Positions 1-64,000 of a DNA stretch of 64,000 bases are shown piece by piece; within the stretch, counting starts at the first letter, position 1; every line of letters begins with the position of its first letter. The stretch is from IMG/VR virus record IMGVR_UViG_2703719303_000002, positions 39,354-103,353 of that record; one strand, given 5' to 3'. This stretch comes from a virus (taxonomy: Duplodnaviria > Caudoviricetes). Both the position numbers and the translations under genes were made by a program. The notes beneath the pieces are model-generated. The model was not told the DNA's origin and ran no database searches. It saw nothing but the letters and a program-made list of their open reading frames with translations.

Positions 1-670
1 CTTTTACAACTTTTGCAAACATAGGATTTGTTTCTATATTAACTCTAAACGTAGCTGGCTCAAAACGTCCTGCATATCCAATTATATATGCATATATATA
101 TAATCTTTGCTCTTTTTTATCTTCTCTTACTTCTCTTATTGTAATTTCCTGAGTAAAATTATTTTCTTCCTTAAATTTTTCATCACTAAAGTTTATAGGA
201 TTAGTACATTGTTGTACTTTCGAAATATTTAATGTATATTGTTCTTTAGTTACACCATCTTTGTTTTGATAAGTACTATATGATGGTTTTCCTATAATTA
301 CCACATCCATACCATCTTTAAAATCATCATTAATCCTTTTTGCTAAATCATAATCCGTTTCAATAATCTCATATCCTTTAGGTAATGGATTATTTCTCTT
401 ATTCCAATCAACAGCCAACGCCTTTTCCTTTTCTTTGTTATAAGCATATGCATTATCTTGCGTGCATCCAAAAACCTCAACAACTGGACTATTACTATCT
501 GATGTTTGTAAGATAAATCGTATTTTTCTGTAAGCTCTCTTGTCTGCTTTTTCTGGAACATCTTCAAATCCCAATGATTTTCTAGGTTCTGTAAGTCCTT
601 GAATTCTTCCTCTTAATCTAAATGATCCTTTCTGTTCTTGTAAAATTCCTTTATACTCTTGTTTTGCCAT
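1..670 (-). CDS. Phage protein, 3' end outside window; possible OB-fold ssDNA-binding/replication protein
   Basis: ATG at 670 with GGAGG RBS; open frame MAKQEYKGILQEQKGSFRLRGRIQG... runs off the edge; absent from the ORF track; function is inference. Confidence 0.75.
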   Translation of the reverse strand, partial: MAKQEYKGILQEQKGSFRLRGRIQGLTEPRKSLGFEDVPEKADKRAYRKIRFILQTSDSNSPVVEVFGCTQDNAYAYNKEKEKALAVDWNKRNNPLPKGYEIIETDYDLAKRINDDFKDGMDVVIIGKPSYSTYQNKDGVTKEQYTLNISKVQQCTNPINFSDEKFKEENNFTQEITIREVREDKKEQRLYIYAYIIGYAGRFEPATFRVNIETNPMFAKVVK

Positions 671-701
671 TGAAACATTCCTCCTAAAATTTATCATTAT
701 A

Positions 702-733
702 TTTATAATACAATACTAAGTGTTATAAGTCAA
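702..733 (-). promoter_or_regulatory. sigmaA promoter TTGACT-17-TATTAT containing the 18-bp box (713-730)
   Basis: Minus strand ttgact tataacacttagtattg tattat. Confidence 0.75.
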
Positions 734-951
734 GTGAAACTAATAGCTCCAAAAAATTTCAGCACCCAACCACATACTGCAATAGGTATAGTTATTTCTC
801 CTGTAAATAATCCTATTATTAAATTACCTATCGTAGGTATAGCAATATGAAACCATGAAAGGATCTCTTGTACCGACCAAGCTCCTATACTTATATTAAG
901 AATTACTAAAAAAATCGGAACAAAACACCCTAAGCATCCTGATTTCTTCAT
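730..951 (-). CDS. Small membrane protein
   Basis: Hydrophobic 73-aa ORF with RBS. Confidence 0.75.
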   Translation of the reverse strand: MKKSGCLGCFVPIFLVILNISIGAWSVQEILSWFHIAIPTIGNLIIGLFTGEITIPIAVCGWVLKFFGAISFT

Positions 952-970
952 ATAAACACACCACCTTATT

Positions 971-1207
971 TTATTTGTTATTTCTTAGATTAAAAATTTT
1001 CAGACTACTAGATATTGCTTCTTCTAGTGTGTTGCCATATCCATGACAAAAATGTTTATTATTTAACGGATCACTGACAGGTTCTATGTTCATTATCCTA
1101 TCAGCTAAATTGCAATGCCACTTATCTTCTAATCTATTTATTAATGGATGGTACTTCTCGTACTTTTTTAAAAATTCTGCTACACAAATTTTCATATTAA
1201 AACTCAT
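971..1207 (-). CDS. Hypothetical phage protein
   Basis: Translationally coupled ORF in the minus-strand array. Confidence 0.65.
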   Translation of the reverse strand: MSFNMKICVAEFLKKYEKYHPLINRLEDKWHCNLADRIMNIEPVSDPLNNKHFCHGYGNTLEEAISSSLKIFNLRNNK

Positions 1208-1481
1208 TCTCCTTTATTTTTTTTATATTGTAAGACTCTATATAATCTGCTTTGGTTTTTAAGCGAATATACCTATTTTCTAGGACTACCAACCCCATAT
1301 TCTTTCCTTGTAATGCTGCAACAATATCTTTTTTCTTTTTTAATGGTGGATTTAGTCCACTATTATCTGCATATACAGCACAATCACAAGCAGTACCTTT
1401 TCCAGATATAAACACCACATCAACAACGTAAACTTCTTTGTTCTCTGCCGTTTGATTCGTTTCTAATGTATCAATTTTCAA
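1197..1481 (-). CDS. Hypothetical phage protein
   Basis: GAGGTG RBS, TTG start. Confidence 0.7.
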   Translation of the reverse strand: MKIDTLETNQTAENKEVYVVDVVFISGKGTACDCAVYADNSGLNPPLKKKKDIVAALQGKNMGLVVLENRYIRLKTKADYIESYNIKKIKENEF

Positions 1482-1495
1482 AACATAACACCTCT

Positions 1496-1732
1496 TTATT
1501 CTTCTAATATAGAATATGATTCAATCATACTTGTACAAGATATATTCCCTTGAAAATATTTTGTACAAATCCAAATTAAGTGATTATTGCTTTCTAAAAT
1601 TCCTTTAATTTCTTCCTTTGTAGAACAAAAAAATGCAATATCGCCTTTATTACATACTTTATTCTTTGCTATTCTAGCTTTATGAATGAGTGTTCCATCC
1701 CTTAGTAGAATATTCACATATATTTCTTTCAC
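1496..1732 (-). CDS. Hypothetical phage protein
   Basis: GAGGAG RBS, GTG start. Confidence 0.7.
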   Translation of the reverse strand: MKEIYVNILLRDGTLIHKARIAKNKVCNKGDIAFFCSTKEEIKGILESNNHLIWICTKYFQGNISCTSMIESYSILEE

Positions 1733-2038
1733 TTATATCTCCTCTCTCTTCTTATAAAAGCTAGTTTTTATAAGAGTTGCACTACCATCTTTGATTTCAT
1801 ATATAGTCTCCACACTATAATCTTTACCACTCCATAAGTCTATTGCTAGAAATATTTTTTCATAAACCTTTTTCAGTAACTTAAATGGCTTATACTTTTT
1901 GCTATAACAGGCTTTATTAATATTCCTATACAATATTGTCTTATCGTTTCTTTTACTACACATAGTTAAATGTGCGTTAAAAAAACGAATACGCTTATTG
2001 ATATTCTTACTTATCTTTTTAACTTGTCTTCTATTCAT
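1733..2038 (-). CDS. Hypothetical basic phage protein
   Basis: GAGGT RBS, coupled to neighbours. Confidence 0.7.
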   Translation of the reverse strand: MNRRQVKKISKNINKRIRFFNAHLTMCSKRNDKTILYRNINKACYSKKYKPFKLLKKVYEKIFLAIDLWSGKDYSVETIYEIKDGSATLIKTSFYKKREEI

Positions 2039-2280
2039 ACAATTACCTCTAATAACTCAGGATTTTCGTAGATGTTGCCAATCACTTCCACCCTGTTTCC
2101 ATTCCTCACACAATTAAATAAATCTTGATTTGAACGTTTTTTACACATATACAGCAAAGGTACTTTTTCATTCGCACCAAGATACTTCTCCCACTCTTTC
2201 CTTTAATCCATTTTTTTGTTGCATATAGCGATTTTGGTAAATCAAAAGTATATTTGATAACATCACACCCATATAATTTT
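2035..2280 (-). pseudogene. YopX-family pseudogene (frameshifted remnant)
   Basis: YopX C-terminal signature EVIGNIYENPELL at about 2047-2088; upstream part broken across frames. Confidence 0.75.
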
Positions 2281-2318
2281 ATTTTTAATTCTTATCTATA
2301 TCTCTTCCTATATCGCCT

Positions 2319-2702
2319 TTACTCCTCCTTGATCATAAAATTAATTGCTTCTAATTGCCCTACAGATAAGTTTACCCCTTGTAAATCACTAATTGAAATT
2401 TGATGAACATCTATTTCATTTTCAATATCTAACAACTCCTCAAAATCTTTGTTCCACTGCTCTTGGTTGTCACTTTTAGGTAACCCTTTTTTATCTTTTA
2501 ATGGATTTCCATTTTCATCTCTTTTCACATATTTATCTGTTAATTTTTTTGATATTTCATCAAAATTCTTTAATACACTATTAACTTTATTTTTGTTTTT
2601 CATTAGTGCATACGAAGCCCTTATTGGTAGCTCTTTTTTCATTAGCTGTTGCATTCCACTTATCCCATTTATCATTTCCCTGTTTGTTATTTTTTTTATC
2701 AT
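2319..2702 (-). CDS. Phage protein, DUF1617-like
   Basis: LPIRASYALMKN...KYVKRDENG...ELLDIENEI pattern; AGGAGG RBS. Confidence 0.6.
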   Translation of the reverse strand: MIKKITNREMINGISGMQQLMKKELPIRASYALMKNKNKVNSVLKNFDEISKKLTDKYVKRDENGNPLKDKKGLPKSDNQEQWNKDFEELLDIENEIDVHQISISDLQGVNLSVGQLEAINFMIKEE

Positions 2703-2798
2703 TTCTAACTCCTCCTAAATATTATTTATATTTAATAAGATATAATTGTAATTGTTTATATAACCTTTTTACACTCTTATATCTTAATTTATAACCTT

Positions 2799-2981
2799 CT
2801 AACAGCTATTGTTTATTCTTATAGTTTGGCTATATTCTACTTCCAATTTGCTTTCACTTTCTATGTTAAATAAAGCTTTTCTCATTTGCTTTTTGTGTGT
2901 TTCCTTTTCTTCTTCGTTTTGATATTCGTATTTCCATAGTTTCATTTGACAAATTTCTTTATGAACTTTTCTTAACCTCAT
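2799..2981 (-). CDS. Hypothetical phage protein
   Basis: AAGGAG RBS. Confidence 0.6.
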   Translation of the reverse strand: MRLRKVHKEICQMKLWKYEYQNEEEKETHKKQMRKALFNIESESKLEVEYSQTIRINNSC

Positions 2982-3087
2982 TTTTTACTCCTTGTCCTTG
3001 CTTTTTTAATGCATTTTATAAAAATAAAATTCATTTAACATAAATTTTATTTTTATAAAATTGTAAAATACTAATCGCCATAAGTGA

Positions 3088-3522
3088 TTAAAATAAAGCG
3101 GATACCTCTCTATTCGTTGTAAATGTATATAAATAACACTTATTTATTATCTCTTTATTAGGGATAATACCCATTTCTATTTTTCTTTCATAATAATCAT
3201 ATCTCTTTTTTTCATCTTCTGTAAAAACAGCCATTTTTGCTAATTCCAAAATTTCTTCTATTGCACTTTTACAAAATTCAATGTCTTTTGAATCTTGTAA
3301 ATTAACATTTATGGGATTGCTTATCTTTTCATTCTGCTTTTCCCCATACTGATATATTCCTACTTGCCAATCCCATTCGTTTATATAAAGAACAACATAC
3401 CCATAAGAGATAGGTATCATATAAAACCTATCTCCATCTATATTCTCTCCTTTAGATAAGATATACTCTTTAACCTTTTTAAATAAGTCTAATTTTGCCT
3501 TTGCTTTAGTTTCATTTTTCAT
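3088..3522 (-). CDS. Hypothetical phage protein
   Basis: GAGGGGG RBS supports ATG at 3522 rather than 3564. Confidence 0.7.
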   Translation of the reverse strand: MKNETKAKAKLDLFKKVKEYILSKGENIDGDRFYMIPISYGYVVLYINEWDWQVGIYQYGEKQNEKISNPINVNLQDSKDIEFCKSAIEEILELAKMAVFTEDEKKRYDYYERKIEMGIIPNKEIINKCYLYTFTTNREVSALF

Positions 3523-3542
3523 TTTATTATCCCCCTCTATAA

Positions 3543-4412
3543 CTACTTTAATTTTGTTAACCATTTAATAGAGTCTGCTGTTGCATAGCCATAAGCAGCA
3601 GCAACAACTTCAATAGATACTCCCTTTTTTAGTAGAAATAACATCTTTGACATTCTAACAATTCTTAAATCTACTTTCTCTAAGTTTATGTTTATTTTCC
3701 TAAATTCGTCTTTATATTCCTGCTTAGTTTTAGAAAAAATATTTCTTATTCCTTTCACTTTACCATCAGTACGACATCCTATTAATAGTGCCTTTATAAC
3801 ATAAGGACATTCTTTATAATCTATTGTATATACTCTCCCATCCTTCCCCATCTTCTCCTTTCCCTTTTCATTCTCTATATTATGAAGATCTTTTATAATA
3901 TCTTTATCTTCTATAATATATTCTTTATTTTTTGTTTTTAATAAAGCTTTTTTATTCAAAAAAGAAATATCTTGCATTTTTAAATTTTGTATTTCATCAG
4001 GTTTCAATCCCTCCCAAGATAATTCAATAACTAATCTATCCCTTATACATTGCACAACACCACACATATCTTTATATTGTTTATATGAAATTAAAGTTTC
4101 CTTAACTTCATCCTTTTTTACATATCTTGATAAATCTGTAACAGGAAAATTTCCTATAGTTATATTTTCTTCGTATGCAACATAAGCAGCAAACTGTCTG
4201 AGAACTAATAAAACTGAATTAACTCCTCTAGGTGTTGATGGTCTTACAATATCCATTAACATTCCTACTTCTTTTCCATTCTTTTGTTCCCACTCCATCA
4301 AACCTTTTCCCGTTTTTTCTTCTACTTCTATAATAGTCTTTAGAATTCTTTTGGAAGCTTTTGGGTAAAATTGCGTAAATAAATTATAATAGTATTTACT
4401 CGTGTTCTTCAT
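3543..4412 (-). CDS. Catalytically degenerate tyrosine-recombinase-fold protein; putative MrpR/SroF(YopR)-like master repressor
   Basis: RDRLVIELSWEGLKPDEIQNLK mimics integrase box I with Arg replaced by Lys; no HxxR, LGH or terminal Tyr; context like the SPbeta sro operon. Confidence 0.7.
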   Translation of the reverse strand: MKNTSKYYYNLFTQFYPKASKRILKTIIEVEEKTGKGLMEWEQKNGKEVGMLMDIVRPSTPRGVNSVLLVLRQFAAYVAYEENITIGNFPVTDLSRYVKKDEVKETLISYKQYKDMCGVVQCIRDRLVIELSWEGLKPDEIQNLKMQDISFLNKKALLKTKNKEYIIEDKDIIKDLHNIENEKGKEKMGKDGRVYTIDYKECPYVIKALLIGCRTDGKVKGIRNIFSKTKQEYKDEFRKININLEKVDLRIVRMSKMLFLLKKGVSIEVVAAAYGYATADSIKWLTKLK

Positions 4413-4944
4413 CTTTACTTACTCCTTTCTTAATGATGTAAAAGGACTTAGGAATAATACCCAATTCCTCTATAACAATAGCCTTTTTGTACTTTTTAAC
4501 AGCTCCTGATGATGTCATATAGCGCACAAAAAGTTCATCAATTTCCTCATCTTCAACTACCACTAACTCTTTATTAACTGTAATAGAAAGAAGCCCTTTT
4601 AATCTATTGTTATCTTCAGCAGCCTTTTGTAATGCATTCTTTAAGCTTTGTATATCTTCATCCTTTTTTTGATTTGATCTTTTAAGTTTACTTAATTCTA
4701 TCTTTAAAACATCCGCATTTGTATCGTTATCAACCTTATTTTTATTTTTTAAATCCTCTTTAAATAAAATATTCTTAAATTCTTCTTGATCCTTTTCTGT
4801 TTCAAGAATACTATAGTCTCCCTCTAGCATTTTTTCTATCTCTTTTGAAATAGATATGGGAGATAATAAAAATCTCTTCTTTAGAAATGCGGAAATTTCT
4901 AGTTCTTTACCTTTCAAAATTTGATTATCTATATTTAAATTCAT
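4396..4944 (-). CDS. Hypothetical coiled-coil protein co-transcribed with the MrpR-like gene
   Basis: GAGGTG RBS before ATG 4944; overlaps the next gene. Confidence 0.75.
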   Translation of the reverse strand: MNLNIDNQILKGKELEISAFLKKRFLLSPISISKEIEKMLEGDYSILETEKDQEEFKNILFKEDLKNKNKVDNDTNADVLKIELSKLKRSNQKKDEDIQSLKNALQKAAEDNNRLKGLLSITVNKELVVVEDEEIDELFVRYMTSSGAVKKYKKAIVIEELGIIPKSFYIIKKGVSKDEEHE

Positions 4945-4964
4945 TTTTTTCACCTCACAAAATC

Positions 4965-5013
4965 AATTATAGCAATTCGTATGAAAAAAGTCAATATACT
5001 AATTGCTATAAAT
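4965..5013 (-). promoter_or_regulatory. Strong sigmaA promoter TTGACT-17-TATAAT (TGn-extended) flanked by two inverted copies of the 18-bp box
   Basis: -35 at 4989-4994, -10 at 4966-4971; boxes at 4965-4982 (+) and 4996-5013 (-). Confidence 0.8.
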
Positions 5014-5020
5014 TAAAAAT

Positions 5021-5920
5021 TCAAAATATCTTATTAAGAGGATTGGCTTCTACTGCATTTTTTAATTGCTCTTTAGAAACATCTGTGTATATTCTGGTTG
5101 TAGAAACATCTTCGTGTCCTAATAATTCTTGTAACTGAAATAAATCTACTTCTCCACTTTGATATAATAGAGTTGCAAACGTATGTCTTAATATATGTAC
5201 TAAAACATCATTGTCACCTTTAATTCCTGCATTGTACATGGCATTTCTGATAGCATTTTGAACAGTTCCTCGTGCTATTCTACCATTTCTTTCTGATAAA
5301 AATAGAGCTTTTGTCTTTAAATTTTTTGGTCTTTGTTTAATATATAATTTAACAATCTTTTTTGCCTGATCTGTTAAATAAACTACTCTTTCTTTATTTT
5401 CTTTACCTATAATTCTTATTTCTTCTTCTAATATATTATCTACATTTAGGGATATGAGTTCTGATAATCTCATACCTGTTGATAAAAATATTATTATAAT
5501 ACACTTATCTCGAATAGTATTTCTGCTATTAACACTATTTATCAACCTTTTGCATTCTTCTATACTTAATGATTTTGGCAATCTTTTAGGAATCTTAGGT
5601 AAATCTCTTTTGTCTATCTTATCAAAAGGGTTATCTAATACAATTTTTTCTTGATCTAAATATTGAAAGAATAACTTTAAACTAATAATTTTTCTTCTAA
5701 TTGTTGTTGCTGCTCTCCCATTTTTTATTAAGTAGTTAATGAATTTTTTTATCTCCCTATAATCTATATTAACAAAATCCTCATCTTTTGTTATCTGCCT
5801 TTTTTTGTTTTTCATATATCTAAACCATACTTTTAAATCATTTAAATATTGTTTTCTAGTTCCTTCAGACTTAACTAAAAGATTTTTTTCATACATTTCA
5901 AGTCTTTCTTCTACCTTCAT
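5021..5920 (-). CDS. XerC/D-family tyrosine recombinase
   Basis: TGMRLSEL, GKENKER, HILRH, LLGH, TTRIY: full catalytic set. Confidence 0.93.
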   Translation of the reverse strand: MKVEERLEMYEKNLLVKSEGTRKQYLNDLKVWFRYMKNKKRQITKDEDFVNIDYREIKKFINYLIKNGRAATTIRRKIISLKLFFQYLDQEKIVLDNPFDKIDKRDLPKIPKRLPKSLSIEECKRLINSVNSRNTIRDKCIIIIFLSTGMRLSELISLNVDNILEEEIRIIGKENKERVVYLTDQAKKIVKLYIKQRPKNLKTKALFLSERNGRIARGTVQNAIRNAMYNAGIKGDNDVLVHILRHTFATLLYQSGEVDLFQLQELLGHEDVSTTRIYTDVSKEQLKNAVEANPLNKIF

Positions 5921-6069
5921 TTTCTTTTTCGCACCTCCAACTCTTTATTTAAATTATTCTTTTCTTTAATCCATACTATAGAAGAAAAAACGTCTCTTAA
6001 AAATCTTATTACCTCTATTACAATCTCTAGTAGTATTTTTATTATTCCGAAAAACAAAAATACTCCCAT

Positions 6070-6357
6070 TTAAGCACACCTTACTTTCAGTGGAAGAAAG
6101 AATCTGTTATCATGCGATTCGATTTCTTTAAATAAGAACTTCAAATTTTTATGTTTACCATGGTGATGCATACCCACCCCTTGGCGTGTATTTTCATGAT
6201 ATAATACAATTCCTTCCTTCATCACCTGATTTCTTTTAATATACCACGTATCTAATTTACTTTTTATCCTAATAAAATTCCCTATAAAATCATATTTAAA
6301 ATTATATATTCTACATAAATTTTCTATTTCCTTTTCTTTATTATTCAATACTGTCAC
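6070..6357 (-). CDS. Hypothetical phage protein
   Basis: Overlaps the upstream stop; His-rich LYHEN...HHHGKH. Confidence 0.7.
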   Translation of the reverse strand: MTVLNNKEKEIENLCRIYNFKYDFIGNFIRIKSKLDTWYIKRNQVMKEGIVLYHENTRQGVGMHHHGKHKNLKFLFKEIESHDNRFFLPLKVRCA

Positions 6358-7399
6358 CTTCTTTAAAAATCTCTTCTATTTTTTTGTTGATTTCTTCATC
6401 TTGATTAGAAAAATACTCGTTATAGTCTTTTTTAAGTTCCTCTAATCTAATCTTGATAGATTCTGATCTTGCCGAACCTGAACCAGCAGCAGAATTATAT
6501 TTTTCACTTATAGAAGCTCTTCTTTTTCCACTGTAAAATTTTAATAACCAACTTGCTAGTTCTTCTATAGTTTTATCTGATTTAATTACTATAGGTATTA
6601 TTGTAAGTAAATGCGTTCTTGTAAGAATTCTTTTAGCTATCTTTTTATGTTCTTTATCTTCTGTATTTATTGCTTTCCATATATCTAATATTTTACTATA
6701 TGCTTTTTTTATCTCTTCTTTTTGTTGTTCTGTAAATTCTACATCTTGCATAAGCGGTCTTATTTTTTTAGTTTCAAAACTAGGGTTTTCTGTATATAAC
6801 ATTGCATACGTCTTTATTACAATATCTTCATTTGTATATTTATTTACCTGCTTTAATGTTAGAGCATTTTTAAATATTTCATGATTACCTAATTCCCTTA
6901 TTGCATCAAAACTTTTGGCTTTAACTCTTGTTAATTCTATTGCTGATAAAGCTTTTCCATTGTTTAATCTATAAAACATTTCACTTACTTGATCATCTGA
7001 TAAATCCAAAAAGAAATATACTGTTAAAGAGTAATCTTTTACTCTATCTTGTAATTCCTCTGGTAATTCCTCAAAACTCATTCCATTTACATCAATTGAT
7101 TCTCCATCTTCTAACTCAACTTCTTCTATTCCATCAAGTTTAAACTTTCCTTCTATAAATTCCTTAATTGCATGACAACGCTGTTTTCCATCCAACATAT
7201 CATATGTTTTATCTTCATTTCTTGCTGCATAAAAAGCTGGAATAGGATAATTCTGAAACATTGAATCTATAAGCAATATCTTTTTATCAGTTTTCCAACA
7301 TAAACCACGTTGTACTGAATTGTCAAATCCAAGAGTACCCTTGTCCATCATTTTTGCAATCTGTTTAGCAGTCCATTGTATATTTGATTTTTTTAACAT
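6341..7399 (-). CDS. DUF262 (ParB/Srx-like fold) protein without an HNH domain
   Basis: VQRGLCW, LIDSM...YPIPAFY, LDGKQR, FYRLNNGKALS motifs. Confidence 0.85.
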   Translation of the reverse strand: MLKKSNIQWTAKQIAKMMDKGTLGFDNSVQRGLCWKTDKKILLIDSMFQNYPIPAFYAARNEDKTYDMLDGKQRCHAIKEFIEGKFKLDGIEEVELEDGESIDVNGMSFEELPEELQDRVKDYSLTVYFFLDLSDDQVSEMFYRLNNGKALSAIELTRVKAKSFDAIRELGNHEIFKNALTLKQVNKYTNEDIVIKTYAMLYTENPSFETKKIRPLMQDVEFTEQQKEEIKKAYSKILDIWKAINTEDKEHKKIAKRILTRTHLLTIIPIVIKSDKTIEELASWLLKFYSGKRRASISEKYNSAAGSGSARSESIKIRLEELKKDYNEYFSNQDEEINKKIEEIFKEGDSIE

Positions 7400-7680
7400 T
7401 ATTAGAACCCCATTTCTTTTATTATATTTTTGTATATGAAAAAGCTAGTAATTGATTCCACTAACTCTTGCTTAAAGATAAAATTTTTCTATACTTTTTA
7501 CTTCAATTTAAAGTAAACCTTCTATTTAGTAATCTAATGGCTTTATAGCTATTTCCAATTTGTTCTCTACTGGTTGGATTGATAAAATTGTCCTTTCAAG
7601 GTATTCACACTCTTTATCATTCACTTTCATTTTTACCTTAAATTATCCACTTAAAACTCTCATTGATGAACCATGTACTT

Positions 7681-8211
7681 TTAATGATTTATTAATGAGA
7701 GTTCTTTTTCTAATTCATTTTGTCTTTTTTCTAAATTAGAAATTTTCTTTTTCATTTCTGATTCTATTCTCTTTGATAATCTTCTTTCTATTTCAACCTT
7801 CACTTCGTTCCAATTTTCTATAGCATAAATTACATATTTCATATAATTCCTATAAAGAAGATCTGTCTTAAATGGTTCTTGTTTCTTAATAGTAAAAAAA
7901 TATGTTTCTGTTCTTGGTTCAATACGTTTACCATCACAATTAATATGCTTCCAAGAAATCACACAAATATATTCATCTCTAATTTCAAAACCTAGCGTTT
8001 CATCTCCACATTTATACAATGAAATTCCTGTATCAATAAAACATGAATATTTTTTCAAGGAATATAAATCATCAAACATCTTATTCCAACCTATATTTCT
8101 TTTTTCTGTAATCTCATTTTTTAATTGTACTTGCTCTAATTCTATTTTTCTTAATGTTTTATCAAGTTCTTTTCTTATTTCATATAATCTTTCTAATTTA
8201 TTCATTTTCAC
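7681..8211 (-). CDS. Hypothetical protein with coiled-coil ends
   Basis: GGGAG RBS, 176-aa ORF. Confidence 0.75.
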   Translation of the reverse strand: MKMNKLERLYEIRKELDKTLRKIELEQVQLKNEITEKRNIGWNKMFDDLYSLKKYSCFIDTGISLYKCGDETLGFEIRDEYICVISWKHINCDGKRIEPRTETYFFTIKKQEPFKTDLLYRNYMKYVIYAIENWNEVKVEIERRLSKRIESEMKKKISNLEKRQNELEKELSLINH

Positions 8212-8254
8212 ACAACTCCCTATAATTTATTTTTCAATTTTTTCTTTAACAATC

Positions 8255-8527
8255 TCATTTAATTTGTAATGTTCTTTTAATTTTCTTATATTCATTGTTT
8301 GTTTTGAAAGCTATACGTGGAGTTTTCCCCGTATAATAATCTATTTCCACTACACTACTTATTAAATAGCCTTTACTTTCTTGTTTCGCTAAATATTCAA
8401 ATAGCTCTTTTTTGATTTCTGCTTCTACAATTTCCACCCTTGTATAATATTGTATCCTATATAATTTATTCTCTATTTTTCTCAACCTTTCAACATCTCC
8501 ATTCAATAGACTATAAAGTAATTTCAT
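8255..8527 (-). CDS. Hypothetical phage protein
   Basis: ORF in array; start uncertain. Confidence 0.55.
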   Translation of the reverse strand: MKLLYSLLNGDVERLRKIENKLYRIQYYTRVEIVEAEIKKELFEYLAKQESKGYLISSVVEIDYYTGKTPRIAFKTNNEYKKIKRTLQIK

Positions 8528-8593
8528 TAAAGTTATTAACTAATGATAATTCATCAATTAATATATTACATGAATCATTATGACATAATCTAA

Positions 8594-8851
8594 TTAGTCT
8601 ATAGTGTCCATTTCTATTACTTTTTTGTTAGTTAAGTATATTGCTTTTTCATCTTGCTTATCTTGATATAAAAAATAAATTTTATCTTTCAAAAATTCTT
8701 TTGCTATTTTTTTAAGTTTTACATTATATTTATTATCCTTTGTTATCGCTTTAAATCTACCGTTTCTCAATGGGCAATCACCACAATTTTTATCATAATT
8801 CATTATACATACAGTATCTAGTAATATTTTCAATTCATTCATCCTTAACAA
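8594..8851 (-). CDS. Hypothetical phage protein
   Basis: ORF in array. Confidence 0.55.
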   Translation of the reverse strand: MLRMNELKILLDTVCIMNYDKNCGDCPLRNGRFKAITKDNKYNVKLKKIAKEFLKDKIYFLYQDKQDEKAIYLTNKKVIEMDTID

Positions 8852-8873
8852 CTCTCTTTCATAATCTTATTTT

Positions 8874-9128
8874 TTATTTAAATAACTTTGATGAGTCAAA
8901 ATATACTTCTTCGCTATTATTATTTCTTACTGCTGACCAATAAAAAGCACTTCTACAAATTCCGCTTAAATATGTTTTTCTTCCTAATACTTCTAAAGCT
9001 TTCTTTGTGAGATTTTTTATCATCCATTTTATATACTGTCTTTGATGTTGCTTCTTCAATTTGTATCAAGTCTTCTTCTTTATACCCCATCCTGTTATTG
9101 TTTTTTTATCTTCACTTGTTAATTTCAT
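8874..9128 (-). pseudogene. Frameshifted small phage gene
   Basis: AGGAGGT RBS + ATG 9128; a coherent protein (MKLTSEDKK / GYKEEDLIQIEEATSKTVYK / KALEVLGRKTYLSGICRSAF) needs two frame changes. Confidence 0.55.
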
Positions 9129-9147
9129 TTTCTACCTCCTAAAATAC

Positions 9148-9510
9148 CTATAAAAGGGTGATTTTATAATTTTCCAATATCCATTTTTTAACTTCATCTA
9201 AAGAACCTAAAAGTTTTCTTTTAGAAAAAGTTTCTTGTTCTGAAAGAATTTCTGCTATAATTTGATTGCTACTTTCTTTATATTCTGCATACAAGTCCTC
9301 TAAACTTTTGTAATAAGTATTTACAGCGTTTTCAAGTTCCTCTTTCGTATAATTATTTAAGTCTATTGAATGATAGCTAATAGCATATATTTCATTTATT
9401 TCAGCTATATTTATTATTTTAAAAATACCTTTAGACACTTCCTTCACAAACTGAAAATCATCAGTTTGTATCCATTCTTTTCTAGCATCTTCTATTTCTT
9501 CAATCATCAA
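9148..9510 (-). CDS. Hypothetical phage protein
   Basis: AGGAGGT RBS. Confidence 0.75.
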   Translation of the reverse strand: MMIEEIEDARKEWIQTDDFQFVKEVSKGIFKIINIAEINEIYAISYHSIDLNNYTKEELENAVNTYYKSLEDLYAEYKESSNQIIAEILSEQETFSKRKLLGSLDEVKKWILENYKITLL

Positions 9511-9527
9511 ATAACCTCCTTTCTGTA

Positions 9528-9848
9528 CTATATAAACCCTTTAAGTTGATTTAATTCATTTTTACGTCTTTTATCATCTTTATGCACCTTATTAGTATTA
9601 ACTGGTTCAATTATTTTTTTCTTTTTCGTATCCATATCACACCTATTATCATCTTGTTGCACCTCAACGGTACTGCTTTTAATTTGACTTATATTATCGT
9701 TCTGCACCGAAAGGCAACCATTTATAGCTAAACGATATAATATTTCTTTAATGGTATCTTGCGCTCTATAAGATTGAGAAAGATAATCTAAAATTTTTTT
9801 ATCTTTTTCCTTATCTTCATTTAATGTAATATATATTCTCTTACTCAT
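9528..9848 (-). CDS. ParR-like ribbon-helix-helix adaptor
   Basis: N-terminal KRIYITL beta strand plus two helices, low-complexity linker and C-terminal helix; coupled to the ParM-like gene. Confidence 0.7.
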   Translation of the reverse strand: MSKRIYITLNEDKEKDKKILDYLSQSYRAQDTIKEILYRLAINGCLSVQNDNISQIKSSTVEVQQDDNRCDMDTKKKKIIEPVNTNKVHKDDKRRKNELNQLKGFI

Positions 9849-10717
9849 TCTTCTTCACTCTGCCATATTATTTCTGCTGCTCCTGCTGCACCATTCGTAT
9901 TACTATTTAATGGATCATTGTGTAATTTTGAATTATTTAATGGTAACTTTTCTATTTGTTCTTTTAACATTAAAGCAGTTCCTCCTGTCCAAATCACTTT
10001 ATATGTTTTTAAGTTAACATAAGCCTTTACTTCATTAAGCACTTCTGTTAAAAAATCCTCGTATTCAATATCACTTATTTCTATTGTCCCATTCTCAACC
10101 AGCCTTGGAATGTCCTCTTCTGTGTAGTCTTCACCTTTTGAATTTTCTCTAGTCTTAACCTTTGTATAAAAATCAAAGCTACCCAATTTAATTGTATGCA
10201 ATAGTTGAATAGCCCCATCTTGTAATACACATATGTTTATTGTTCTGCTGCCTAAGTCTATTATGCAAAGACTACTTTCTTTATCCTCTTCTGATAAGCT
10301 AAAATAAGTAGCATAACCCTCTGGGAGAACTATTGTATCATTAATAAGAACTTTTCTCTTTTCTCCGTTGAACTGAAAATTGAACTCTTTTTCTTTTAAA
10401 TTTTCAATCATCTTTTCCTTATTTTTCATTTGAACTATTGGTAAAAGAGTTACTAAATTAGTTTCTATATTGTCATAATTATTTGCCCTACAAATCGCAT
10501 AAAGCAATTGTGGCAAATAATTTCTTGCCACCTTGTTAAATTCTTTATTTAATTCGCCAACACCTAGATATGTAATCTTACTTTCTCCTTGCATTTGTAT
10601 TCTTTCAAACCCTTCTGGGTATGGTTGATAATCGGTAATTTTACTACTAAAATTACCCTGATTGCTTCCTGATTTATATTTGATATTAAAGTTTCCTAAA
10701 TCAACTACAGTTATCAC
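9845..10717 (-). CDS. ParM/StbA-family actin-like ATPase
   Basis: VDLGNFNIK (phosphate 1), LPEG, IIDLGSRT (phosphate 2), WTGGT (adenosine). Confidence 0.88.
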   Translation of the reverse strand: MITVVDLGNFNIKYKSGSNQGNFSSKITDYQPYPEGFERIQMQGESKITYLGVGELNKEFNKVARNYLPQLLYAICRANNYDNIETNLVTLLPIVQMKNKEKMIENLKEKEFNFQFNGEKRKVLINDTIVLPEGYATYFSLSEEDKESSLCIIDLGSRTINICVLQDGAIQLLHTIKLGSFDFYTKVKTRENSKGEDYTEEDIPRLVENGTIEISDIEYEDFLTEVLNEVKAYVNLKTYKVIWTGGTALMLKEQIEKLPLNNSKLHNDPLNSNTNGAAGAAEIIWQSEEE

Positions 10718-10743
10718 TTTACATTACCTCTTTCTTTATGTTT

Positions 10744-10777
10744 AACGTATTATACGTTACTTAATTTTTTTGTAAAA
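10744..10777 (-). promoter_or_regulatory. parM-like operon promoter (TTTACA...TATAAT) with palindrome TAACGTATTATACGTTA over the -10
   Basis: Seen directly upstream of the RBS. Confidence 0.55.
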
Positions 10778-10802
10778 AAATAAGAGACTATATAATAATC
10801 TC

Positions 10803-11135
10803 TTATCGTTTATTCCAATTTTCAAGCATCAATTCCAATTTTGCCTTATGCAGCTTTTCTTCAAAACTCATATTTTTTTCTTTTTCTTTGTCCTCTTCTT
10901 CCCTAATCTCACATACTCCTTCTAAGCAGCTTAACCTTGCTGCAACTTCTATTGGCGATTTTTTTAAAAAATCCAACTTTTTAATAAGGTCTCTAAAGTC
11001 TTTACTAAAAGTCATTTGCTGTTCAATACCATACAATGTTTCTCCTAAGTCGCTTAATAATTTCTTTTGTTCATGAATTAAATGTTTTTTCATTTCTTCA
11101 TCAAATTTATTTATATGATCTTTCATAGTATACAC
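10803..11135 (-). CDS. Hypothetical protein
   Basis: GGGGAG RBS; own TATAAT upstream and hairpin downstream. Confidence 0.7.
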   Translation of the reverse strand: MYTMKDHINKFDEEMKKHLIHEQKKLLSDLGETLYGIEQQMTFSKDFRDLIKKLDFLKKSPIEVAARLSCLEGVCEIREEEDKEKEKNMSFEEKLHKAKLELMLENWNKR

Positions 11136-11196
11136 TCCCCATACAAAATACTATTTAATAACATTATAATACACTTAGAAACATATATAAATATAT

Positions 11197-12012
11197 TTAT
11201 CTTGCTTTTGAAAGAATTAAGTTTTCTATATTTATAAAATATTTTTTCTTACCATATTGAAGATAGTCTAAATCTTCAAGTTCTTTATCTTGTCTTAATC
11301 TAGGATTAAAATCATAAAAATCATTTATAGTAAATCTCTTACTTGAAAAATCCAATATTCCTCTCAATGAAACATTATAATTTGATTTATACTCAACTTT
11401 ACCTATATCTTTTAAATATATCTTTATTGATTTTTTTCCTCGCAACCATTTGCCTAATTCTAATAATTCTACAAATGTTTTATTACCTTTTCCATGCTTT
11501 ACTTGTTCTAAAGCTAATAAAATCAATAATTCTATCTTACTATAAAAAACATACTTCCAATCATCTTCTGTAGATAATTCTTTTGTTAAAACATTAAATT
11601 CTATAGTCTTATTATTAAATTGAAATTTAATAATACCATCAATTATATTACCAAAATCCCAATTGTTTACACAATGTTTTTCCTCTTCAAAGTTATATGT
11701 GAATCTATAAAAATTTCGAAAAAAATACTCATCATAAAAATTAATTTTGTTTATATTATTGTCAAGAAAAACTTTTAATACTTGTTTCTTTTTTTCTTCT
11801 AGCTTAGTAGCTATAATTTTTGATATATCTACTAAGTCCCTTTCTCTATAATCATCTGATTTACACGAACTTACATAATCCATATAAATTTTATTTGGCT
11901 GAGATTTGATAATAAAACCAAATAAAGAATAGTCTTTTCTATTATGACTACAACTATTCTCTAACAACAAAACTATTTCTTTTCCTTCTACTTTTAAAAG
12001 CTTTTTATCCAT
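11197..12012 (-). CDS. Hypothetical phage protein
   Basis: 271-aa ORF, AGAAGGA RBS. Confidence 0.8.
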   Translation of the reverse strand: MDKKLLKVEGKEIVLLLENSCSHNRKDYSLFGFIIKSQPNKIYMDYVSSCKSDDYRERDLVDISKIIATKLEEKKKQVLKVFLDNNINKINFYDEYFFRNFYRFTYNFEEEKHCVNNWDFGNIIDGIIKFQFNNKTIEFNVLTKELSTEDDWKYVFYSKIELLILLALEQVKHGKGNKTFVELLELGKWLRGKKSIKIYLKDIGKVEYKSNYNVSLRGILDFSSKRFTINDFYDFNPRLRQDKELEDLDYLQYGKKKYFINIENLILSKAR

Positions 12013-12060
12013 AATTTTATCCTTCTTTCTATTTAAATACTAACTGTTAATAGTAGACTT

Positions 12061-12267
12061 CTAATCTTCTAAATTAATTTCACATATACTTTCTACCCAC
12101 TTAACAATGGTATCACCAAAGCCGATAAGACCATTCCACGCAGTAACTTCATTTAGGACTCTTGACTTACTCCATTCCATAATGATATTGTCTTTTGAGG
12201 TATCATTCTTTTCTAAACCTAATCTTTGCCTGCAATCTTCCATTATATCTTGTGAATACTTTTCCAT
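12061..12267 (-). CDS. Hypothetical phage protein
   Basis: AAGGGG RBS; RQRLGLE...WNGLIG. Confidence 0.75.
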   Translation of the reverse strand: MEKYSQDIMEDCRQRLGLEKNDTSKDNIIMEWSKSRVLNEVTAWNGLIGFGDTIVKWVESICEINLED

Positions 12268-12465
12268 TTATAATAACCCCTTTCTTATCTCCATGGTATC
12301 TTCAAGTTGTGATAACCTACTTAATGACTCCCTGAGTTTCTTTAATAAACTATCTTTTTTATCTTTTGATATTTTACCCTGCTTAAATGCGGCATTAACG
12401 ACTATAAAATTTTTATTTATATATCCTTCTACCTCTAATTTTTCCTTTTTAATATCCTGTAACAT
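12268..12465 (-). CDS. Hypothetical phage protein
   Basis: AAGGAGG RBS. Confidence 0.7.
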   Translation of the reverse strand: MLQDIKKEKLEVEGYINKNFIVVNAAFKQGKISKDKKDSLLKKLRESLSRLSQLEDTMEIRKGLL

Positions 12466-12467
12466 AA

Positions 12468-12670
12468 TTATTCTTCCTCCTTAAGCTCATCTGCAAATGC
12501 TTGAATCTCAACACCATTTGATAACCTAACATTATACATTTTTCCTACCTCTTTTTTATCATATAAACTTTTATTAAGTTCATTTAATATTTTACACCCC
12601 GCCCATTATATTCTATTAAATCCGTCTGAGTTGTGTTAAACCTAATTTTATAATTTTCTTCTCTTGTCAT
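12468..12670 (-). pseudogene. Frameshifted small phage gene
   Basis: AAGGAG RBS + ATG 12670; C-terminal ...EVGKMYNVRLSNGVEIQAFADELKEEE is separated from the start by a stop/frame break. Confidence 0.5.
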
Positions 12671-12729
12671 TTTATCTTCTCTCCTTATTATAAAAAATTA
12701 CTTTTATTTGCTTTTTTATAATAATTGTT

Positions 12730-12990
12730 TTAATCCCAATCCTCAAAAATTTCTTCTTTACTCAATAACCCATTTAGATACAATCCACCTAAACATAATT
12801 CCATGTCTTGCTCATTACAATCACAAGTTCTGTTGTTATGTTTATCAATATATTCCTGTAATAATTGTTCTTTTTCAACCTCACTCATTTTTAACACTCT
12901 CCTATTTTTGTTTTCCCTATCTTCTAGCAGCACTTTAAACAGAATATGATCATAAATAATCCCTAAACCCATAAGCGCCACGAATAACAT
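12730..12990 (-). CDS. Hypothetical protein (true start may be the internal MSEVEK)
   Basis: AGGAG RBS before the internal start. Confidence 0.55.
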   Translation of the reverse strand: MLFVALMGLGIIYDHILFKVLLEDRENKNRRVLKMSEVEKEQLLQEYIDKHNNRTCDCNEQDMELCLGGLYLNGLLSKEEIFEDWD

Positions 12991-12992
12991 TA

Positions 12993-14108
12993 TTAGCCCT
13001 CCTGTTCTTTTAACTCATCAACTTTATATAAAGGCGATAAGCCATAAGAATTAATACTATTATTTATCTGTTTCTTTATTTCTTCTAAATGACTTTTTAA
13101 ATTTTTTAGTTCCCCTTTTAACTTTTTTCTTGTTTTTTCACTGCCAATTAAAAGCACACCTGTTTTACCTTCCGTAATAGAATAAACACCTCCACACTTT
13201 TCTATAAATAAATCTAAGCCTTGCCATTTTAAATATTCACCTTTAGAAAGCTTAAAGCTTGTCTTATTAATATCTTGCTTATCTCTCACAAGCTTATAAT
13301 AAGAGCGCATATCTTTGTTATGCTGCTGTCTCTTTTTATATTCTTGTATGCCTTTGTAGTCTTTACTGCTTACGTTATTTAAAATCGTATACGTGCCTTT
13401 ATCTGTTAGCGGTAACTTAATGCCAGTAAGACAATAAAAAACCTTTTTACTTGTTTTATTACCATTCCATAAAACACGTTTTAAAGCTTCTTTACATTTT
13501 GGGTTATCTATATTAAGCGTTAATATTATTAGCTTTTTAAGATAGCTTTCATTGTAGCTGTTCGACTCATTTAAAAACATATCCTTTGCAAGTTCTAATT
13601 TCCCATTATCTTTAAAATTTAAAATTTGATTATCCAACCAACTTTTAAACTGATTTTCTTTATTTTTATTCTTTTCTAATACTTGCTGTTCTTTCAGTTT
13701 CTTCTCCTTTTCTTCTTGCTGTTCTTTTATCTTCTCTTCCTGTTCCTGCTTTAAATAAATTTTAATATCTTCTATAGTTTTAAAGTTTTTCTTAAGATAT
13801 AAGGCAAATTTATATAACGTCTTTGTGGTTTTTATATAGCCCTCATTATTTCCAATACCATAAATATTTTTAGGCTTTGTAAGTGTTCCATCCCTCTTAT
13901 AATGTTGTTCATTTTCGTTGATATAAGTAGCGTAACCACATTGAAACATACGATAAATGATAAAATCTTTGCCCTTCAAGATATAACTATTGTCTTTTAT
14001 GTGCATACGATATAATGTGTTTAAAGCACTTTCAACCTTACATTTTTGAAAAGGCTTTAAGCTTTTAGTAAACCCTAAGTTACTATTGTTTAACTCTAAA
14101 AAATCCAT
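12993..14108 (-). CDS. Hypothetical phage protein
   Basis: 371-aa ORF, GAGGAG RBS. Confidence 0.82.
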   Translation of the reverse strand: MDFLELNNSNLGFTKSLKPFQKCKVESALNTLYRMHIKDNSYILKGKDFIIYRMFQCGYATYINENEQHYKRDGTLTKPKNIYGIGNNEGYIKTTKTLYKFALYLKKNFKTIEDIKIYLKQEQEEKIKEQQEEKEKKLKEQQVLEKNKNKENQFKSWLDNQILNFKDNGKLELAKDMFLNESNSYNESYLKKLIILTLNIDNPKCKEALKRVLWNGNKTSKKVFYCLTGIKLPLTDKGTYTILNNVSSKDYKGIQEYKKRQQHNKDMRSYYKLVRDKQDINKTSFKLSKGEYLKWQGLDLFIEKCGGVYSITEGKTGVLLIGSEKTRKKLKGELKNLKSHLEEIKKQINNSINSYGLSPLYKVDELKEQEG

Positions 14109-14155
14109 TATTACTCCTCTTTTCTATTGTTTATTAAACTCCATTGTTGTTACAT

Positions 14156-14590
14156 CTAATATTCTTCATTGTCTTCTATGTAATTTGGTGCATAATTAGT
14201 ATATAAAACTACATCAAAAAGGTTGTCGTATACTTGAACATCTGCAACCTCTTCTCTTGAGCATAATATGTTTTCAATTTCTTCTATACTCTTCTTATCT
14301 AATTTACAATTAAACTTTTCCTCTAATTGTTGATTTTCAATTGTATATTGAAAACCACTCATACTGGAATCGCTTTCTTCTTGAACACATTCTATTATAT
14401 ATTTCGAAATTTTTTCATTAAGTGTTCTAGGAAGCCATGCTTCAACAACACTTATAATTTCATCATTTACTAAATGACTATTTATTCTTTGTTTCCATGC
14501 ATAAAGTTGTAGTCCATTTAAAACATCTTTATTCCTATTTTCACTATCTTTGTATTTATATATAACTGTATACAATTTATTTAGTACCAT
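14156..14590 (-). CDS. Hypothetical phage protein
   Basis: GAGGG RBS; 18-bp box upstream. Confidence 0.78.
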   Translation of the reverse strand: MVLNKLYTVIYKYKDSENRNKDVLNGLQLYAWKQRINSHLVNDEIISVVEAWLPRTLNEKISKYIIECVQEESDSSMSGFQYTIENQQLEEKFNCKLDKKSIEEIENILCSREEVADVQVYDNLFDVVLYTNYAPNYIEDNEEY

Positions 14591-14622
14591 TTTGTTATTC
14601 CCTCTTTTCTTTATACTAATTG

Positions 14623-14922
14623 TTATAAGCTATTTATTTTATCTTTCTTATACCTATCTAAATCAAATCCTTTAAAATTAAACGAAAACCCGCAAAATAT
14701 TTCTTTATAGGAATAGTTTATATAATGCCTCTTGAAAAATTTAATTAATCGTGTTGGATCAAGTATAGTAATATCTTGACCTTTTAAAAAATCATATACA
14801 CTTTTTTTAAAATTATAAGAATACATATCTAAACCATAACGTATTTCATTTTCAACCTCATTTTCTAATAGCAATATATTCACCTCTAATTTGCATATAT
14901 TATGTTTACTTTGAAACTTCAA
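14623..14922 (-). CDS. Hypothetical phage protein
   Basis: ORF in array; start uncertain. Confidence 0.6.
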   Translation of the reverse strand: MKFQSKHNICKLEVNILLLENEVENEIRYGLDMYSYNFKKSVYDFLKGQDITILDPTRLIKFFKRHYINYSYKEIFCGFSFNFKGFDLDRYKKDKINSL

Positions 14923-14930
14923 TTATATTT

Positions 14931-15164
14931 TCATATAAGTTCTTCTATTGCTTTTAATTGAGTTTTATAAAATTGTTTTTCTTGTTTATCCAGTTCTTCT
15001 TCAAGTGATATTCTATGTATAATTAATTTTAAGACTTCTATAGCTTCATCTATGTTATTATCAAGTTCATATAACAACGTATCTAAAGAACTATTACTAT
15101 CATTTTTCATCATCATATCAATAACATTTTTATACACTATATTTTTTATTATATATTTATTCAT
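14931..15164 (-). CDS. Hypothetical phage protein
   Basis: AGGAG RBS. Confidence 0.7.
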   Translation of the reverse strand: MNKYIIKNIVYKNVIDMMMKNDSNSSLDTLLYELDNNIDEAIEVLKLIIHRISLEEELDKQEKQFYKTQLKAIEELI

Positions 15165-15193
15165 TTCATTACTCCTATCTTTTATTTATCTCT

Positions 15194-15466
15194 TTAGTCT
15201 TCCAAATTAAAGCTACTTCTTAATATATTTAGCGCATTTATAGTAATTAATCTATCTTGTTTAAAACTGGATTTCTTATAGTCTTGGCTTATCTTATTTT
15301 TATATCCTTTACCTAGGTTATTTAATAAATCACAACAACTATAATCTTTTCTTACGCCTATAGCCTTATATTCACTTCCATTAATTTTTTTATACTCTTC
15401 TATAGCTTCCTTAATATTTAAATTTTCTACTACTTTGTTTGCAGTAAATACATAAAATTTATACAT
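15194..15466 (-). CDS. Hypothetical phage protein
   Basis: AAGGA RBS supports ATG 15466. Confidence 0.7.
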   Translation of the reverse strand: MYKFYVFTANKVVENLNIKEAIEEYKKINGSEYKAIGVRKDYSCCDLLNNLGKGYKNKISQDYKKSSFKQDRLITINALNILRSSFNLED

Positions 15467-15550
15467 AACAATACTTCCTTTCTTATAAACTCTATAAGAC
15501 ACATACACTTAATTATGTGCCTTAACAATTTATAAAATCGTTCTTTTATT

Positions 15551-15847
15551 CTAATGTGTAGATAAGTATACTAAAAAGCTTCTTCTTCTATCTTTTAACC
15601 ATTTTATGAGTTTTTCACAAGTACCTTTCTTTACTAAATAATAAGTTTTTGTATCATGCTCATATTTGTATTCCTTTATTTTGCCGTTTTTATAATTCAC
15701 CCTTATTAAAGCATTATGTATATATATTTCTTCCACTTTATCATAATCGAGCACTTCATCAAGTTTAAAAGTATACTCGAATTCCTCTCTTTTAAATTCC
15801 CAATACTCCGAATCTATTACTACCCATATAATTAAATCATCTTTCAT
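15551..15847 (-). CDS. Hypothetical phage protein
   Basis: AAGGAG RBS. Confidence 0.72.
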   Translation of the reverse strand: MKDDLIIWVVIDSEYWEFKREEFEYTFKLDEVLDYDKVEEIYIHNALIRVNYKNGKIKEYKYEHDTKTYYLVKKGTCEKLIKWLKDRRRSFLVYLSTH

Positions 15848-15893
15848 TTTTATATTCTCCTTTACTAAAGAATTTTCTATATATTGTATTTTT

Positions 15894-16697
15894 CTATTGG
15901 ATACTTAAGGGTATATACGTAACCATCTTTTTATTTTTATCGTCATACACCCTTTTACATTCTCTTAATCCATATTTTAAATTCCCATTACAATACAACG
16001 TATCTTTTATACCTTCAATTTTTTCGTACTCTTCTTTAGTTTCACAATAAACTTTTTCACTTTTATAAATCCACACTGTAAAACATTTATCATTAAACTT
16101 ACTCTTTTCTATGTTTCCTTTATATGCTTGAATCCATGCTGAAAAGATTTCATCATTCTTCCAAGCTCCATATCTACTAGTATATTTGTAATCATCTTCT
16201 GGATTAATTGTTATATAAATTTTGTCATAATATTCTGTTGTGTATTTTAAATTTGGAATTTCTTCATATTTCCATACGTTTACTATTGCTTTAAAAGTTA
16301 TGGCACCATTTCCGCAGCCGCCACAATGTCCCCAATCACGAAAAGATTTTTCCCGTTCACCTATTAATTTTAATTTTGTTGGGATATAAGCCCAAGCGCC
16401 ACCACTTGTTGAGGTGTTTATCTCATTAAAAGCAGAACAAAGAAATGGTACATATGGTTCTTCACATATGTATATTTTTTTATCTTTGACATATATATTT
16501 TCAATATGTGCATTTTTATAGTAGTCTCCATTTTTTGTTGTGTACTCCACTATATCACCAACTTGTGGAAAATTTTTATTTCTACTTCCTTCAATCTTCT
16601 TTACCCAACTGTTAGCTTTTTCCACGTCAGATTCATTTAATGTATGTTCATAATCATATGACTTATTTAGCTCCCTTAATTTTTCTAAAGTATACAT
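15894..16697 (-). CDS. DUF4121-family protein
   Basis: PQVGD, GDYY...AHIE, ICEEPYVPF, TSGGAW, DWGHCGGCGNGA motifs. Confidence 0.75.
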   Translation of the reverse strand: MYTLEKLRELNKSYDYEHTLNESDVEKANSWVKKIEGSRNKNFPQVGDIVEYTTKNGDYYKNAHIENIYVKDKKIYICEEPYVPFLCSAFNEINTSTSGGAWAYIPTKLKLIGEREKSFRDWGHCGGCGNGAITFKAIVNVWKYEEIPNLKYTTEYYDKIYITINPEDDYKYTSRYGAWKNDEIFSAWIQAYKGNIEKSKFNDKCFTVWIYKSEKVYCETKEEYEKIEGIKDTLYCNGNLKYGLRECKRVYDDKNKKMVTYIPLSIQ

Positions 16698-16728
16698 TTT
16701 TATTCCTTCTTCCTTTTTTAAGATTTTA

Positions 16729-17223
16729 TTAGTAACTTTCAACATGAGTAAATGACTTATTTATTACTTCTTCAATTTCTTGCTTATGATGAAAAACATA
16801 CTCATTAACAATTTTCATATTTTTACTTGTTACCATACTTTCAGGGTCAAAAGATTCACAAGCTATATAAAAAGTACTTTCATCTTTACATTGATTTATA
16901 AATGCCATTTTTAAGGCTTTAGGAGCTTTGCTATTTTCTTTTATAAATGTTTCGTATTCCCACAAACTCATGTTCATTGGTGTTAATTCATTTCTTATAA
17001 TGTCCAATTCAAATATTTCTAAAGGTTGTTTTATTAAGCATTCCAGTGTATATTCTTCTCTTAAATAACTTGGTAAGCATGAATTTATAAAGATTTTTTC
17101 TATTTCTGGAATGTCTTTTAAATTATCGCTTTCAAATTCCCATATGCTAAATAATATTTTTACACCCTTTTTCTCTATTTTAAAATATCTTCTATTACCT
17201 TCTTTAGCTAACTTTTTTATCAT
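16729..17223 (-). CDS. Hypothetical phage protein
   Basis: Leader shared with the gene at 12012 supports ATG 17223. Confidence 0.75.
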   Translation of the reverse strand: MIKKLAKEGNRRYFKIEKKGVKILFSIWEFESDNLKDIPEIEKIFINSCLPSYLREEYTLECLIKQPLEIFELDIIRNELTPMNMSLWEYETFIKENSKAPKALKMAFINQCKDESTFYIACESFDPESMVTSKNMKIVNEYVFHHKQEIEEVINKSFTHVESY

Positions 17224-17283
17224 AATTTTATCCTTCTTTCTATTCAAATACTAACTGATATAAGACGTTTAATTTGATTCGTC

Positions 17284-17700
17284 CTATTCCATTATTTTTT
17301 TTATTGCTAAATCTAAAGCATTTAATAACCTTTTATCATTTTGTACTTCTTCATATGTCAAACTTAAACTATCTAGCGTGTCTCCTAATTCATATGTGAT
17401 ACTATATTCATGATTTCCTAATTCATAATAGAACATATCAAAAATAAAGGTATCATTTTTCATAGCTTCCTTTATTTCCTTATCATGACGATTAAGCATT
17501 TTTTTAAGTTTGGCTGAATCCGTTCTCTTATAAAAACCCCCAGTATTTCCAAACTTATAAATTTTGTTTGTTTCTGATGGTTCAAGTCCTAATTTTTTCA
17601 TACCTTCTTTGAATTGTTCTTTAGAAAAGGCAAAGAACATTGGAAAATTATTAACCTCTTTTTGATGTTTTCTTTTCATTTCTATGTATTTATTATTCAT
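17284..17700 (-). CDS. Conserved mobile-element hypothetical protein
   Basis: FFAFSKEQF...GGFY...YELGNHEY; AAGGAG RBS. Confidence 0.8.
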   Translation of the reverse strand: MNNKYIEMKRKHQKEVNNFPMFFAFSKEQFKEGMKKLGLEPSETNKIYKFGNTGGFYKRTDSAKLKKMLNRHDKEIKEAMKNDTFIFDMFYYELGNHEYSITYELGDTLDSLSLTYEEVQNDKRLLNALDLAIKKIME

Positions 17701-17753
17701 TTTTAAAACTCCTTTATTATATTTTATTTTTAATGCTAATTGTCATAAGTGGA

Positions 17754-18062
17754 CTATTCTAATACTCTAAACTCTAATTCTATTTTTCCATCATAAACAT
17801 AAGCTTTATATGTTGCCATACTAAAAGTTATTTTTAAATAATCTTCTGTACCCATTCCATTGTTAAAATATTTAACCTTGAACCCAAATTTATCACGTCT
17901 TAATATTTTAACTTCTGTAATGCTTTTTGTTAATACATCTTCCATTATTCTTTTAATTTCTTTTTTAATAAATTCTCTTTGTTCTTTTTTTGTCATCTTA
18001 TTATTATCTTCCGCCTTATCATATGTCTTTACAAAATTAAATAATTCTTTAAAAGTATTCAT
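17754..18062 (-). CDS. Hypothetical phage protein
   Basis: GGAGGT RBS supports ATG 18062. Confidence 0.75.
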   Translation of the reverse strand: MNTFKELFNFVKTYDKAEDNNKMTKKEQREFIKKEIKRIMEDVLTKSITEVKILRRDKFGFKVKYFNNGMGTEDYLKITFSMATYKAYVYDGKIELEFRVLE

Positions 18063-18317
18063 AATAATAACCTCCATTTTTATTTTAATAATATATGTAT
18101 ATATTTATACCCCTTAAGATCATCTTTTTTACAAAAAAGCAATTGCGGAATACGGGGGATTTTGTATCCCACAATTTAAGTTGTTTTAATTTTGAGTTTT
18201 TATAAACTCTATGAAGTATATAAAATTAATTATATACTTCAATACAATTTATAAACGTTCTTCTCTATCTCATTATTTTTGCTGATTTTAGATACTATAT
18301 AAAAATACCCAAAATAA

Positions 18318-18344
18318 AAAGAATAGATTTTAAATCTATTCTTA
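18318..18344 (-). terminator. Intrinsic terminator of the 51-aa mini gene
   Basis: AAGAATAGATTT/AAATCTATTCTT stem followed by a T-run on the minus strand. Confidence 0.65.
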
Positions 18345-18349
18345 AGAAT

Positions 18350-18505
18350 TTATAAAGCTTTTAACTTATTAAATTTACTCTCATGTTCGTTTACTTTTTC
18401 ATCAATAGCATCTAATTTCTTATCAATATTATCTAGCTTCTCTACAATATTTTCATACATACCTTGTAGTAAACTTAGAAGTTTGTTATATTGTTCATTT
18501 TCCAT
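18350..18505 (-). CDS. 51-aa coiled-coil mini protein (MENEQYNKLL...VNEHESKFNKLKAL)
   Basis: GAGGGTG RBS, TATAAT at 18530-18535, own terminator; below the ORF-track cutoff. Confidence 0.72.
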   Translation of the reverse strand: MENEQYNKLLSLLQGMYENIVEKLDNIDKKLDAIDEKVNEHESKFNKLKAL

Positions 18506-19291
18506 TTTTAACACCCTCTTTACTTATGTATTATATCATAAAATATAAATATCTTTTATATTCTAATTTAAAAATACACCTGTTAATATATTCTTAAATT
18601 AGAATATAAGACTATAAAAATGCACACACTTACAGCATGATTTTACAAATATAATATCAATTACTTTAAACTTATTTTTATTTACACAATAAAATATAAG
18701 GTAATATATAATTATTTAGATGTCATTTTTATAATCTTATAATAGTGTATTAGTTTAATTTTAAAAATATTTTTCATTCTAGTAATTAAAGAACATGGAT
18801 ATATAAGGACTATATATATTCTTTTATGAATTGTTTTGTCATAGTTTTTTAAAATTAAAAATATAGAAAATAACATTTTAACAATTGAAAATTTACAAAC
18901 AACGATAGAATAAGTAATTGAACCAATAGAGTTATAAAACGGTCGTTGTAATAAATCGTGCATTCCTTTCACCCTTCCAACCTATTTTCCAAGGTGTTTT
19001 CTTATGCTAGTGTTATACACTTTTAAATATCTATGACCATTATCAAATAATAATCGCCACGATATAGCATAGTATAAGTAGCCTATATGAAGCATAGTAA
19101 TATACTTATTTTTCAAAGTGCGTTATGACCTGATGAAATAATCGAGCCTTACAATTTAATTAGTCCGTAATTTGATGTAAATAATTGTATGCTACCATTG
19201 TATTACTGTATAGAATTAACTATTATTTTATGTTATTGTTATATGCTTACTGTTGTAAGTCGTTTAAGTTGTTTCCCTCAAGCACATGTAT

Positions 19292-19320
19292 ATAATACAA
19301 TATATATTTATTTAATTCAA
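19292..19320 (-). promoter_or_regulatory. Leftward sigmaA promoter TTGAAT-17-TATTAT bracketed by boxes at 19243-19260 and 19347-19364
   Basis: Seen directly. Confidence 0.6.
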
Positions 19321-20190
19321 TGTGTATTTTAGGTCGAATACTTATTGTGCTAACTGTTATAAGTCATTAATTTAAATTAGCTATGTATACCTGCCTTTTT
19401 CGTTTGTTTACTAAGTCGCCTATAAAAGCTATTTATAAATTATAAGTAATACTGCTATATACTCATATAAGGCTATTTAACACGTGTTTATATTTGATAT
19501 AGAATTGTACTACTATAGTATTAAAAATCAATTATAGACGTTTTAAGCTGAATATATAGTCATAATCTATTTATATATCAATAGTATATTAACCTATAGT
19601 ATATATTATAGTGTATATCATTAGATATAAGATTATCATTAAATTTAAGAACCTATACAATATATAGTACTAATATGTATGTATTATTCAGCCATAAAAA
19701 ATACTATAGTTTTTTTATTCCACTATTAATAAAAACAAGTAAACATTATTTTTTTGAAAAAGTAATCAAACAAAAAAATATATTAACTAATAACAAATAT
19801 TAGTTCATAAAGATTCAACTATAGCTATTTTCTGACTACAACACCCTTTTTTTACAAGAAATTACTTTACATTAGATTAAATATGTATTTAATTCAATGT
19901 TTTTCACTCAAACCCTCTACGCTAAGAATATCAATGTGTTTTAAGAATTATTTATTGTCATGATCGTAGGAAAATAAAGCTATTTGCTGCAAGAATTACT
20001 ACATAGGGGGGTACTTTACGTTTCAACGGGTTTCGGGTTTTCAAAATTTCCCCACCCCTAGTCTCTTCTCTTACTCAGTTAAAATTTAATATTATATACA
20101 GTAATTAAAACGGGAAAAAACTCTAAATCCTTTTACATACTTAATTTTTTATATACTTTTCTAACTTTTTTGTTTTTTTAATACCCTTTC

Positions 20191-20374
20191 ACCGTAAATT
20201 CTAATCCCTCATACCGTAATTTTCCACCGTAATATTTTTGCTAATTTATTTGCTTAATCCAAAAAATCACGCTTTAACCCTTGATACTATTTTGTTTCAC
20301 CGTAATTTAATTTTAATATATTCATTGAAAAAACATTTCCTAATAGCTTGCTATATCTAACTTCCTCCGTAATT
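20191..20374 (+). repeat. Five copies of (A/T)CCGTAA(T)
   Basis: Copies at 20191, 20213, 20226, 20299, 20366. Confidence 0.75.
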
Positions 20375-20425
20375 CAAATTAATGATATTAATTTTGATAT
20401 CTTAAATCTTTTAAATTGTATTTAT

Positions 20426-20454
20426 TTGACTTGTAACACTTAGTATGATAACAT
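20426..20454 (+). promoter_or_regulatory. Rightward sigmaA promoter TTGACT-17-TAACAT (TGn-extended) with the 18-bp box at 20429-20446
   Basis: ttgact tgtaacacttagtatga taacat. Confidence 0.75.
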
Positions 20455-20481
20455 GATAGAAAAAATAAAGGAGATGATTAT

Positions 20482-21468
20482 ACGAATATATCTAATTTAT
20501 ATGAAGGTCAACAACTAAAATCTTATAAAGCCCTTTGTAATACTATAGATGAAAAAATAAAGAGTGGTTGTAGTAAAAAAGCTCAATTGAAGCAATTAGA
20601 ATCTCTATGTTCTTATCATAAAGATGGGAACTCTTTTATTATTGATAAAATTTATTGTCATAAAAAAAGTCTATCTGATAATAGACACAATGGTAATAAT
20701 TCTGTTTATAATGATAAACTACAATTGTTAATAACTTGTTTACTTGCTGGAACTGATGATGGAACTTTGCTGATTCCTATTAGTAAGCTGTTACAACAAC
20801 TTAAAATGATAAATAAAGATTATATATATTTTAAAAATGCAAAAAAAGAATTATCAAAAGAAATGAAAATAAATCAAGCATATATCGAAGATTTTTATAA
20901 ATATAGTTATCAAATGCTAAAAAATGCTTTAAATAAATCTTTAGAATCTTTAGAAAAACGTAAACTTATCTTCTACTCTAAAGAAATACTTATATGTTAT
21001 CTTGATGAAAACAATACATGTAAATATAGGTTAGCAACTGATATTGAAATTAAAGAAATATTAAGTGCAGAAAAAAACACTTTAGAAGAAATGAATTGTA
21101 AATCTGTTTTAGATGTATTCTTAAAAAAACAAATAGGAATATTTAATTTAAAAGTAATAAATAAGCTAAAATTCGATCTTGAAAATACAGAATACTATTT
21201 TTCTATATACAAAATAATTAGTAATAAACATCATATAATACAAGCCTTAGAAGAAGATAAACGAGAAGAAGTTGAGAAAAGTCTAAATTTAATAATTCAA
21301 GAAAGAATAGAAAAAAACACTAAGGTTAGACGTAACAAGATTTTAAAACAGAGAAATAATGAATGGGGAACTCAAATTTTGCCCATCTACCAAGAAATAA
21401 AAGAATCTGAAGAGTATATTGAAAATACTATAAAGTTAATACAAAAGCTTATAAAGCTTAATAAATAA
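20482..21468 (+). CDS. Putative DNA-binding/replication-initiator-like phage protein; apparent ACG start
   Basis: Frame open from ACG 8 nt after AAGGAG; N-terminus NISNLYEGQQLKSYKALC...KSGCSKKAQLKQL looks like coding sequence; function inferred from position. Confidence 0.7.
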   Translation, partial: TNISNLYEGQQLKSYKALCNTIDEKIKSGCSKKAQLKQLESLCSYHKDGNSFIIDKIYCHKKSLSDNRHNGNNSVYNDKLQLLITCLLAGTDDGTLLIPISKLLQQLKMINKDYIYFKNAKKELSKEMKINQAYIEDFYKYSYQMLKNALNKSLESLEKRKLIFYSKEILICYLDENNTCKYRLATDIEIKEILSAEKNTLEEMNCKSVLDVFLKKQIGIFNLKVINKLKFDLENTEYYFSIYKIISNKHHIIQALEEDKREEVEKSLNLIIQERIEKNTKVRRNKILKQRNNEWGTQILPIYQEIKESEEYIENTIKLIQKLIKLNK

Positions 21469-21629
21469 TAAAGAATATGAATTTTATTAATTATCTTAAA
21501 TAATTAACTTTTATTCTTTTTTCTTTGAACCATCTCTTTGTATTTCCAGCAAAGCTGATAAATCCAAAGACCTTCGCCAAAGAAAAAGAACCAAAAAAGA
21601 AAGCTCCTTATATTGTTTTCTTTTATATT

Positions 21630-21751
21630 AAATAAAAGTTGGCTATTTAAAGATACCTATAATAAATAAATATATATTATATAAATATAGATATTTTTAA
21701 ATAGCCAACTTTTATTTTTTAGAATACTATTAGCTGATTTTAAATAGCCAA
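21630..21751. repeat. 22-bp perfect inverted repeat around a 44-bp AT-rich spacer, plus a third partial copy
   Basis: AAATAAAAGTTGGCTATTTAAA 21630-21651 / 21696-21717; TTTTAAATAGCCAA 21738-21751. Confidence 0.85.
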
Positions 21752-21767
21752 GAAAGGATATGATATT

Positions 21768-23948
21768 TTGAATAATGATAAGCAGCATTATACTTTTACG
21801 ATAATACCTATTAGGAAATTATTCTACAATGATGCAAACAATTTTGGTATATATACATGTACCATAGAAGACAAACAGGATGTTTTTAATCCTAAAAATA
21901 CCGTTATAAGCGGTACTATGCCATCTTTAGAATTAGGCAAAGCTTATAAAGTTATGGGGTTTGAATTTATTCATAAAAAATATGGACAGCAATTACAGAT
22001 AGAAAATGTTGAAATTAAAAAATTAAACTCTTCAGCAGATGAAAGGAATTTTTTAAAGAATATAGTTACTCTAAATCAATATCAAGAGATTATAAAAATT
22101 TATAAGTCTCCTATAACTGCTATAACTTCTGGAACTTTTAATATAAGTAAAGTGAAAGGTATTAAAGAAAAATATTTTGAAGTTTTAAAGAAAAAAATAA
22201 TAAAAAATTTAGAATACATGAATTTTTATTCTGAATTTACAAAAATAGGTTTTAATTTTAATCAAATGAAAAAAATTATAGATTTTTATAAGGGCGGAGA
22301 ATTATCTTTACAAATAATTAATAAGAATCCTTACAAGTTGTATATGGATATAAAAGGCTTTGGATTTAAAACTGTAGATAGTATAGCTTTAAGTATGGGT
22401 ATTGAACCTGATAGTAATTTTCGAACTAAAGCAGCTATATTATATTGTTTAGAACAGAAAGAGCAGAATGGCGACACTTATGCTTTTATAGAAGATATTC
22501 ATCAGCAAGTTGAAAAGCTACTTAATATTAAAATAAATGATATAAAAAACTATTTGGATAAAGAATATTATTATTTTGATGTTTTAAGATTAGCAAAAAG
22601 AACAACTTGGGAAACAGAAAAGGACATTTCAGTAAGATTAAAAGAAAAAATAAATAATTCGCAAAAACTTTTTACGAATAATGTTATACATTTGATTCCT
22701 GAAATAGAACGAATTTTAAGAATAAAGTATGATGATAAGCAAAAAGAACTTTTTTATAAAATAAATGAAAATAATATATTAGTATTAACTGGGTTTGCTG
22801 GTACAGGAAAATCTAGTGTATTAAATGGATTACTAAATTTATTTGATAAAAAAAATATAACATATAAGCTAATGAGTCCAACTGCAAAGGCAGCAAAAAG
22901 AATGGAAGAATGCACAGGTAAAAAAGCTAGTACAATTCATAGAGCATTAGGTTTAGCAGAAGGAAAATTTTTAGTAAATGAAAAAAATCCCTTTGCCGAA
23001 GATGTGATTATAATAGATGAGACAAGTATGGTTGACATATATTTATTCTTAGCGGTTTTAAAAGGTATAAAGAATACAACAAAACTTTTATGTTTAGGCG
23101 ATTATGGACAATTAGAAAGCATATCAGCAGGAAATGTATTATTTGACATGATTCAAGGAGGAATTCCATGTGTAAAATTAGAAAAAATTTTTAGACAAAA
23201 GGAGGATAGTTCTTTATTAAATGTAATTACAAATATAAGGAATGGAGATAATCCTTTAAAAAATACTCACAAAACTTATTTAGAATTAGGACGAGACTGT
23301 AAATTTTGGTTGGGTAAAAAAGAACAAACTTTATCAAGAGTTTTACTTTGCTATAAAGAATGTTTAAAACATTTTTCAAGGGAGGATATAATGGTTTTAT
23401 GTCCAATGAAAAAAGGAAATTCAGGTGTAAATAAATTAAATCAAGAACTACAAAAAATAGCAAATTCTCAAAATACTGAGGAACTAAAATTAAAAGATTG
23501 TGCATACAAAAAAGAAGACTTGGTTATGCATATAAAAAATGATTATAATGCAAATATATTTAGTGAAGATTGCAAAGATACAATAGCTAAAGGTATTTTT
23601 AATGGGGATGCTGGTAAAATAGAAAAAATAGATTTAGAAAACCAAAAATTATACGTGTCTTATGATTCAGGTATTGTAGAATATGATAATTCTAATCTAA
23701 ATGAATTAATGTTATCTTACGCATTGACTATTCACAAAGTACAAGGATCTCAATCTAAAGTTGTAATAGTAGCCTTAGATATGTCTCATTATAAAATGTT
23801 AAAAAGAAGTCTATTATATACCGCTGCTTCAAGATGTGTAGAATTATTAATTTTTATATGTGATCCAAAAGCATTTAGTATTGCACTAAATAATAATCAA
23901 GTTACACACAAAAACACTTTTTTAGGAGAACTTTTGAAAATAAGTTGA
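21768..23948 (+). CDS. RecD2-like SF1B helicase
   Basis: HhH motifs (GFGFKTVDSIA), GFAGTGKS, IIDETSM, GDYGQL, YALTIHKVQGSQ, LYTAASR. Confidence 0.92.
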   Translation: MNNDKQHYTFTIIPIRKLFYNDANNFGIYTCTIEDKQDVFNPKNTVISGTMPSLELGKAYKVMGFEFIHKKYGQQLQIENVEIKKLNSSADERNFLKNIVTLNQYQEIIKIYKSPITAITSGTFNISKVKGIKEKYFEVLKKKIIKNLEYMNFYSEFTKIGFNFNQMKKIIDFYKGGELSLQIINKNPYKLYMDIKGFGFKTVDSIALSMGIEPDSNFRTKAAILYCLEQKEQNGDTYAFIEDIHQQVEKLLNIKINDIKNYLDKEYYYFDVLRLAKRTTWETEKDISVRLKEKINNSQKLFTNNVIHLIPEIERILRIKYDDKQKELFYKINENNILVLTGFAGTGKSSVLNGLLNLFDKKNITYKLMSPTAKAAKRMEECTGKKASTIHRALGLAEGKFLVNEKNPFAEDVIIIDETSMVDIYLFLAVLKGIKNTTKLLCLGDYGQLESISAGNVLFDMIQGGIPCVKLEKIFRQKEDSSLLNVITNIRNGDNPLKNTHKTYLELGRDCKFWLGKKEQTLSRVLLCYKECLKHFSREDIMVLCPMKKGNSGVNKLNQELQKIANSQNTEELKLKDCAYKKEDLVMHIKNDYNANIFSEDCKDTIAKGIFNGDAGKIEKIDLENQKLYVSYDSGIVEYDNSNLNELMLSYALTIHKVQGSQSKVVIVALDMSHYKMLKRSLLYTAASRCVELLIFICDPKAFSIALNNNQVTHKNTFLGELLKIS

Positions 23949-23951
23949 TTA

Positions 23952-23980
23952 TTGACTTATTGCAGTTAGTATGTTATTAT
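23952..23980 (+). promoter_or_regulatory. sigmaA promoter TTGACT-17-TATTAT (TGn-extended) with the 18-bp box at 23955-23972
   Basis: ttgact tattgcagttagtatgt tattat. Confidence 0.75.
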
Positions 23981-24010
23981 ATATATAATATTAGAAAGAA
24001 AGGATTAAAG

Positions 24011-25840
24011 ATGGAGATAAATAAGCAGCAAAAAGAAGTTATAAACCTTAACGAAGGTATTTATTGTGTTAGCGCTGGCGCTGGAAGTGGAAAAACTTTT
24101 TCGTTAGTTCAACATATAATTCATTTAGTAAATGATTTGAATATTCCACAAAGTGATATTCTGCTAATTTCTTTTACAAGAGCAGCAGTTAATAATCTAA
24201 AAAAAAAGTTAGAAGAAAATTTTATTTATGACGTTTCCGTTCATACTTTTCACAGCCTATCAGCTAAGATACTTAGCGAATATGGGTTGAATGTTTCAAA
24301 AACATTACCAGTTTGGAAGATTCAAAAAGAATTTGAGAAAATAAATTCTAATGTTGAGACAGAAAAAATTTTATCGTGGATTGGTTTTCAAAAAAATCAT
24401 GGAAAAACCCCAAAAGATAAATTTTATCCGATAGAAACAGATTATACAGAAACTGAGCTTAGAGCTATGTTTAAACTTTATGAAAATTTAAAAGAAAAAG
24501 AAAACTGTTATGACTTTGAAGATTGGATTATTTTAGCTTTAGAAAAGTTAAAAAAGCATCCCCGTAAATGGAAATATGTAATGGCTGACGAAGTTCAAGA
24601 TAGTAATGATTTAAATATAGAGATGATCAAACTAATTTCCAAGAATCTTATTTGTGTTGGTGATGTTAGACAAGCGATATATAGTTTTCGTGGAAGCAGT
24701 CCTCAATTCTTTTTAAATTTTGATAAAGAATTTAATGGGGCAAAAATACTTCATTTAGATATTAATTATCGTTCTAAAAAAAACATTGTAGACAAAAGTA
24801 ATAAATTCATAAAACCGTATTTTAAAGATTATAAATATTATTCAGATAGCATAGCAAACTTTAAAGATAATGGAGAAATAAAATATTTTTCTTTTGTGAA
24901 TAAGTTAGAGGAATCTGAAAAGATATCTAATTTAATAAAAGAAAAGATAACAAAAGGTGAAGATCCTAACAATATCGCTGTTCTCTATCGGTTAAATGAT
25001 GACTCAAGTTATTTAGAATGTGTTTTAAGAAGAGATAAAATACCTTATTATATTGAGAATGATTCTAGTTTTTTTAAAAGAAAAGAAATAGCTGGAATTA
25101 TGGGATATTTACGATTAATTCAGAATTCAAAAGATGATGGAGCTTTTTTAGATGTCTGGAATCTAAGAAATATTCCATTAAAATATATGTCAGGTACAAT
25201 TTTATCAGATATAAGGAAGCAATCAGTAAAAGAAAATAAAAGTTATTTTGAGATTTTTAAAAAAATGGATTTTAATAAAATGTTTCAAATAAGATCAAGA
25301 AATGATTTTATAAAAAGCATTGAGAAATTAAAACATAAGAATAAAGTATCTATAAAGCAATTAATAGATGATATAGTAAAAGAATTTAATTTATATCAAT
25401 GGATAAAAGAAAAATATCCCAATAAAGATGAGCAAGAAGAAAGAAAAGGTTCAATAGACGTTTTGAAATCTTTCATTGTAAATGATGATTTGCAATTTTT
25501 TATAGATTTTGTACAAACATCAAATATGAATATTAAGAAAAAAGATAAAGATGGAGTAAAGCTTATGAGTATCCATAGATCCAAAGGACTTGAATGGAAA
25601 AGTGTTTTTGTTATTGGAATACAAGATACTAGGTTTCCCAATGCAAGAAATGGCTTGAATGAAGAAGCCAGATTGTTCTATGTTGCTACTACTAGAGCAA
25701 TTGAGAATCTTTATTTAAGTGAAATTGGCAGAAATAATTCTTTTATATGTCAGTATAGAGATGGTGTAGGCTTACAAAGTAGGGCTGTAGATAAAAAACA
25801 ATTTAAGAAAGAATTATCTTCTACCACTTATGGCAATTAG
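24011..25840 (+). CDS. UvrD/PcrA-like SF1A helicase
   Basis: AGAGSGKT, DEVQD, GDVRQAIYSFRG, NYRS, SIHRSKGLEW, EEARLFYVATTRA. Confidence 0.93.
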   Translation: MEINKQQKEVINLNEGIYCVSAGAGSGKTFSLVQHIIHLVNDLNIPQSDILLISFTRAAVNNLKKKLEENFIYDVSVHTFHSLSAKILSEYGLNVSKTLPVWKIQKEFEKINSNVETEKILSWIGFQKNHGKTPKDKFYPIETDYTETELRAMFKLYENLKEKENCYDFEDWIILALEKLKKHPRKWKYVMADEVQDSNDLNIEMIKLISKNLICVGDVRQAIYSFRGSSPQFFLNFDKEFNGAKILHLDINYRSKKNIVDKSNKFIKPYFKDYKYYSDSIANFKDNGEIKYFSFVNKLEESEKISNLIKEKITKGEDPNNIAVLYRLNDDSSYLECVLRRDKIPYYIENDSSFFKRKEIAGIMGYLRLIQNSKDDGAFLDVWNLRNIPLKYMSGTILSDIRKQSVKENKSYFEIFKKMDFNKMFQIRSRNDFIKSIEKLKHKNKVSIKQLIDDIVKEFNLYQWIKEKYPNKDEQEERKGSIDVLKSFIVNDDLQFFIDFVQTSNMNIKKKDKDGVKLMSIHRSKGLEWKSVFVIGIQDTRFPNARNGLNEEARLFYVATTRAIENLYLSEIGRNNSFICQYRDGVGLQSRAVDKKQFKKELSSTTYGN

Positions 25841-25868
25841 TATATAGAAAATATTAGGAGGATTTTAA

Positions 25869-26171
25869 ATGATTTTAGAGTTTGGAAAAGATTATAGAAT
25901 ACGAACAGATGAAAGAAATTTTATTCTACAAAAAAGAGGTGGAAAACCTTCAAAAGCAACACCTGACTACAATATTATAAATCGAAATGAACGCTGGATA
26001 GATTGCTTGTATTTTGGTAAGTTGAAATACGCAATAGATCAGATATCTACTGAGATATTAAAAGAGAATACTAACATAAAGATTATATTAAACAAATTAG
26101 ATGAAGTAAAGAATATCACATGCAAATTCATAAAAGAAATGGAGTCCAGAGGTGAGAAAGTTGAAATGTAA
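25869..26171 (+). CDS. Hypothetical phage protein (DUF5405-like)
   Basis: AGGAGG RBS; YRIRTDERNFILQK...W...YFGKL; family call weak. Confidence 0.7.
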   Translation: MILEFGKDYRIRTDERNFILQKRGGKPSKATPDYNIINRNERWIDCLYFGKLKYAIDQISTEILKENTNIKIILNKLDEVKNITCKFIKEMESRGEKVEM

Positions 26172-26376
26172 TTGTTCTAATTGTGTTTATGCTGGTAGCA
26201 TATTAAATGATGGGGATCAGCAATGCCTAAGACGAACTCCAAAACTTATTATAATAGAAAAAAAGAATATTTACAAAGAGTGTCCCTGTCACCATTTAAG
26301 AGAAACTGAACATTCTGATGATGGATTATTTACACCATCTTTAGAGACGAGACTTATGTTACGACTATTTAAATAA
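26152..26376 (+). CDS. Small Cys-rich protein
   Basis: CxCxxC...C...CPC; GAGGTG RBS suggests TTG 26161. Confidence 0.65.
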   Translation: MRKLKCNCSNCVYAGSILNDGDQQCLRRTPKLIIIEKKNIYKECPCHHLRETEHSDDGLFTPSLETRLMLRLFK

Positions 26377-26418
26377 TTTTGGATAAATGACTTGTATCAT
26401 TATGTATGGAGGGATTTA

Positions 26419-28854
26419 ATGAAAAATATGTTTGATGTAACTAAAGGTTGTTATATAAACTCCCTCCAAGCTTCTTTAGTCATGAATCATATGGAGTTTG
26501 GAAAGGATATATATACAAAAAAATATCTAGCTTCTCTTGATTATAGTCTAGAACTTATATATCTATACAACATATATAATAAATCGGTAAAGATACTAGA
26601 TAGGCAAGTTTCTGATGTTATTATAGATATAAAGTTTTCTAGGAATCAAAAGGATAGTAATAATAATGTCATTAGAAATAAACGACAGCTAAGAAAAGAA
26701 TTGTATGAAAATGGTTTCGTTCTTAATGGAGTAAAGTATATACGGTATAAAAGAACTACTGCAAAATCTCGAAAAGGACATTGTTTATTTATTATAGAAA
26801 AATTATATAAAAAAATGATAAATTGGAGTAGATTAAATTTACATTTTGAAGAAAATGAAATACTTGATTTGCCTTCCCTTTTTGCATATGAAAGTTTACC
26901 ACTGTCTTCAATTGAAGACATTATAGAAATTGATCCTGAGTCAATTTTGATAATAGATGATATTGAAAGTAAATTTTTCAAAAGATGTAGTGTTACAAGA
27001 TTAAATAAAGAAACTGGCTTATTACAAGCAAAAGATGAAGAAATTGAATTATTTAATAACCTGTTTGATGGACAAAGTTTAGTAGATAAGTCTATTTTTG
27101 AAAAGGCTGTTAGAAAAGATAAAGGAATGATGTTACTTAGAAAACAAATGTTTAAATCTTGTGGTTTCAATACAAACATACAGGAATTCTTTGAAGATAA
27201 TAATATTCTTTTAGTTAAAGATATGTTTGGTGTAGAACATTTAGCAAAAGATATAAAAATGATTATAACTCCATCTTCTTTAAAATTTCTTAAATTTTCA
27301 TATAAATTCTCTTCAAAAAGAGAATGCTTTGAATATTGGAAAAAACATATTTCTAATGTCTTCGGTATTGTAAAATCAGAACATAAAAGTAAATATAATA
27401 ATGGCAAAAATAAATTAGCCTACCAACATATTAACAGCTTACCTCTTAATTTCAATGATGTTCAAAATTTAGCACAAGATGAAATAAATTATGTAAAAAA
27501 ATTAAGAAATGACATTTCTGAATTCAAGAAATATTGTGGATGTTGCGAAGATAGCGGATTATTTATATGTGCTGCTCTTTCAGTAAATGATAATTTCCAA
27601 TATACAAAATTATTTAAAGATTATAGGAAATATCTAGTAAAAAATTATATAAATAATAACCTAAGATTGGGAAAAATCAAGATACAAAAAGCTGATTATT
27701 GTACAATAGTTGGAAATCCTTATGAAATGCTACAAGCAACAATAGGTAAATATAATCCAAAGAAATGTATCTTTTCTGATGGGGAAGTTTATACACCATT
27801 ATTTAAAGATAGCGAAGAAATTGTTGGTTTTAGAAATCCTCATGTTTGTTCAGGGAATGTTTTATTGGTAAAGAATAAATATGATTGGAGATTAAATAAA
27901 TATTTTAATTTCACAGAAAATATTGTTGCAGTAAATTTAATAGACTTCCCTTTGCAGGATACCCTGCAAGGATCAGATCAAGATTCTGATACGGTATTAC
28001 TAACCAATAATAAGATAATATTGAATTCAGCAAAAAAATGTTTTGGAAAGTATAATATACCAGTAAATAGAGTTGAAGCAAAAAAAAAGACAAGAAAATA
28101 TATTGTTGAAGATATTGTAGATGTAGATTGCACAATATCAGAAAATCTAATTGGACAAATAATTAATTTAAGTCAATTTTTAAATTCTTTATACTGGCAT
28201 AATAAATTTAATGGTATAAACATAAAAATGCAACAACACATTTATAATTCGATTTCTATTTTGTCTAGCATGAGCCAGATTGAAATTGACAAAGCAAAAA
28301 AATTATATGATGTTGACATGAAAAAAATGCTAAAACATATATACACTCAAAAATTTCTTATAAAAGACAAGGATACTCAAAAAATAATACGCCCTGCTTT
28401 TTTTAAATATGCTGGTCAATCTAAATCTAGTAATTTTAAATTTATGGATACCCCAATGGATTATTTAAATAAATTAATAAACGATATTCCTCGTGGAAAA
28501 CATACAAAGCTAATAAAGATAGAGGATATCTGTTGTAAAAGTATAAAAACAAGGGGGTATGCAAATACACAAATAAATTCCATAAAAAAGATTTTTGAAA
28601 AAGCTCAAAAACAAATAAATGGTGCGAGAATGAATTGTGAGAATGATAAAGAAAGTGAAAGAAAAACCAAAAATATAATAAGGTGGGTAAAAGCTGGATT
28701 AATAGAAAAAATGTCAAATAAAAATATAACTTTACCAACAATGAGAGTTATATTATTCAATTTAGATGATTTTAAAAATTACAAAATGCTTTTACTAGGT
28801 ACTTTGTTTGTAACTCATAAAAAAGTATTGCTAGAATGTCTAAAAAATGCATAA
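26419..28854 (+). CDS. yonO: YonO-like single-subunit (two-barrel, RdRP-related) DNA-dependent RNA polymerase
   Basis: RKELYENGF, YKRTTAKSRKGHCLF, DGQSL, PSSLKFLKF, FRNPH, catalytic GSDQDSD, IEIDKAKK; lies upstream of late genes as in SPbeta. Confidence 0.85.
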   Translation: MKNMFDVTKGCYINSLQASLVMNHMEFGKDIYTKKYLASLDYSLELIYLYNIYNKSVKILDRQVSDVIIDIKFSRNQKDSNNNVIRNKRQLRKELYENGFVLNGVKYIRYKRTTAKSRKGHCLFIIEKLYKKMINWSRLNLHFEENEILDLPSLFAYESLPLSSIEDIIEIDPESILIIDDIESKFFKRCSVTRLNKETGLLQAKDEEIELFNNLFDGQSLVDKSIFEKAVRKDKGMMLLRKQMFKSCGFNTNIQEFFEDNNILLVKDMFGVEHLAKDIKMIITPSSLKFLKFSYKFSSKRECFEYWKKHISNVFGIVKSEHKSKYNNGKNKLAYQHINSLPLNFNDVQNLAQDEINYVKKLRNDISEFKKYCGCCEDSGLFICAALSVNDNFQYTKLFKDYRKYLVKNYINNNLRLGKIKIQKADYCTIVGNPYEMLQATIGKYNPKKCIFSDGEVYTPLFKDSEEIVGFRNPHVCSGNVLLVKNKYDWRLNKYFNFTENIVAVNLIDFPLQDTLQGSDQDSDTVLLTNNKIILNSAKKCFGKYNIPVNRVEAKKKTRKYIVEDIVDVDCTISENLIGQIINLSQFLNSLYWHNKFNGINIKMQQHIYNSISILSSMSQIEIDKAKKLYDVDMKKMLKHIYTQKFLIKDKDTQKIIRPAFFKYAGQSKSSNFKFMDTPMDYLNKLINDIPRGKHTKLIKIEDICCKSIKTRGYANTQINSIKKIFEKAQKQINGARMNCENDKESERKTKNIIRWVKAGLIEKMSNKNITLPTMRVILFNLDDFKNYKMLLLGTLFVTHKKVLLECLKNA

Positions 28855-28919
28855 AATCATTGTAATTTTTTTTGAACACCGCATGAATAAAGGGATAAAG
28901 CTATGTTGAAAAGTGGTAT

Positions 28920-29160
28920 TATGGTAGAGATAAAGATAATTCTCTACCTGAGAGTGATTTGGAATAGATCATTTAAAAGGGGGTTTGGTCAGCCTACTGG
29001 ACATTGTAGACCAAGAAACGTGAGAGTTACTATATTGAATTTTAACTCAATAAAAGTTTCGTTTGTTCTGAAAGGGGAACGCTTAAAAAACCTTAATTTT
29101 ATTAAAATACAATAGGTCAGGAATTGCTTTTATGTTTTTTAAAGCTATTTCTCCTATTGA
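28920..29160 (+). ncRNA. Candidate structured ncRNA or late-operon leader
   Basis: Seven helices, several with G-U pairs that favour the + strand (see findings). Confidence 0.6.
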
Positions 29161-29227
29161 ATATTTTTCGACTTACGACAATTAGTATATAATATATACA
29201 TAAGTTTATTTTGGGAGGTTTTATTTT

Positions 29228-29416
29228 ATGGTAAAAAGCGAAAGAACAACAGATTTCAAAATAGAAGGCAAAGGTGAATTGACTATAACTGATACAGGTT
29301 TTGATTTTAAAGATGATAAAGGGACAAAAAATATTTCTTTCTCTAAATTAAGAGATATGTTTTCTGGTAAGAATGTTTCTTTTGTATTTAAACAACAAAG
29401 GAAAGAAACGCTTTAA
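29228..29416 (+). CDS. yonK: YonK-like protein
   Basis: 62 aa; FSGKNVSFVFKQ resembles the YonK C-terminus; syntenic. Confidence 0.7.
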   Translation: MVKSERTTDFKIEGKGELTITDTGFDFKDDKGTKNISFSKLRDMFSGKNVSFVFKQQRKETL

Positions 29417-29429
29417 TTAATAAAGAGAG

Positions 29430-31034
29430 GTGAAGCTTGTGAATATAAATGGATTAGAAATAGATGATAAATTTGCACAGCATAAAGATGAAGATGATTT
29501 TATTTATAAGCTTCGTCTTAATAGTGCTAAATTAGATAAAGAAATTGATGTTGATTGGGAAGATATAGTTGAATTTCTGGATTTAAGCATATCAGGAACA
29601 CATTTGAGAAAACTTAGTTATGGCTGGAGAGAAGTTTTAGAATACTTCCAACTTAAAGGTGAAGATGGATGGAGCCAATTCAAAAAGTTTTTGCTAGATT
29701 TACCTGATAAAAATAGACAATTTAAAGAATTTAAAGGTGAGGAAAATGTTTCAAGTAATTCTAAAACACTTGAAACATTATGTGGATATTCTAGTTGTTT
29801 ATCTAATCCAGAGGACAAAATTCAAGTGTTTGATAATGGCACAAAATTAACTTTTAATGATGGCAAGAGAGAAGTTAAAATTTCTAAAGATAAAGTTAAG
29901 AAAATCAAAGAGTTATATTGTGATGATAATCCTTTGAATATAAATGAGGTTTGCAGAAAACTGAATATTCCTAGAAGAGATTTTAATATGGTGAAGACTG
30001 GGTTAAATATAGTACATAATGATGTGCCATATTTGGATCAGGATATTACAGATAATAATATAGACAGTCTTGTTGATACGACTTTAGAAAGAAGAAAAGA
30101 AAAGTATTTCATTAAATTGCAGCAACAAGAAATTAGAAAGATGAAACAAGAGTTGGGATACTACAGAAGAGAAGATTATATTTTTAATAATGTAGTTAAA
30201 AGACTTAATAGTATAGTCATAACACCTAATAAATATAATGCTAAAATAAAGAAAATTGGCAAGCATAGAGAAGCTTTAATTGATTTAATGGATTTACATT
30301 TAGGAATAAAAATTAATAACTACTGGAATAAATATTCTGTTGATGAAGCAAAAAAGAGAGCAGAATTTTTAACCAGACAGGTGATACAAAGGTGTGCCGA
30401 AGCAGGAGCGAATGTATTACACTTAAGCTGTTTAGGCGATTTTATTAGTGGACTTATTCATCAAAGTTTACACTTGCAACAAGAAATAGATGTTGCGCAA
30501 CAAGTTGAAGTGGTAGCAGAGATATTAGAAAAAATGATTGCTGAATTTGCTGATTCTAATGTTTTTGATAAAGTTGTTGTAGCATCTGTAGTTGGGAATC
30601 ATGGTCGAATGATTCCCCAAAAAGATTCTTCTATAGATAGAGAAAATTTCGAATATCTTATTTATTGGGGTATTAAAAAAGGTTTAAAGAATTTAAAGAA
30701 TGTTATTTTTGAAGATAATTTTTATGATGATGGAATTATAGTTAAAGAAATTTGTGGAGTTACAATTTTTGAGTGCCATGGTCATAATGGACAAGTAAAT
30801 AGAATCGCTGGAGATTTAAGTATGATGATTAAAAAGCCAGATGAAATTCATTTGGGGCATTTTCATCAAAATAAAAGTTTTGAAAATATTTGCGTTGAGA
30901 TATTTATTGGTAGGTCTTTCTCTGGCACAGATGAATATGCTAAAGACAAAAACTTATTTAGCAAAGCTGGACAAAGACTATTCCTTTATGAGGATGGCAA
31001 AAGACTAAGTATTCAAGATATTGTTTTTAATTAA
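29430..31034 (+). CDS. YonJ-like calcineurin-like metallophosphoesterase
   Basis: DLHLG, LGD, GNHGR, HGH, GHFH motifs; syntenic. Confidence 0.85.
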   Translation: MKLVNINGLEIDDKFAQHKDEDDFIYKLRLNSAKLDKEIDVDWEDIVEFLDLSISGTHLRKLSYGWREVLEYFQLKGEDGWSQFKKFLLDLPDKNRQFKEFKGEENVSSNSKTLETLCGYSSCLSNPEDKIQVFDNGTKLTFNDGKREVKISKDKVKKIKELYCDDNPLNINEVCRKLNIPRRDFNMVKTGLNIVHNDVPYLDQDITDNNIDSLVDTTLERRKEKYFIKLQQQEIRKMKQELGYYRREDYIFNNVVKRLNSIVITPNKYNAKIKKIGKHREALIDLMDLHLGIKINNYWNKYSVDEAKKRAEFLTRQVIQRCAEAGANVLHLSCLGDFISGLIHQSLHLQQEIDVAQQVEVVAEILEKMIAEFADSNVFDKVVVASVVGNHGRMIPQKDSSIDRENFEYLIYWGIKKGLKNLKNVIFEDNFYDDGIIVKEICGVTIFECHGHNGQVNRIAGDLSMMIKKPDEIHLGHFHQNKSFENICVEIFIGRSFSGTDEYAKDKNLFSKAGQRLFLYEDGKRLSIQDIVFN

Positions 31035-31040
31035 AAATAT

Positions 31041-31070
31041 ATGGGAAGTTTAATTCTTCCCTATTTTTTT
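31041..31070 (+). terminator. Intrinsic terminator
   Basis: GGGAAG/CTTCCC stem plus T-run. Confidence 0.65.
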
Positions 31071-31082
31071 ATTATATTATAT

Positions 31083-31166
31083 GAGAAGATATTCATGTAT
31101 GGAACATGGGCAGATTGTAAATCTGTCGCAAAAGCATTGTAATTTCAATTCTTACCCTTCTCATCA
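31083..31166 (+). tRNA. Degenerate tRNA-Tyr(GTA), probable pseudo-tRNA
   Basis: Acceptor GAGAAG/CTTCTC, anticodon arm GCAGA-TTGTAAA-TCTGT, long variable arm, T arm GTAAT-TTCAATT-CTTAC (one mismatch), discriminator A followed by TCA. Confidence 0.7.
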
Positions 31167-31191
31167 AAAAATGTATAGAAAAGGTGATGTT

Positions 31192-32058
31192 GTGGCAGTT
31201 TTTACCGAATGTATAAAATGTAACAAAAGACAAAAACTATCATCTTTTTATGTAAATAAATTAAATAAAACAAATGAAGGACATGATTTTTGGTGTAAAA
31301 AATGTGTGTCAAGCTTTGTAAAAGACAAAAATAGCTTAATTGAATATTGCAAGAAAAATAGAAGACTATTTAAAGAAGATCTTTGGAGTACTCAAAGTGA
31401 AAAAATCAAAAATAAATATAAAAATAATTTAGAATTCGAAAATCTTTCTGCTAAACAACAGAAAGATTTTTTATTGAACAAAACAATAAAGGGCTATTTT
31501 GGTTCAATGAATAGAGTAAATTATTACTCTTATGATCAAGGTCAAGATAAAGAATTATTAAAAAAAGATATAGTTATAAATAGATCTATTAGTGAAAATG
31601 TAAAAGAAAAAGATAAAAAGCCTAAGAAAATATATTCACAAAAATGGATAGGAACATACACTCAAGAACAATTGGATTACTTAAATGATTATTACGAGGA
31701 TTGTTTAAAAGACTTTAATATTGTTACCAGAAACCATAAAGATTACGCAAGAAAAATTGCTAAAGCAAGTTTAGTCATGGATGAATCTTATAATGACATG
31801 ATGAATGGTATTAGTGGAGCAGATAAAAGGTATAAAGAAGCAAAAGCTATTTTTGATAGTTTAAGTACATCTGCAAAATTCTCAGAAAAAACCAGAAGCA
31901 TAAATGATTCTGCTGGTTTTGATAATTTAGGAGAAATTATTCTTAATTTAGAGCAAAATGGATATTTGGCAAAGAAAATTATATTTGATGATCCAGATGA
32001 TGTTGACAAAATTTCAGCAGACTTTAGGTGGACACTAAATAGCATTGGTGATGGATAA
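31192..32058 (+). CDS. YonG-like Zn-finger protein, probable terminase small subunit
   Basis: CxxC...CxxC; AAGGTG RBS before GTG 31192; directly before TerL. Confidence 0.7.
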   Translation: MAVFTECIKCNKRQKLSSFYVNKLNKTNEGHDFWCKKCVSSFVKDKNSLIEYCKKNRRLFKEDLWSTQSEKIKNKYKNNLEFENLSAKQQKDFLLNKTIKGYFGSMNRVNYYSYDQGQDKELLKKDIVINRSISENVKEKDKKPKKIYSQKWIGTYTQEQLDYLNDYYEDCLKDFNIVTRNHKDYARKIAKASLVMDESYNDMMNGISGADKRYKEAKAIFDSLSTSAKFSEKTRSINDSAGFDNLGEIILNLEQNGYLAKKIIFDDPDDVDKISADFRWTLNSIGDG

Positions 32059-33828
32059 ATGAAAAATTTTTCTCAAAAAATATACAAAGAAAACAAAGGG
32101 GTATATAAAGATCCTTCTGCTGCTGAAAGTAATAAAATTGTTAAAGAAAACACTGTAGAAAACCCAAAAGAATGGGAAAAGCAGGTTTGGTGGTGGAGAC
32201 AATATTTGGATATTTTCATAGAAAATTATTTTTCTACAGAGAAATCTCCTGTAAGGTTTTATGATTTTCAAAAAGTTATAGTAAGAGAATGTGGAAATTG
32301 CTCCATAGTTCGAGATACAGAAGCTCGTTCTATGGGAAAAACTTTCAAAATGTCAAGAGTATTAGCAGGGCTAGCAATTTTATATCCTCAAAATAAAATA
32401 CTAATTGTTTCTAATACAGTTAGACAAGCTATTTTAACTGTAAAATATATTAACGACTTAGGTGAAGAAAATGCCAATTTTGCTAGAGAAATAATACAAC
32501 CTATTAAAATAAGCAAAGATGGAGCTAAAGTAAAATTTAAAAATGGCTCAGAAATTGAAGCAATGGCTATGAACAAAGATGGCAGTAATATAAGAGGAGA
32601 AAGAAGGAAGATAATCTATATAGATGAATCAGCTTGGGTTATGAGTAGCGTTATACAGTCTGTTTTAATTCCAATGCTTCGATATAATAGAAAAGTTGTT
32701 GAAAATAATAGATTAAAAGGACTTGCTTTTGAAGATTTTTCTTCAAAATTAATAGAAACAAGTTCAGCGTATCTAAAGAGTTGTGACTATTATCAACGAT
32801 TTAAAGAAACCATACAAGATATTAGAGATGGGTACAAAGATCGTTTTTGTTGTGCTCTGTCGTATAAAACCGCTGTAAGATGTGGCATAGTTGAAGAAGA
32901 TTTTGTTTTAGAACAGAAAAAGAAAATGCCATTATCTGTTTGGGAAATGGAATGGAACTCTAAATTTGTAGGAGAAACTGAAGGTTCATATTTCCCTTAT
33001 GATTTAACAGAACCATGTAGAGATTTTTCCCATGTAGAAATACAACAACCTAAGAACTCTATGTCTAGGTATGTTTTATCTCTTGATGTAGCAACATCAG
33101 AAGATAAAAAAGCAGATAACGCTTGTATTACTGTTATAAAAATAGTTCCTAAAAATGATGGAACTTATGAAAAATATATTGTTTTCATAAGAACTTATCA
33201 TGGCTATAGTTTGGAAATGCTTGCAGAGCAAGTTAGGATAACTTGTTGTAGGTTCCCAAATATCATAAAAGTAATTATAGATGCTAATGCAATTGGTGAA
33301 GGTGTAGTATCCCTATTAAATATACCTTACGTTGATGATTTAGGACGAGAATATCCTCCTTTAATAAAAGATACTATCGAAGTTTCAGATTCACGAAAGG
33401 CTATAAATATTATTAGTGCTATAAAAGCAGATAATAAGAAAAATGAAAATATGGCAGTTCACACTTTATTATTTTTAGAAAATCATTCTCTTCATATACC
33501 AATACCTTCTGTAAAAATCAGAAGACAGATTGAAGAACAAAAAATAATAATAAAAGATGATACTGGAACAAAAAGAAAGATATCAAAAGAAGAAGTAGGC
33601 GTTTATATAGAAGCTGATGGGTTACAAATGGAAATGGGGAATATTGTTAGAATTAGAACCGCAGCAGGAAATTATTTATATGATGTAAAAAAGAGCACTC
33701 AGCATAAGGATAGATACTCTTCTCTTGCTATGGCTTTAGATTTTATTTTTAGTTTAGAAGATAAAAACAGAGGAGATGCTACAGAGAATAGCGGAGATAA
33801 CTGTTGGGGTAGAAGTATGAATTTTTAG
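32059..33828 (+). CDS. Terminase large subunit (YonF-like)
   Basis: ARSMGKT Walker A, IIYIDES Walker B, SLDVA nuclease Asp, HKDRYSSL. Confidence 0.92.
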   Translation: MKNFSQKIYKENKGVYKDPSAAESNKIVKENTVENPKEWEKQVWWWRQYLDIFIENYFSTEKSPVRFYDFQKVIVRECGNCSIVRDTEARSMGKTFKMSRVLAGLAILYPQNKILIVSNTVRQAILTVKYINDLGEENANFAREIIQPIKISKDGAKVKFKNGSEIEAMAMNKDGSNIRGERRKIIYIDESAWVMSSVIQSVLIPMLRYNRKVVENNRLKGLAFEDFSSKLIETSSAYLKSCDYYQRFKETIQDIRDGYKDRFCCALSYKTAVRCGIVEEDFVLEQKKKMPLSVWEMEWNSKFVGETEGSYFPYDLTEPCRDFSHVEIQQPKNSMSRYVLSLDVATSEDKKADNACITVIKIVPKNDGTYEKYIVFIRTYHGYSLEMLAEQVRITCCRFPNIIKVIIDANAIGEGVVSLLNIPYVDDLGREYPPLIKDTIEVSDSRKAINIISAIKADNKKNENMAVHTLLFLENHSLHIPIPSVKIRRQIEEQKIIIKDDTGTKRKISKEEVGVYIEADGLQMEMGNIVRIRTAAGNYLYDVKKSTQHKDRYSSLAMALDFIFSLEDKNRGDATENSGDNCWGRSMNF

Positions 33829-33844
33829 TAAAGGAGGAGTAAAA

Positions 33845-35338
33845 ATAGGTAAAAGAAAAACATCTAAAAACAATATAAGTAATAATTTTTGTTTTGGAGC
33901 AAGTCTAGCCGAAGACGACATTGAAAACATTAGGACATATGAAAATAGTACATTTTCTTATAGAGGAATCCCAAGAGGTTATTCTATAGATACTCTTTTG
34001 CTAAATCAAGAAAGCAACATAAAACAATTGTTTGAGTTATGCACATATTATTATGCAAAAGAACCCCTCTTAGCCAACTCGGTAAAAAATGTACTTGTAC
34101 CTTTTAGTATGAGTAGCTGGAAACTAGAAGGAGAAGATGGGGAAATAAAAGACCAGATGCTTGATTATTTAGATAGTATATCAATAGACGATTTATTGAG
34201 AGATTTGTTTCATGATTTCTATGTATATCAAAATCTTTTTGGATATATAAAAGAAAATGGTACTCCAGAACTTTTTGCTCCTTGGAGAATAAAGGTATCT
34301 TCTATCGCAGAAAACGGAAATCCTGTTTTGGAATTTAGCATAACAGAGATACTTAATAAGCCATATTCTATTACAAATCAAGAGTTTATAGACACTATTT
34401 CTAAAGCTTATGATGGTTACCCAATAGAAGTTGTTAATGCAATAAAAGGCAAAAATTGGTCAAACTCTGGTACTGGATGGATTCAATTAAATCCAAAGCA
34501 TACTTTTTGTATACAAGCTGTAAAAAGTAGATGGAGCAAATATGCAACTCCTGTTATTTGCTCTGCCTTAGAAGCTTTAGGTAAAAAACAGCTTATAAGT
34601 ATATATGAAGATAGTCAATTAAATAATGGAATGAAATCTTTTCTTCAAGTAAATGTTGGAGATAAAGACCATAAGAAAACTATAAATATAAATGATATTG
34701 AACAAGTTGGGAAAATATACAAAGATGCAATTAATGGTTATCCTCTTGCTGTTGTATCTTGGAATGTAGACTCTCAATGGAAAAATATGGATACAAAAAG
34801 TCTGTTTGATAAAAATAAATATCAAACTGTAAATGAATCCATTCTTAGTTCTATTGGTATATCTGCTATAGTTGTTACGGGAAATGGTGGAAGTGGTTCT
34901 TTTGCTCAGGCAAGTATAAATCTTAGTACTTTAGCGAAAAGGATAAAAGATGGTCAAAACAAAATTGCAAAATTTATAAATTTACTTTTAAAAAGAAAAT
35001 TTTCAGGAAGAAGTAGTACTTCGGATGGAATTCCTTCCTTTAAATTTGAATCCCTAAATTTACAATCGGAAAAAGATTTTAGAAGTGAAGTTATGCAGCT
35101 TTATACTTTTGGATTATTAAGTAGAGAAACGACCTTATCTGAATTAAAATTCGATTTTAAGCAAGAAAAGAAAAGAAGAGAAAGTGAAAATAGTGAAAAT
35201 TTAGATATTGTTTTCTCTGTTCCACCATCATTTAATCATCAAAGTTCAAATAGTAGTGGAAGACATGAAGAAGAAAATTCAGATAAAGATAAAAGTTTAT
35301 CTGGTAAGCAGCCAAAGCCTAGCACAGTATCGAATTAA
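33845..35338 (+). CDS. Portal protein (YonE-like); apparent ATA start
   Basis: Follows TerL; frame open from ATA 33845 after AAGGAGG; TTG 33998 has no RBS. Confidence 0.82.
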   Translation: MGKRKTSKNNISNNFCFGASLAEDDIENIRTYENSTFSYRGIPRGYSIDTLLLNQESNIKQLFELCTYYYAKEPLLANSVKNVLVPFSMSSWKLEGEDGEIKDQMLDYLDSISIDDLLRDLFHDFYVYQNLFGYIKENGTPELFAPWRIKVSSIAENGNPVLEFSITEILNKPYSITNQEFIDTISKAYDGYPIEVVNAIKGKNWSNSGTGWIQLNPKHTFCIQAVKSRWSKYATPVICSALEALGKKQLISIYEDSQLNNGMKSFLQVNVGDKDHKKTININDIEQVGKIYKDAINGYPLAVVSWNVDSQWKNMDTKSLFDKNKYQTVNESILSSIGISAIVVTGNGGSGSFAQASINLSTLAKRIKDGQNKIAKFINLLLKRKFSGRSSTSDGIPSFKFESLNLQSEKDFRSEVMQLYTFGLLSRETTLSELKFDFKQEKKRRESENSENLDIVFSVPPSFNHQSSNSSGRHEEENSDKDKSLSGKQPKPSTVSN

Positions 35339-35411
35339 AATTTCGTTAATAGTAAAATTATATAAAATGGCTTTTTTATTTTTAAAAACTATATAGTAAG
35401 AAGGTGAAATT

Positions 35412-36878
35412 TTGCCTGAAAAATTTAAATGCAAAAGCAAAAGAATTATTTCAATTGCAGAGAAACAAGTTGGTTCAGATCTTTTTCTTATTATAGATTT
35501 TCTACTAAATGACACTAATACCAATTTAAATGGTGTAAGATATTCAAAAGAATTTTTACAAGAGATAGTTGATAACCAAGAAGAATATGTAGGACTTCCC
35601 CTTAAGGTTGATTTGAATAATTTAGTAAGTGGTAATACTGAAAATCTTACCCACAATTATTCTCCAATAACAAATAAGTTTTATAATCAGATGATAGGTT
35701 CATTTGTTAAATTTTATAGTACTAAAAGTGATGATGATATATATGAGCTAGCTGGTCAGGTAAGAATACCAAAAGAATTTAAAGATGCTTGCGACATTAT
35801 ACAACAACTATATGAAGATGAAGCTCTTTTTGTAAGTTACGAAATTCTCGTTGGGAAATATACAGAAGAAAATAATGGAGAAATTAAATTTGTTGATGTT
35901 GACGAGTCAAATAAATTGAGTGGTTATTCAATTGTTAGTACTCCTGCCGTTGTATCTGCAAAAGCCACAAAATTAGTTGCGGAATTATTAAATATTAAGG
36001 AAAGTGAGAATGAAATGGTAAAAAAAATTAACCCTTTAGAGTGGGAAGAGAAAATACTTGCAGAACTAAAAAAGTCTTATAGAAGAACAGAGATTGCAGA
36101 ATTAAACTATAATCAAGTAATGCTGAGTTTAAGAAGCCAATTAAAAGATAATTTAGGTGATTGCTATTGGAATTTTTATATTTTCTCAAATGGTGTAGAT
36201 TTTCTTGTAATGGAGAATTATGATGATGGTTCTTTAGTAAGAATTGATTTTACTGTTGATGGAGATAATGTTGTAATTTTAAATGTCTATCCAGTAACTA
36301 TAAAATATGACTCTATTGAAAATGAGGAGGAAAACGAAATGGCAGAAAAAAAGAAAAATCCTAAAAAGAAGTTAAATGATACAAAAGAAACTGATTCGGA
36401 TTCAAAAAAAGATAAAGCAGATGATGAGGGAGATGATGAAATGTCTAGTGCGGAAATAGCTGCAAAATTAGAGTTAGAAAAAGTTAAAAGACAAGATGCA
36501 GAAAAAAAATTGGAGCAAGCCAATAAAAAAATAAGTACTTTATCAGCTTCAGTTTTGGAAAAAGATAAAAAATTAAAAGATATGGAAGAGCTAAAAGCAG
36601 AAAATGAAACTTTAAAAAAAGATAAAGCAGAAAAAGAGTTAGCTGAGAAGAAGATAGCTTTAAAAGCAAAATATGAGAAAATACTTTCAGAAGATACTAT
36701 GAAAAAGTCAGAAGTTGCAGAAGCTTTAGAGAAAGGTAACGAAGATACTCTCCAAAAAATAGTTGTAGCAGAAGCTTTAGCTTCTTCAGAGAATATCGAA
36801 AGACAACCACTAGGAACTCGTATTACAGATAATGCATCCATAAGTGACAATTATATGGTAAGTTTTTTTGGCAAGTAG
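35412..36878 (+). CDS. Prohead protease/scaffold (YonD-like)
   Basis: NLNG, VSYEI, IVSTPA protease-like N-terminus; coiled-coil C-terminus. Confidence 0.78.
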   Translation: MPEKFKCKSKRIISIAEKQVGSDLFLIIDFLLNDTNTNLNGVRYSKEFLQEIVDNQEEYVGLPLKVDLNNLVSGNTENLTHNYSPITNKFYNQMIGSFVKFYSTKSDDDIYELAGQVRIPKEFKDACDIIQQLYEDEALFVSYEILVGKYTEENNGEIKFVDVDESNKLSGYSIVSTPAVVSAKATKLVAELLNIKESENEMVKKINPLEWEEKILAELKKSYRRTEIAELNYNQVMLSLRSQLKDNLGDCYWNFYIFSNGVDFLVMENYDDGSLVRIDFTVDGDNVVILNVYPVTIKYDSIENEEENEMAEKKKNPKKKLNDTKETDSDSKKDKADDEGDDEMSSAEIAAKLELEKVKRQDAEKKLEQANKKISTLSASVLEKDKKLKDMEELKAENETLKKDKAEKELAEKKIALKAKYEKILSEDTMKKSEVAEALEKGNEDTLQKIVVAEALASSENIERQPLGTRITDNASISDNYMVSFFGK

Positions 36879-36925
36879 CATCTTATAACAATTAGTATAT
36901 GAAAAATATTAGGAGGATTTTTAAT

Positions 36926-37369
36926 ATGGCAGGAATGGTTACTATGGGCAACCACAATTATTTAGGTACAATAGAATTAGATAGTAGTGTTAAAGATGGT
37001 GTAGAAAATGGTTCTTTTGTTTGTGTTAACTTTGCAGATAAAACAGCAAAACCATGTACTTCTAATACCCAATCAGCATGGTTTGTTGAAAATTTAAATG
37101 ATAAAACAGATGAAGAACTTATAAATAAAACCGATCATGATTTAACAATAAATGCAGGTGAGAAACTTAGATTGCATAAACTTTTACCTGATGAGCATTT
37201 CCAAACAACAAAAGCGGTTGATGGAGATTCCCTAAAGGAAGGAGACGTTGTAGATGTAGGTACAACTGGTTTAATTACTAAAACATCTGGTACACCAGCT
37301 CAAACATTTACAATAGATTCTATAGAAACAATATGGGGTGAAAAAACTTTTTGTTGTATAGCAAATTAA
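36926..37369 (+). CDS. Head decoration/cement protein
   Basis: Between scaffold and capsid; VENGSFV; AGGAGG RBS. Confidence 0.65.
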   Translation: MAGMVTMGNHNYLGTIELDSSVKDGVENGSFVCVNFADKTAKPCTSNTQSAWFVENLNDKTDEELINKTDHDLTINAGEKLRLHKLLPDEHFQTTKAVDGDSLKEGDVVDVGTTGLITKTSGTPAQTFTIDSIETIWGEKTFCCIAN

Positions 37370-37411
37370 TTTTTCAGCTTATAGCAATTAGCATATAAAG
37401 GAGAAATGATT

Positions 37412-38431
37412 ATGTCAGAAAGAAAAGTTACTCGACATGGAGATGCAGTTAGAATATTTTCTGCTGCGGCAAAAGGAAAATTAAAAAATAGAGTGGAATT
37501 AGAAAATGCAAACAGAATAATGAATAAACTTGCAATGAATCCTACTCCTCAAAATAGGTATATGATTGCCCAAATTGTACAATATTCTGTGGAAAATGTA
37601 GTTGATGAGGAAACTCAATTTTTAAATCTTATAGCTGATACAAAATTAGATTTAGAGCCTAATGAAAAAGCAGAATTCAAAGTGAAATTAAGAGGAGTTA
37701 GAGCTTTTTATTGTGCAAAAGGCAGTACAGTAGAAAGAAGCACAATTTCTCACAAAAATGTACTTCTTGATACCGAAGCTGTTACCGCAATACCAACTAT
37801 ATCAGATATAGATATGAGAAGTGGTAGAGTGAATTTTCAGGAAGTGGTTCAGGATGCAGCTATCGAGATGAACAATAGAATGGTTACTAGAGTTCAAAGT
37901 GTTTTACAAAAGGGTATTAGTACATTGTCTAATCCAAATTATGCAACAGGAACAGGATTAGTAAAGGCTACATTAGATGCTCAAATAAGAGCTTTTCAAA
38001 GACTTGGTATGCCTGTGTCTTTAGTTGGTGATATAGAAGTTGTTTCAAAACTAGGGGAATTAACTGGTTTTGTTACTGCAAATTCTAATGGAGTAACACA
38101 GCAATTTGATCCAATGCTTATAAATGAGCAAAATAAAAATGGTTTTATAGGAACTTATAATAATTGTAATGTCATACAGCTTACAAACCCATTTTCATCA
38201 GGATCATTTAGTAATACTATTTTAGATAAGAGCCTTTTATATATTGTCCCAACAGGTCAAAACGATAAAAGATCCCTAAAAGTAGCAAAAGAAAAAGCAA
38301 TTCCAACTATAGATGATCTCCACTTAGAAGATAGATCCTACGAGATGAGAATGGATGCTGTTTTTGGTGCTGGGTTAGTATTTGGAGATAAATGCTATAT
38401 AGGAGCGTATAAAGATCTTTCTATTTCTTAA
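37412..38431 (+). CDS. Major capsid protein
   Basis: About 340 aa, position, followed by a strong terminator. Confidence 0.8.
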   Translation: MSERKVTRHGDAVRIFSAAAKGKLKNRVELENANRIMNKLAMNPTPQNRYMIAQIVQYSVENVVDEETQFLNLIADTKLDLEPNEKAEFKVKLRGVRAFYCAKGSTVERSTISHKNVLLDTEAVTAIPTISDIDMRSGRVNFQEVVQDAAIEMNNRMVTRVQSVLQKGISTLSNPNYATGTGLVKATLDAQIRAFQRLGMPVSLVGDIEVVSKLGELTGFVTANSNGVTQQFDPMLINEQNKNGFIGTYNNCNVIQLTNPFSSGSFSNTILDKSLLYIVPTGQNDKRSLKVAKEKAIPTIDDLHLEDRSYEMRMDAVFGAGLVFGDKCYIGAYKDLSIS

Positions 38432-38433
38432 TC

Positions 38434-38470
38434 TAAGTAGAGAATTTTTTTAATTCTCTACTTATTATTT
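38434..38470 (+). terminator. Terminator after the capsid gene
   Basis: TAAGTAGAGAATT/AATTCTCTACTTA stem. Confidence 0.75.
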
Positions 38471-38492
38471 GTATAAAGAAGGAGTTAATATA

Positions 38493-38963
38493 ATGGCGAA
38501 TACTGAAAAAAAAATAAAAGTAAAAAATTCCACAAAGCATGATGTTGGAATTAAGTTTTTAGATGGAATTAGAAGTATGAATATAAAACCTAATGTAGTT
38601 GTCTCTCTAAAGGAAGAAGATCTCGATTATCTTAATGCTGTATCAACTATATTTTTAGGCAAAAGTTTAGAAATTTTAGATAAAGATAAAAAAAATGAGA
38701 TCTTTGGAGATAATACAAACCAGAAAATGTCTCTATCTCCAGTAGAAATAAAAAAGATATTTGATATGTCTCTTACTGATATGAAAAAAGAATTAGATAA
38801 TATTACAGAAGATGAATTAAAGTTTACTATATGGGATACAGCAAAAGAAGTTGTAGAAAATTTAACTGCTAGTAAAATAAAATATTTGTCAACTTTCTGT
38901 AACAGAGATGTTGAGGAATTAAATATTTCATCTAAAAATAATTCTGCTAAAGAAGAGAAATAA
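38493..38963 (+). CDS. Head-associated hypothetical protein (YonA position)
   Basis: AAGGAG RBS; synteny. Confidence 0.75.
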   Translation: MANTEKKIKVKNSTKHDVGIKFLDGIRSMNIKPNVVVSLKEEDLDYLNAVSTIFLGKSLEILDKDKKNEIFGDNTNQKMSLSPVEIKKIFDMSLTDMKKELDNITEDELKFTIWDTAKEVVENLTASKIKYLSTFCNRDVEELNISSKNNSAKEEK

Positions 38964-38976
38964 AGGAGGTAGTGTT

Positions 38977-39417
38977 TTGCCTTCCTTAGAGTATTTAAAA
39001 CAAGATTTAGAAGAAGAATTAAAACCTTTTGTAAAAGAAATGAATATATTTTTACAGAATATAGATTATTGGCATTATCTAAAAAATGGGCTTAAAAGAT
39101 TATATGTAGATAAAGGTATTGGAGATAGGTTTAAAGTAGAGTGTAAAGAGATAAAAAATATAAATTCAGAAGAAATTATTGATATAAAAATTTCTAGAGA
39201 TATAAATTTAACTGAAGAAGAATACATAAAAATCTCTTCAGAACTTAACTTTTTTAAGTGTGCAAGGAGTAATTACATTGACATTGTTAGTTATACAACA
39301 GATGCTTTGTCGATAACTAATGCAGATAAACCATATAAAAATTTAAATGAAATCATAAAAGAATTAGAAAATAGACTATTAGATATAGGTTTTTCTTTTA
39401 GCTTATCAAAAACATAA
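38977..39417 (+). CDS. Putative head-tail adaptor
   Basis: AGGAGGT RBS; position. Confidence 0.65.
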   Translation: MPSLEYLKQDLEEELKPFVKEMNIFLQNIDYWHYLKNGLKRLYVDKGIGDRFKVECKEIKNINSEEIIDIKISRDINLTEEEYIKISSELNFFKCARSNYIDIVSYTTDALSITNADKPYKNLNEIIKELENRLLDIGFSFSLSKT

Positions 39418-39421
39418 GAAG

Positions 39422-40078
39422 GTGATAAAATTGAACTTTTATATACCACCTCATATAAATGAAAATTTTCAAGATTCTTTGAATTCACCTATAGCAACCT
39501 CTTTCATTCTAAATTCAAATTCGCAGAATATTATTAAAGCTATAGTACCAGAAGTAGATCATAGACTAAAAAGTGGTTCATCAACAAAAGGAACAAAACC
39601 AATCTACGCAGATATAAATTTTAAGTTAAACCTTGGAGATTATCTTCAAGCAGGTGATGATGAGATTTATATTGTTTCACAATTAAAGATAGAAAAATTC
39701 CCCAGATGCTATAGAATTCTAACCTCAGTTATTAATTCAAAAATAGATTTTTTAAGGCTTCAAGAAGCAACTGTAGATAATAATGGTACAATTTTAAAAC
39801 AGAAAGGTTGGAATTCTATTTTTGAAAAAGAATTCTTATGCTCTATTGATTCTCAGAACTTTGCATTCAAAGCAAATAGTACCTCTATAGGGCTTGAAGC
39901 AAGTAATGAAATATCAATTCAAACTCAATTTAATTTTTATACAAAAAAATTGAAAATTGGAGATAGATTATATTGGGGTACAGTTCTATATGAAATAAGT
40001 TCATTTAATTTTTCACAAGTTGATATAAACTTCAATAAAGGTTTATTAACAATAATAGCTAGGAGTATAACATTATGA
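39422..40078 (+). CDS. Putative head closure/neck protein
   Basis: Position; beta-rich LGDY/IGDR repeats. Confidence 0.6.
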   Translation: MIKLNFYIPPHINENFQDSLNSPIATSFILNSNSQNIIKAIVPEVDHRLKSGSSTKGTKPIYADINFKLNLGDYLQAGDDEIYIVSQLKIEKFPRCYRILTSVINSKIDFLRLQEATVDNNGTILKQKGWNSIFEKEFLCSIDSQNFAFKANSTSIGLEASNEISIQTQFNFYTKKLKIGDRLYWGTVLYEISSFNFSQVDINFNKGLLTIIARSITL

Positions 40079-40668
40079 CAGTCAAAATTGATGAAAAAAG
40101 ACTAATAAACGCTATAGTAATAGCTTTAAACAAAAAAATAGATGATGTTTGTAAAATTTTAATAGAATTTATTGTTGCAGAAATCTATCAATCTAATGCT
40201 GGTAATCCAGAATGGAAAAATGATGTAATACAATCCATTAAATTTAGAAGTGCTGTAAAATCAAATGCTCTTGTGCGAGAAATAGGCATTTTAAATCAAA
40301 ACGAAGGAACTATATATAAAGCTATGTTAGAGAATTATGGTATAGGACAAAAAGCAGATATAGAAAATAATCCTTACATAGAAGAATATTTTAATTCAAG
40401 TTATTATAATAAAACAAGAGACAATATGAAAATTTACAGCAGACCAAATGAACCTATTTTTGATCCTGATGAAAACGCTTGGAAACAAAGTTGTGCAAAA
40501 AGTCGCTATGAAATTCCAGCTTTTTCACAAGGACAAGAAGGCTCGCATTTTTGGGAAGATGTTTTTGGTGCTTCAAGTGGATTGGCAGAAAGTTATTTTA
40601 ATGAAGCTATTCTTGATGCGATCAATTCAGTAAATTTTGCGGACTATCTGTTAGTAAGAAGTGATTGA
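40075..40668 (+). CDS. Putative neck/tail-completion protein
   Basis: Position; ENYGIG motif. Confidence 0.6.
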   Translation: MTVKIDEKRLINAIVIALNKKIDDVCKILIEFIVAEIYQSNAGNPEWKNDVIQSIKFRSAVKSNALVREIGILNQNEGTIYKAMLENYGIGQKADIENNPYIEEYFNSSYYNKTRDNMKIYSRPNEPIFDPDENAWKQSCAKSRYEIPAFSQGQEGSHFWEDVFGASSGLAESYFNEAILDAINSVNFADYLLVRSD

Positions 40669-41134
40669 ATTTATGGGTATAACAGAAGATTATGCTTCTA
40701 TAACAAAACTATTAACAAATGATTTAAGACTAAAAACATTAATGAAAATACCAACGGAAGATATTGATAACTATGGAAAGTTAGTTACAGAATATTTTAT
40801 AGAAGGTAAAATTTCATATGTTCCTATTACCAAAAATGATTCATGTAGAATAAAATTTTATGCAGCCCCCTCATTAAGCACAAATAATATTTTTATTAAA
40901 AGAGAAACTTTAGTTATAGAAATATATATCCCAAACGAAATTGATAGAGATGAAAATAACTTTTTTAAAAGACGAGGAAATAAAATTGTTGATAGGCTTA
41001 TACATCTAATTCATAATAAAAGAGTTGCACAAAAATTATTTTTGTTAGAAAATCACAATGAGCTTCCATCCAGTACACCAAATTATTCTAGGATGTTTGT
41101 TCAATTTTTATATAAAAAAGTTTATGGGAATTAA
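40661..41134 (+). CDS. Putative tail terminator
   Basis: Directly before the tail tube gene. Confidence 0.6.
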   Translation: MIEFMGITEDYASITKLLTNDLRLKTLMKIPTEDIDNYGKLVTEYFIEGKISYVPITKNDSCRIKFYAAPSLSTNNIFIKRETLVIEIYIPNEIDRDENNFFKRRGNKIVDRLIHLIHNKRVAQKLFLLENHNELPSSTPNYSRMFVQFLYKKVYGN

Positions 41135-41152
41135 CTCATAAACTTTTATTTT
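41124..41152 (+). terminator. Intrinsic terminator-like hairpin
   Basis: AAAAGTTTATGGG/CTCATAAACTTTT stem (left arm begins near 41116) plus T-run. Confidence 0.55.
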
Positions 41153-41168
41153 TTAAGGAGGAAGGTTA

Positions 41169-42272
41169 ATGTCAGAAAAAAATGTAACAGGTTTTATTGC
41201 AGATGCTCCAAACGTATTGATAAGATCACGAAAAACCAGAGCCACTTATACTAATCTTACAGCTACTTCTGGAGAAATAACTTTTGGAGGAGATACATTA
41301 AAGGTAACAGGTGGATGGAGCTTTTATAATTTAGCAGAAATAGATAAAAGCAAAAGTATAACAGGAAAATTCACAGATGCAGAAATGAATATGTCTTCTC
41401 TTGCAATTGCAAGTGGTGGTAGTGTATCACAAGGAAAAAGCGAGTTTGAAATTTTTGGAGATTCATACCAAGTAAATGACGAAGGAAAAATTACTATAAA
41501 CGATATTGTAAAAGATGGTTCTTTAAGGATAAATGGATATGAACAAATTGCTGATGGAAATGTTGGAGAAGGACAATTTAAAGTTAGTATAGGAAAAAGT
41601 TCAACAATTGTTGAATTACCTCCTTCTGATAAAGGTACAATTGTATCCCCATCTTATACTATAGATGTAGACAATATTACTTCTTTATCTGTACAAACAG
41701 ATGATTTCCCAAAATCAGGGGAAGTTATTATTGATTTCCCTGTTTATGCTGGAAGCGAAGAAGATGAACAAGAAATTACAGGTTATTTACAAATTATAAT
41801 TTATAAAGCAAAGATTCTCCAATCAACAAAGGTTGGAGGTAATTATAAGACTGCATCAACATTTGATGTACAAATTAATGGTCTTGATCCTAAAAGACCA
41901 GATAAAAAAATGTATGATATTAGATTTAAGCCAATTTCTAATACTGTAGATACAATTCCTCCAGCTATATTATCAGTAGTTCCAGCAGATAAATCCACTT
42001 CAGCAACTAATGATATAATTTGGACATTTAATGAGCCTATTGATCCTGCTACAGTAACTCTATCTAAATTTTCTCTTATAAGTACTGATGGTTCAAATAT
42101 AAAGGGTACTTTAACACTATCAGATGATAGAATGACTGTAACATTAAAGCCTAATGTTGCTTTAAATACTGCTACAAAGTATTTAGCAACAGTAAGTGGA
42201 GACGTTACAGATTTAGCAGGGAATAGATTAGGAGACAATTTCACAACATCATTTACTACTGCCACATCTTAA
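41169..42272 (+). CDS. Major tail (tube) protein with C-terminal Ig-like (Big_5) domain
   Basis: DTIPPAILSVVP...FNEPID...VTDLAGN...SFTT. Confidence 0.82.
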   Translation: MSEKNVTGFIADAPNVLIRSRKTRATYTNLTATSGEITFGGDTLKVTGGWSFYNLAEIDKSKSITGKFTDAEMNMSSLAIASGGSVSQGKSEFEIFGDSYQVNDEGKITINDIVKDGSLRINGYEQIADGNVGEGQFKVSIGKSSTIVELPPSDKGTIVSPSYTIDVDNITSLSVQTDDFPKSGEVIIDFPVYAGSEEDEQEITGYLQIIIYKAKILQSTKVGGNYKTASTFDVQINGLDPKRPDKKMYDIRFKPISNTVDTIPPAILSVVPADKSTSATNDIIWTFNEPIDPATVTLSKFSLISTDGSNIKGTLTLSDDRMTVTLKPNVALNTATKYLATVSGDVTDLAGNRLGDNFTTSFTTATS

Positions 42273-42333
42273 GACAAGGTATAAGCCTTGTCTTTATACA
42301 TATAAAATCAAATAATATTTTAGGAGGAAAAAA

Positions 42334-42657
42334 ATGGGACAAAAAATAGGAATAGGTAATAAAGAATACGAGATAAAACCTGTAAAAATGAAATATATAA
42401 AACAGAACTTTTATGCTGATTATTTGCTTATTAAAAAATATGGTTTTTTAAATCTTGTAAGCAAATTTGTTGATGGGGAAACCATTATTATAAATTTTTT
42501 AAAGGCAGTTTTTGATAAGGAAGAGCTTCCAAAAGAATTAATTGATAATTTGAACAGTCCTATTCTCAAAGAAATACTAGAAGAAACAAAGAAAATAAAT
42601 GAAATTGATGATGAACAGAAAAAAAACGAAAAAAGGACTCCAATGATGAAGGAATAA
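42334..42657 (+). CDS. Tail assembly chaperone (gpG-like)
   Basis: Between tube and TMP; ends in a slippery site. Confidence 0.8.
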   Translation: MGQKIGIGNKEYEIKPVKMKYIKQNFYADYLLIKKYGFLNLVSKFVDGETIIINFLKAVFDKEELPKELIDNLNSPILKEILEETKKINEIDDEQKKNEKRTPMMKE

Positions 42658-42938
42658 CTCTTAGACGAGGTTATTCTTTACTTGGAGTCCATTGTGGATT
42701 TACAGAATCAGAAATAGATAACTTTTCGTATGTATTTTTTAAAGATTGTATCGTTGATTTAAGCTTAAAAGTAAGATATGATGGGATAAAAGGCTTAATA
42801 GGAAATTCTTATGCTAAAGATGCAGTCAAAATAATACAGGAATATAATCCTATAGAATTTAAATTATCTAAAAGCCAAAAGAAGCAAAAACATAAGCTAA
42901 CTTTAAATGATATAAAAAATATACAGCCTCTTATCTAA
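42334..42938 (+). CDS. Tail assembly chaperone gpGT-like product of a -1 frameshift
   Basis: A AAA AAC at 42621-42627; hairpin at 42635-42690; -1 frame open to TAA 42936-42938. Confidence 0.8.
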
Positions 42939-42973
42939 TAAAAAACCGAGTGAATTTTCACTTGGTTTTTTTA
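42939..42973. terminator. Bidirectional terminator
   Basis: AAAAAACCGAGTGAA/TTCACTTGGTTTTTT between convergent genes. Confidence 0.75.
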
Positions 42974-43227
42974 TCCTTTTTAAAAAATAATTCCTCTGTT
43001 TCTTTTGAACGATATGGTACAACATTTTTCTTTTTAAGTAATTTAAAAAATATAAAACTCTCTATTATTAAAAAAGAAACTGTAAGTAGTCCTGTAAAAT
43101 CACTATTCCAATTGAATTTTATCCCAACTATAAAAATTATAATTGCTGGTGAAAAAACCAGTACATAAGGAAAAATTGCTCCTAATAAAAAACAACATAT
43201 CAGCAAAACAATTGCTAGAATAATCAT
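42958..43227 (-). CDS. Moron: small multi-pass membrane protein
   Basis: Hydrophobic; GGAGGT RBS; own promoter; opposite strand to the tail operon. Confidence 0.8.
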   Translation of the reverse strand: MIILAIVLLICCFLLGAIFPYVLVFSPAIIIFIVGIKFNWNSDFTGLLTVSFLIIESFIFFKLLKKKNVVPYRSKETEELFFKKDKKTK

Positions 43228-43252
43228 TTTTATTACCTCCCTCTCATTTTGA

Positions 43253-43280
43253 ATTATACATATTTTTTACATAATGTCAA
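43253..43280 (-). promoter_or_regulatory. Consensus sigmaA promoter TTGACA-16-TATAAT
   Basis: tgtcaa at 43275-43280 and attata at 43253-43258 on +. Confidence 0.78.
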
Positions 43281-43309
43281 TTTTATCTTTTAAAAGGAAG
43301 TGATTTTTA

Positions 43310-46300
43310 ATGGAATCTAATAACGGTGAAAAGTTTATTGGTAGATTAACCTTAGATTTAAATAAACTAAAAGAAGATATAAGTCAGGCTAATAAAATCT
43401 TAGAAGATTTATCTAAGGTAAAAATCGACTCTATAGATATTGAAAGTGGTAAAAAATCCATAGAAGTTCTTCGTTCTATAGAAGCAGAATTCGAAAAGCT
43501 AAAGACTGCATCTGGAAAATCTTTTGATTCAGATATTTTTAGGAATATAGAAGAACAATTAAGCAAACTTGGAATAACACTTGATTCGAATACAACAAAA
43601 ATCACAAAATTTTATAAAGGAACATCAGAAGAAGCAAAAAACGGAGCAAACACATTCAAACAAATAACAGAGCAAATAGACGAATTGGGCAGAAAATATC
43701 AGGAAATAAAGAACTTAGAAATTAATGAGAATGGAGAAATTTTAGATAAAGGATCAGTTACAAAAGTTACCGAAAATCTTGAAAAAGAAGAAAAAGCTCG
43801 TAATGAAATTCAAGCGGCGATTAAAAAAACAATAAATGCTAGAGAAGAAGAACGAAGAACTATTGAAGAGAATCAAGCTAAAAATATAAACAAACAATTA
43901 GACCAAGAAGAAAAAGATAGACAAAAGATTGAATCAGAAATTTCAAAAACAATAAATGCTAGAGAACAAGAACGAAGAATTATTGAAGAGAATCAAGCTA
44001 CAGCTATAAATAAAAGTTTAGAACAAGAATATAGAGATAGACAAAAGATTACAGAGCAACTAGAAAAACAAAGGGTTGCAGAACTTAAAGAGTACACTCA
44101 AATTCAAGCTAATAGTTCTGCGTATTTAAAGTTATCAGAAAGTATTTCTCAGATATCAAGTAAATCAAGTTTAGCAATGGGATCAGGAAACGCAAATAAC
44201 ACTTTTCTTGATAGAATGAAAATTTCAGCAGCTTACGCTGGTTCTGCTGTTGTTATTGCATCAGTAACGGGAGAAATTAGAAATGCGATTAGCACCAATA
44301 CAGAGTATGAAAAAAACCTTGTAGACCTAGGTAGAGTCTTAGATAGTAATAAAAAAAGTCTACAAGATTTTGGACAATATGCAGTTAGAACCTCAAAAGA
44401 ATTTGGACAGGATCTTGGGGGTATACAAAGTGCTATGTCAAGCTTAGCTGCACAAGGTGTTAGTGCTAAAAAAGACTTAGAAAGTATGACAAAGACTGTT
44501 TCATTAGGGTTAAATACTAGTGAAATTACAAACTCTAATGAGATGGTTCAATTGTTAGTATCATCAATGAAGCAATTAGGAATTAATTTTTCTGACTCAG
44601 AAAAAGTTTTGGATAGCTGGAATAAAACCGCAGATATTAGCATGGCAAAAACCGCAGATTTTGCTCAGGTTACAGATAAAGCTGGTATGACATCAAAAGA
44701 TATGGGTATTAGTTTAAATCAATTAAATGGTATTACTGCTGTGCTAGCTGACAATACTGGGAAAAGTGGAAACGAAATAGGTGATGCTTTAAAGTCTATG
44801 GAAAATAGACTTGAACGCCCCAAAACATTAGAGACTTTAAGAGGTTATGGTATTGAAGTAATGAAAGATAAAGACCATTTTAAAGATTTTGGAGATATAG
44901 TAAAAGAAGTTTCTTCAGCACTCGATAAATTTGGAGATAACACTACTCAGAGCAATAGTATTTTAGATGCTTTGGGTGGGACAATGAGAAAAGACTGGAT
45001 TGATGTTTTAGCGAAGAATTGGAAAGATGTTGATAAATTCGCTAAACAATCTGCCAATAGTGCTGGTTATTCTGCTAAAAAGAACGCTCAAGCAATGAGT
45101 ACTGTAGAAAAACAAGTAAAAGTTCTTGAAGCTTCGGTAAAAGAATTTTTTGTTACTCTTGGTCAAAGTGGTGGATTGACAGAAATTAGAACCGTTGTAA
45201 ATGGTGCAAATGATGTTGTTCAAGCTCTAGAAGGAGTAAATAAGGGTTTTGGTTCACTTTTATTGCTTATTCCTCAAGTAGCCTTAGCAATAAAAGGTTT
45301 AAATTTTGCTTCTAACGCTATAACAGGGAAATCATGGAAACAGTTGTTTAATGATCATGGTGGTGAATCAACTGCTTCCATAAAAGCTTACAGTTCTGCT
45401 GTAAAAAGCGTACAAAGAGATGTCGCATCAGGTAATATAACTTTGGAAGAATCCGCAACAATTTTAGATGTTATTAGACAAAAGGTAGGTTTAAGTAAGG
45501 CTCAAGTAGATATATTTGCAGCAGCAGAAGAAAACTTAAAAGCTAAGGTCGCAGCAGGAACAATGACAGAAGAAGAAGCGTCAGAAGCCTTAGAAGCAAT
45601 GCAAATAAAAATGAAAGCGACTACTGTTTCAGCAGAAGAAGCTAGTTCTGCAAATAATGCGCTTTCTGTTGCTCAAAAGTCAGCTACTTTAAGTACCATG
45701 GGACTTAATTTAGCATTAGGTGGTATTGTTGGTGCATTAACTATAGGTTTGTCTATGGCTATATCAGACATTATCGAAAAACATGAAGAGCAAAAGCAAA
45801 AAGTAGATAAATTAAAACAGGGCTATGAAGATTTAACAAAAGCCATGAAGGACAACTCTATCACAGCAGATAATGACGATTATAAAAATTTAGAGAAGGA
45901 ACAATCAACTTTAGAAAATGCTTTAAAAAGAAAAGCAGAACTAGAAGGCAAAATCAATTCTGTAAATAAATCTAAAAAAAATGATAAATGGGGAAATTCA
46001 TTAGGCGATACAGGAAAACTTAAAGATTTTCAAAGTGAACTAAACAAAGTAAATAAGGTAATAAGTGAAACTCAAAAAAATTTAGACACTACTGGATATT
46101 CTTATGATAAAACTACTGGTAAAATCAAGCTCTTATCAGAAGCATCTGAACAAATTGCTAATAATAAAAGTATTGAGGGTGTTGCTAGAGATCTTACAGA
46201 GAATTCAGATAAAGCAAAAACTTCTATAGGACAGCTAATACAATCCTATGTTACTTTATATAAACAATCAGATAAAACAGCCTTGGAATCACAAAAGCAA

Positions 46301-49300
46301 AAAGGTTTAGCACAACAACTAGCCTTAGTATTTGGTGATTTAACTTTATCAACAGATAAGAATGGAGACACTATTATAAAAAACGCTTCAGCTCTACAAA
46401 AGGATACTGAAGCCTTTATAAAAGGAAATGCTGTAGTTAAAGATGCTATATTAAATGATAAGGAATTGCAACAAGCACAAGAAAAAATAAATAAAGCCAT
46501 ACAATCTACTACAAATAGCTACAAATCATATTTATCGTATTCAAATCAAATTGAAAGAAATAACAAACTTGATGCACAATCTGTAGCTGATATAAAAAAA
46601 AATCATCAAGAGTTAGTACCATATTTAAATAATACTAAACAATTGTATAGTAAAATACAACAGGGAATTAGTTCTTTTAAAAATACTGTAGTTATGTCAT
46701 ATGCGCAAATGCAAATGGCAGAACAAAAGAATTACTCAAAATTGGGAGCAGAATATCAGCAATATACAAAGCTACAGAGACAAATAAGTAAGAATAAAGG
46801 TTCATCCAAAGAATTAGCTGATGCTAAAAAGCAAGTTGGTAAAATCGCTCAGGATTTAGCAAATAAAATAAAAGGGCTTAGTACTGTAACAGATAAAAAT
46901 GGAAATGTAACTCTTAAAGCTGGGAATAAAGAAAAAGAAATTATAAAAATATTAAAATCAGAAGGTAATACCTATAAAGAATTAGAAAAAATAAAATTAG
47001 GTAGTTCAAAATCTACAACCATGATAGAGGATGGCAATACTGCTGTTACTCAGAAACAAGCTCAATATCGTATAGGTTATTATACTAAAGAAGCAAAAAT
47101 GATAGCTGCAAAGGCAAAAGTAAAAATAAATGCTTCAACTTTAGAGATAAAGGCTGGTCAAGCTTTAACTTCTAAGGCTCAAAAAAACGCAAAAGAAAGA
47201 ATAAAAGCATTACAAGAGGAAATTGATTCCCTAAAGGAAGCTTCAAAGGAAATTGACAAGCTGTTTGAACAAGCTCAAAGTGCTGCTGACTCATCAATGA
47301 ATACAGTAGATTCAGATAACATTGGTGACTATGCATCTGAAGATGCGGCAGAAAAGGCTGAGGAAAAAGCAGAAAAGGCTGAGGAAAAAGCTGAAAAAAA
47401 ACAGCAAGAAGCTGAAGAAAAAGCTGAACGTCAACGAGAAGAAACTCAGAGAAAGGCTGAAGAAGCTCAAAGAAAGGCTGAAGAGCAACAGAGAAAGAGT
47501 CTCGAAGAAGAAAAAAAACACATGGATGAAGCTTTGGAATCAAGCTATAAGATAGAAAAACAACACCAGCAAGAAATAATAGATATGTATAAATCTCAAC
47601 TAGATGAATTAGAAAAAAAACATGCCCTTCAAGAATCTAACAATGAACAACAAGAATATGAAAACAAACTTCTTGAGGATAAGCAAAAATTAGAAAATGC
47701 CCAAACAGAAAAAACTGTTAGGGACATAACAACAGGACAATGGATTACTGATAGTGATGCTATATATGAAGCACAAAAACAACTAAATGAAGATCAAAAA
47801 GAATATGATCAATGGAAAGAGGAACAAGATTATAAACAGCAAGAAGACACTTTAAATGGGCAATTAGAATCTGCTCAAAGCAAAATGGATGAAATAGAAA
47901 ATAATTATCAAAATCAAAAAGATAATGTTGATCAATCTTATGAAAGTAAAGAAGAAGCACTTGGTGGATATGTTGATGGAACTGATTATGTTCCTGAAAG
48001 TGGTTTTTATGATTTAGTTGAAGATGGTAAACCAGAATTAGTTGTAAAATCTAGCAAACAATTTTTACCAAAAGGCTCAATGGTAATAAATAATGAAAAT
48101 TTAAACAAACTAGGTTCTATTACAAGCAATCAGGCAACAGAAAAAGCCCCTAGCCCAAATAGCTCAAATGATATAAATGAAATTTCTGTTAACGCAAAAC
48201 CAATAGTTTCTTTAGTAAAAGATATAACTAAAAGCTTACTGTCTTTCGAAAAAAATTCTTCAAATTTTAGTAAGAATACCTTAAAAAATATTGGGGATGC
48301 AATTACCGATAATAAAGAATTAACTTTAACTCCACAACAAAAATTTCAACAAGATATAGATAAAACTATTTCTCAATTTGTTAATAATACAATAAATTAT
48401 GGTAAGAATAGTGATAAAAATATTGGACAAGGAATATCTGATGAAAAGCAAAATGTTATAGACCCTATTAACCTATTAACTGCTGAAGAAGCACAACTTT
48501 TAAATGATTTTTCTAAAAGTTGTGCTTCTTATGGCTCAGATTTAGTTACTGAACTAGGTAATGGAGTAAAGAGTAGTGAAGATAACCTTACAAATATTGT
48601 TCAAGATCTAACTCAGAAAGTAATAACTAAATTTAAGGAAGGCTTTGGGATACATTCTCCTAGTAGGGTTATGTATGAGATTGGTGATTACTTAATGCAG
48701 GGCTTAATAAATGGTATGTCTGATAATGATGTAACAGAATTTATTAAATCTCAAGTTTCAAGTGCGATAGGTGTGGCTGGTGGAGCAGCAAGCGGAAGTT
48801 TATCAGAGTGGATAAGAACCGCCATGTCTTTAACTGGTGTTGGAGAAGAGTGGTTTGCACCATTAACACAAATTATTGAACATGAATCTGGTGGTGACCC
48901 TAATAGTATAAACCTTTGGGATATTAATGCTATAGAGGGACACCCCTCAAAAGGTCTTATGCAACTAATAGACGAGAATATGCAAGACTGGCATTTACCT
49001 AATTTACCAGATGATATTTATAATCCAATATCAAACATAGCAGCAGGTATAAGGCTTATAGAACATGATTATGGAAACATATTTAATGTTCCAGGCATTA
49101 AAGCTTTAGCAGCAGGGAGACCTTATGTGGGTTATGCTAGAGGTGGAAAAGTTGAAGATAATGGTTTGGCTACAATAAATGAATATGGTCAGGAAATGAG
49201 AATGTTAAATGCAGGAGATCAGGTGGTTACTGCGCAAAAAACTCAAAGTATAGTTAATTTTGCTGAGAATATTCCTAATTTAATGGCGTCTATAAGAACA

Positions 49301-49468
49301 CCAAAAATTATTTTACCTAGTAGTTTAAATGTTAATGGAAATAGTCCTAATTCTAGTGGATTAGCTAATCAAAGAGTCTTTCATATAAATAACCTAAATG
49401 TCCAAGCGAATGATGCAAAACAACTAATAAAAAGCTTGGAACTAATGGTTGAAACAGGAGATTATTAA
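43310..49468 (+). CDS. Tape measure protein with C-terminal lytic transglycosylase (SLT) domain
   Basis: 2052 aa, TP901-type TMP core, FGIHSPSR, HESGGDPNSINLWDINA...GLMQ. Confidence 0.93.
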   Translation: MESNNGEKFIGRLTLDLNKLKEDISQANKILEDLSKVKIDSIDIESGKKSIEVLRSIEAEFEKLKTASGKSFDSDIFRNIEEQLSKLGITLDSNTTKITKFYKGTSEEAKNGANTFKQITEQIDELGRKYQEIKNLEINENGEILDKGSVTKVTENLEKEEKARNEIQAAIKKTINAREEERRTIEENQAKNINKQLDQEEKDRQKIESEISKTINAREQERRIIEENQATAINKSLEQEYRDRQKITEQLEKQRVAELKEYTQIQANSSAYLKLSESISQISSKSSLAMGSGNANNTFLDRMKISAAYAGSAVVIASVTGEIRNAISTNTEYEKNLVDLGRVLDSNKKSLQDFGQYAVRTSKEFGQDLGGIQSAMSSLAAQGVSAKKDLESMTKTVSLGLNTSEITNSNEMVQLLVSSMKQLGINFSDSEKVLDSWNKTADISMAKTADFAQVTDKAGMTSKDMGISLNQLNGITAVLADNTGKSGNEIGDALKSMENRLERPKTLETLRGYGIEVMKDKDHFKDFGDIVKEVSSALDKFGDNTTQSNSILDALGGTMRKDWIDVLAKNWKDVDKFAKQSANSAGYSAKKNAQAMSTVEKQVKVLEASVKEFFVTLGQSGGLTEIRTVVNGANDVVQALEGVNKGFGSLLLLIPQVALAIKGLNFASNAITGKSWKQLFNDHGGESTASIKAYSSAVKSVQRDVASGNITLEESATILDVIRQKVGLSKAQVDIFAAAEENLKAKVAAGTMTEEEASEALEAMQIKMKATTVSAEEASSANNALSVAQKSATLSTMGLNLALGGIVGALTIGLSMAISDIIEKHEEQKQKVDKLKQGYEDLTKAMKDNSITADNDDYKNLEKEQSTLENALKRKAELEGKINSVNKSKKNDKWGNSLGDTGKLKDFQSELNKVNKVISETQKNLDTTGYSYDKTTGKIKLLSEASEQIANNKSIEGVARDLTENSDKAKTSIGQLIQSYVTLYKQSDKTALESQKQKGLAQQLALVFGDLTLSTDKNGDTIIKNASALQKDTEAFIKGNAVVKDAILNDKELQQAQEKINKAIQSTTNSYKSYLSYSNQIERNNKLDAQSVADIKKNHQELVPYLNNTKQLYSKIQQGISSFKNTVVMSYAQMQMAEQKNYSKLGAEYQQYTKLQRQISKNKGSSKELADAKKQVGKIAQDLANKIKGLSTVTDKNGNVTLKAGNKEKEIIKILKSEGNTYKELEKIKLGSSKSTTMIEDGNTAVTQKQAQYRIGYYTKEAKMIAAKAKVKINASTLEIKAGQALTSKAQKNAKERIKALQEEIDSLKEASKEIDKLFEQAQSAADSSMNTVDSDNIGDYASEDAAEKAEEKAEKAEEKAEKKQQEAEEKAERQREETQRKAEEAQRKAEEQQRKSLEEEKKHMDEALESSYKIEKQHQQEIIDMYKSQLDELEKKHALQESNNEQQEYENKLLEDKQKLENAQTEKTVRDITTGQWITDSDAIYEAQKQLNEDQKEYDQWKEEQDYKQQEDTLNGQLESAQSKMDEIENNYQNQKDNVDQSYESKEEALGGYVDGTDYVPESGFYDLVEDGKPELVVKSSKQFLPKGSMVINNENLNKLGSITSNQATEKAPSPNSSNDINEISVNAKPIVSLVKDITKSLLSFEKNSSNFSKNTLKNIGDAITDNKELTLTPQQKFQQDIDKTISQFVNNTINYGKNSDKNIGQGISDEKQNVIDPINLLTAEEAQLLNDFSKSCASYGSDLVTELGNGVKSSEDNLTNIVQDLTQKVITKFKEGFGIHSPSRVMYEIGDYLMQGLINGMSDNDVTEFIKSQVSSAIGVAGGAASGSLSEWIRTAMSLTGVGEEWFAPLTQIIEHESGGDPNSINLWDINAIEGHPSKGLMQLIDENMQDWHLPNLPDDIYNPISNIAAGIRLIEHDYGNIFNVPGIKALAAGRPYVGYARGGKVEDNGLATINEYGQEMRMLNAGDQVVTAQKTQSIVNFAENIPNLMASIRTPKIILPSSLNVNGNSPNSSGLANQRVFHINNLNVQANDAKQLIKSLELMVETGDY
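43825..44050 (+). repeat. 120-bp-period duplication inside TMP
   Basis: AAAACAATAAATGCTAGAGAA...GAGAATCAAGCTA...GATAGACAAAAGATT at 43825 and 43945. Confidence 0.85.
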
Positions 49469-49500
49469 AGTGTTAGGTTTTAAAATCTAACACTTCTTTT
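49468..49500 (+). terminator. Terminator after TMP
   Basis: AAGTGTTAG/CTAACACTT plus T-run. Confidence 0.65.
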
Positions 49501-49518
49501 TAATAGGAGGTTATTTAA

Positions 49519-50139
49519 ATGGCAACAATTTTCCAACCAAGTTTTATGTATCCTTATGGTTCTTGTGTAGATTTAAGTGAAGATATCGTTGTTTCTGCAA
49601 AAGTTAATGGTATAAAAATAGATTCATATCAATTAAAATTCTATAAAAACGTAGATGGCTCTCTTCTGTGGGATAGTGGAAAAGTTTCATTATCCACTCC
49701 ACTACCAACAAAAAATCAAAAATATTTAGAAGTTAAAATATCAGCTAATACTATAACTTTTAAGGGTGAAATAAAATGGACTTTAACTTACTGGAATGGT
49801 GACGAGTCTATTACATCTCAAGAAAAGATTTTTTACAATATGACAACCCCTATTATAAATCTCTCTTTACCAACTCAGCTTGCTTCTTCGCAAGTCTCTT
49901 TTACAGCTACATATTCACAGGCAGAAAATATACAACTTAAGAGTTGGCAAGCAGCTTTATATCCTGTTAGTTATAGGCTTGATGGTGGTCATATTATTGA
50001 AAGAGCTGATGGATCGGTTTTAGATAGTGGTCATATTACAGATTTGATAAATAAAAGTGTTGAAAAAAGATACAGTCTAGATGAAGGACATATAAATGAT
50101 TTAATTGAAAAAATAAAAAAATCTGGTGAGGAGGGTTAA
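49519..50139 (+). CDS. Baseplate/distal tail protein (N-terminal Ig/FN3-like part)
   Basis: Follows TMP; ATYSQAEN; C-terminal LDxGHI x3. Confidence 0.7.
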   Translation: MATIFQPSFMYPYGSCVDLSEDIVVSAKVNGIKIDSYQLKFYKNVDGSLLWDSGKVSLSTPLPTKNQKYLEVKISANTITFKGEIKWTLTYWNGDESITSQEKIFYNMTTPIINLSLPTQLASSQVSFTATYSQAENIQLKSWQAALYPVSYRLDGGHIIERADGSVLDSGHITDLINKSVEKRYSLDEGHINDLIEKIKKSGEEG

Positions 50140-50144
50140 TTAAA

Positions 50145-50564
50145 ATGGCAAATAATGTTGATATTATAAGATGCGCATGGGGTTATGAAAATGAAATTCC
50201 TGATGTGTTACCAGATCGAATTCAAATGGTAACTAGAGATACAGGTAAAGTTATTATAGGCAATAATGGAACAAATATTGTTATACCTACACAAAAAGAT
50301 TTATTAAATGTAGAAACAGCGATAGATGATGTGAAAAATTCAGTTTCCTTAGCAGTTCAAACAGCTAGTAATGCACAAGCTATAGCTAGTGACGCTAAAA
50401 ATACAGCCGAAAATAATTGCGAAAAGATTATAGCGTGTACTACTCAGAATAGACCTGAAATAAATGGAATGCCAATGACAATTTTTGATACAACACTAAA
50501 CAAACCTATATGGACAAATAAATCATTATCAGGATGGGTAGACGCTACAGGCACATCAGTTTAA
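50145..50564 (+). CDS. Short fibre/adaptor-like virion protein
   Basis: Mtd_N-like N-terminus (TRDTGKVIIG), coiled coil, C-terminal FDTTLNKPIW...WVDATG. Confidence 0.7.
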   Translation: MANNVDIIRCAWGYENEIPDVLPDRIQMVTRDTGKVIIGNNGTNIVIPTQKDLLNVETAIDDVKNSVSLAVQTASNAQAIASDAKNTAENNCEKIIACTTQNRPEINGMPMTIFDTTLNKPIWTNKSLSGWVDATGTSV

Positions 50565-50608
50565 AAAAGATAAAATAGCAATTTTATATAAAAAATGGTG
50601 GTGTATAA

Positions 50609-51313
50609 ATGATAGTAGAATGCGCTGATGCCCCAATAAAACAGACAGATAAAGAATTTTGTTATGATATAAATGCTAACTTTGATGGACTTTTAAATAA
50701 TAGAACTTATAAAGTAGTTTTTAAAGCAGAAACTCAAAATCCTATAAATGGCGAGGGAATGAAGCTTGAGGGTAGTGGAACATTTTTTACACAATATGAA
50801 GAGATGAAATTAAATCAAAAGCCAAAAGTTACACAATTAGATGAAAAAGGTGGAGTAAAAATAGATTTTTCTAGCTTGGTTACAAACAATGGAACATTAG
50901 ATGGAGATTATTCTTTTATAAATAACTTTATTTTTTATGAAAATGAAGCTTTATCGTTGCCAGCAAAAACAACACTAACTTATAAGGATAGTGTAATTCC
51001 ATCCATGGGTAGTATTAATTTTACTATTAAGCTAGACTTACAATTTGATGGTTTAATTTGTAGTTCAATAGATTTAAAATATAAATTTGGGTATTCTAGT
51101 CAAAATAGGAAGTTCTATTATACAATAAATGATTTTACGATATATAGCGAAGTTATCAGGATAACTGAAAATCCTTTTTTAGTTATCCTTTTATCTGATC
51201 ACTTTATTATAAAACAATATAATATTTATAATTATTTAGATAATATTAAAAATTTCAATTTAGATGATTTGCAAACTTTCCCATTAGATTTTATGGTTCA
51301 AGAAAACAAATGA
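50609..51313 (+). CDS. Baseplate/tail protein
   Basis: FDGLLNNRTYKV FN3-like segment. Confidence 0.7.
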   Translation: MIVECADAPIKQTDKEFCYDINANFDGLLNNRTYKVVFKAETQNPINGEGMKLEGSGTFFTQYEEMKLNQKPKVTQLDEKGGVKIDFSSLVTNNGTLDGDYSFINNFIFYENEALSLPAKTTLTYKDSVIPSMGSINFTIKLDLQFDGLICSSIDLKYKFGYSSQNRKFYYTINDFTIYSEVIRITENPFLVILLSDHFIIKQYNIYNYLDNIKNFNLDDLQTFPLDFMVQENK

Positions 51314-51314
51314 G

Positions 51315-51956
51315 GTGATTTGTATGGAAGTAACAAACAGCTTTGGTTTTAAAAAACCAGCTTTTGGACAAGATCAAAAAATTTTGGATTTAGTAAATAT
51401 AATAAGAGATAATGCAGATATATCAGAATCTCAATTAAAAAGACTTTCTGATGCTTTAAATGTTTGGGGGAGTCATAATGGATCAATAGTGTTTTACCAA
51501 GAAGATCCAAATAAAATTTATATACAACCAGCTCAAGAAGTTGTTATAAGAAGCTCCTACTCTAATGGTTCACATAACTCTGATGCCAAATTAACTGTAG
51601 TAGGAGATCTTTATGTATCTGGTGCAAAACATAGAACTGTAAAAACGAAATGCTATGGAAAAATAGGATTAAATGCTTATGAGACAGCAGATTGCTTATT
51701 TGGAGATGTTGGCGAAAGTAAATTGGTAAATGGCACATCAACAATAGAATTAGACAAAGTATTTTTAGAAACAGTAAATACAAAAGATTGTTCATACCAA
51801 GTATTTTTGACAAAGTACGGTAAGGGAGATATATGGGTAGAAGAAAGAAACCCAACTAACTTTACTGTTAAAGGCACAACAGACATTAAATTTACATGGG
51901 AAATTAAGGCTAAACAAAAGTATTATGAAAAGTGCAGACTCCCTGAAATAAAGTGA
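51315..51956 (+). CDS. Tail fibre-like protein with conserved C-terminal domain
   Basis: TNSFGFKKP N-terminus; AYETADCLFGDVGE...FLETVNT...YQVFLT...FTWEIKAK. Confidence 0.72.
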   Translation: MICMEVTNSFGFKKPAFGQDQKILDLVNIIRDNADISESQLKRLSDALNVWGSHNGSIVFYQEDPNKIYIQPAQEVVIRSSYSNGSHNSDAKLTVVGDLYVSGAKHRTVKTKCYGKIGLNAYETADCLFGDVGESKLVNGTSTIELDKVFLETVNTKDCSYQVFLTKYGKGDIWVEERNPTNFTVKGTTDIKFTWEIKAKQKYYEKCRLPEIK

Positions 51957-52894
51957 GGTGGGATAAATTGACTATAGGAGATGGATTTTTAATAGGTAAT
52001 AGTGTGTCTCCAAGAACATCATTACTAAGTACACCATCAGCTATAAAAAATTCTTTTACAGGGTTAAAATTTTATGGAGGGTATATAATAGATAGTATAT
52101 TCATCTCAAAAAAGGTAAAAAGTGATATTGAAATAATTAGTGAAACAGTCTGTTCTTTACCTGAATGGACTTGGGACATAGTATTCTTAGCTGCAATGAA
52201 TGGTACTGTAGATGGAAGTAATATAACAGGAATTATAGAACCTCCTCAAAAATGGCTTTTATACAGAAAAGAGGAAGGTGTAGATTGTTTATATAAAGTT
52301 ACTGAATTAGATTTAGATACTACAAGCTATATAGATTATAAAGTTGCTGGATTAAAAAATGTCCAGTATTTTTTGTATGCAGCTAGTACTTCCATGATAT
52401 CTGCCCCTATAGTTTTTGATAAATTTAATACAACCTTTTGTGGTTATTTTTTAATTGACGCAGAAGCAGTAGATAATGGAAATGTATATGATGTAGAGAC
52501 ATACCATTTAGATTTAAATTTATCTACTGAAAAAGTAACAAACAATAATGATGTTACTTTTTTAAAGAATTATACAAAATATGATTCCGTTATTTTTGGA
52601 AACAGAGATTTTTTGAGCGGTTCAATAAATAGTATTTTAGGTTATTATAATCCTGATAATGATGAATTAGAATATACTTGGGATTCAGATTACATTGATC
52701 AATTCAGAAAATTTATTAATAACCAAAAACAAAAATATCTGAAATTCAAAAATGGAAAAGTTATAAAAGTTGTAACAACAAGTACTAATGGTGTAAGCTT
52801 TGAGTACAAATTTGATGATAGTATTTCTCAGCAAATACCAACTGTTACAGTTTATTATCAAGAAGTATCTGATGTTGAAGATTTGATAAGTTAG
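51953..52894 (+). CDS. Baseplate/distal tail-like protein
   Basis: LYRKE...YIDY FN3-like segment; C-terminal Dit-like K.LKFKNG. Confidence 0.7.
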   Translation: MRWDKLTIGDGFLIGNSVSPRTSLLSTPSAIKNSFTGLKFYGGYIIDSIFISKKVKSDIEIISETVCSLPEWTWDIVFLAAMNGTVDGSNITGIIEPPQKWLLYRKEEGVDCLYKVTELDLDTTSYIDYKVAGLKNVQYFLYAASTSMISAPIVFDKFNTTFCGYFLIDAEAVDNGNVYDVETYHLDLNLSTEKVTNNNDVTFLKNYTKYDSVIFGNRDFLSGSINSILGYYNPDNDELEYTWDSDYIDQFRKFINNQKQKYLKFKNGKVIKVVTTSTNGVSFEYKFDDSISQQIPTVTVYYQEVSDVEDLIS

Positions 52895-52904
52895 GGGTGT
52901 TTAT

Positions 52905-54092
52905 ATGGGGCAAATGTCTTATGAGAGATATGAAGAAATAATAAAAAAGGGTATCTTAAAAACTCCTCTTGTAAAATTGGAAATGTTAAGGCAAGAAGAT
53001 GAATCAGTTTATGATGAAATAATAAAAACTCCTTTAAAGGGTTCTACTTTAAACATAACAAATCAAAGTGGTTGTCGAAGAAGTCTTACTATGAACCTAA
53101 ACAACAATGATGGTAGTTTTTTACCAACACCAAATGGTAACCTATGGATAAATACAAAATTCAAATTTTCTATAGGTATTCAAGATACAAATGGAGATAC
53201 TATTTTTTTTCCTCAAGGCGTATTTTGTTTAGCACATTCTGAACCAGAAGTTACTTCTGAGCTTTCTAATAAAATAGTAACTATTAATGCAAGTGATAAA
53301 TGGAGTCTTTCTGAGACAGTTACAGGTAGTATTTTTCAAATTGGTATTAATCAATCTATAACAGATAATATAAGGAAAATTTTAAATTTAATAAAGGATT
53401 CAAAAAATCCAATATTAAAAACTATTTTAGCAGATATAACACAATATGATTTAAGATGGGATAATAATTCTACTTATGGACAAATTCTTAAAGATTTGGG
53501 AAACATGTTTCAAAGAGATTGTTATTATAATGAGATGGGAGTATTGGTATATGAAGATATGCCAAGTACTGAAAGCTTAGAAGTTATATGGAATTTTAAT
53601 AAATTAGATAGGGTTTATATGTCAGGAAAAAGAGTGTTCAGGTTTGATCAGATGTATAATCAAGTATACGTGCGAAGTGACACAACATCTGGATATACAT
53701 ACAGTGGACTTGCTCAAAATACAGATTTGACCTCAAGTTCAAATATATATTTGAATTCAATAAATACTCTTGACATCTCTGATTCCAAACTACAAAGCGA
53801 TACTGCTTGTTTAAAAGAAGCTCAATACTTGTTAGAAAAAAACAAAAGAGTGCAGGACTCTATTGAAATAACTTGTTTACCACTTCCTCACGCTACAGTA
53901 AATAAAGCTTTTACTATAGAAGATAACAATTTAAGTACGTTTAAGAATTATTATGCTATCCAATCAGTTTCTTTACCCTTAGACCTTTCTCAAAATATGA
54001 GTATATTAGGATTTAGATATAATGATACTACTGATTTTCAGGATTTAACAAGTGAAAGTGGTAATATTCACGAATTACCTACGGGGAGATGA
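52905..54092 (+). CDS. Baseplate hub protein
   Basis: RRSLTM, FPQGVF, YYNEMG, YNQVYV hub-like pattern. Confidence 0.72.
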   Translation: MGQMSYERYEEIIKKGILKTPLVKLEMLRQEDESVYDEIIKTPLKGSTLNITNQSGCRRSLTMNLNNNDGSFLPTPNGNLWINTKFKFSIGIQDTNGDTIFFPQGVFCLAHSEPEVTSELSNKIVTINASDKWSLSETVTGSIFQIGINQSITDNIRKILNLIKDSKNPILKTILADITQYDLRWDNNSTYGQILKDLGNMFQRDCYYNEMGVLVYEDMPSTESLEVIWNFNKLDRVYMSGKRVFRFDQMYNQVYVRSDTTSGYTYSGLAQNTDLTSSSNIYLNSINTLDISDSKLQSDTACLKEAQYLLEKNKRVQDSIEITCLPLPHATVNKAFTIEDNNLSTFKNYYAIQSVSLPLDLSQNMSILGFRYNDTTDFQDLTSESGNIHELPTGR

Positions 54093-54096
54093 TAGA

Positions 54097-57000
54097 ATGA
54101 CTGATGATTCTAATGCAATAACACAAAATGACTTAAGAAAGTTTGTTACTGGTGTAATACTAAAAATAATTGATAAGAGATTATCCGAAAATAAAAATAC
54201 AGAAATTTATCCAGCAACAATTATTTCTACAGATAGTACAAACCATTATGCAAATATAAAAATTACAACTGGTGGTCAAGTATCTATATTAAATAATGTA
54301 AAAAATAAGTCAGTCAATATTTTAAACAATGGAGATAAAGTATTCGCTGTTGCTCCAAATGGAGATCTAAATAACTTGTACGTAGGTACGAATTTAATTG
54401 GAAATGGCATAAATGGTCAAGATATTGTAGCAAATAGTATTCAAGCAAATAGTATTCAAGCAAATAGTATAACCGCAGATGAGATTCAAGCTGGATCAAT
54501 TACAGCTAATGAGATAGCCAGCAATACTATAACCGCAGACAATATAAAAGCAGGTTCTATTACAGCTAATGAAATAGCTACTGGAACAATAACAGCAAGT
54601 TCAGGAATAATTGCCACAGGTGCTATACAGACTGCACAGATAGCTGATGGCTCAGTAACAGATGCGAAAATTTTAACCCTTACAGCCAATAAGCTTACTG
54701 CGGGGACAATAGATGCAGGTAAGATAAATGTAATAAATTTAGATTGTGCCAATCTTACTGTAGGAACTATTAATGGACAACAAATTTCTTCTGGAGCTAT
54801 AACAATAGATAAGTTAGAAAGTTCTATTAGTACAGCCATTGAAGGTGCACAGGGTAAGAGTAAAAATTTCTATGGTAGTGATACACCTAAGAACCCATCT
54901 AAAGGTGATTTATGGATGAAGCCAATTGATGGTGGTATAAAACCGCAGCAATGGGATGGTAGTCAATGGATTGATATGACAGATATTACAGCCATTAAAG
55001 CACAGGAAGAATTAAATAACTTAAGCATTGGCGTTAATAACTTAATCAGAAATGGAGATTTTAGTGAAAATGTAAAATCGGGTACTATAGCCCCGACCTA
55101 TTGGGAATTCTGGACAACTCAAAGTGGATCTAATCCAGAAGTTTTTGGGTCACAAGGACAAACAAATTATAATTTGCCTAACACATTATATATAGGTCAT
55201 GCAACTGTACAATCTGGAATCCACCAAAATGTAATGTTGAAACAAAATACAGAATATACAATTATGTTTTCCTCACGTAAGGAAGGTGTAAATGATGTGT
55301 TTAACCAGTTTGAATTTTATGATTCGAGCTGGAATAAATTATCAACTATGCAGGTGGATTATGATTATACAAAACCAGATACACTACAATCATTTACAAT
55401 TACTACCCCTATAACATTTGTCTATTCTCAATTTTCTCATGGTGGAATAGCACAAGTATGGCAGAGCGGATACTTAACTACTTTGGGTAATGTAACACTT
55501 GTAGAAGGTAATAAAGTGCCGAGTGGATGGGTACCAAGTTTAGCAGACTTGGAGGATGCTAGCTTTTTAAGAACAGGAACTATAAGTGCGGATAGAATAG
55601 GTGCTAATTCCATAACAGCAGACAAACTTGTGGCAGGAAGTATTACTTCAGCAAGTGGTGTTATAGGTGCTTTAGATGCAGGAAGTATTACAACAGGAGT
55701 ACTAAGCGCAGATAGGATAGGGACAGAAAGTATAACTTCAGATAGATTATATTGCAATGGTAATTTAAATAATGTGGCTCTTAACGCTAATGTTAATATA
55801 AATGGAGGAGTTCAAAATTCTGGGGGTATGTGTTCTCAAAACCCAAATGGTATGGGTGGCTGGAGTACTTCAACATTTCCATCTACAGCCATAGTAGATT
55901 TAGGAGATATAGTTCCGCAAATTCGGGAAATTACGTTTGATACCTATTATCCTACAGATACAAGATGGGTTCCTCATTCTTATATAATAGAGGGATCTAC
56001 TGATAATACTAGCTGGACAACTATAGCGGATGTATCTAATTATACACCATCAGGAAATAATACATTTATAAGACATGCTTTATCTGGTACTTATAGATAT
56101 ATATCTATAAAAATTAGAGAACCACAACCTAATCAAGGCAGTGTAACTATAACATCTTTTAAAGTTATGTCAATGCAAGGTGGAACTATAATAGATGGAA
56201 ACATGATAAAAACAGGTTCAATCTTAGCAGATAAAATTCATGCAAATACAATAACTGGTGACAAACTTGTCGAAGATGCTATAACTGCAAGAGAGATAGC
56301 CAGCAATACTATAACCGCAGAAAGTGGAATAATAGCTTCTTTAGATGCAGGAAAAATTACAACAGGAGTACTAAGTGCAGACAGGATAGATACAAATAAT
56401 CTAAATGCAAGGAGAATAACAACACCTGGTTCAATCCTTCATGGAACTATAGGTTCTTGGCAAGAGGCTACACAAAACATAAATGGTTTTCAGTTGTATA
56501 ATACTCAAGAAAATCGTTCTGTTTTTAGAATTGCCGATATGAATATGACTTGGGCAGGAGATTTATTAAGATATTCTGTTTTACAAGGCAACGCAGATGG
56601 ATTGATTTTAACTCCAAGCAATACTACGTACAATTCTAACAACTCTGCAGAAGGTTTTTTAGATGCAGCGGGACAGTTTATCTATCTAGGGGGAGGGACA
56701 ATAACTCTTGCCAGTGGTGGTCAGGGAGGAAACAGTGTAAATGTTTCTAGTTCAGCTATAGACATAATATGCAATAACACTTCCGCTAATAAAGGTATAG
56801 GAGTATCAGCAACTGCCATTGAATTCGAAGTTGGATTCGATGATGGTGGTAAAAGTTGGAATTATCATTTGATACGAAATACAATAGATAATGGCACATC
56901 CCAAGATTACTATATTCTAAGTTCTAGAAATGTCATGGACTTTATCATGAACGAGGATAGTAATGGATTAGGAGTACACTGTAACAACGGAACGACTTAC

Positions 57001-57354
57001 TGGGCGTATAACTTTAATGCCAGTGACGAAAGACTCAAAACAAATATAAAGCCAATTACCACAAATTGTTCAAGTATTATAAATCAAATAAACTTAAAAG
57101 AATTTGATTTTATAAAAACTGGAGAGCATATAGAAGTTGGTACAATAGCACAGCAATTATCTAAAATAAATAAAAAGTTTTCTAAAATTTTATATACAAC
57201 AGAAGATGGGACAAACTTTTTTGCCCCCGATTATAATTCTATTTTGCCCTATATTATTGGCGCAATACAAGAATTAAGTGCCAAAAGTAAAAGTTTAGAA
57301 ACTAGAGTAACTACTTTAGAAAATTCTATTCAAGAGTTAAAAGCATCCAAATAG
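54097..57354 (+). CDS. Tail fibre/spike with pentapeptide repeats, CBM-like and discoidin-like modules, and C-terminal intramolecular chaperone (peptidase S74)
   Basis: ITADEI/ITANEI repeats; NLIRNGDF; VDLG...IEGSTDN..WT...YRY; SDERLKTNI; GGGGAG RBS before ATG 54097. Confidence 0.88.
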   Translation: MTDDSNAITQNDLRKFVTGVILKIIDKRLSENKNTEIYPATIISTDSTNHYANIKITTGGQVSILNNVKNKSVNILNNGDKVFAVAPNGDLNNLYVGTNLIGNGINGQDIVANSIQANSIQANSITADEIQAGSITANEIASNTITADNIKAGSITANEIATGTITASSGIIATGAIQTAQIADGSVTDAKILTLTANKLTAGTIDAGKINVINLDCANLTVGTINGQQISSGAITIDKLESSISTAIEGAQGKSKNFYGSDTPKNPSKGDLWMKPIDGGIKPQQWDGSQWIDMTDITAIKAQEELNNLSIGVNNLIRNGDFSENVKSGTIAPTYWEFWTTQSGSNPEVFGSQGQTNYNLPNTLYIGHATVQSGIHQNVMLKQNTEYTIMFSSRKEGVNDVFNQFEFYDSSWNKLSTMQVDYDYTKPDTLQSFTITTPITFVYSQFSHGGIAQVWQSGYLTTLGNVTLVEGNKVPSGWVPSLADLEDASFLRTGTISADRIGANSITADKLVAGSITSASGVIGALDAGSITTGVLSADRIGTESITSDRLYCNGNLNNVALNANVNINGGVQNSGGMCSQNPNGMGGWSTSTFPSTAIVDLGDIVPQIREITFDTYYPTDTRWVPHSYIIEGSTDNTSWTTIADVSNYTPSGNNTFIRHALSGTYRYISIKIREPQPNQGSVTITSFKVMSMQGGTIIDGNMIKTGSILADKIHANTITGDKLVEDAITAREIASNTITAESGIIASLDAGKITTGVLSADRIDTNNLNARRITTPGSILHGTIGSWQEATQNINGFQLYNTQENRSVFRIADMNMTWAGDLLRYSVLQGNADGLILTPSNTTYNSNNSAEGFLDAAGQFIYLGGGTITLASGGQGGNSVNVSSSAIDIICNNTSANKGIGVSATAIEFEVGFDDGGKSWNYHLIRNTIDNGTSQDYYILSSRNVMDFIMNEDSNGLGVHCNNGTTYWAYNFNASDERLKTNIKPITTNCSSIINQINLKEFDFIKTGEHIEVGTIAQQLSKINKKFSKILYTTEDGTNFFAPDYNSILPYIIGAIQELSAKSKSLETRVTTLENSIQELKASK

Positions 57355-57401
57355 GGTGTTATTTTTATATAAAAAGAAAGTGTAATGAAAGCAAGAATGT
57401 T

Positions 57402-57518
57402 TTATATCGTTTAGCTATAAATGGTTGCTTTTTGGTGCAGAACGATAATATAAGTCAAATTAAAAGCAGTACCGTTGAGGTGCAACAAGATGATAATAGG
57501 TGTGATATGGATACGAAA
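57402..57518 (+). repeat. 117-bp inverted copy of 9624-9740 (internal part of the ParR-like gene)
   Basis: 115/117 identical to the reverse complement. Confidence 0.92.
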
Positions 57519-57607
57519 GATGATGAAATGAATAGTGTCTATTATTACCTTTAAAATATAAAACATGAAATTTATCGTCACAAATTTGGAAAGAAGGATT
57601 TATACGG

Positions 57608-57859
57608 ATGGATAATTATATAAAAATAAATTTAGTCAAAGCAGAGCCAAATATATCATGTAGTGGAAATATTCCTAGTTATAAAATTTATGAAGATAAT
57701 TTTAAAAAATGGATTTGAGATTACAGAGACATCAAGTTGTGTTAATAGAGACAATTATGATGAAAAAATTGGAGCAAAAATCTGTATAAACCAAGCAAAA
57801 GAAAAAATATGATTTTGCTTGGTTTTTTATTACAAACAGCTAAAAATGGGGTTGAATAA
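57608..57859 (+). pseudogene. Phage N4 gp49/Sf6 gp66-family pseudogene
   Basis: LKNGFEITETSSCVNRDNYDEKIGAKIC...KI* then LLGFLLQTAKNG in another frame. Confidence 0.72.
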
Positions 57860-57872
57860 GTACTAGGAATGA

Positions 57873-58238
57873 TTGAATATGAGAAAGGCTAATACTCAAA
57901 TTATCAGAAAAAATAGAAGTGGTCTTCCTTATGCCACAGAAGAAAAGTTACAAAAAATAAATAAGAGAAATAAGATATTCTTAGACTTATTTCTAAGCTA
58001 CTTAAGATTACAGAATAAGTCACAAGATATTTTGAGAGTGTATGAGACAAATATAAAAATATTTCTTGTATGGTTATTGAATTATAGAAGAAATAAAAAT
58101 TTAAAAAGAATAAAAAATATTGATAAGGTATTATTCAAAAAATTCTTAAATAATACCTTATCTTTGTCCCAAGGAAGAGTTCACAATATTATTGGCACTG
58201 TGAATGGCTTCCTTATTTTTTTACAAGAAAATATATAG
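57873..58238 (+). CDS. Stand-alone integrase N-terminal SAM-like domain; paralog of the next gene
   Basis: NIKIFLVWLL identical to 58250..59272; no catalytic domain. Confidence 0.78.
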   Translation: MNMRKANTQIIRKNRSGLPYATEEKLQKINKRNKIFLDLFLSYLRLQNKSQDILRVYETNIKIFLVWLLNYRRNKNLKRIKNIDKVLFKKFLNNTLSLSQGRVHNIIGTVNGFLIFLQENI

Positions 58239-58249
58239 AGGGTGATAAT

Positions 58250-59272
58250 GTGCCAAGGAAAACTAATCAACATAGGTACGTTAATAATGATAACTGGGAT
58301 AAAGTAAATCCTTTAAACAAACAGCTTTTCGAAGAATTTATTCAATATTGTGAAGCAGAAGATAAGTCAAAAGAAACTGTAAGGGTATATAAGAGTAACA
58401 TAAAGATATTTTTAGTATGGTTATTGAAATTTGCTAGAAATAAAAGGTTTGTAGACATAAAGAAAAAAGATATAATGCTATATCAGAATTGGTTGCTTAA
58501 TACACAAAGATTATCTCCTGCAAGAATAAAACATTTACGAGCACCATTATCTTCAATGTCTTCTTTTGTAGAAGACATATTAGATGATGAATACCCTGAA
58601 TTTCGGAATATCATATCTAAAATAAAGCCGCCAACCAAGCAAGAAACTAGAGAAAAAACAGTGTTTACAAATGAACAAGTTGAAAAGTTAATTGAAATGC
58701 TTATTAAAGATAAAAAATATCAACAAGCTTGCTTTGTAGCTTGTTTGGCTGCATCAGGGGTAAGAAAATCAGAAATATTACAATTTAAAGTTTCCTTTTT
58801 TACAGAAAACTCCTTAGATGAAGAAGGAATGTATCATACTCCTAAGATTCGTACAAAAGGACATGGTAAATTAGGAAAACCATTGGTTAAATTTATAATA
58901 AAAGATATTGTTAAGCATGCCTTCGATTTATGGATAGAAGAAAGAAAACAACTAGGAATAGATACAGATGATTTGTTTGTAGTTAAGCATAAGGATAAAT
59001 GGTATCCAGCAAAAGTAAGTACAGTGAATGGATGGATGAACAAATTCTCAAAAATAATTGGAGAAGATTGTTATACTCATGCTTTTAGGCATTATGCTGC
59101 TACTTGGCTAAAAAGAAATGGCGCTACAATAGATCAAATAAAAGACTTTTTAGGGCATAATGATACTTCTACAACACAAATATATATAGACATAGATGGT
59201 GCGGAAAATATGAAGGGTATGCTTTCATTTATGCATAAAAAAGGAAAAGGAGAAATCAAGAAAGAGGACTAA
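58250..59272 (+). CDS. Tyrosine recombinase in the late module
   Basis: SGVRKSE, TKG, HAFRH, FLGH, TTQIY. Confidence 0.92.
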   Translation: MPRKTNQHRYVNNDNWDKVNPLNKQLFEEFIQYCEAEDKSKETVRVYKSNIKIFLVWLLKFARNKRFVDIKKKDIMLYQNWLLNTQRLSPARIKHLRAPLSSMSSFVEDILDDEYPEFRNIISKIKPPTKQETREKTVFTNEQVEKLIEMLIKDKKYQQACFVACLAASGVRKSEILQFKVSFFTENSLDEEGMYHTPKIRTKGHGKLGKPLVKFIIKDIVKHAFDLWIEERKQLGIDTDDLFVVKHKDKWYPAKVSTVNGWMNKFSKIIGEDCYTHAFRHYAATWLKRNGATIDQIKDFLGHNDTSTTQIYIDIDGAENMKGMLSFMHKKGKGEIKKED

Positions 59273-59275
59273 AAA

Positions 59276-59539
59276 ATGAGTGAAGATTATGATTCAAAAC
59301 TTTGTGAAAATAAGCATCAAAACATTGATAAAAAAGTAAACGAACATGAGAGTAGATTAAATAATCATTCAGAAAGATTAGATAAACTCGAGCAATATAA
59401 ATCTAAAAGTGAGGAAAAGATAGACAATTTATGTGTAGATTTAAGAAATCTTACAAGTACGCTAAGATGGGGCATAGGTATTTTAGCTGGTGGAATAATA
59501 AGTTTTTTTATCTACTTATTACAATTACACGTAAAATAA
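59276..59539 (+). CDS. Hemolysin XhlA-family (holin-like) protein
   Basis: HESRLNNHSERLDKLEQ...IDNLC...C-terminal TM. Confidence 0.85.
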   Translation: MSEDYDSKLCENKHQNIDKKVNEHESRLNNHSERLDKLEQYKSKSEEKIDNLCVDLRNLTSTLRWGIGILAGGIISFFIYLLQLHVK

Positions 59540-59554
59540 AAAGAAGGTGTTTAG

Positions 59555-60628
59555 ATGAAAAATAAAAATAGAATAGTGACTTTGTTAACAGCAGTTTTAG
59601 TTATATCTGCTGTTATTTTTATGCCTTTAAATATTCATGCACAAATTTATAAAGGTGTGGATGTGTATGAGTATGATAATATTTCAAATTATCAGCAATT
59701 AAAAAGCAATGGTGTTTCTGTAGTCATTCAGAAAGCTACAGAAGGTTTGTGTCACAATGACAGTCTGTTGAATTATAGATATAATGCTATAATTCAAAAT
59801 GGTTTTAAAGTAGGGTATTATCACTTTGCAGATAATACAGGGCAACCTGTAGCTGAAGCACAACATTTTTTATCAAAAGTTCAAGGGCTTCATAGTGACA
59901 CAATATTGTGGCTTGATATAGAGAATGAATCTAATTGGACTAAATGGCAAGCAATTGATTACACAAATAAATTTATAGGTTACGTGCAATCACAAGGTTA
60001 TAGAATAGGACTTTATAGTGGACTTTCATTTTATTATGAATATCTAAAAGGTAATATTACTAATGTGCCTTTATGGTTAGCTTCATATGGTAGACAGCCT
60101 GCTCAATTTCCTAATATAGTAAGTTGGCAATATAGTGAAAATGAAAGAATAAATGGCGTTGTTGGAGATATTGATTTAGATTATTTTAATGATAGTATCT
60201 TTACGGGACAAGCACCGCGGATGGTACAATCTAACATGCAAGTCCAAACATACAACAGAATTAAAACTATACAAGCTCAATTAAATGCAGTTTTATATTC
60301 TAGCAAGCTCGTTGTAGATGGGATACAAGGTAATGCGACTACACAGCAAATTAGAGTATTTCAACAAGTCTGTGGTCTAAAAACAGATGGCATTTGGGGA
60401 CAACAATGTGTAAATGCAATACAACAGATTTATGGAAAAGATTTATGCGGCAGACCTTATATTCATAGAATACCTACTCGTATTATTCAATATAATATGG
60501 GCATACAGTTTGATGGTATATATGGACGAGATACCGCAAGTCATGTACAAGCATGGCAATCATCTCATAGTTTAAAATCAGATGGGTTGTTTGGTTCTCA
60601 ATCGTGGTTAACTTTATTGTCAAAATAA
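59555..60628 (+). CDS. GH25 muramidase endolysin with signal peptide and peptidoglycan-binding domains
   Basis: KGVDV, KATEG, GYYHF, LDIE, WQYS; DGIxG repeats. Confidence 0.92.
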   Translation: MKNKNRIVTLLTAVLVISAVIFMPLNIHAQIYKGVDVYEYDNISNYQQLKSNGVSVVIQKATEGLCHNDSLLNYRYNAIIQNGFKVGYYHFADNTGQPVAEAQHFLSKVQGLHSDTILWLDIENESNWTKWQAIDYTNKFIGYVQSQGYRIGLYSGLSFYYEYLKGNITNVPLWLASYGRQPAQFPNIVSWQYSENERINGVVGDIDLDYFNDSIFTGQAPRMVQSNMQVQTYNRIKTIQAQLNAVLYSSKLVVDGIQGNATTQQIRVFQQVCGLKTDGIWGQQCVNAIQQIYGKDLCGRPYIHRIPTRIIQYNMGIQFDGIYGRDTASHVQAWQSSHSLKSDGLFGSQSWLTLLSK

Positions 60629-60696
60629 ATAAAAATAGAGAAAATAATTCCATGCAATAAATTACATGGAATTTTATTATAAGGAGAGATGTATAA

Positions 60697-61449
60697 ATGA
60701 AAGAATTTTTACAAATTACAGGTGTAACTATTGGAGTTGTTATTTTATTTTTCTTAGCCTATTTTTTGAGATATAAGAAAGTAAATGTTAAGGCTATTTT
60801 AGAAGAAATAAAGATGCTAAGTAAAAAGGTAGATGATTTTGCTACCGCTGGTAGTAATATTAGTACAGGAAATGCTAAGACAGGTTTCAATGTCGCAAAA
60901 GTTGTAGCTGAGTATGCTTTAACTGCTGCTAATGCCGCTGAAGATAAATTTCTTAACTTAGATAATATAGCAAGTGATCCCACTGGCTCAATAAGAAGAG
61001 AAACTGCTACAAATGATATTTACGCTCTTTTAAGAGAAAGCGGTGTAACTATTACAGATGATGTTAAAACCATTGTAGAAAATGAAATTAGAAATACTGT
61101 TTTTAGTAATAAAGATATACAACAAATAAATGAAAAAGTAGATAAGCTTATAGCAGAAAAAGTATCTGCATTGCAAAAACAAGTAACTGATTTAACTTCT
61201 AAAAACACAGAAGTTAATGGTTTAGTAAATGAGCTAAAGACTAAGATAGCTCAAACTGCTAATGAAAATAATGTTTTAAATACTCAGATAAGCACTCTTA
61301 CAAATCAAAATACTATTCTAAATGAGAAAATTAAAAACATAAATAATGCAGTATCTCAAACTTCTGCGGATAACATTACGACAGGGGCTATAGATACAGC
61401 TAAAATAGCAACAGTAGGAACTATAAGTAATGGACAAATAGCGAAATAA
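60697..61449 (+). CDS. Holin-like protein (N-terminal TM, LL-H-like) with long coiled coil
   Basis: Single TM; AANAAE; follows the lysin. Confidence 0.6.
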   Translation: MKEFLQITGVTIGVVILFFLAYFLRYKKVNVKAILEEIKMLSKKVDDFATAGSNISTGNAKTGFNVAKVVAEYALTAANAAEDKFLNLDNIASDPTGSIRRETATNDIYALLRESGVTITDDVKTIVENEIRNTVFSNKDIQQINEKVDKLIAEKVSALQKQVTDLTSKNTEVNGLVNELKTKIAQTANENNVLNTQISTLTNQNTILNEKIKNINNAVSQTSADNITTGAIDTAKIATVGTISNGQIAK

Positions 61450-61452
61450 TTT

Positions 61453-61480
61453 TAGAGTAAGACTTTATCTTACTCTTTTT
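61453..61480 (+). terminator. Intrinsic terminator
   Basis: AGAGTAAGA/TCTTACTCT plus T-run. Confidence 0.7.
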
Positions 61481-61501
61481 ATAAGAGAAAGAAGGTTCTT
61501 T

Positions 61502-61777
61502 ATGATACAAACAAGTGGTTTTTATTCCTATAGGGCGACTTCAACAGCCAATCAAGAACTTTTGGATTTTTCTAAATTTACAGATTTACCTTCAGATAGT
61601 TTAAGAGCTAAAAAGATAAAGCTAGTACCAGATACTAAGTGTACTATCAGAATAAATAACCTTTCATATACGTGTGCTTTAGAAAATTCTTTTGAAACAT
61701 TAAAAGAAGATTTTTTTATAAATAGTTTAAAAATAATAGAGCCAAATGTAGGATTCTATATTCAATATTTTGTATAG
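61502..61777 (+). CDS. Hypothetical phage protein
   Basis: GAAGG RBS. Confidence 0.7.
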   Translation: MIQTSGFYSYRATSTANQELLDFSKFTDLPSDSLRAKKIKLVPDTKCTIRINNLSYTCALENSFETLKEDFFINSLKIIEPNVGFYIQYFV

Positions 61778-61780
61778 AAG

Positions 61781-62044
61781 GTGATAAGATTGAATGTAAA
61801 TATATCATATTCAAATTTTTTAACAGAGAATGGAGAACAAATTTTAAATAGTATTTCTGCTACTTTAAGTCCACAAACAGAAATGTTATTTAGCATAAAA
61901 AAGCAAAACGATAATCAATCTGAAAGCATTTGTAACATAAAGCTTGCAGATAAAATAGGAGTAAATGAGATTTCAGACAATATACAAAAACAAGATGTTA
62001 GAGAGCTTATAGAGATGTTAAAAGTAATATATAAAAATATGTAA
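61781..62044 (+). CDS. Hypothetical phage protein
   Basis: Coupled ORF. Confidence 0.7.
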   Translation: MIRLNVNISYSNFLTENGEQILNSISATLSPQTEMLFSIKKQNDNQSESICNIKLADKIGVNEISDNIQKQDVRELIEMLKVIYKNM

Positions 62045-62056
62045 GGAGATGCTTAT

Positions 62057-62518
62057 ATGAATTTCAATACAACTCAAGATGTTACAAATAATATTTTCAC
62101 AACAACTACCACTTTTGATTCTTATGGAAATCTTGCTATGACAGCCGAAGATGAGCAGGCTCTATTAAAAGATTATCCTTTAAATTTAACTTATAGCGCT
62201 ATTTCTTTTACAGGAAAGTATACTGTTAATGGAAAAGATATTGTGGAAGACGAAACTAATGGAGATACAGTTTCGCTGGTAATCCCTAATAAAATAATAC
62301 CTATTGATGAAAACTTTATAGCAAAGTATTCTATTGCAGCAGCACAAGTTTTATCAAGCGAGTTAGGCACAAAATTAACTACTCCAGAATTAGTTGCTCA
62401 AGCAAAATGTATTTTATTTAAGGATAAAGTTTTAGCTCAGATAAACACATTGTTGACCGCAGTTAGAGCAAAAGATAACAATTTTGCAAAAACTAATCCA
62501 ATAAAAACTACCATATAA
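62057..62518 (+). CDS. Hypothetical phage protein
   Basis: AAGGAG RBS; followed by a terminator hairpin at 62520-62541. Confidence 0.75.
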   Translation: MNFNTTQDVTNNIFTTTTTFDSYGNLAMTAEDEQALLKDYPLNLTYSAISFTGKYTVNGKDIVEDETNGDTVSLVIPNKIIPIDENFIAKYSIAAAQVLSSELGTKLTTPELVAQAKCILFKDKVLAQINTLLTAVRAKDNNFAKTNPIKTTI

Positions 62519-62574
62519 AAAGGGAGATTTACTTCTCCCCTATCGATTATTTTTTTAATTTTCTTCGACCTAAA

Positions 62575-62919
62575 TTAGAGAATCAAATCTTTTTTATTCC
62601 AAAAGCTTCTAGTACAATCAGAATATAAAATTTCAATATTATCTTTGTCCACTTCTATTTTTACAATATTTTCTTTAATAAATCTTTCTAAATCTTCGTA
62701 TAAAATCTGTTTTTTATGCGACTTATTTAAATGTTTACTCATATGTAATTTTACTAAACTAATAAGATCTTTCTCATGTACAACATTCCTTGGACAAAAT
62801 TTTGATCCATAATTCTTATAACCACTACATATATAAATATAAATTCCATTATCGTTTTTAAAATTAAAAAACTTACCACAATTCATACATACTATTTTTT
62901 TAGAGAATAAATGTTTCAT
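62575..62919 (-). CDS. Stand-alone serine-recombinase Zn-ribbon domain protein
   Basis: HLFSKKIVCMNCG...YICSGY...FCPRN.V.E..L...IVKIEV. Confidence 0.72.
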   Translation of the reverse strand: MKHLFSKKIVCMNCGKFFNFKNDNGIYIYICSGYKNYGSKFCPRNVVHEKDLISLVKLHMSKHLNKSHKKQILYEDLERFIKENIVKIEVDKDNIEILYSDCTRSFWNKKDLIL

Positions 62920-62999
62920 ACGATTTTCACTTCCATGATGTTATTTATTATAGATTCCTAAGATATTTTACCATAAATATATAATTAATTTCAAAATAT

Positions 63000-63034
63000 A
63001 AAAAGGCTCTTGATAATAATCTAAGAGTCTTTTA
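63000..63034. terminator. Terminator hairpin
   Basis: AAAAGGCTCTT/AAGAGTCTTTT. Confidence 0.65.
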
Positions 63035-63037
63035 TGT

Positions 63038-64000
63038 TTAATTGTTCATTACTTTACTGTCTATTGGTATAACCTTATTTTCTTTACTGAATTCCTGATT
63101 GTTATATAACTCCAATATATATTCATTACATAACTCCATTTTTATTCTTAGTAAAAATGGATCAATTACAAAGTGCTTAATTTTATTTTTTAATTCTTTA
63201 TCGTCCTTACTAATTATTTTTTCTCCATATGTAGATATATTTAATACAGAAGATATATATTTAATATTGTTTTTTCTCAATGACATGTCTAAGCATATTA
63301 TTGAACCTTCATTTTGACTAGCTTGATCCTTAACGTTTGGTAAATATTGATTTTTTTCTATAGCTTGTCTTTTATCGTGAAAAAATAAAGAATCATATTG
63401 TCCATTTATAACTTGATTTGCTGTTGATCTTACATCACTAACAATATTATTAATTTCACAACTATTCGTATTCCTATAATATTTACATTCCCATTTATTC
63501 CAAAAGTCAAATTTTTGGAATATACTTATCTCTATATTATCCCTTCCTATACCTGTTACATAGTTTAAACAAATCTCTAATTCTTTTAATAGTTCTTTTA
63601 TTTGTATTTCTGGTTTCATTGTATCACGAATAATATTGGGTAATTTTTCTTTTTGTGAACTTTTTTCTATATATTCGATTAAGTTATGAAACTTATTATT
63701 GCATACAGAAGTTGTGCTAGAAGCAACATTCTGAAGTATATTTTGGGTTTCACTTTTTTTGCTATTCATATGACAATCGCAATAGCTTTTAATAACGCCA
63801 TACGCAAAAGTAAAAAATATAAATATACTAAACAATATACCACCCAAAAAAGTTAAATCATCTTGTTTATTTACTAATCCTATATTTTTACCAATTACTT
63901 TAATAGCCAAAAAAAATATGGAAGGAATAACTGTTAAGCTGCAATTCAGCCAAAAATTTTTTAATATCTTATTATATATTTTATTTATCATCATACCCAT
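63038..64000 (-). CDS. Two-TM membrane protein with soluble C-terminal domain (accessory gene; start at the window edge)
   Basis: 320-aa ORF, two hydrophobic helices. Confidence 0.75.
   Translation of the reverse strand: MGMMINKIYNKILKNFWLNCSLTVIPSIFFLAIKVIGKNIGLVNKQDDLTFLGGILFSIFIFFTFAYGVIKSYCDCHMNSKKSETQNILQNVASSTTSVCNNKFHNLIEYIEKSSQKEKLPNIIRDTMKPEIQIKELLKELEICLNYVTGIGRDNIEISIFQKFDFWNKWECKYYRNTNSCEINNIVSDVRSTANQVINGQYDSLFFHDKRQAIEKNQYLPNVKDQASQNEGSIICLDMSLRKNNIKYISSVLNISTYGEKIISKDDKELKNKIKHFVIDPFLLRIKMELCNEYILELYNNQEFSKENKVIPIDSKVMNN

Follow-up and report, generated by a model that had tools for sequence, protein, structure and literature searches.

An oriented 18-bp box repeated across an SPbeta-like clostridial prophage: probable operators and stoperator-like sites of an SroF-type repressor

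Which factor reads the 18-bp box ACTTATRRCAVTTAGYAT that is repeated along an SPbeta-like clostridial prophage? A preliminary description of the window analyzed here (64,000 nucleotides, bases 39354-103353 of a record that is a single 103,353-bp provirus of low G+C content, 28%) had listed 16 copies and proposed a clostridial counterpart of the SPbeta repressor MrpR/SroF and of its repeated element, SPBRE. MrpR binds SPBRE, as demonstrated by ChAP-seq and EMSA (PMC10516654), and SroF reads, as a monomer, 24 bp of an asymmetric 26-bp box (bioRxiv 10.1101/2025.11.27.690993).

Allowing up to 3 mismatches, we found 18 matches to ACTTATRRCAVTTAGYAT in the window, compared to 2.8 ± 1.75 (largest, 8) in 100 shuffles. 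Two of these matches, at 55626 and 63682, were taken as chance because they were absent from the >10-bit sites of the whole-genome scan. This matrix scan of the whole record, for which first-order Markov controls gave maxima of 10.4-13.0 bits, recovered 13 more copies upstream of the window, every one on the minus strand. The scan of the whole element proposed in the preliminary description confirmed the array: all 16 coordinates and strands were correct, and the true total, counting copies outside the window, is 29 boxes with an information content of 21.5 bits. A weak copy described at 26390 does adjoin the RBS (GGAGGG) of the polymerase gene, but its 10.3 bits lie inside the noise range. 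The strict box pattern occurs 3 times in the 103-kb record; elsewhere, we found it 114 times, always singly, in 596 Gb from the genomes of 185,579 species. Across the whole record, the early arm is box-dense and the last 26 kb of late genes carry no box. Five positions (T3, C9, T12, G15 and A17) are invariant among the 29 copies. The box had been called an imperfect palindrome, and three pairs (C2-G15, T3-A14 and A5-T12) do give it partial symmetry; however, no symmetric counterpart exists for the invariant C9 and A17, indicating that the site is asymmetric and not a palindromic operator.

As initially described, the boxes point with local transcription: 28 of the 29 are co-oriented with the local gene strand (binomial p = 1.1e-7), the exception being 4965(+). 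Relative to the upstream ORF, their positions range from 15 nt before its end to ~20 nt past its stop, in agreement with their description as intergenic or on a stop codon, and for most of them the next start codon follows 17-57 nt downstream, distances that rest on our own crude ORF calls. Two architectures were found. In class I (n = 6), box bases 1-3 end a TTGACT -35 and a TAnnnT -10 begins 2 nt past the box. This register, noticed earlier at 713, 20429 and 23955, was borne out there and at three copies outside the window (genome positions 12534, 21183 and 27057). A TAnnnT 2 nt downstream was present for 6/6 boxes with TTG directly upstream and for 2/23 without it (Fisher p = 5.9e-5). In the remaining copies (class II), the box is located between the upstream stop codon and the following RBS, which starts 2-12 nt past the box, so that a transcription start would hardly fit between the two. 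Box-less TTGAC[AT] promoters were seen at the tRNA/6S unit, at the AimR-like cassette, at one minus-strand ORF inside the late region and at genome position 2161. Overall, about 7 copies overlap promoters, and the majority look like stoperators, comparable to those of mycobacteriophage L5. The copies in the window are the following:

713 to 730, minus strand: class I box; bases 1-3 complete a TTGACT -35, with a TATTAT -10 2 nt past the box
3068 to 3085, minus strand: box directly behind the stop of the 158-aa gene; ATCACT-17-TACAAT, possibly a weak promoter
4965 to 4982, plus strand: the sole counter-oriented box, over the spacer and -10 of the repressor-operon promoter
4996 to 5013, minus strand: inverted partner of 4965, just upstream of the repressor-operon promoter and touching its -35
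12037 to 12054, minus strand: class II box; a 271-aa gene starts 24 nt later
14613 to 14630, minus strand: class II box overlapping the upstream ORF end; next start 22 nt on
17248 to 17265, minus strand: class II box; next start 24 nt on
17733 to 17750, minus strand: class II box; upstream stop 3 nt before, next start 32 nt on
19243 to 19260, minus strand: box ~30 nt downstream of the leftward TTGAAT-17-TATTAT promoter of a divergent region, hence in the leader
19347 to 19364, minus strand: box upstream of the same leftward promoter, ~27 nt from its -35
20429 to 20446, plus strand: class I box, TTGACT-17-TAACAT; first rightward promoter of the polymerase arm
23955 to 23972, plus strand: class I box, TTGACT-17-TATTAT, preceding a UvrD-like helicase gene
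25826 to 25843, plus strand: class II box coinciding with the UvrD-like helicase stop codon; next start 25 nt on
26390 to 26407, plus strand: the weak box; likely polymerase start at ATG 26419
29171 to 29188, plus strand: box 317 nt past the polymerase gene, after a structured stretch
36881 to 36898, plus strand: class II box preceding a 156-aa head-module gene (scaffold-like)
37377 to 37394, plus strand: class II box, last copy of the record; RBS of a major-capsid-like gene 3 nt on

The inverted pair formed by 4965 and 4996 is the only one among the 29 copies, and it lies at the promoter of the operon encoding the candidate box reader:

5021 to 5920, minus strand: intact tyrosine recombinase (GMR, HILRH, LGH and IY motifs) in the YopP/SroD position, just upstream of the repressor operon
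4966 to 4994, minus strand: promoter TTGACT-17-TATAAT (11/12, TG-extended) of the operon 4953 to 3088
4396 to 4953, minus strand: first operon gene, encoding a 185-aa protein that belongs to no known family
3543 to 4412, minus strand: SroF/MrpR-like protein of 289 aa, integrase fold with catalytic residues lost; candidate box reader
3088 to 3564, minus strand: last operon gene, encoding a 158-aa protein that likewise belongs to no known family

The best PDB match of the AF2 model of the 289-aa protein (pLDDT 93.6) was DNA-bound Phi3T SroF (Z 19.5, 269 residues aligned), followed within the top five by the SroF-Sar complex, MrpR and two YopR entries. XerA, XerH and Cre ranked lower (Z 14-16), true recombinases being only 1.5-4 Z units below the SroF/MrpR matches. 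The protein is ~22% identical to MrpR, with a BLASTP E value of only 7e-4, and has no direct Pfam MrpR match itself; MrpR_N_CB matches 10 of the 46 members of its family, and the family profile aligns with MrpR at an hhalign probability of 90% (E 1.7e-6). Its homology to MrpR rests on profile and fold. The active site is lost: the protein contains only one His, GLK replaces GLR, and its last 13 residues include no Tyr. The gene order integrase, small gene, repressor is kept in relatives, as is the position of the 185-aa gene (185-211 aa). No rival repressor was found in the record, where the sole HTH_3 match is in the AimR-like ORF.

This anatomy is shared with SPbeta and Phi3T. Both have an integrase-fold repressor without catalysis (SPbeta MrpR, also named YopR or SroF, and Phi3T SroF), encoded at the end of an operon behind an integrase-like gene, and a long asymmetric box (SPBRE and Phi3TRE) that is repeated genome-wide, co-oriented with the genes and located at promoters or just ahead of RBSs, including before the YonO polymerase gene. 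An AimR-like receptor ORF and a YonO-family polymerase are common to them as well. At the reported SPbeta targets, we found 11 SPBREs, 11/11 co-oriented with genes, some 3 nt before an RBS and others beside a promoter, with further copies ahead of yonP and yonO. Unlike in SPbeta, the -35 register here is fixed, copies reach the head genes, and neither a LexA box nor a LexA-controlled Sar-like unit was found; the box sequence is unrelated except for its GTAT-ATA end.

Relatives have boxes of their own, at 51-79 copies per genome and again in the same -35 register; those with a different box, ACAATTAAAYAATAAT, show this register as TTGACA-17-(-10). G001, G002 and G004 have boxes that match one another at 13-15 of 16 positions and repressors that are 37-50% identical. 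The box of G000 shares 8/16 positions with these three, and its repressor is 23-28% identical to theirs. We compared this pattern with that of the polymerase, encoded here as follows:

26392 to 28854, plus strand: YonO-family single-chain RNA polymerase (phrog_8308, E 5e-120), DQDSD aligned to DNDGD of YonO

The polymerases of G000, G001 and G002 are mutually 37-77% identical, and that of G004 is 22-24% identical to them and 51% to SPbeta YonO, yet the G004 box is near those of G001 and G002. Over the four or five taxa compared, box similarity follows the similarity of the repressor and not that of the YonO-like polymerase.

We consider it probable that the boxes are operators and stoperator-like sites of a monomeric SroF-type repressor, with the 289-aa protein as the candidate reader. 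An asymmetric site is what would be expected for such a reader (bioRxiv 10.1101/2025.11.27.690993), and the 289-aa protein would probably wrap it as a monomer, like SroF. We infer that it binds and represses at the boxes. At the approximately seven promoter sites, where the box forms the -35 end and the spacer, bound repressor would block initiation. The inverted pair, touching the -35 and covering the -10, clamps the operon's own promoter, which suggests autoregulation. The ~20 other copies, inside operons, may serve as orientation-dependent roadblocks (stoperators) that, in a lysogen, would stop read-through into lytic genes, among them those that surround the YonO-like polymerase. Dependence on this polymerase is one possible reason why the distal late genes are box-less. 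In mycobacteriophage L5 and Cluster A, gp71 similarly uses operator and stoperator sites whose orientation is tied to the direction of transcription (PMC9283540). Common to both systems are more than 20 asymmetric sites, a repressor that is expected to be monomeric, and a site over an early promoter, with the rest in short intergenic gaps. However, the folds are unrelated (HTH plus Stoperator domain in gp71, integrase fold here), the sites measure 13 bp in L5 and 18 bp here, Cluster A phages have no polymerase, and the orientation-dependent elongation block demonstrated in L5 is presumed here.

Some observations argue against operators. The 29 copies here and the 51-79 of the relatives exceed the 10-11 of SPbeta, the latter by far, and the SPbeta late region has no SPBRE. 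The 29171 box has a terminator-like structure ahead of it and no good sigmaA promoter visible. Finally, 36881 and 37377 directly precede the scaffold-like and capsid-like genes, a position that resembles that of phage-polymerase promoters ahead of highly expressed genes. The box might then be a promoter, or promoter core, for the YonO-like RNA polymerase or for a phage factor redirecting the host polymerase, which we regard as unlikely. In a T7-style scheme, host polymerase at the TTGACT promoters would make the phage polymerase, which would fire from ~29 oriented promoters. The element is indeed highly conserved, intergenic, strictly co-oriented and present about once per 2-3.5 kb, and T7-type promoters are likewise conserved, oriented elements (18-23 bp) that occupy short gaps between genes, those ahead of scaffold and capsid genes included. 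A box behind the structured, terminator-like stretch past the polymerase gene recurs in G001 and G002, a YonO-family gene is present in all records that have a genome-wide box, and YonO's own promoter is not yet established in the literature (PMC5467207). However, the element covaries with the repressor and not with the polymerase, and the SPbeta element is bound by MrpR (PMC10516654). YonO has a single start, upstream of yonK, with no SPBRE found there, and only 37 late SPbeta genes are YonO-dependent (PMC5467207, PMC10516654). Unlike T7-type promoters, the element is embedded in host-type promoters, with six copies inside sigmaA promoters in fixed register, crowds the early arm and is absent from the distal late genes. 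It also adjoins RBSs, which follow several boxes by 2-5 nt, so that a polymerase start site would need to be inside the box, and the counter-oriented copy lies over the -10 of the repressor operon.

It is improbable that the box is the DNA site of another protein (the Xer-like recombinase, the 185-aa protein or a partition/compaction factor), with silencing by the 289-aa protein being indirect. Besides the 289-aa protein, the operon region does encode three proteins whose function is unknown or that of a recombinase, SPbeta has six genes in its sro operon (bioRxiv 10.1101/2025.11.27.690993), and the same arm contains a ParM-like partition gene. However, a Xer-type site is a dyad around a central spacer and does not recur 29-79 times, partition sites cluster instead of occupying one intergenic gap each, and an asymmetric 18-bp site (up to ~24 bp with flanks) fits a monomeric SroF-type reader. 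Action of the box in RNA, as a processing site, translational operator or stability element in cistron leaders, is very unlikely: the box is always on the sense strand immediately before the RBS, could form a weak hairpin through its three pairs, and in the 19243 copy carries two changes that improve pairing, but 27/29 copies keep the T4-T13 mismatch and neither of the invariant C9 and A17 is paired, indicating that pairing is not what is conserved, while six or seven copies lie in a promoter -35 and spacer, upstream of that promoter's start site, one functional-looking copy is antisense over a -10, and the homologous SPbeta element is bound as DNA (PMC10516654).

The proposed clostridial counterpart of MrpR/SroF and SPBRE is thus supported computationally by fold, family profile, lost catalysis, synteny, SPBRE anatomy and covariation. 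SroF-type repression at these boxes would extend a known Bacillus phage switch (SroF/MrpR) to distant phages.

In the whole 103,353-bp provirus record, of which the window is the final 64 kb, the 18-bp box recurs 29 times. The preliminary description had listed 16 copies, and all 16 coordinates and strands proved correct. Scanning the entire record with a weight matrix revealed a further 13 copies 5' of the window, every one of them minus-strand. Within the window, we found 18 matches to the consensus at ≤3 mismatches, compared to 2.8 expected. The information content of the 29 copies reached 21.5 bits, compared to at most 13 bits in first-order Markov controls, and positions T3, C9, T12, G15 and A17 were invariant. 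The box had also been described as an imperfect palindrome; a partial dyad is indeed present, but the site as a whole is asymmetric. The strict pattern occurs three times in the 103-kb record and 114 times elsewhere in 596 Gb of species genomes, always as a single copy and in unrelated taxa. No copy was found in the final 26.6 kb of the record, where the remaining late genes, tail-like ones among them, are located.

We then analyzed the orientation and surroundings of the boxes. All copies but one (28/29) are co-directional with the local genes (p = 1.1e-7), and they lie between 15 nt within the upstream ORF and ~20 nt past its stop codon. Two architectures could be distinguished. In class I, represented by six copies (window 713, 20429 and 23955; genome, i.e., whole-record, 12534, 21183 and 27057), a TTG adjoins the 5' side of the box, whose bases 1 to 3 complete a TTGACT -35 element, and a TAnnnT hexamer begins 2 nt past the box, giving a spacer of 17 nt. 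A seventh, class I-like copy at genome 3022 harbors ATGACT. The -10 hexamer was present in 6/6 boxes with the TTG but in only 2/23 without it (Fisher p = 5.9e-5). In class II, the box is located between a stop codon and the next ribosome-binding site, neither hexamer is present, and in many copies the ribosome-binding site begins 2 to 12 nt past the box. Generic sigma-70 pattern scans performed no better than shuffles (113 versus 137 and 125 versus 126); the TTGAC[AT] promoter class alone is informative. Such promoters also occur without a box, namely, at the tRNA-Leu/6S unit, the AimR-like cassette, a unit at genome 2161 and one minus-strand ORF of the late region. Two of these units are the following.

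Genome 53-336, outside the window (L001 53-244 and 253-336, both minus strand): 6S RNA (Rfam RF00013, 56.6 bits) and tRNA-Leu(GAG) at the extreme start of the record, promoter TTGACA-17-TAAAAT; either host flank or phage cargo.
Window 43280-43253, minus strand: near-consensus TTGACA-16-TATAAT promoter, with an 89-aa minus-strand ORF at 42958-43227 in the plus-strand late region that looks like a moron.

Two promoters are associated with paired boxes. At the TTGACT-17-TATAAT promoter of operon 4953..3088, box 4996 touches the -35 element, and box 4965, the only counter-oriented copy of the record, overlies the -10 element. Boxes 19347 and 19243 flank the leftward promoter at the divergent region between the two gene arms. 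This region (window 19380-20400), a possible replication origin, consists of 1.4 kb of non-coding DNA in which five or more CCGTAAT iterons are found around 20150-20380.

As a candidate reader of the box, we analyzed the 289-aa product of 3543-4412 (minus strand). Its direct matches were restricted to a sub-threshold Phage_integrase hit and phrog_5830; a word-indexed homologue search found nothing beyond the protein itself, and a scan of genome contigs gave no match. Nevertheless, 71 distant relatives were found, 46 of which were taken into an alignment. The Pfam MrpR_N_CB domain was matched by 10 of these 46 members (best E 2.8e-6) but not by the 289-aa protein itself. The family profile matched MrpR, the SPbeta repressor also known as YopR/SroF, with 90% probability (E 1.7e-6), and BLASTP of the protein against MrpR gave an E value of 7e-4; in PDB sequences, MrpR was reached neither by phmmer with the protein nor by hmmsearch with the family profile. 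With the 46-member alignment as input, AF2 returned a model with a pLDDT of 93.6 (33.5 and unusable from the single sequence), in which the protein is predicted to adopt a two-domain tyrosine-recombinase fold with a core-binding and a catalytic-like domain. The best PDB match of this model was the SroF-DNA structure 9rd5 (Z 19.5, rmsd 4.8, 269 residues), followed by 9rgl, 8a0a, 8bpz and 8bj6; the top five thus comprise SroF-DNA, the SroF-Sar complex, MrpR and two YopR entries. The true recombinases XerA, XerH and Cre ranked below them (Z 14 to 16). In the known SroF system, the small antirepressor Sar is under LexA control; we detected no intergenic LexA box (GAAC-N4-GTTC) in the record, which is 65% complete by CheckV, and Sar has no searchable family.

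Furthermore, the catalytic residues of the 289-aa protein appear to be lost: it contains a single His overall, its box I motif reads GLK instead of GLR and, in an alignment to the recombinase that is of low confidence, the nucleophile Tyr position corresponds to the Trp of KWL. In contrast, the neighboring 299-aa recombinase has kept every catalytic residue. The order of the genes (299-aa recombinase, 185-aa gene, 289-aa gene) resembles yopP-yopQ-yopR, and the succession of a recombinase, a small gene and a dead recombinase recurs in four relatives (L005, L006, L007 and L010). Two other minus-strand genes of the window were noted.

Window 6341-7399, minus strand: GmrSD_N/DUF262-type protein (Pfam E 4e-20) just 5' of the recombinase and repressor genes; possibly a defense gene expressed from the lysogeny region.
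Window 9845-10717, minus strand: 290-aa protein matching partition family phrog_691 (E 4e-41); although it carries integrases, the element might also be maintained as a plasmid-prophage.

We compared the boxes with the repeated element SPBRE of SPbeta, which is bound by MrpR at ten promoter regions, as determined by ChAP-seq and EMSA, with repression of PaimR and PyosX (PMC10516654). The related SroF of Phi3T binds as a monomer and recognizes 24 bp within a 26-bp box that is asymmetric (bioRxiv 10.1101/2025.11.27.690993). In the SPbeta record, we recovered 11 SPBREs with a conserved upstream ACAAAtAC, exactly at the reported genes and all co-oriented with them. The SPBRE lies 3 nt ahead of the ribosome-binding site at yopM and yopV and just 5' of a TTGAnT-17-TATAAT promoter at aimR and yonX. 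One SPBRE lies ahead of yonP, and in a separate motif search a further copy was found between yonP and yonO. Because SPBREs share placement and orientation with the boxes described here, the anatomy of the box is that of a validated repressor site. Indeed, a long asymmetric box repeated across the phage genome at regulated genes is a feature of SroF/MrpR-type systems, and the 29 copies display it.

To compare boxes with their putative readers, we turned to nine IMG/VR loci encoding relatives of the 289-aa protein. Three phage records (G001, G002 and G004) carry a genome-wide oriented box of their own, with copies split by strand into arms in every record.

Genome-wide boxes in records encoding relatives of the 289-aa protein
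G001: box ACAATTAAACAATAAT, ≤2 mismatches, 51 copies, control 0
G002: box ACAATTAAATAATAAT, ≤2 mismatches, 78 copies, control 4
G004: box ACAAWTCWAATATAATAT, ≤3 mismatches, 79 copies, control 6

In the loci examined, these boxes are co-oriented with genes and often adjoin a ribosome-binding site, and some form TTGACA-17-(-10) promoters in which ACA represents box bases 1 to 3, a register identical to that of the provirus studied here (G000). The repressors of G001, G002 and G004 are 37 to 50% identical to each other and 23 to 28% identical to that of G000; similarly, their boxes agree at 13 to 15 of 16 positions, compared to 8/16 for G000. The polymerases group differently, with 37 to 77% identity among G000, G001 and G002 and only 22 to 24% between these and G004, whose polymerase is 51% identical to SPbeta YonO. 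Box similarity hence tracks the repressor and not the polymerase; with four or five taxa compared, this lends support but falls short of proof. Whether a record has YonO does not discriminate between the hypotheses: G004, at first sight YonO-free, carries a phrog_8308 (YonO family) gene (E 1e-292). A motif search yielded no convincing box in L008, L009, L012 and L013; exact 9-mer and plain mismatch counting of motifs were drowned by A+T-rich noise. Another phage record, G005, encodes an MrpR-like gene without any YonO match, and the only repeat we found there is local, confined to the tRNA cluster, rather than a genome-wide box.

L014 11430-15765 (G005 19.8-24.2 kb): 8 to 9 copies of ATATTTAAATAT-AGGCACACACAGCAAA ahead of tRNA genes in the cluster, possibly serving as promoters of local range or as processing sites.

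The box could alternatively represent the promoter of the YonO-like single-chain RNA polymerase encoded at 26392-28854 (phrog_8308, E 5e-120; DQDSD aligned to DNDGD of YonO). Boxes lie directly ahead of the scaffold-like and capsid-like genes, their copy numbers are very high, and here as in G001 and G002 one follows a terminator-like structure ~300 nt past the polymerase gene, all of which would suit such a promoter. However, boxes are dense in the early region and proximal polymerase arm and absent from the distal late genes, the opposite of what is expected of late promoters, and they do not covary with the polymerase among G000, G001, G002, G004 and SPbeta (four or five taxa). The YonO enzyme of SPbeta is responsible for transcription of 37 late genes from one start 5' of yonK, its promoter not being defined (PMC5467207). 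We found no defined YonO promoter in the literature and no SPBRE upstream of yonK in the SPbeta record. Overall, we consider this reading unlikely. Slightly less probable still is that the box, alone or besides being a repressor site, is a promoter element of YonO-type polymerases, in which case dozens of oriented promoters would drive a T7-like cascade silenced by an SroF-type repressor on the same sequence. The following structures were observed around these genes.

Window 28855-29170, plus strand: ~300 nt of non-coding DNA past the YonO-like gene, ending in a terminator-like hairpin immediately 5' of box 29171.
G001 and G002 (loci L016 and L015), downstream of the polymerase: at the equivalent position, a box, ~110 nt of structured sequence including a hairpin and a T-run, a second box and then a gene.
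Window 38434-38464, plus strand: hairpin with a 13-bp stem directly 3' of the capsid-like gene, which is thus framed by a box ahead and a hairpin behind.

SPbeta harbors an unannotated RNA located after the YonO start site. It is also improbable that the box is the site of a different DNA-binding reader. The sole HTH_3 match of the record (E 9.8e-5) lies in the AimR-like ORF (439 aa, genome ~12.8-14.25 kb, in L001 outside the window), so that no CI-like repressor was found; this ORF is preceded by a box-free TTGACA-17-TATTAT promoter. Finally, an RNA-level signal is very unlikely: class I boxes lie 5' of their own start sites, one functional-looking box is antisense, and the T4-T13 mismatch is conserved and invariant bases are unpaired, which speaks against selection for pairing.

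Regarding class II boxes, their closest functional analogue appears to be the stoperator of mycobacteriophage L5, where a monomeric repressor reads more than 20 asymmetric, transcription-oriented sites in short intergenic gaps and where flipping a site abolishes repression (PMC9283540). The 29 boxes, 28 of them co-oriented, display this Cluster A trait. By analogy, class II boxes, which make up most of the copies, appear to be stoperator-like and may exert an orientation-dependent block of elongation; the words orientation, roadblock and elongation are absent from both the MrpR (PMC10516654) and the SroF (bioRxiv 10.1101/2025.11.27.690993) papers. However, the L5/Cluster A repressor belongs to the gp71 family (HTH plus Stoperator domain), whereas the candidate reader here has an integrase fold. 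With this fold, and with the sole HTH_3 match lying in the AimR-like ORF, the box system is an analogue of Cluster A and not a member.

Taken together, the protein fold, the apparent loss of catalytic residues, the gene order, the SPBRE-like anatomy and the covariation of box and repressor support the earlier proposal of a clostridial counterpart of MrpR/SroF and its SPBRE. From sequence and modeling, we predict that the 289-aa protein binds the box and represses, the system probably being a very remote representative of the SroF/MrpR-SPBRE type. To our knowledge, SroF/MrpR repressors are known solely from Bacillus SPbeta-like phages. Our data would now place a very distant branch (~22% identical) in low-G+C phages of 100 to 126 kb with YonO-type polymerases. 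The oriented, high-density layout adds to the interest, with co-orientation also seen in SPbeta (11/11) and up to 50 to 80 copies per genome, and it parallels L5 stoperator silencing via an unrelated protein fold. If confirmed, these findings would yield a rule, general and open to testing, on how monomeric repressors read asymmetric sites, as well as a collection of naturally occurring repressor-operator pairs that differ in specificity.

Follow-up and report, generated by a model that had tools for sequence, protein, structure and literature searches.

A catalytically dead integrase-fold protein of the MrpR/YopR/SroF family in an SPbeta-like prophage, with its candidate regulatory sites

How might an SPbeta-like prophage stay dormant when it encodes no recognizable CI-type repressor? 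The question is raised by a 64,000-nt window, which makes up the right-hand two thirds of a provirus record of 103 kb (28% GC) and in which five co-directional genes at 3543-7399 had been read as a clostridial analogue of the sro lysogeny operon of SPbeta. That the phage is SPbeta-like is borne out by its YonO-like RNA polymerase (E 2e-11 against YonO), its YorF/YorH/YopX domains and a large serine recombinase, which is encoded at the record's left end and is probably the integrase of the phage, separate from the Xer recombinase discussed below. A SigF/G-like sigma factor and a ParM-like actin are also encoded by the phage. The initial annotation saw no CI/Cro pair in the window, and this extends to the 103-kb record, where no LexA/CI-type Peptidase_S24 protein was found and the lone Cro/C1-type HTH is that of an HTH-TPR receptor. 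The record is ~65% complete, so a classical repressor might sit beyond it. We consider it quite probable that the lytic genes are instead silenced in the lysogen by an SroF-type dead-integrase repressor, expressed together with a coiled-coil protein from a promoter of their own.

Table 1. Coordinates of genes, promoter and 18-bp boxes in the window
Feature	Position	Strand	Remarks
18-bp box copy	713..729	-	
18-bp box	3068..3084	-	distal end of repressor unit, before next gene; one RNA contig ends at 3074
ORF, function unassigned, 144-158 aa	3088..3564	-	in same RNA-library contigs as repressor gene
289-aa tyrosine-recombinase-fold protein, catalytically dead, putative master repressor	3543..4412	-	MrpR/YopR/SroF family
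Coiled-coil protein, 182-185 aa	4396..4953	-	overlaps repressor gene by 17 nt
Near-consensus sigma-A promoter	4966..4994	-	TTGACT, 17 nt, TATAAT, TGn extension; 11/12 matches
18-bp box, counter-oriented	4966..4982	+	2 mismatches; over spacer and -10 of coiled-coil/repressor promoter
18-bp box, sense copy	4996..5012	-	ends two bases upstream of that promoter's -35
XerD/XerC-like tyrosine recombinase, 299 aa	5021..5920	-	PF00589 9e-39 and SAM-like N-domain
50-aa ORF	5917..6069	-	overlaps Xer start; 46-60 aa ORF at same position in relatives
orf95, small His-rich protein, 95 aa	6070..6357	-	always a short way upstream of Xer; copies in 8/10 related loci
DUF262 (ParB-like, DGKQR) protein, 352 aa	6341..7399	-	Pfam GmrSD_N 4e-20, phrog_2598 5e-48
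18-bp box copy	12037..12053	-	
18-bp box copy	14613..14629	-	
18-bp box copy	17248..17264	-	
18-bp box copy	17733..17749	-	
18-bp box copy	19347..19363	-	
18-bp box copy	20430..20446	+	first on rightward arm
18-bp box copy	23956..23972	+	
18-bp box copy	25827..25843	+	before YonO-like RNA polymerase operon
18-bp box copy	29172..29188	+	
18-bp box copy	34094..34110	+	weak, 2 mismatches, within coding sequence
18-bp box copy	36882..36898	+	
18-bp box copy	37378..37394	+	

Identity and fold of the 289-aa protein

The 289-aa protein belongs, as a distant and catalytically dead member, to the MrpR/YopR/SroF family, a group of phage repressors with an integrase fold. Its Phage_integrase match (E 0.001) lies under the Pfam cut-off, and the Pfam MrpR models do not match the protein itself. 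Its sole PHROG match is phrog_5830 (1e-8), YopR's own family (4e-117 for YopR), and BLASTP aligns it with YopR across 209 residues at 22% identity (E 7e-4). An exhaustive phmmer search returned 71 representatives. When a profile of 56 representatives was compared with the PDB, MrpR/YopR structures (8A0A, 8BJV, 8BJ6) came out on top at 5e-10; Pfam MrpR_N_CB is present in 13 of the 56 members. Searched with YopR, members of the family are matched at 1e-18 to 1e-20, while the adjacent Xer matches one outlier only. The AlphaFold model (pLDDT 93.7, pTM 0.89) contains the core-binding and catalytic-domain fold of a recombinase, on which the initial reading depended, and the best six Foldseek matches are all SroF, MrpR or YopR, at 11-14% identity in structural alignment. 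The protein is accordingly both a homologue and a structural match of SPbeta YopR/MrpR/SroF.

We then considered the catalytic residues, all of which had been described as lost or replaced. Most of that description stands. K137 (in GLK) occupies the position of the box I Arg, LGH reads YGY with Y276 in place of His III, and the catalytic Tyr is gone. At the HxxR position the sequence is R250-I-V-R253, so that His II is replaced by R250, but Arg II (R253) is retained. The protein ends at K289, short of a C-terminal Tyr that is near-invariant among its relatives in the family alignment. The equivalent Tyr of MrpR, Y304, was reported to be necessary for DNA binding (PMC10516654), and its absence counts against a repressor role here.

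The missing catalytic residues, together with a C-terminus shorter than in relatives, might also be expected of a decaying integrase remnant without function. This explanation is barely credible. The family comprises about 70 clusters (50% identity) in which non-catalytic motifs are conserved, the same 289-aa sequence occurs on 53 contigs, and the fold is predicted with high confidence. The gene moreover lies behind a strong promoter of its own and within RNA-library contigs. Almost none of the clusters come from cultured phage records.

Gene order and transcription units

All five minus-strand ORFs listed by the initial annotation were found at its coordinates; the 50-aa ORF between the 95-aa ORF and Xer was missing from that list. 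The five genes had been treated as one operon, a claim that we did not uphold: the stretch probably consists of two transcription units, with the coiled-coil and 289-aa genes served by their own promoter, whose predicted transcription start lies near 4959. A sigma-A-type promoter is found in the same place, ahead of the coiled-coil gene, in 6 related loci. RNA-library contigs from three studies (3074-4900, 3266-4913 and 3343-4939) each span the coiled-coil and 289-aa genes unbroken, and none of the three crosses the promoter. These contigs carry no information on level, strand or ends and could reflect DNA carry-over, and they give a weak hint of a separate coiled-coil/repressor transcript in lysogens. 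Many sequenced strains carry this same prophage, and it also occurs in public RNA-seq data sets.

In related viral genomes the conserved order is orf95, small ORF, Xer, coiled-coil protein and dead recombinase, and 7 to 8 of the 10 related loci, on contigs of 120-140 kb, keep orf95, Xer, the coiled-coil gene and the dead recombinase in synteny. Orf95 and the small ORF are thus conserved partners in the module, as is Xer. The orf95 product matched no known family; its copies are 36-53% identical (8 of 10 loci) and share invariant residues that include H54, N56, H64, H82 and D83.

The DUF262 protein, which had been cast as the counterpart of YopQ, does not fit that part. Apart from membership of the ParB/DGQHR-type superfamily (DGxxR motif; here LDGKQR), it shares nothing with YopQ, and its gene lies upstream of Xer, not in the interval that separates the integrase-like gene from that of the repressor. 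Pfam detects GmrSD_N only (residues 16-158) and no DUF1524/HNH nuclease domain, unlike in GmrSD type IV restriction enzymes, where a DUF262 N-domain is joined to a DUF1524/HNH C-domain. DUF262 is missing from this slot in the 10 related loci, and related phages carry MazF-fusion, sigma-factor or DUF932 genes there. It is exchangeable cargo in a variable slot upstream of the conserved module.

The Xer recombinase is intact, as had been claimed: it aligns end-to-end with E. coli XerD (1A0P, E 4e-34), and Arg, Lys, HxxR, His and Tyr are all aligned. Its NCBIfam XerD/XerC matches (1e-63 to 1e-64) fall under the equivalog cut-offs. Although it shares the full catalytic set of the XerD/XerC chromosome-dimer resolvases, it differs from them in being phage-encoded, in always following orf95 and a small ORF, and in that no dif-like site was identified. 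Its proposed correspondence to YopP also held, since the two are reciprocal best matches (1e-10) in equivalent upstream positions. For its role, multimer resolution or a YopP-like function would be our guess.

The 18-bp boxes and what may bind them

If the 289-aa protein is a repressor, its targets may be found in a repeated 18-bp box with the consensus A-CTTATA-R-CA-N-TTAGTAT, an imperfect 6-4-6 palindrome. The window holds 16 copies against 0.72 expected, and about 29 oriented copies are spread across the 103 kb; on either arm, most operons have one 10-35 nt before the ribosome-binding site. All copies in the window are oriented with transcription except the one lying over the -10 of the coiled-coil/repressor promoter, which, with an inverted copy 13 bp away, flanks and overlaps that promoter. 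The upstream region of the DUF262/orf95/50-aa ORF/Xer unit has no box. Roughly one box in three falls exactly within the spacer of a sigma-A promoter of the form TTGACT-17-TAnnnT; most copies have no conserved -35 or -10 at a fixed distance. The related loci lack the box, and no equivalent was found in them; co-variation therefore lends no support to a link between box and repressor.

We lean towards the boxes being targets of the 289-aa protein. In the lysogen, host RNA polymerase would transcribe the coiled-coil and 289-aa genes jointly from the strong sigma-A promoter. The 289-aa protein would bind DNA through a closed clamp made up of its core-binding and catalytic domains, and once bound it would hold the lytic genes silent. 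The boxes would then act like the SPBRE sites of SPbeta or the stoperators of mycobacteriophages, and the inverted pair at the repressor's own promoter would allow autoregulation. What speaks against an SroF-like operator is the shape of the box: SroF reads 24 bp asymmetrically as a monomer, whereas a short imperfect palindrome more readily suits a promoter or a dimeric binder.

Alternatively, the 289-aa protein could be the repressor while the boxes are phage promoters, read by the YonO-like polymerase or the SigF/G-like sigma factor. Both candidate readers are encoded by the phage, the polymerase operon is itself preceded by a box, the compactness, strict orientation and distance to ribosome-binding sites of the boxes are as seen with phage-polymerase promoters, and most copies lack a conserved -35 or -10 at a fixed distance. 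Yet the counter-oriented copy would then fire antisense into Xer, where an autoregulatory pair of operators fits better; the third of boxes within sigma-A spacers look like operators, and a contiguous motif of 18 bp does not have the -35/-10 spacing that a sigma factor calls for. We regard this alternative as unlikely, though of some weight.

The palindrome also brings in the coiled-coil protein, a dimer of which might bind the boxes as the repressor, leaving the dead recombinase as a co-repressor or second repressor, as SroE is to SroF. The coiled-coil gene more likely starts at ATG 4944, which gives the 182 aa annotated in other assemblies. Its translation is coupled to that of the 289-aa gene, and the two are conserved together; the coiled-coil gene keeps its position in five related phages at 21-26% identity in alignment. 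A language-model search placed clusters resembling HTH plus leucine-zipper transposase OrfA nearest (score 0.85), which serves as a lead only. This arrangement is nonetheless improbable: Pfam, PHROGs and NCBIfam detect no DNA-binding domain, the predicted model is poor (pLDDT 63.6, with a long helix at residues 76-126), and in one relative (L015) the coiled-coil gene is absent while the dead recombinase adjoins Xer.

A further alternative makes the dead recombinase a non-catalytic architectural or targeting subunit of Xer recombination, acting in multimer resolution, inversion or excision control. It would account for the synteny of the two genes in 7 to 8 of 10 related phages and for an Xer that is fully intact where SPbeta YopP has HSFK in place of HxxR; a ParM-like actin suits plasmid-style maintenance, and the inverted boxes resemble recombinase binding arms. 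Those boxes, however, are 13 bp apart, too wide for a crossover region of 6-8 bp, and about 29 scattered single boxes are implausible as recombination sites. Sequence and structure moreover tie the 289-aa family to MrpR/SroF and not to Xer, the coiled-coil/289-aa pair stands apart from Xer under its own promoter, and MrpR showed no recombinase function (PMC10516654). We give this possibility little credence, and prefer the reading of the 289-aa protein as a repressor acting at the boxes.

Relation to known switches and the candidate input signal

The repressor MrpR occupies ten SPBRE sites located in promoter regions, and the promoter region of the operon that encodes it is among them (PMC10516654); SroF binds as a monomer to a 26-bp box at sites throughout the genome (bioRxiv 10.1101/2025.11.27.690993). 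The 289-aa protein resembles MrpR, YopR and SroF of the Bacillus phages SPbeta and phi3T (PDB 8A0A, 8BJ6, 9RD5) in its two-domain fold, in its lost catalytic residues, in being encoded downstream of an integrase-like gene in an SPbeta-like phage, and in a candidate multi-site regulon across the phage genome, own promoter included. It differs from MrpR/SroF (320-325 aa) in its shorter length, which excludes the Tyr that MrpR uses for DNA binding, in its low structural-alignment identity to them, and in its candidate site: an imperfect palindrome of 18 bp with about 29 oriented copies takes the place of about 10 SPBRE sites or an asymmetric 26-bp box. Neither a LexA box nor a Sar/YopT homologue was seen in this phage, unlike in the MrpR/YopR/SroF phages.

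The analogy to the sro operon (sroA-F, yopM-yopR) thus stands in part. A repressor homologue and a YopP-like Xer are present, and the lysogeny-type region follows the same plan of integrase-like gene, one intervening gene and integrase-fold repressor. YopP-Xer and YopR-289 aa are the only detectable pairs: yopM, yopN, yopO and YopQ had no match in the window or the 103 kb. The intervening gene encodes a coiled-coil protein here and the DndB-like YopQ/SroE in SPbeta, the integrase-like gene is catalytically intact here, and there are two promoters in place of a single operon.

The boxes invite a second comparison. In cluster A mycobacteriophages such as L5, whose immunity repressor is gp71, two dozen or more short asymmetric stoperators occupy intergenic gaps across the genome, all pointing the same way with respect to transcription. 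L5 gp71 is a repressor of the HTH type and recognizes 13-bp sites. The boxes described here are likewise many, short, located in intergenic gaps and of one orientation to transcription, whereas their predicted binder has a recombinase fold. It is conceivable, if rather doubtful, that uncultured SPbeta-like phages of 100-140 kb from low-GC anaerobes have a hybrid of SroF-type and mycobacteriophage-type immunity, in which a Tyr-less integrase-fold repressor with a coiled-coil partner acts at about 29 oriented stoperator-like 18-bp sites and an unlinked peptide, instead of LexA, gates induction.

Integrase-fold master repressors have so far been studied experimentally only in Bacillus arbitrium phages, and CI-independent dormancy by such repressors probably extends beyond Bacillus. 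A clear though very remote relative is encoded here in an anaerobe-type prophage of low GC, where the partner genes are different and so is the candidate operator, which suggests that the system predates the SPbeta family and reaches beyond it. In the intact Xer alongside, we may be seeing the ancestor of these repressors, and its constant pairing with the dead recombinase sheds light on how recombinases evolve into regulators.

Lastly, the input signal of the switch, which the initial reading had left unknown, has a candidate outside the window, 29 kb from the module (genome 12737-14178): an RRNPP-type receptor with HTH_19 and TPR domains, immediately followed by a 41-aa ORF whose N-terminus resembles a signal peptide and which could be the secreted pre-peptide. 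This receptor and pre-peptide pair recalls arbitrium, and SPbeta too combines a repressor operon with a peptide cassette. In SPbeta, however, aimR-aimP-aimX adjoin sroA-F, whereas this cassette is remote from the repressor module, and its receptor has no significant similarity to AimR (BLASTP E 0.015, TPR region only). With a single promoter, a single type of 18-bp box and a single peptide cassette, the locus presents a concrete switch open to testing. The 41-aa ORF is followed by a long hairpin and then by a small gene.

Identity of the dead recombinase

The description that fits this locus best is a distant repressor module of the SroF/MrpR type, carried by an SPbeta-like prophage of a low-GC anaerobe. 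The module itself is best described as a coiled-coil partner and a dead recombinase, preceded by a conserved 95-aa ORF (orf95), a small ORF and an intact Xer. All five ORFs that the initial annotation had described exist; a sixth, of 50 aa, had been overlooked. The annotation had called the Xer-type recombinase intact, and we agree: the 299-aa protein is XerD-like (Pfam Phage_integrase, 9e-39), with catalytic Arg, Lys, HxxR, His and Tyr all aligned in comparison with E. coli XerD (4e-34). It had also described a 289-aa protein in which Arg is replaced by Lys and HxxR, LGH and Tyr are missing. When this protein was aligned with its relatives and the Xer, the box I arginine position was found to be K137, where Thr is the family consensus, and the LGH position reads YGY. 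Because the chain is shorter, the C-terminal Tyr that is near-invariant in the relatives is absent. The HxxR position reads RIVR: the His is gone and Arg II is retained.

We then asked what kind of protein this is. The possibility that it lacks a recombinase fold, raised beforehand as one outcome that would sink the proposal, was not borne out: the fold is present, and it is nearest to the repressor branch, MrpR/YopR. Pfam Phage_integrase matches at E 0.001, under the cut-off. The sole PHROG match is phrog_5830 (1e-8), a family that SPbeta YopR matches at 4e-117, and direct BLASTP against YopR gave E 7e-4 with 22% identity over 209 residues. When 1.8 billion representatives were searched exhaustively with phmmer, 71 proteins came up; almost all are close to 300 aa in length, and 25 have E-values below 1e-10. 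A profile built from 56 of the 71 found MrpR/YopR structures as its first PDB matches (8A0A, 8BJV and 8BJ6; 5e-10), followed by an archaeal XerC-like recombinase (2.7e-7), and Pfam MrpR_N_CB was detected in 13 of the 56 (best E 2.9e-25). With YopR as the query, four relatives (P0062, P0052, P0065 and P0066) were matched at 1e-18 to 1e-20, and with the window's Xer as the query only P0069, the weakest outlier, was matched. One defining feature sets the 289-aa protein apart from MrpR, in which the C-terminal Tyr that is absent here is needed for DNA binding (PMC10516654). Neither this protein, nor orf95, nor 20 kb of DNA had a match among 50,697 deposited phage records, and a plasmid search likewise gave none. 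For one relative (P0002), the sole phage match was the 'putative integrase' of Psychrobacillus phage Perkons.

The conserved module and its likeness to the sro operon

Our comparison set consisted of ten IMG/VR loci encoding relatives of the 289-aa protein at 22-28% identity. Most of these lie on 120-141-kb contigs, and several of the contigs have terminal repeats and are complete. The synteny comparison suggested in the initial annotation showed conservation for part of the locus: seven or eight of the ten loci have orf95 followed by a 46-60-aa ORF, Xer, a 170-210-aa protein, the dead recombinase and a protein of about 125 aa, but DUF262 does not occupy the slot upstream. Identity to the window's proteins is 36-53% for orf95 and 34-46% for Xer. 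In the relatives, proteins about 190 aa in length can be aligned with the 185-aa coiled-coil protein of the window; common to all are an N-terminal helical part, the coiled coil and a C-terminal block that is conserved. The genes for the coiled-coil and 289-aa proteins overlap by 17 nt. The structure model of the coiled-coil protein was of too low a quality for structural search, and a transposase-HTH lead for this protein (score 0.85) falls inside the chance range. No family was found for orf95; the one structural lead points to a domain seen in exonuclease-like phage proteins.

Coordinates of the features discussed (window numbering unless a locus or the genome is named; G000:C1 is the 103-kb record and L016 a locus of it, and L007 and L012 are related viral loci)
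Feature	Coordinates	Strand	Remarks
DUF262 gene	7399..6341	-	352 aa
orf95	6357..6070	-	
50-aa ORF	6069..5917	-	position conserved in relatives
Xer gene	5920..5021	-	
Promoter between Xer and coiled-coil genes	4994..4966	-	TTGACT, 17 nt, TATAAT, TGn extension
Coiled-coil gene	4953..4396	-	
Dead recombinase gene	4412..3543	-	
RRNPP-type cassette	G000:C1:12341-14300 (L016), outside window	-	terminator-promoter-receptor-41-aa ORF-hairpin-box-55-aa ORF
HTH_19 + TPR receptor	genome 12874..14178		434 aa
Serine recombinase and sigma factor	G000:C1:352-3015 (L016), outside window		571 aa and 227 aa
YonO-like polymerase	26392-28854	+	820 aa
117-bp inverted repeat	9624-9740 and 57402-57518		2 mismatches, 47.7 kb between copies
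ParM-type actin-like gene	9845-10717	-	ALP_N
Helical-protein gene	10803-11135	-	107-110 aa
Second tyrosine recombinase	58250-59272	+	340 aa, PF00589 6e-20
Zinc-ribbon ORF	62575-62919	-	114 aa
MazF/PemK fusion	L007:4282-5220, L012:4380-5489		312-369 aa, toxin domain at N-terminus
GTCGAACGAATT	L007:7270-7295, L012:7255-7275		upstream of coiled-coil promoter

In the 352-aa protein a DUF262/GmrSD_N domain was detected (4e-20), but no nuclease domain. The initial annotation had included it in the lysogeny module, a placement we do not retain. The slot upstream of orf95 is variable, holding a MazF/PemK fusion (L007, L012), a sigma factor (L011) or DUF932 and HTH genes (L015), and in none of these four loci a DUF262 gene. 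Homologues of DUF262 are present in other large Firmicutes phages; one of them, Enterocloster phage PMBT24, lends the lysogeny role no support because no integrase is annotated near its DUF262 gene. DUF262 is exchangeable cargo. As for the MazF/PemK proteins seen in this slot, the arbitrium system of SPbeta and phi3T works via host MazEF, which makes their presence notable.

The proposed analogy with the SPbeta sro operon (yopM-yopR) holds in part. When YopM-R and AimR were compared with this genome, only YopP (Xer, 1e-10) and YopR (the 289-aa protein) had partners; YopM, N, O and Q had none. YopQ is DndB-like, and DUF262 matches the DndB/DGQHR models weakly (0.0085 and 0.0011), its alignment with YopQ being confined to the surroundings of the DGxxR motif. 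The likeness therefore extends to the repressor and to the integrase-like gene that precedes it, but not to the remaining genes. Taken together, what the initial annotation had observed is confirmed, and its interpretation is partly supported.

The sequence separating Xer from the coiled-coil gene carries a promoter that matches sigma-A at 11 of 12 positions, more closely than any other within 7.5 kb, and a comparable promoter lies in the same place in all six related loci examined. We also mapped RNA-library contigs from four studies onto positions 1-15000; these indicate presence only, with DNA carry-over possible, and neither their depth nor uncovered stretches were taken as expression level or silence. 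In three of the four studies one contig spans the coiled-coil and 289-aa genes (3074-4900, 3266-4913 and 3343-4939), none bridges the promoter, and neighbouring contigs start at 5007, 5053 and 5082. This hints weakly at the pair being a unit of its own that occurs in the RNA of lysogens. Two of the relatives (L007 and L012) have GTCGAACGAATT in common, which in L007 is part of a CGAA...TTCG palindrome with a faint likeness to a LexA/Cheo half-site.

A repeated 18-bp box

A k-mer count across intergenic DNA revealed an 18-bp box with the consensus A-CTTATA-R-CA-N-TTAGTAT in the direction of transcription. C7, T10, T11, A12 and G13 are invariant in the 29 oriented copies of the whole 103 kb. At two or fewer mismatches the window holds 16 matches; 0.72 would be expected, and none of 100 shuffles gave more than 5. 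In both arms the boxes lie 10-35 nt ahead of ribosome-binding sites and follow the sense of transcription, and about one third fall exactly within the spacer of a TTGACT-17-TAnnnT promoter. That they are promoters for a phage polymerase is a serious, if rather unlikely, rival explanation of this array. MrpR binds ten SPBRE sites, that of its own operon among them (PMC10516654), and by analogy we favour the boxes as candidate operators, a role they probably have. At the repressor promoter, the single counter-oriented box of the window covers the spacer and -10, and a sense box ends two bases upstream of the -35 hexamer, with 13 bp between the two copies. No box was found upstream of the DUF262-Xer unit or of the receptor gene discussed below. 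To us the box looks like an imperfect palindrome (6-4-6), and the array resembles stoperators; repression by the module, its binding to the boxes and the role of Xer are inferred. The box is not present in the ten related loci (L006-L015) or SPbeta, and a k-mer search for the relatives' own boxes found no equivalents, its output being mostly ribosome-binding-site noise.

Candidate input signal and prophage setting

As the initial annotation had reported for the window, we saw no CI/Cro pair: the 103-kb record encodes no Peptidase_S24 domain, and its sole Cro/C1-type HTH lies within an HTH_19 and TPR receptor. The receptor gene has its own TTGACA-17-TATTAT promoter, which a terminator insulates. 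Directly after the gene comes a 41-aa ORF with a basic-hydrophobic, signal-peptide-like N-terminus and the C-terminus MFPDAPW, then a long hairpin, an 18-bp box and an ORF for a 55-aa membrane protein. Judged from its sequence, the cassette has the RRNPP layout, which is known from prophages generally (PMC10075063). It recalls the aimR-aimP-terminator-aimX order of arbitrium; the receptor's match to AimR was not significant (E 0.015). Five related viral genomes gave no match to the receptor, a result uninformative as to its absence there. We found no LexA/Cheo box at one or fewer mismatches, and two relaxed matches fall outside the listed intergenic gaps; a missing box does not show that the phage is indifferent to SOS.

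The record is a single entry of 103,353 bp, of the provirus class in IMG/VR, about 65% complete and 27.8% GC, and the window spans its bases 39354-103353. Up to about 19 kb in the window genes point left, and from about 20.5 kb onward they point right. Its gene content marks the element as SPbeta-like. The 820-aa protein matches SPbeta YonO across 464 residues (BLASTP, E 2e-11) with the DxDxD region aligned, and the Pfam families YorF, Phage_SPbeta_YorH and YopX occur in nearby genes. The right arm encodes helicases, terminase, portal, a tail fibre, a GH25 lysin and a 2052-aa ORF of tape-measure size. A large serine recombinase with Resolvase, Recombinase and Zn-ribbon domains, probably the integrase, is encoded at the left end of the record; its SPbeta counterpart is SprA. 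Identical 289-aa proteins are known from 53 contigs, up to 3.96 Mb long, and in a contig of 1.74 Mb one copy sits at 0.74 Mb; we therefore consider the element an integrated prophage that many assemblies contain. A scan of genome contigs yielded two distant loci only. The host would be a low-GC anaerobe, the 'clostridial' label coming from 28% GC, an anaerobic NrdD reductase and the sporulation-type sigma factor.

Several other features were observed. Copies of the YonO-like single-chain RNA polymerase occur at 41% identity in two of five related viral genomes. The serine recombinase adjoins a SigF/SigG-like protein, probably a sporulation-type phage sigma factor. One copy of the 117-bp repeat is inside the gene that follows the ParM-like gene, and the other is behind the tail-fibre gene, just ahead of a second tyrosine recombinase, whose gene is flanked by those for the fibre and the GH25 lysin. 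At 9624 and 9740, the edges of one copy, RNA contigs have loose ends, and the repeat is possibly a substrate for inversion or recombination. The ParM-type protein, in the early arm of the integrated prophage, recalls those prophage actins that help phage DNA replication or segregation. The helical-protein gene is self-contained: it has an extended -10 promoter and a terminator of its own. Its product had no family match, and a 301-nt contig over it (10841-11141) reached a depth of 500 in one RNA run, the deepest on the 15 kb; such depths were not read as expression level. Near the record's right end, where strand bias flips again, the 114-aa ORF contains a large-serine-recombinase zinc-ribbon domain alone and is probably a serine-recombinase fragment.

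Follow-up and report, generated by a model that had tools for sequence, protein, structure and literature searches.

YonO-type enzymes are minimal single-chain relatives of cellular RNA polymerases, and the T7-class and N4 RNA polymerase (RNAP) families are unrelated to them. In lambda, P_R'-t_R' gives a 194-nt late leader transcript, called '6S', that is read through under Q antitermination, and in HK022 the put RNA is a cis-acting antitermination RNA of two stem–loops that acts on the host multi-subunit RNAP.

The described system closest to the locus studied here is that of SPbeta. The YonO-dependent late transcript of SPbeta starts in the gap between yonO and yonK, ahead of an 'unannotated non-coding RNA' (Forrest et al. 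2017, PMC5467207), with a published start site at 168 coordinate 2225998. The SPbeta late genes depend on YonO and not on a host promoter (PMC5467207), and YonO is without the flap domain that is used for hairpin-dependent pausing and termination (Forrest et al., PMC5467207). The pac site of SPbeta lies outside the yonO-yonK gap, upstream of yonP, between yonR and yonP.

In the SPBc2 record, the features follow each other in the order yonO, yonN, a 1.68-kb gap, yonK and yonJ, with yonG and yonF further on, and the non-coding RNA of the leader is conserved among SPbeta-like phages. We mapped the published P_YonO primer-extension primers on this record, one exactly and the other by eye with an indel, and the start is bracketed only to ~8551–8365 of the SPBc2 locus (L164). 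In an alignment of SPbeta-like phages (A3; L164 ~8610–8330, − strand), the block around TCATTTATGAGGGTGCGAGG and the next ~100 nt are nearly invariant, the 130 nt before the block diverge among phages that are 72–100% identical, the block falls between the two primers, and a second partial copy of the block (TCATTTATGAAGG) lies ~155 nt upstream. The yonN-yonK region also holds a DUF3800-VIII RNA (RF03075; 47.5 bits vs a gathering score of 40.2) at L164 7410–7475 on the − strand (~59409–59474 of the SPBc2 record), ~250 nt upstream of yonK and within the YonO-dependent leader.

The gap between the polymerase gene and the late genes

The DNA analysed here, referred to as the window, is a stretch of 64,000 nt from a 103-kb IMG/VR provirus record, and the provirus is a prophage of Clostridium acetobutylicum. 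An exact-protein look-up placed an identical protein copy on the chromosome of C. acetobutylicum EA 2018 (CP002118.1, at ~1.30 Mb), and three more contigs carry the same stretch with 100% identity over 2.6–3.0 kb. A sequence-only reading of the window had singled out positions 28920–29160 as one highly structured RNA of ~240 nt, of a family that it did not recognize, lying directly downstream of an RNAP gene and at the head of the late operon. As regards the surrounding genes, that reading was accurate. The features of the locus are as follows.

26392–28854, + strand: gene for a YonO-type single-subunit RNA polymerase of 820 aa (phrog_8308, E 5e-120)
28903–29115, + strand: ORF of 70 aa, a gene in the public annotation, rejected here as coding
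29213–29218, + strand: ribosome-binding site GGGAGG, preceding the YonK-like gene
29228–29416, + strand: YonK-like gene of 62 aa, the first late gene, with a codon score of 0.62, like that of real genes

The RNAP gene, a yonO homolog, is the final gene of a rightward replication/early block. Its product is 21% identical to SPBc2 YonO over 464 aa in a pairwise comparison (E 2e-11), and its closest homologs among 5.8 billion proteins are only ~44% identical. Between its stop codon and the YonK-like gene lies a gap of 373 nt (28855–29227), which contains the 240-nt stretch. In pairwise comparisons, the 62-aa protein gives a weak co-linear match to SPBc2 YonK (E 5e-4), the exonuclease encoded after it matches YonJ (E 3e-12) and a protein of 325 aa matches YonG (E 0.01); the late block also encodes a large terminase of the T4 type. 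The gene order of the window is that of SPBc2 (yonO, gap, yonK, yonJ, then yonG and yonF), on the same strand, and the stretch stands ahead of the YonK-like gene, the YonJ-like exonuclease and the terminase, the position held by the P_YonO leader in SPbeta (PMC5467207). The best explanation of the gap, judging from this arrangement, appears to be that it forms the early/late junction of an SPbeta-type prophage.

The P_YonO region of SPbeta and the window have in common the position between a YonO-type RNAP gene and a yonK/yonJ/terminase block, a single long late operon and a leader that is non-coding and structured. They differ in that the SPbeta leader measures ~1.2–1.3 kb vs ~300 nt in the window, comes after an extra gene, yonN, and a terminator directly 3' of yonO, and contains the Rfam DUF3800-VIII motif, whereas the window gives no Rfam match. 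Covariance model, weight matrix and pattern searches found nothing shared between the SPbeta leader and the window.

The ORF at 28903–29115 covers most of the stretch, and that it encodes a genuine protein, small and basic, is highly improbable. Public annotations list it as a gene, and it has an ATG start with a purine-rich AAGGGA 8 nt upstream, but this putative ribosome-binding site is the AAGGG block of the conserved motif described below. Its codon score of −0.10 per codon falls within the out-of-frame distribution (−0.21 ± 0.16) and not with the genes (0.57 ± 0.16), and its GC3 is 0.31 vs 0.17 in this phage's genes. Among 1.84 billion representatives the ORF matched only itself, tblastn gave no match in 160 related loci, and searches for PHROG and Pfam families returned no match. 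Because of the codon score, the GC3, the self-hit and the lack of a tblastn match, we treated the ORF as non-coding.

A conserved motif downstream of the polymerase gene

The 5' edge of the stretch falls within an element that is conserved in distant relatives and that the sequence-only reading had missed.

28873–28935, + strand: early/late junction element, candidate late promoter, located with a weight matrix built from relatives only

We counted k-mers in the 700 nt after the RNAP stop codon of 146 non-redundant loci, where TATATGGT and ATATGGTA are found in 19–20 loci vs 2–4 in controls. Of the exact matches to the TATATGGTA-type core, 23 fall within 100 nt downstream of the RNAP stop and 7 in the 100 nt before it; other 100-nt bins have ~1 each, and the − strand has none in the bin just past the stop. 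The motif is ~45–60 bp long, is present on the + strand only and lies 30–150 nt downstream of the RNAP stop in relatives. When its instances are aligned, TATATG(G/A)TA is invariant and mostly precedes TA or GAG, and more conserved blocks lie up to ~45 nt upstream of the core; the conservation of this 9-mer and its spaced upstream blocks spans RNAPs that are 35–45% identical. When a weight matrix was scanned from −100 to +1200 nt relative to the RNAP stop, at least 39 of 148 loci scored above the 99.999th background percentile (~2 expected) and 68 above the 99.99th (~19 expected), with most matches at +33 to +150 nt.

In the window, the motif core ATTATGGTA lies at 28918–28926 (TATGGTA at 28920–26), 64 nt past the RNAP stop, with AAAGTG and AAGGG blocks upstream, and variants of the Bacillales type (..AAAGTGtcgcCATATGATAGAGG) are similar to the window's GAAAAGTGGTATTATGGTAGAGA. 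Scored with matrices built without the window sequence, this site takes first place both among the 127,886 positions of the window and in the 103-kb record (in the latter with 15.7 bits vs 13.4 for the runner-up); the chance of the top position landing in the expected 150-nt zone is <0.1%. The window copy is a divergent match, with 10.8–15.7 bits. Further matrix matches at 38828, 39987 and 60084 lie inside ORFs and were taken as chance.

The exact core is single-copy in relatives' genomes of 126–178 kb (n = 5), bar one extra copy in one of them, and matches with one mismatch in the same five genomes equal control counts. A single copy per relative genome fits one late operon. The extra copy (G054:C1:98878-98891, + strand) lies far from the RNAP gene of a 150-kb genome and could be a second late promoter. 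From its position, copy number and strand, both the 28920 edge of the stretch and the 5' arm of its first hairpin lie inside a conserved, single-copy, strand-specific element.

Some loci depart from the usual spacing. In three of them (L007, L025 and L026) an extra ORF of 239–268 aa follows the RNAP gene and the motif is found 3' of this ORF, at ~+800 nt, so that it still adjoins the late genes despite the insertion; in two others (L024 and L064) an ORF of 487 aa stands between the motif and the YonK-like gene. An inverted repeat (..AAACCC, a loop of 11–14 nt, GGGTTT..) is present 20–45 nt upstream of the core in L015, L010, L003, L094 and others, and in loci of the Bacillales type a T-run comes after it and it resembles a terminator of the RNAP gene (in L094 a 12-bp stem, dG −20). 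The window has no counterpart to this upstream hairpin/terminator block of many relatives. It does have a direct repeat, AGGGATAAAGCTA / AGAGATAAAGATA at 28891–28903 / 28926–28938, identical at 11 of 13 positions and 35 nt apart, which flanks the TATGGTA core and may represent two half-sites for a regulator or have arisen by chance.

Judged by its location and strand, its copy number and the way it is conserved, the motif would most simply be the late promoter of this RNAP lineage. We found no promoter definition for YonO-type RNAPs in the literature searched. The TATATGGTA-type motif is absent from SPBc2, so its link to the mapped P_YonO start is one of position only; a conserved SPBc2 block around TCATTTATGAGGGTG, between the published primer-extension primers, bears a loose likeness to it. 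Like the promoters of T7-class RNAPs and the hairpin promoters of N4, the motif is a compact, conserved, strand-specific element that co-varies with the phage RNAP lineage and stands at the start of the genes that the RNAP is expected to read. Unlike those promoters, which occur in many copies, it is single-copy per genome, and its promoter role is putative.

Hairpins and leader

The fold predicted for the stretch is made up of the following parts.

28923–28948, + strand: H1, a perfect 8-bp stem with a 10-nt loop (dG −11.7; pair probability 0.99)
28952–28974, + strand: H2, a stem of 9–10 bp with G-U pairs (pair probability 0.93 for 28954–61/28965–72)
28977–29096, + strand: central stretch with a weakly defined multibranch fold (helix probabilities 0.37–0.78)
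29104–29168, + strand: H4, a long imperfect hairpin (29110–29159) with an A-tract/U-tract extension and a U5 run, terminator-like

All the helices named in the sequence-only reading exist, with probabilities of 0.93–0.99 for H1, H2 and H4 and of 0.37–0.78 for the multibranch helices. The arms of H1, GGTAGAGA/TCTCTACC at 28923–30/28941–48, form a perfect 8-bp inverted repeat, of which the 5' arm overlaps the conserved motif core. The stem of H4 has three parts (29110–16/29153–59, 29119–24/29147–52 and 29126–30/29141–45; probability 0.93–0.99). In the central stretch, the helices GAAAC/GTTTC, GAGTTA/TAACTC, GTTCT/GGAAC and the closing GGGGTTT/AAACCTT are present in the minimum free energy (MFE) structure, and a TTGGTC/GACCAA helix competes with this pairing; the MFE structure itself accounts for 0.17% of the ensemble. 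The GC content of the central stretch is 37% vs 25% for non-coding gaps.

What did not hold was the idea of a single highly structured domain of 240 nt. On the + strand, 28920–29160 folds with an MFE of −58.8 (z −2.87), and 2 of 200 shuffles fold equally well; the − strand gives −45.4 (z −3.05), and z is −3.4 for 28923–29168. After adjustment for GC content, the + strand ranks 10th and the − strand 91st among 797 windows of 240 nt, and since the + strand outranks the − strand after this adjustment, the G-U bias towards the + strand that the earlier reading had pointed out is real. In local scans of 56 nt, H1 and H2 together rank within the top 0.2% and H4 within the top 0.5%, and scans over the multibranch region lie at the 12th–50th percentile, which is background. 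The robust hairpins are H1, H2 and H4 only, and the central domain is thermodynamically ordinary. Nor does 28920–29160 hold the most pronounced structure in the window. With GC adjustment, the strongest folding outliers are at 21441–21840 (z −3.4 and −4.5 on the two strands) and at 18081–18800 (very AT-rich, an outlier on the − strand), both beyond 28920–29160.

These figures bear on the explanation that the fold is largely chance in an AT-rich spacer, its real parts being ordinary hairpins such as an operator-like inverted repeat and a terminator. We consider this quite unlikely. The overall z is just −2.9, ~1% of windows fold equally well and there is no comparative support, but the stretch has, within 240 nt and beside a conserved motif, two local hairpin modules that are among the strongest of the 64 kb. 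The central domain at background and the low ensemble frequency of the MFE structure likewise suit a chance fold; the strand asymmetry does not, and the long leaders of relatives are structured too.

H4 itself ends unlike what had been claimed, namely that the stretch held no terminator U-tails: it is flanked by an A-tract (29104–09) and followed by AAUAUUUUU, with U5 at 29164–68. A looser terminator scan, which asks for a stem–loop and then a U-run, calls H4 with a dG of −14.9 to −16, and a stricter rule (loop of 3–8) does not call it a terminator. From 7.7 to 38.4 kb, the looser scan finds no other hairpin of this kind on the + strand with dG ≤ −12.

The main rival to a promoter at the motif builds on this hairpin, and we regard it as unlikely. 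The stretch would be the 3' untranslated tail of the early/middle operon of the RNAP, with H4 as its terminator, H1 and H2 as 3'-end stabilizers and the motif as a regulator-binding or processing site, and the late promoter would follow H4 (29169–29212). After ~20 kb of + strand genes, H4 is the first hairpin to look like a terminator; there is none from the RNAP stop to the motif, and in the canonical order a promoter comes after a terminator. A −10-like hexamer, TATAAT, does lie downstream of H4 at 29188–93, but a promoter scan found no sigma-70-like site after H4, and the late genes of SPbeta need YonO, not a host promoter (PMC5467207). Similarly, part of the upstream element is terminator-like in relatives of the Bacillales type, as in the L094 stem (dG −20), yet an invariant 9-mer with spaced blocks across RNAPs 35–45% identical is typical of a promoter protein–DNA site.

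Leaders of relatives measure from ~50 to >500 nt, and in the window the motif core lies ~305 nt from the start codon of the YonK-like gene. Those of ≥150 nt fold with z of −0.9 to −3.3, whereas controls taken within the RNAP gene average ~0. Between the motif and the first late ORF, 7 of 23 relatives have a terminator-like hairpin of dG ≤ −12, against a background of 0.11 such hairpins per kb, and within one subfamily the terminator AGAGAGTT..ACTCTCTTTTTT is kept while its inner stem varies (alignment A4). Across these sequences a predicted order recurs: motif, structured leader, terminator-like hairpin, ribosome-binding site and small first gene. A hairpin immediately 3' of the motif was rejected as a trait of the family, with no more than 4 of 23 relatives reaching the 5th percentile or lower, and H1, H2 and the central fold are lineage-specific and unsupported by comparison. 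Elsewhere in the relatives, L071 carries a Pistol ribozyme upstream of its RNAP gene (1413–1484, 51 bits), and skipping-rope RNAs lie ~4–5 kb downstream of the RNAP gene, in the late region, of L011 (12281–12360) and L003 (11864–11949), with 55–71 bits.

The family of the RNA, which the sequence-only reading could not name, was not found in Rfam either. At gathering thresholds, Rfam 15 gave 0 matches over the whole window, with families that include 6S RNA, phi29 pRNA, riboswitches, DUF3800 motifs and ROOL/GOLLD; on 28800–29300 at E ≤ 10 there were three matches, all far sub-threshold, and no family was found in any leader of 12 related loci. ARAGORN found no tRNA or tmRNA, and the supplement of a C. 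acetobutylicum sRNA survey has no entry at the position of 28920–29160. No DNA similar to the gap was found among 50,697 phage records, its matches by nhmmer and blastn in 160 loci encoding RNAP homologs were chance matches only, and a covariance model of the central domain found nothing better than E ~1.6 in these loci and SPBc2. Repeat copies of the gap or of the H1 arm were not found elsewhere in the window. The collections contain no diverged close relative (RNAP homologs ≤44% identical), and in a database search the 62-aa YonK-like protein hit only itself. No covariation can be read for the fold of the window, because all contigs carrying the 70-aa ORF are C. acetobutylicum copies with 100% identity and the 62-aa neighbour is without a close homolog.

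The roles first suggested for the RNA included a 6S-like decoy or template and a packaging RNA, and neither gained support. 6S RNA forms one long irregular rod whose large central bubble mimics an open promoter; the fold here is a string of separate hairpins with a weak multibranch region, without such a rod, and no Rfam 6S match was found. A phi29-type pRNA was likewise rejected, with no Rfam match and a context of a large SPbeta-type prophage with a T4-type large terminase. As a packaging site the stretch has no counterpart in SPbeta, where the pac site is elsewhere, between yonR and yonP; this location upstream of yonP and the conventional terminase make a packaging role unlikely.

More broadly, the stretch may encode a discrete functional RNA of ~245 nt that acts on the phage RNAP, in cis by put-like antitermination or processivity through H1 and H2 or in trans as a regulator, or that acts in packaging; we consider this improbable. 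Two adjacent stem–loops just past the putative start and then a terminator-like hairpin would suit such an RNA, as would the z of −3.4 for 28923–29168 and the GC-enriched middle, but the fold is without the rod and central bubble that define 6S RNA, no Rfam family matches, and neither nhmmer, blastn nor the covariance model found a homolog in the 160 related loci. The leader non-coding RNA of SPbeta (PMC5467207), conserved in SPbeta-like phages and with a DUF3800-VIII motif, offers a precedent; the relatives' leaders, however, vary from ~50 to >500 nt, and for packaging a conventional large terminase is present and the SPbeta pac site lies elsewhere.

A candidate late promoter and its leader

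Whether the 240-nt stretch comprises a late promoter and a structured untranslated leader of ~245 nt that ends in a terminator-like hairpin is, in our estimation, evenly poised, with the promoter role putative. On this reading, the element at ~28873–28935 would be the promoter, or at least a key cis-regulatory site, of one long late operon, the probable template of the YonO-type RNA polymerase that the phage encodes. Transcription would start at or just after the core and give an untranslated leader that opens with H1 and H2, continues through a loosely folded, GC-richer middle and ends at H4 (~29168), 60 nt before the YonK-like gene. The 5' hairpins H1 and H2 may shield the late transcript from 5' decay, and H4 may halt read-through by the host polymerase from the replication/RNAP operon. 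Some transcripts may terminate at H4 and yield a discrete ~245-nt leader RNA in parallel to lambda P_R'-t_R', while the phage RNAP would continue into the late genes past H4 and past the internal hairpins further along the 30-kb late operon, a read-through that we propose because YonO is without a flap domain.

With lambda P_R'-t_R' the window would share a late promoter, a terminator within ~200–250 nt and the need for read-through to express a single long late operon; to our knowledge there is no sequence relationship between the two. Lambda relies on the host polymerase and the Q protein, whereas in the window a phage single-subunit two-barrel RNAP is presumed and, unlike in lambda, no Q-like factor or binding site was identified. 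HK022 put and the window both have paired stem–loops just past a promoter, a putative one in the window, and upstream of terminators. Hairpins like H1 and H2 are not conserved in the window's relatives.

Features of the locus also speak against a promoter at the motif. A promoter upstream of the sole terminator-like hairpin is unusual, the window copy of the motif is divergent and without the upstream hairpin/terminator block, and a hairpin directly after the motif is not general (4 of the 23 relatives). It is also a rather improbable extension of the promoter reading that the ~245-nt RNA is a dedicated regulatory RNA of the two-barrel single-subunit RNAP, for example through 5' stem–loops that give termination resistance in cis, in which case the YonO-type family would gain its first defined promoter in the TATATGGTA-class element.

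The 240-nt RNA alone is of modest interest, because only thermodynamics stands behind any specific fold, and of the two the conserved motif after the RNAP gene is the lead of greater value. A concrete candidate promoter for YonO-type polymerases emerges from this locus and its relatives: a single-copy, strand-specific element of ~45–60 bp with a TATATG(G/A)TA core at the early/late junction, followed in many lineages by a structured leader with a terminator-like hairpin. If the promoter reading is true, in vitro studies of YonO-type polymerases would gain a defined promoter and template and a way to check whether a flap-less polymerase ignores intrinsic terminators, and there would be an annotation rule for the starts of late operons in a large group of Firmicute prophages.
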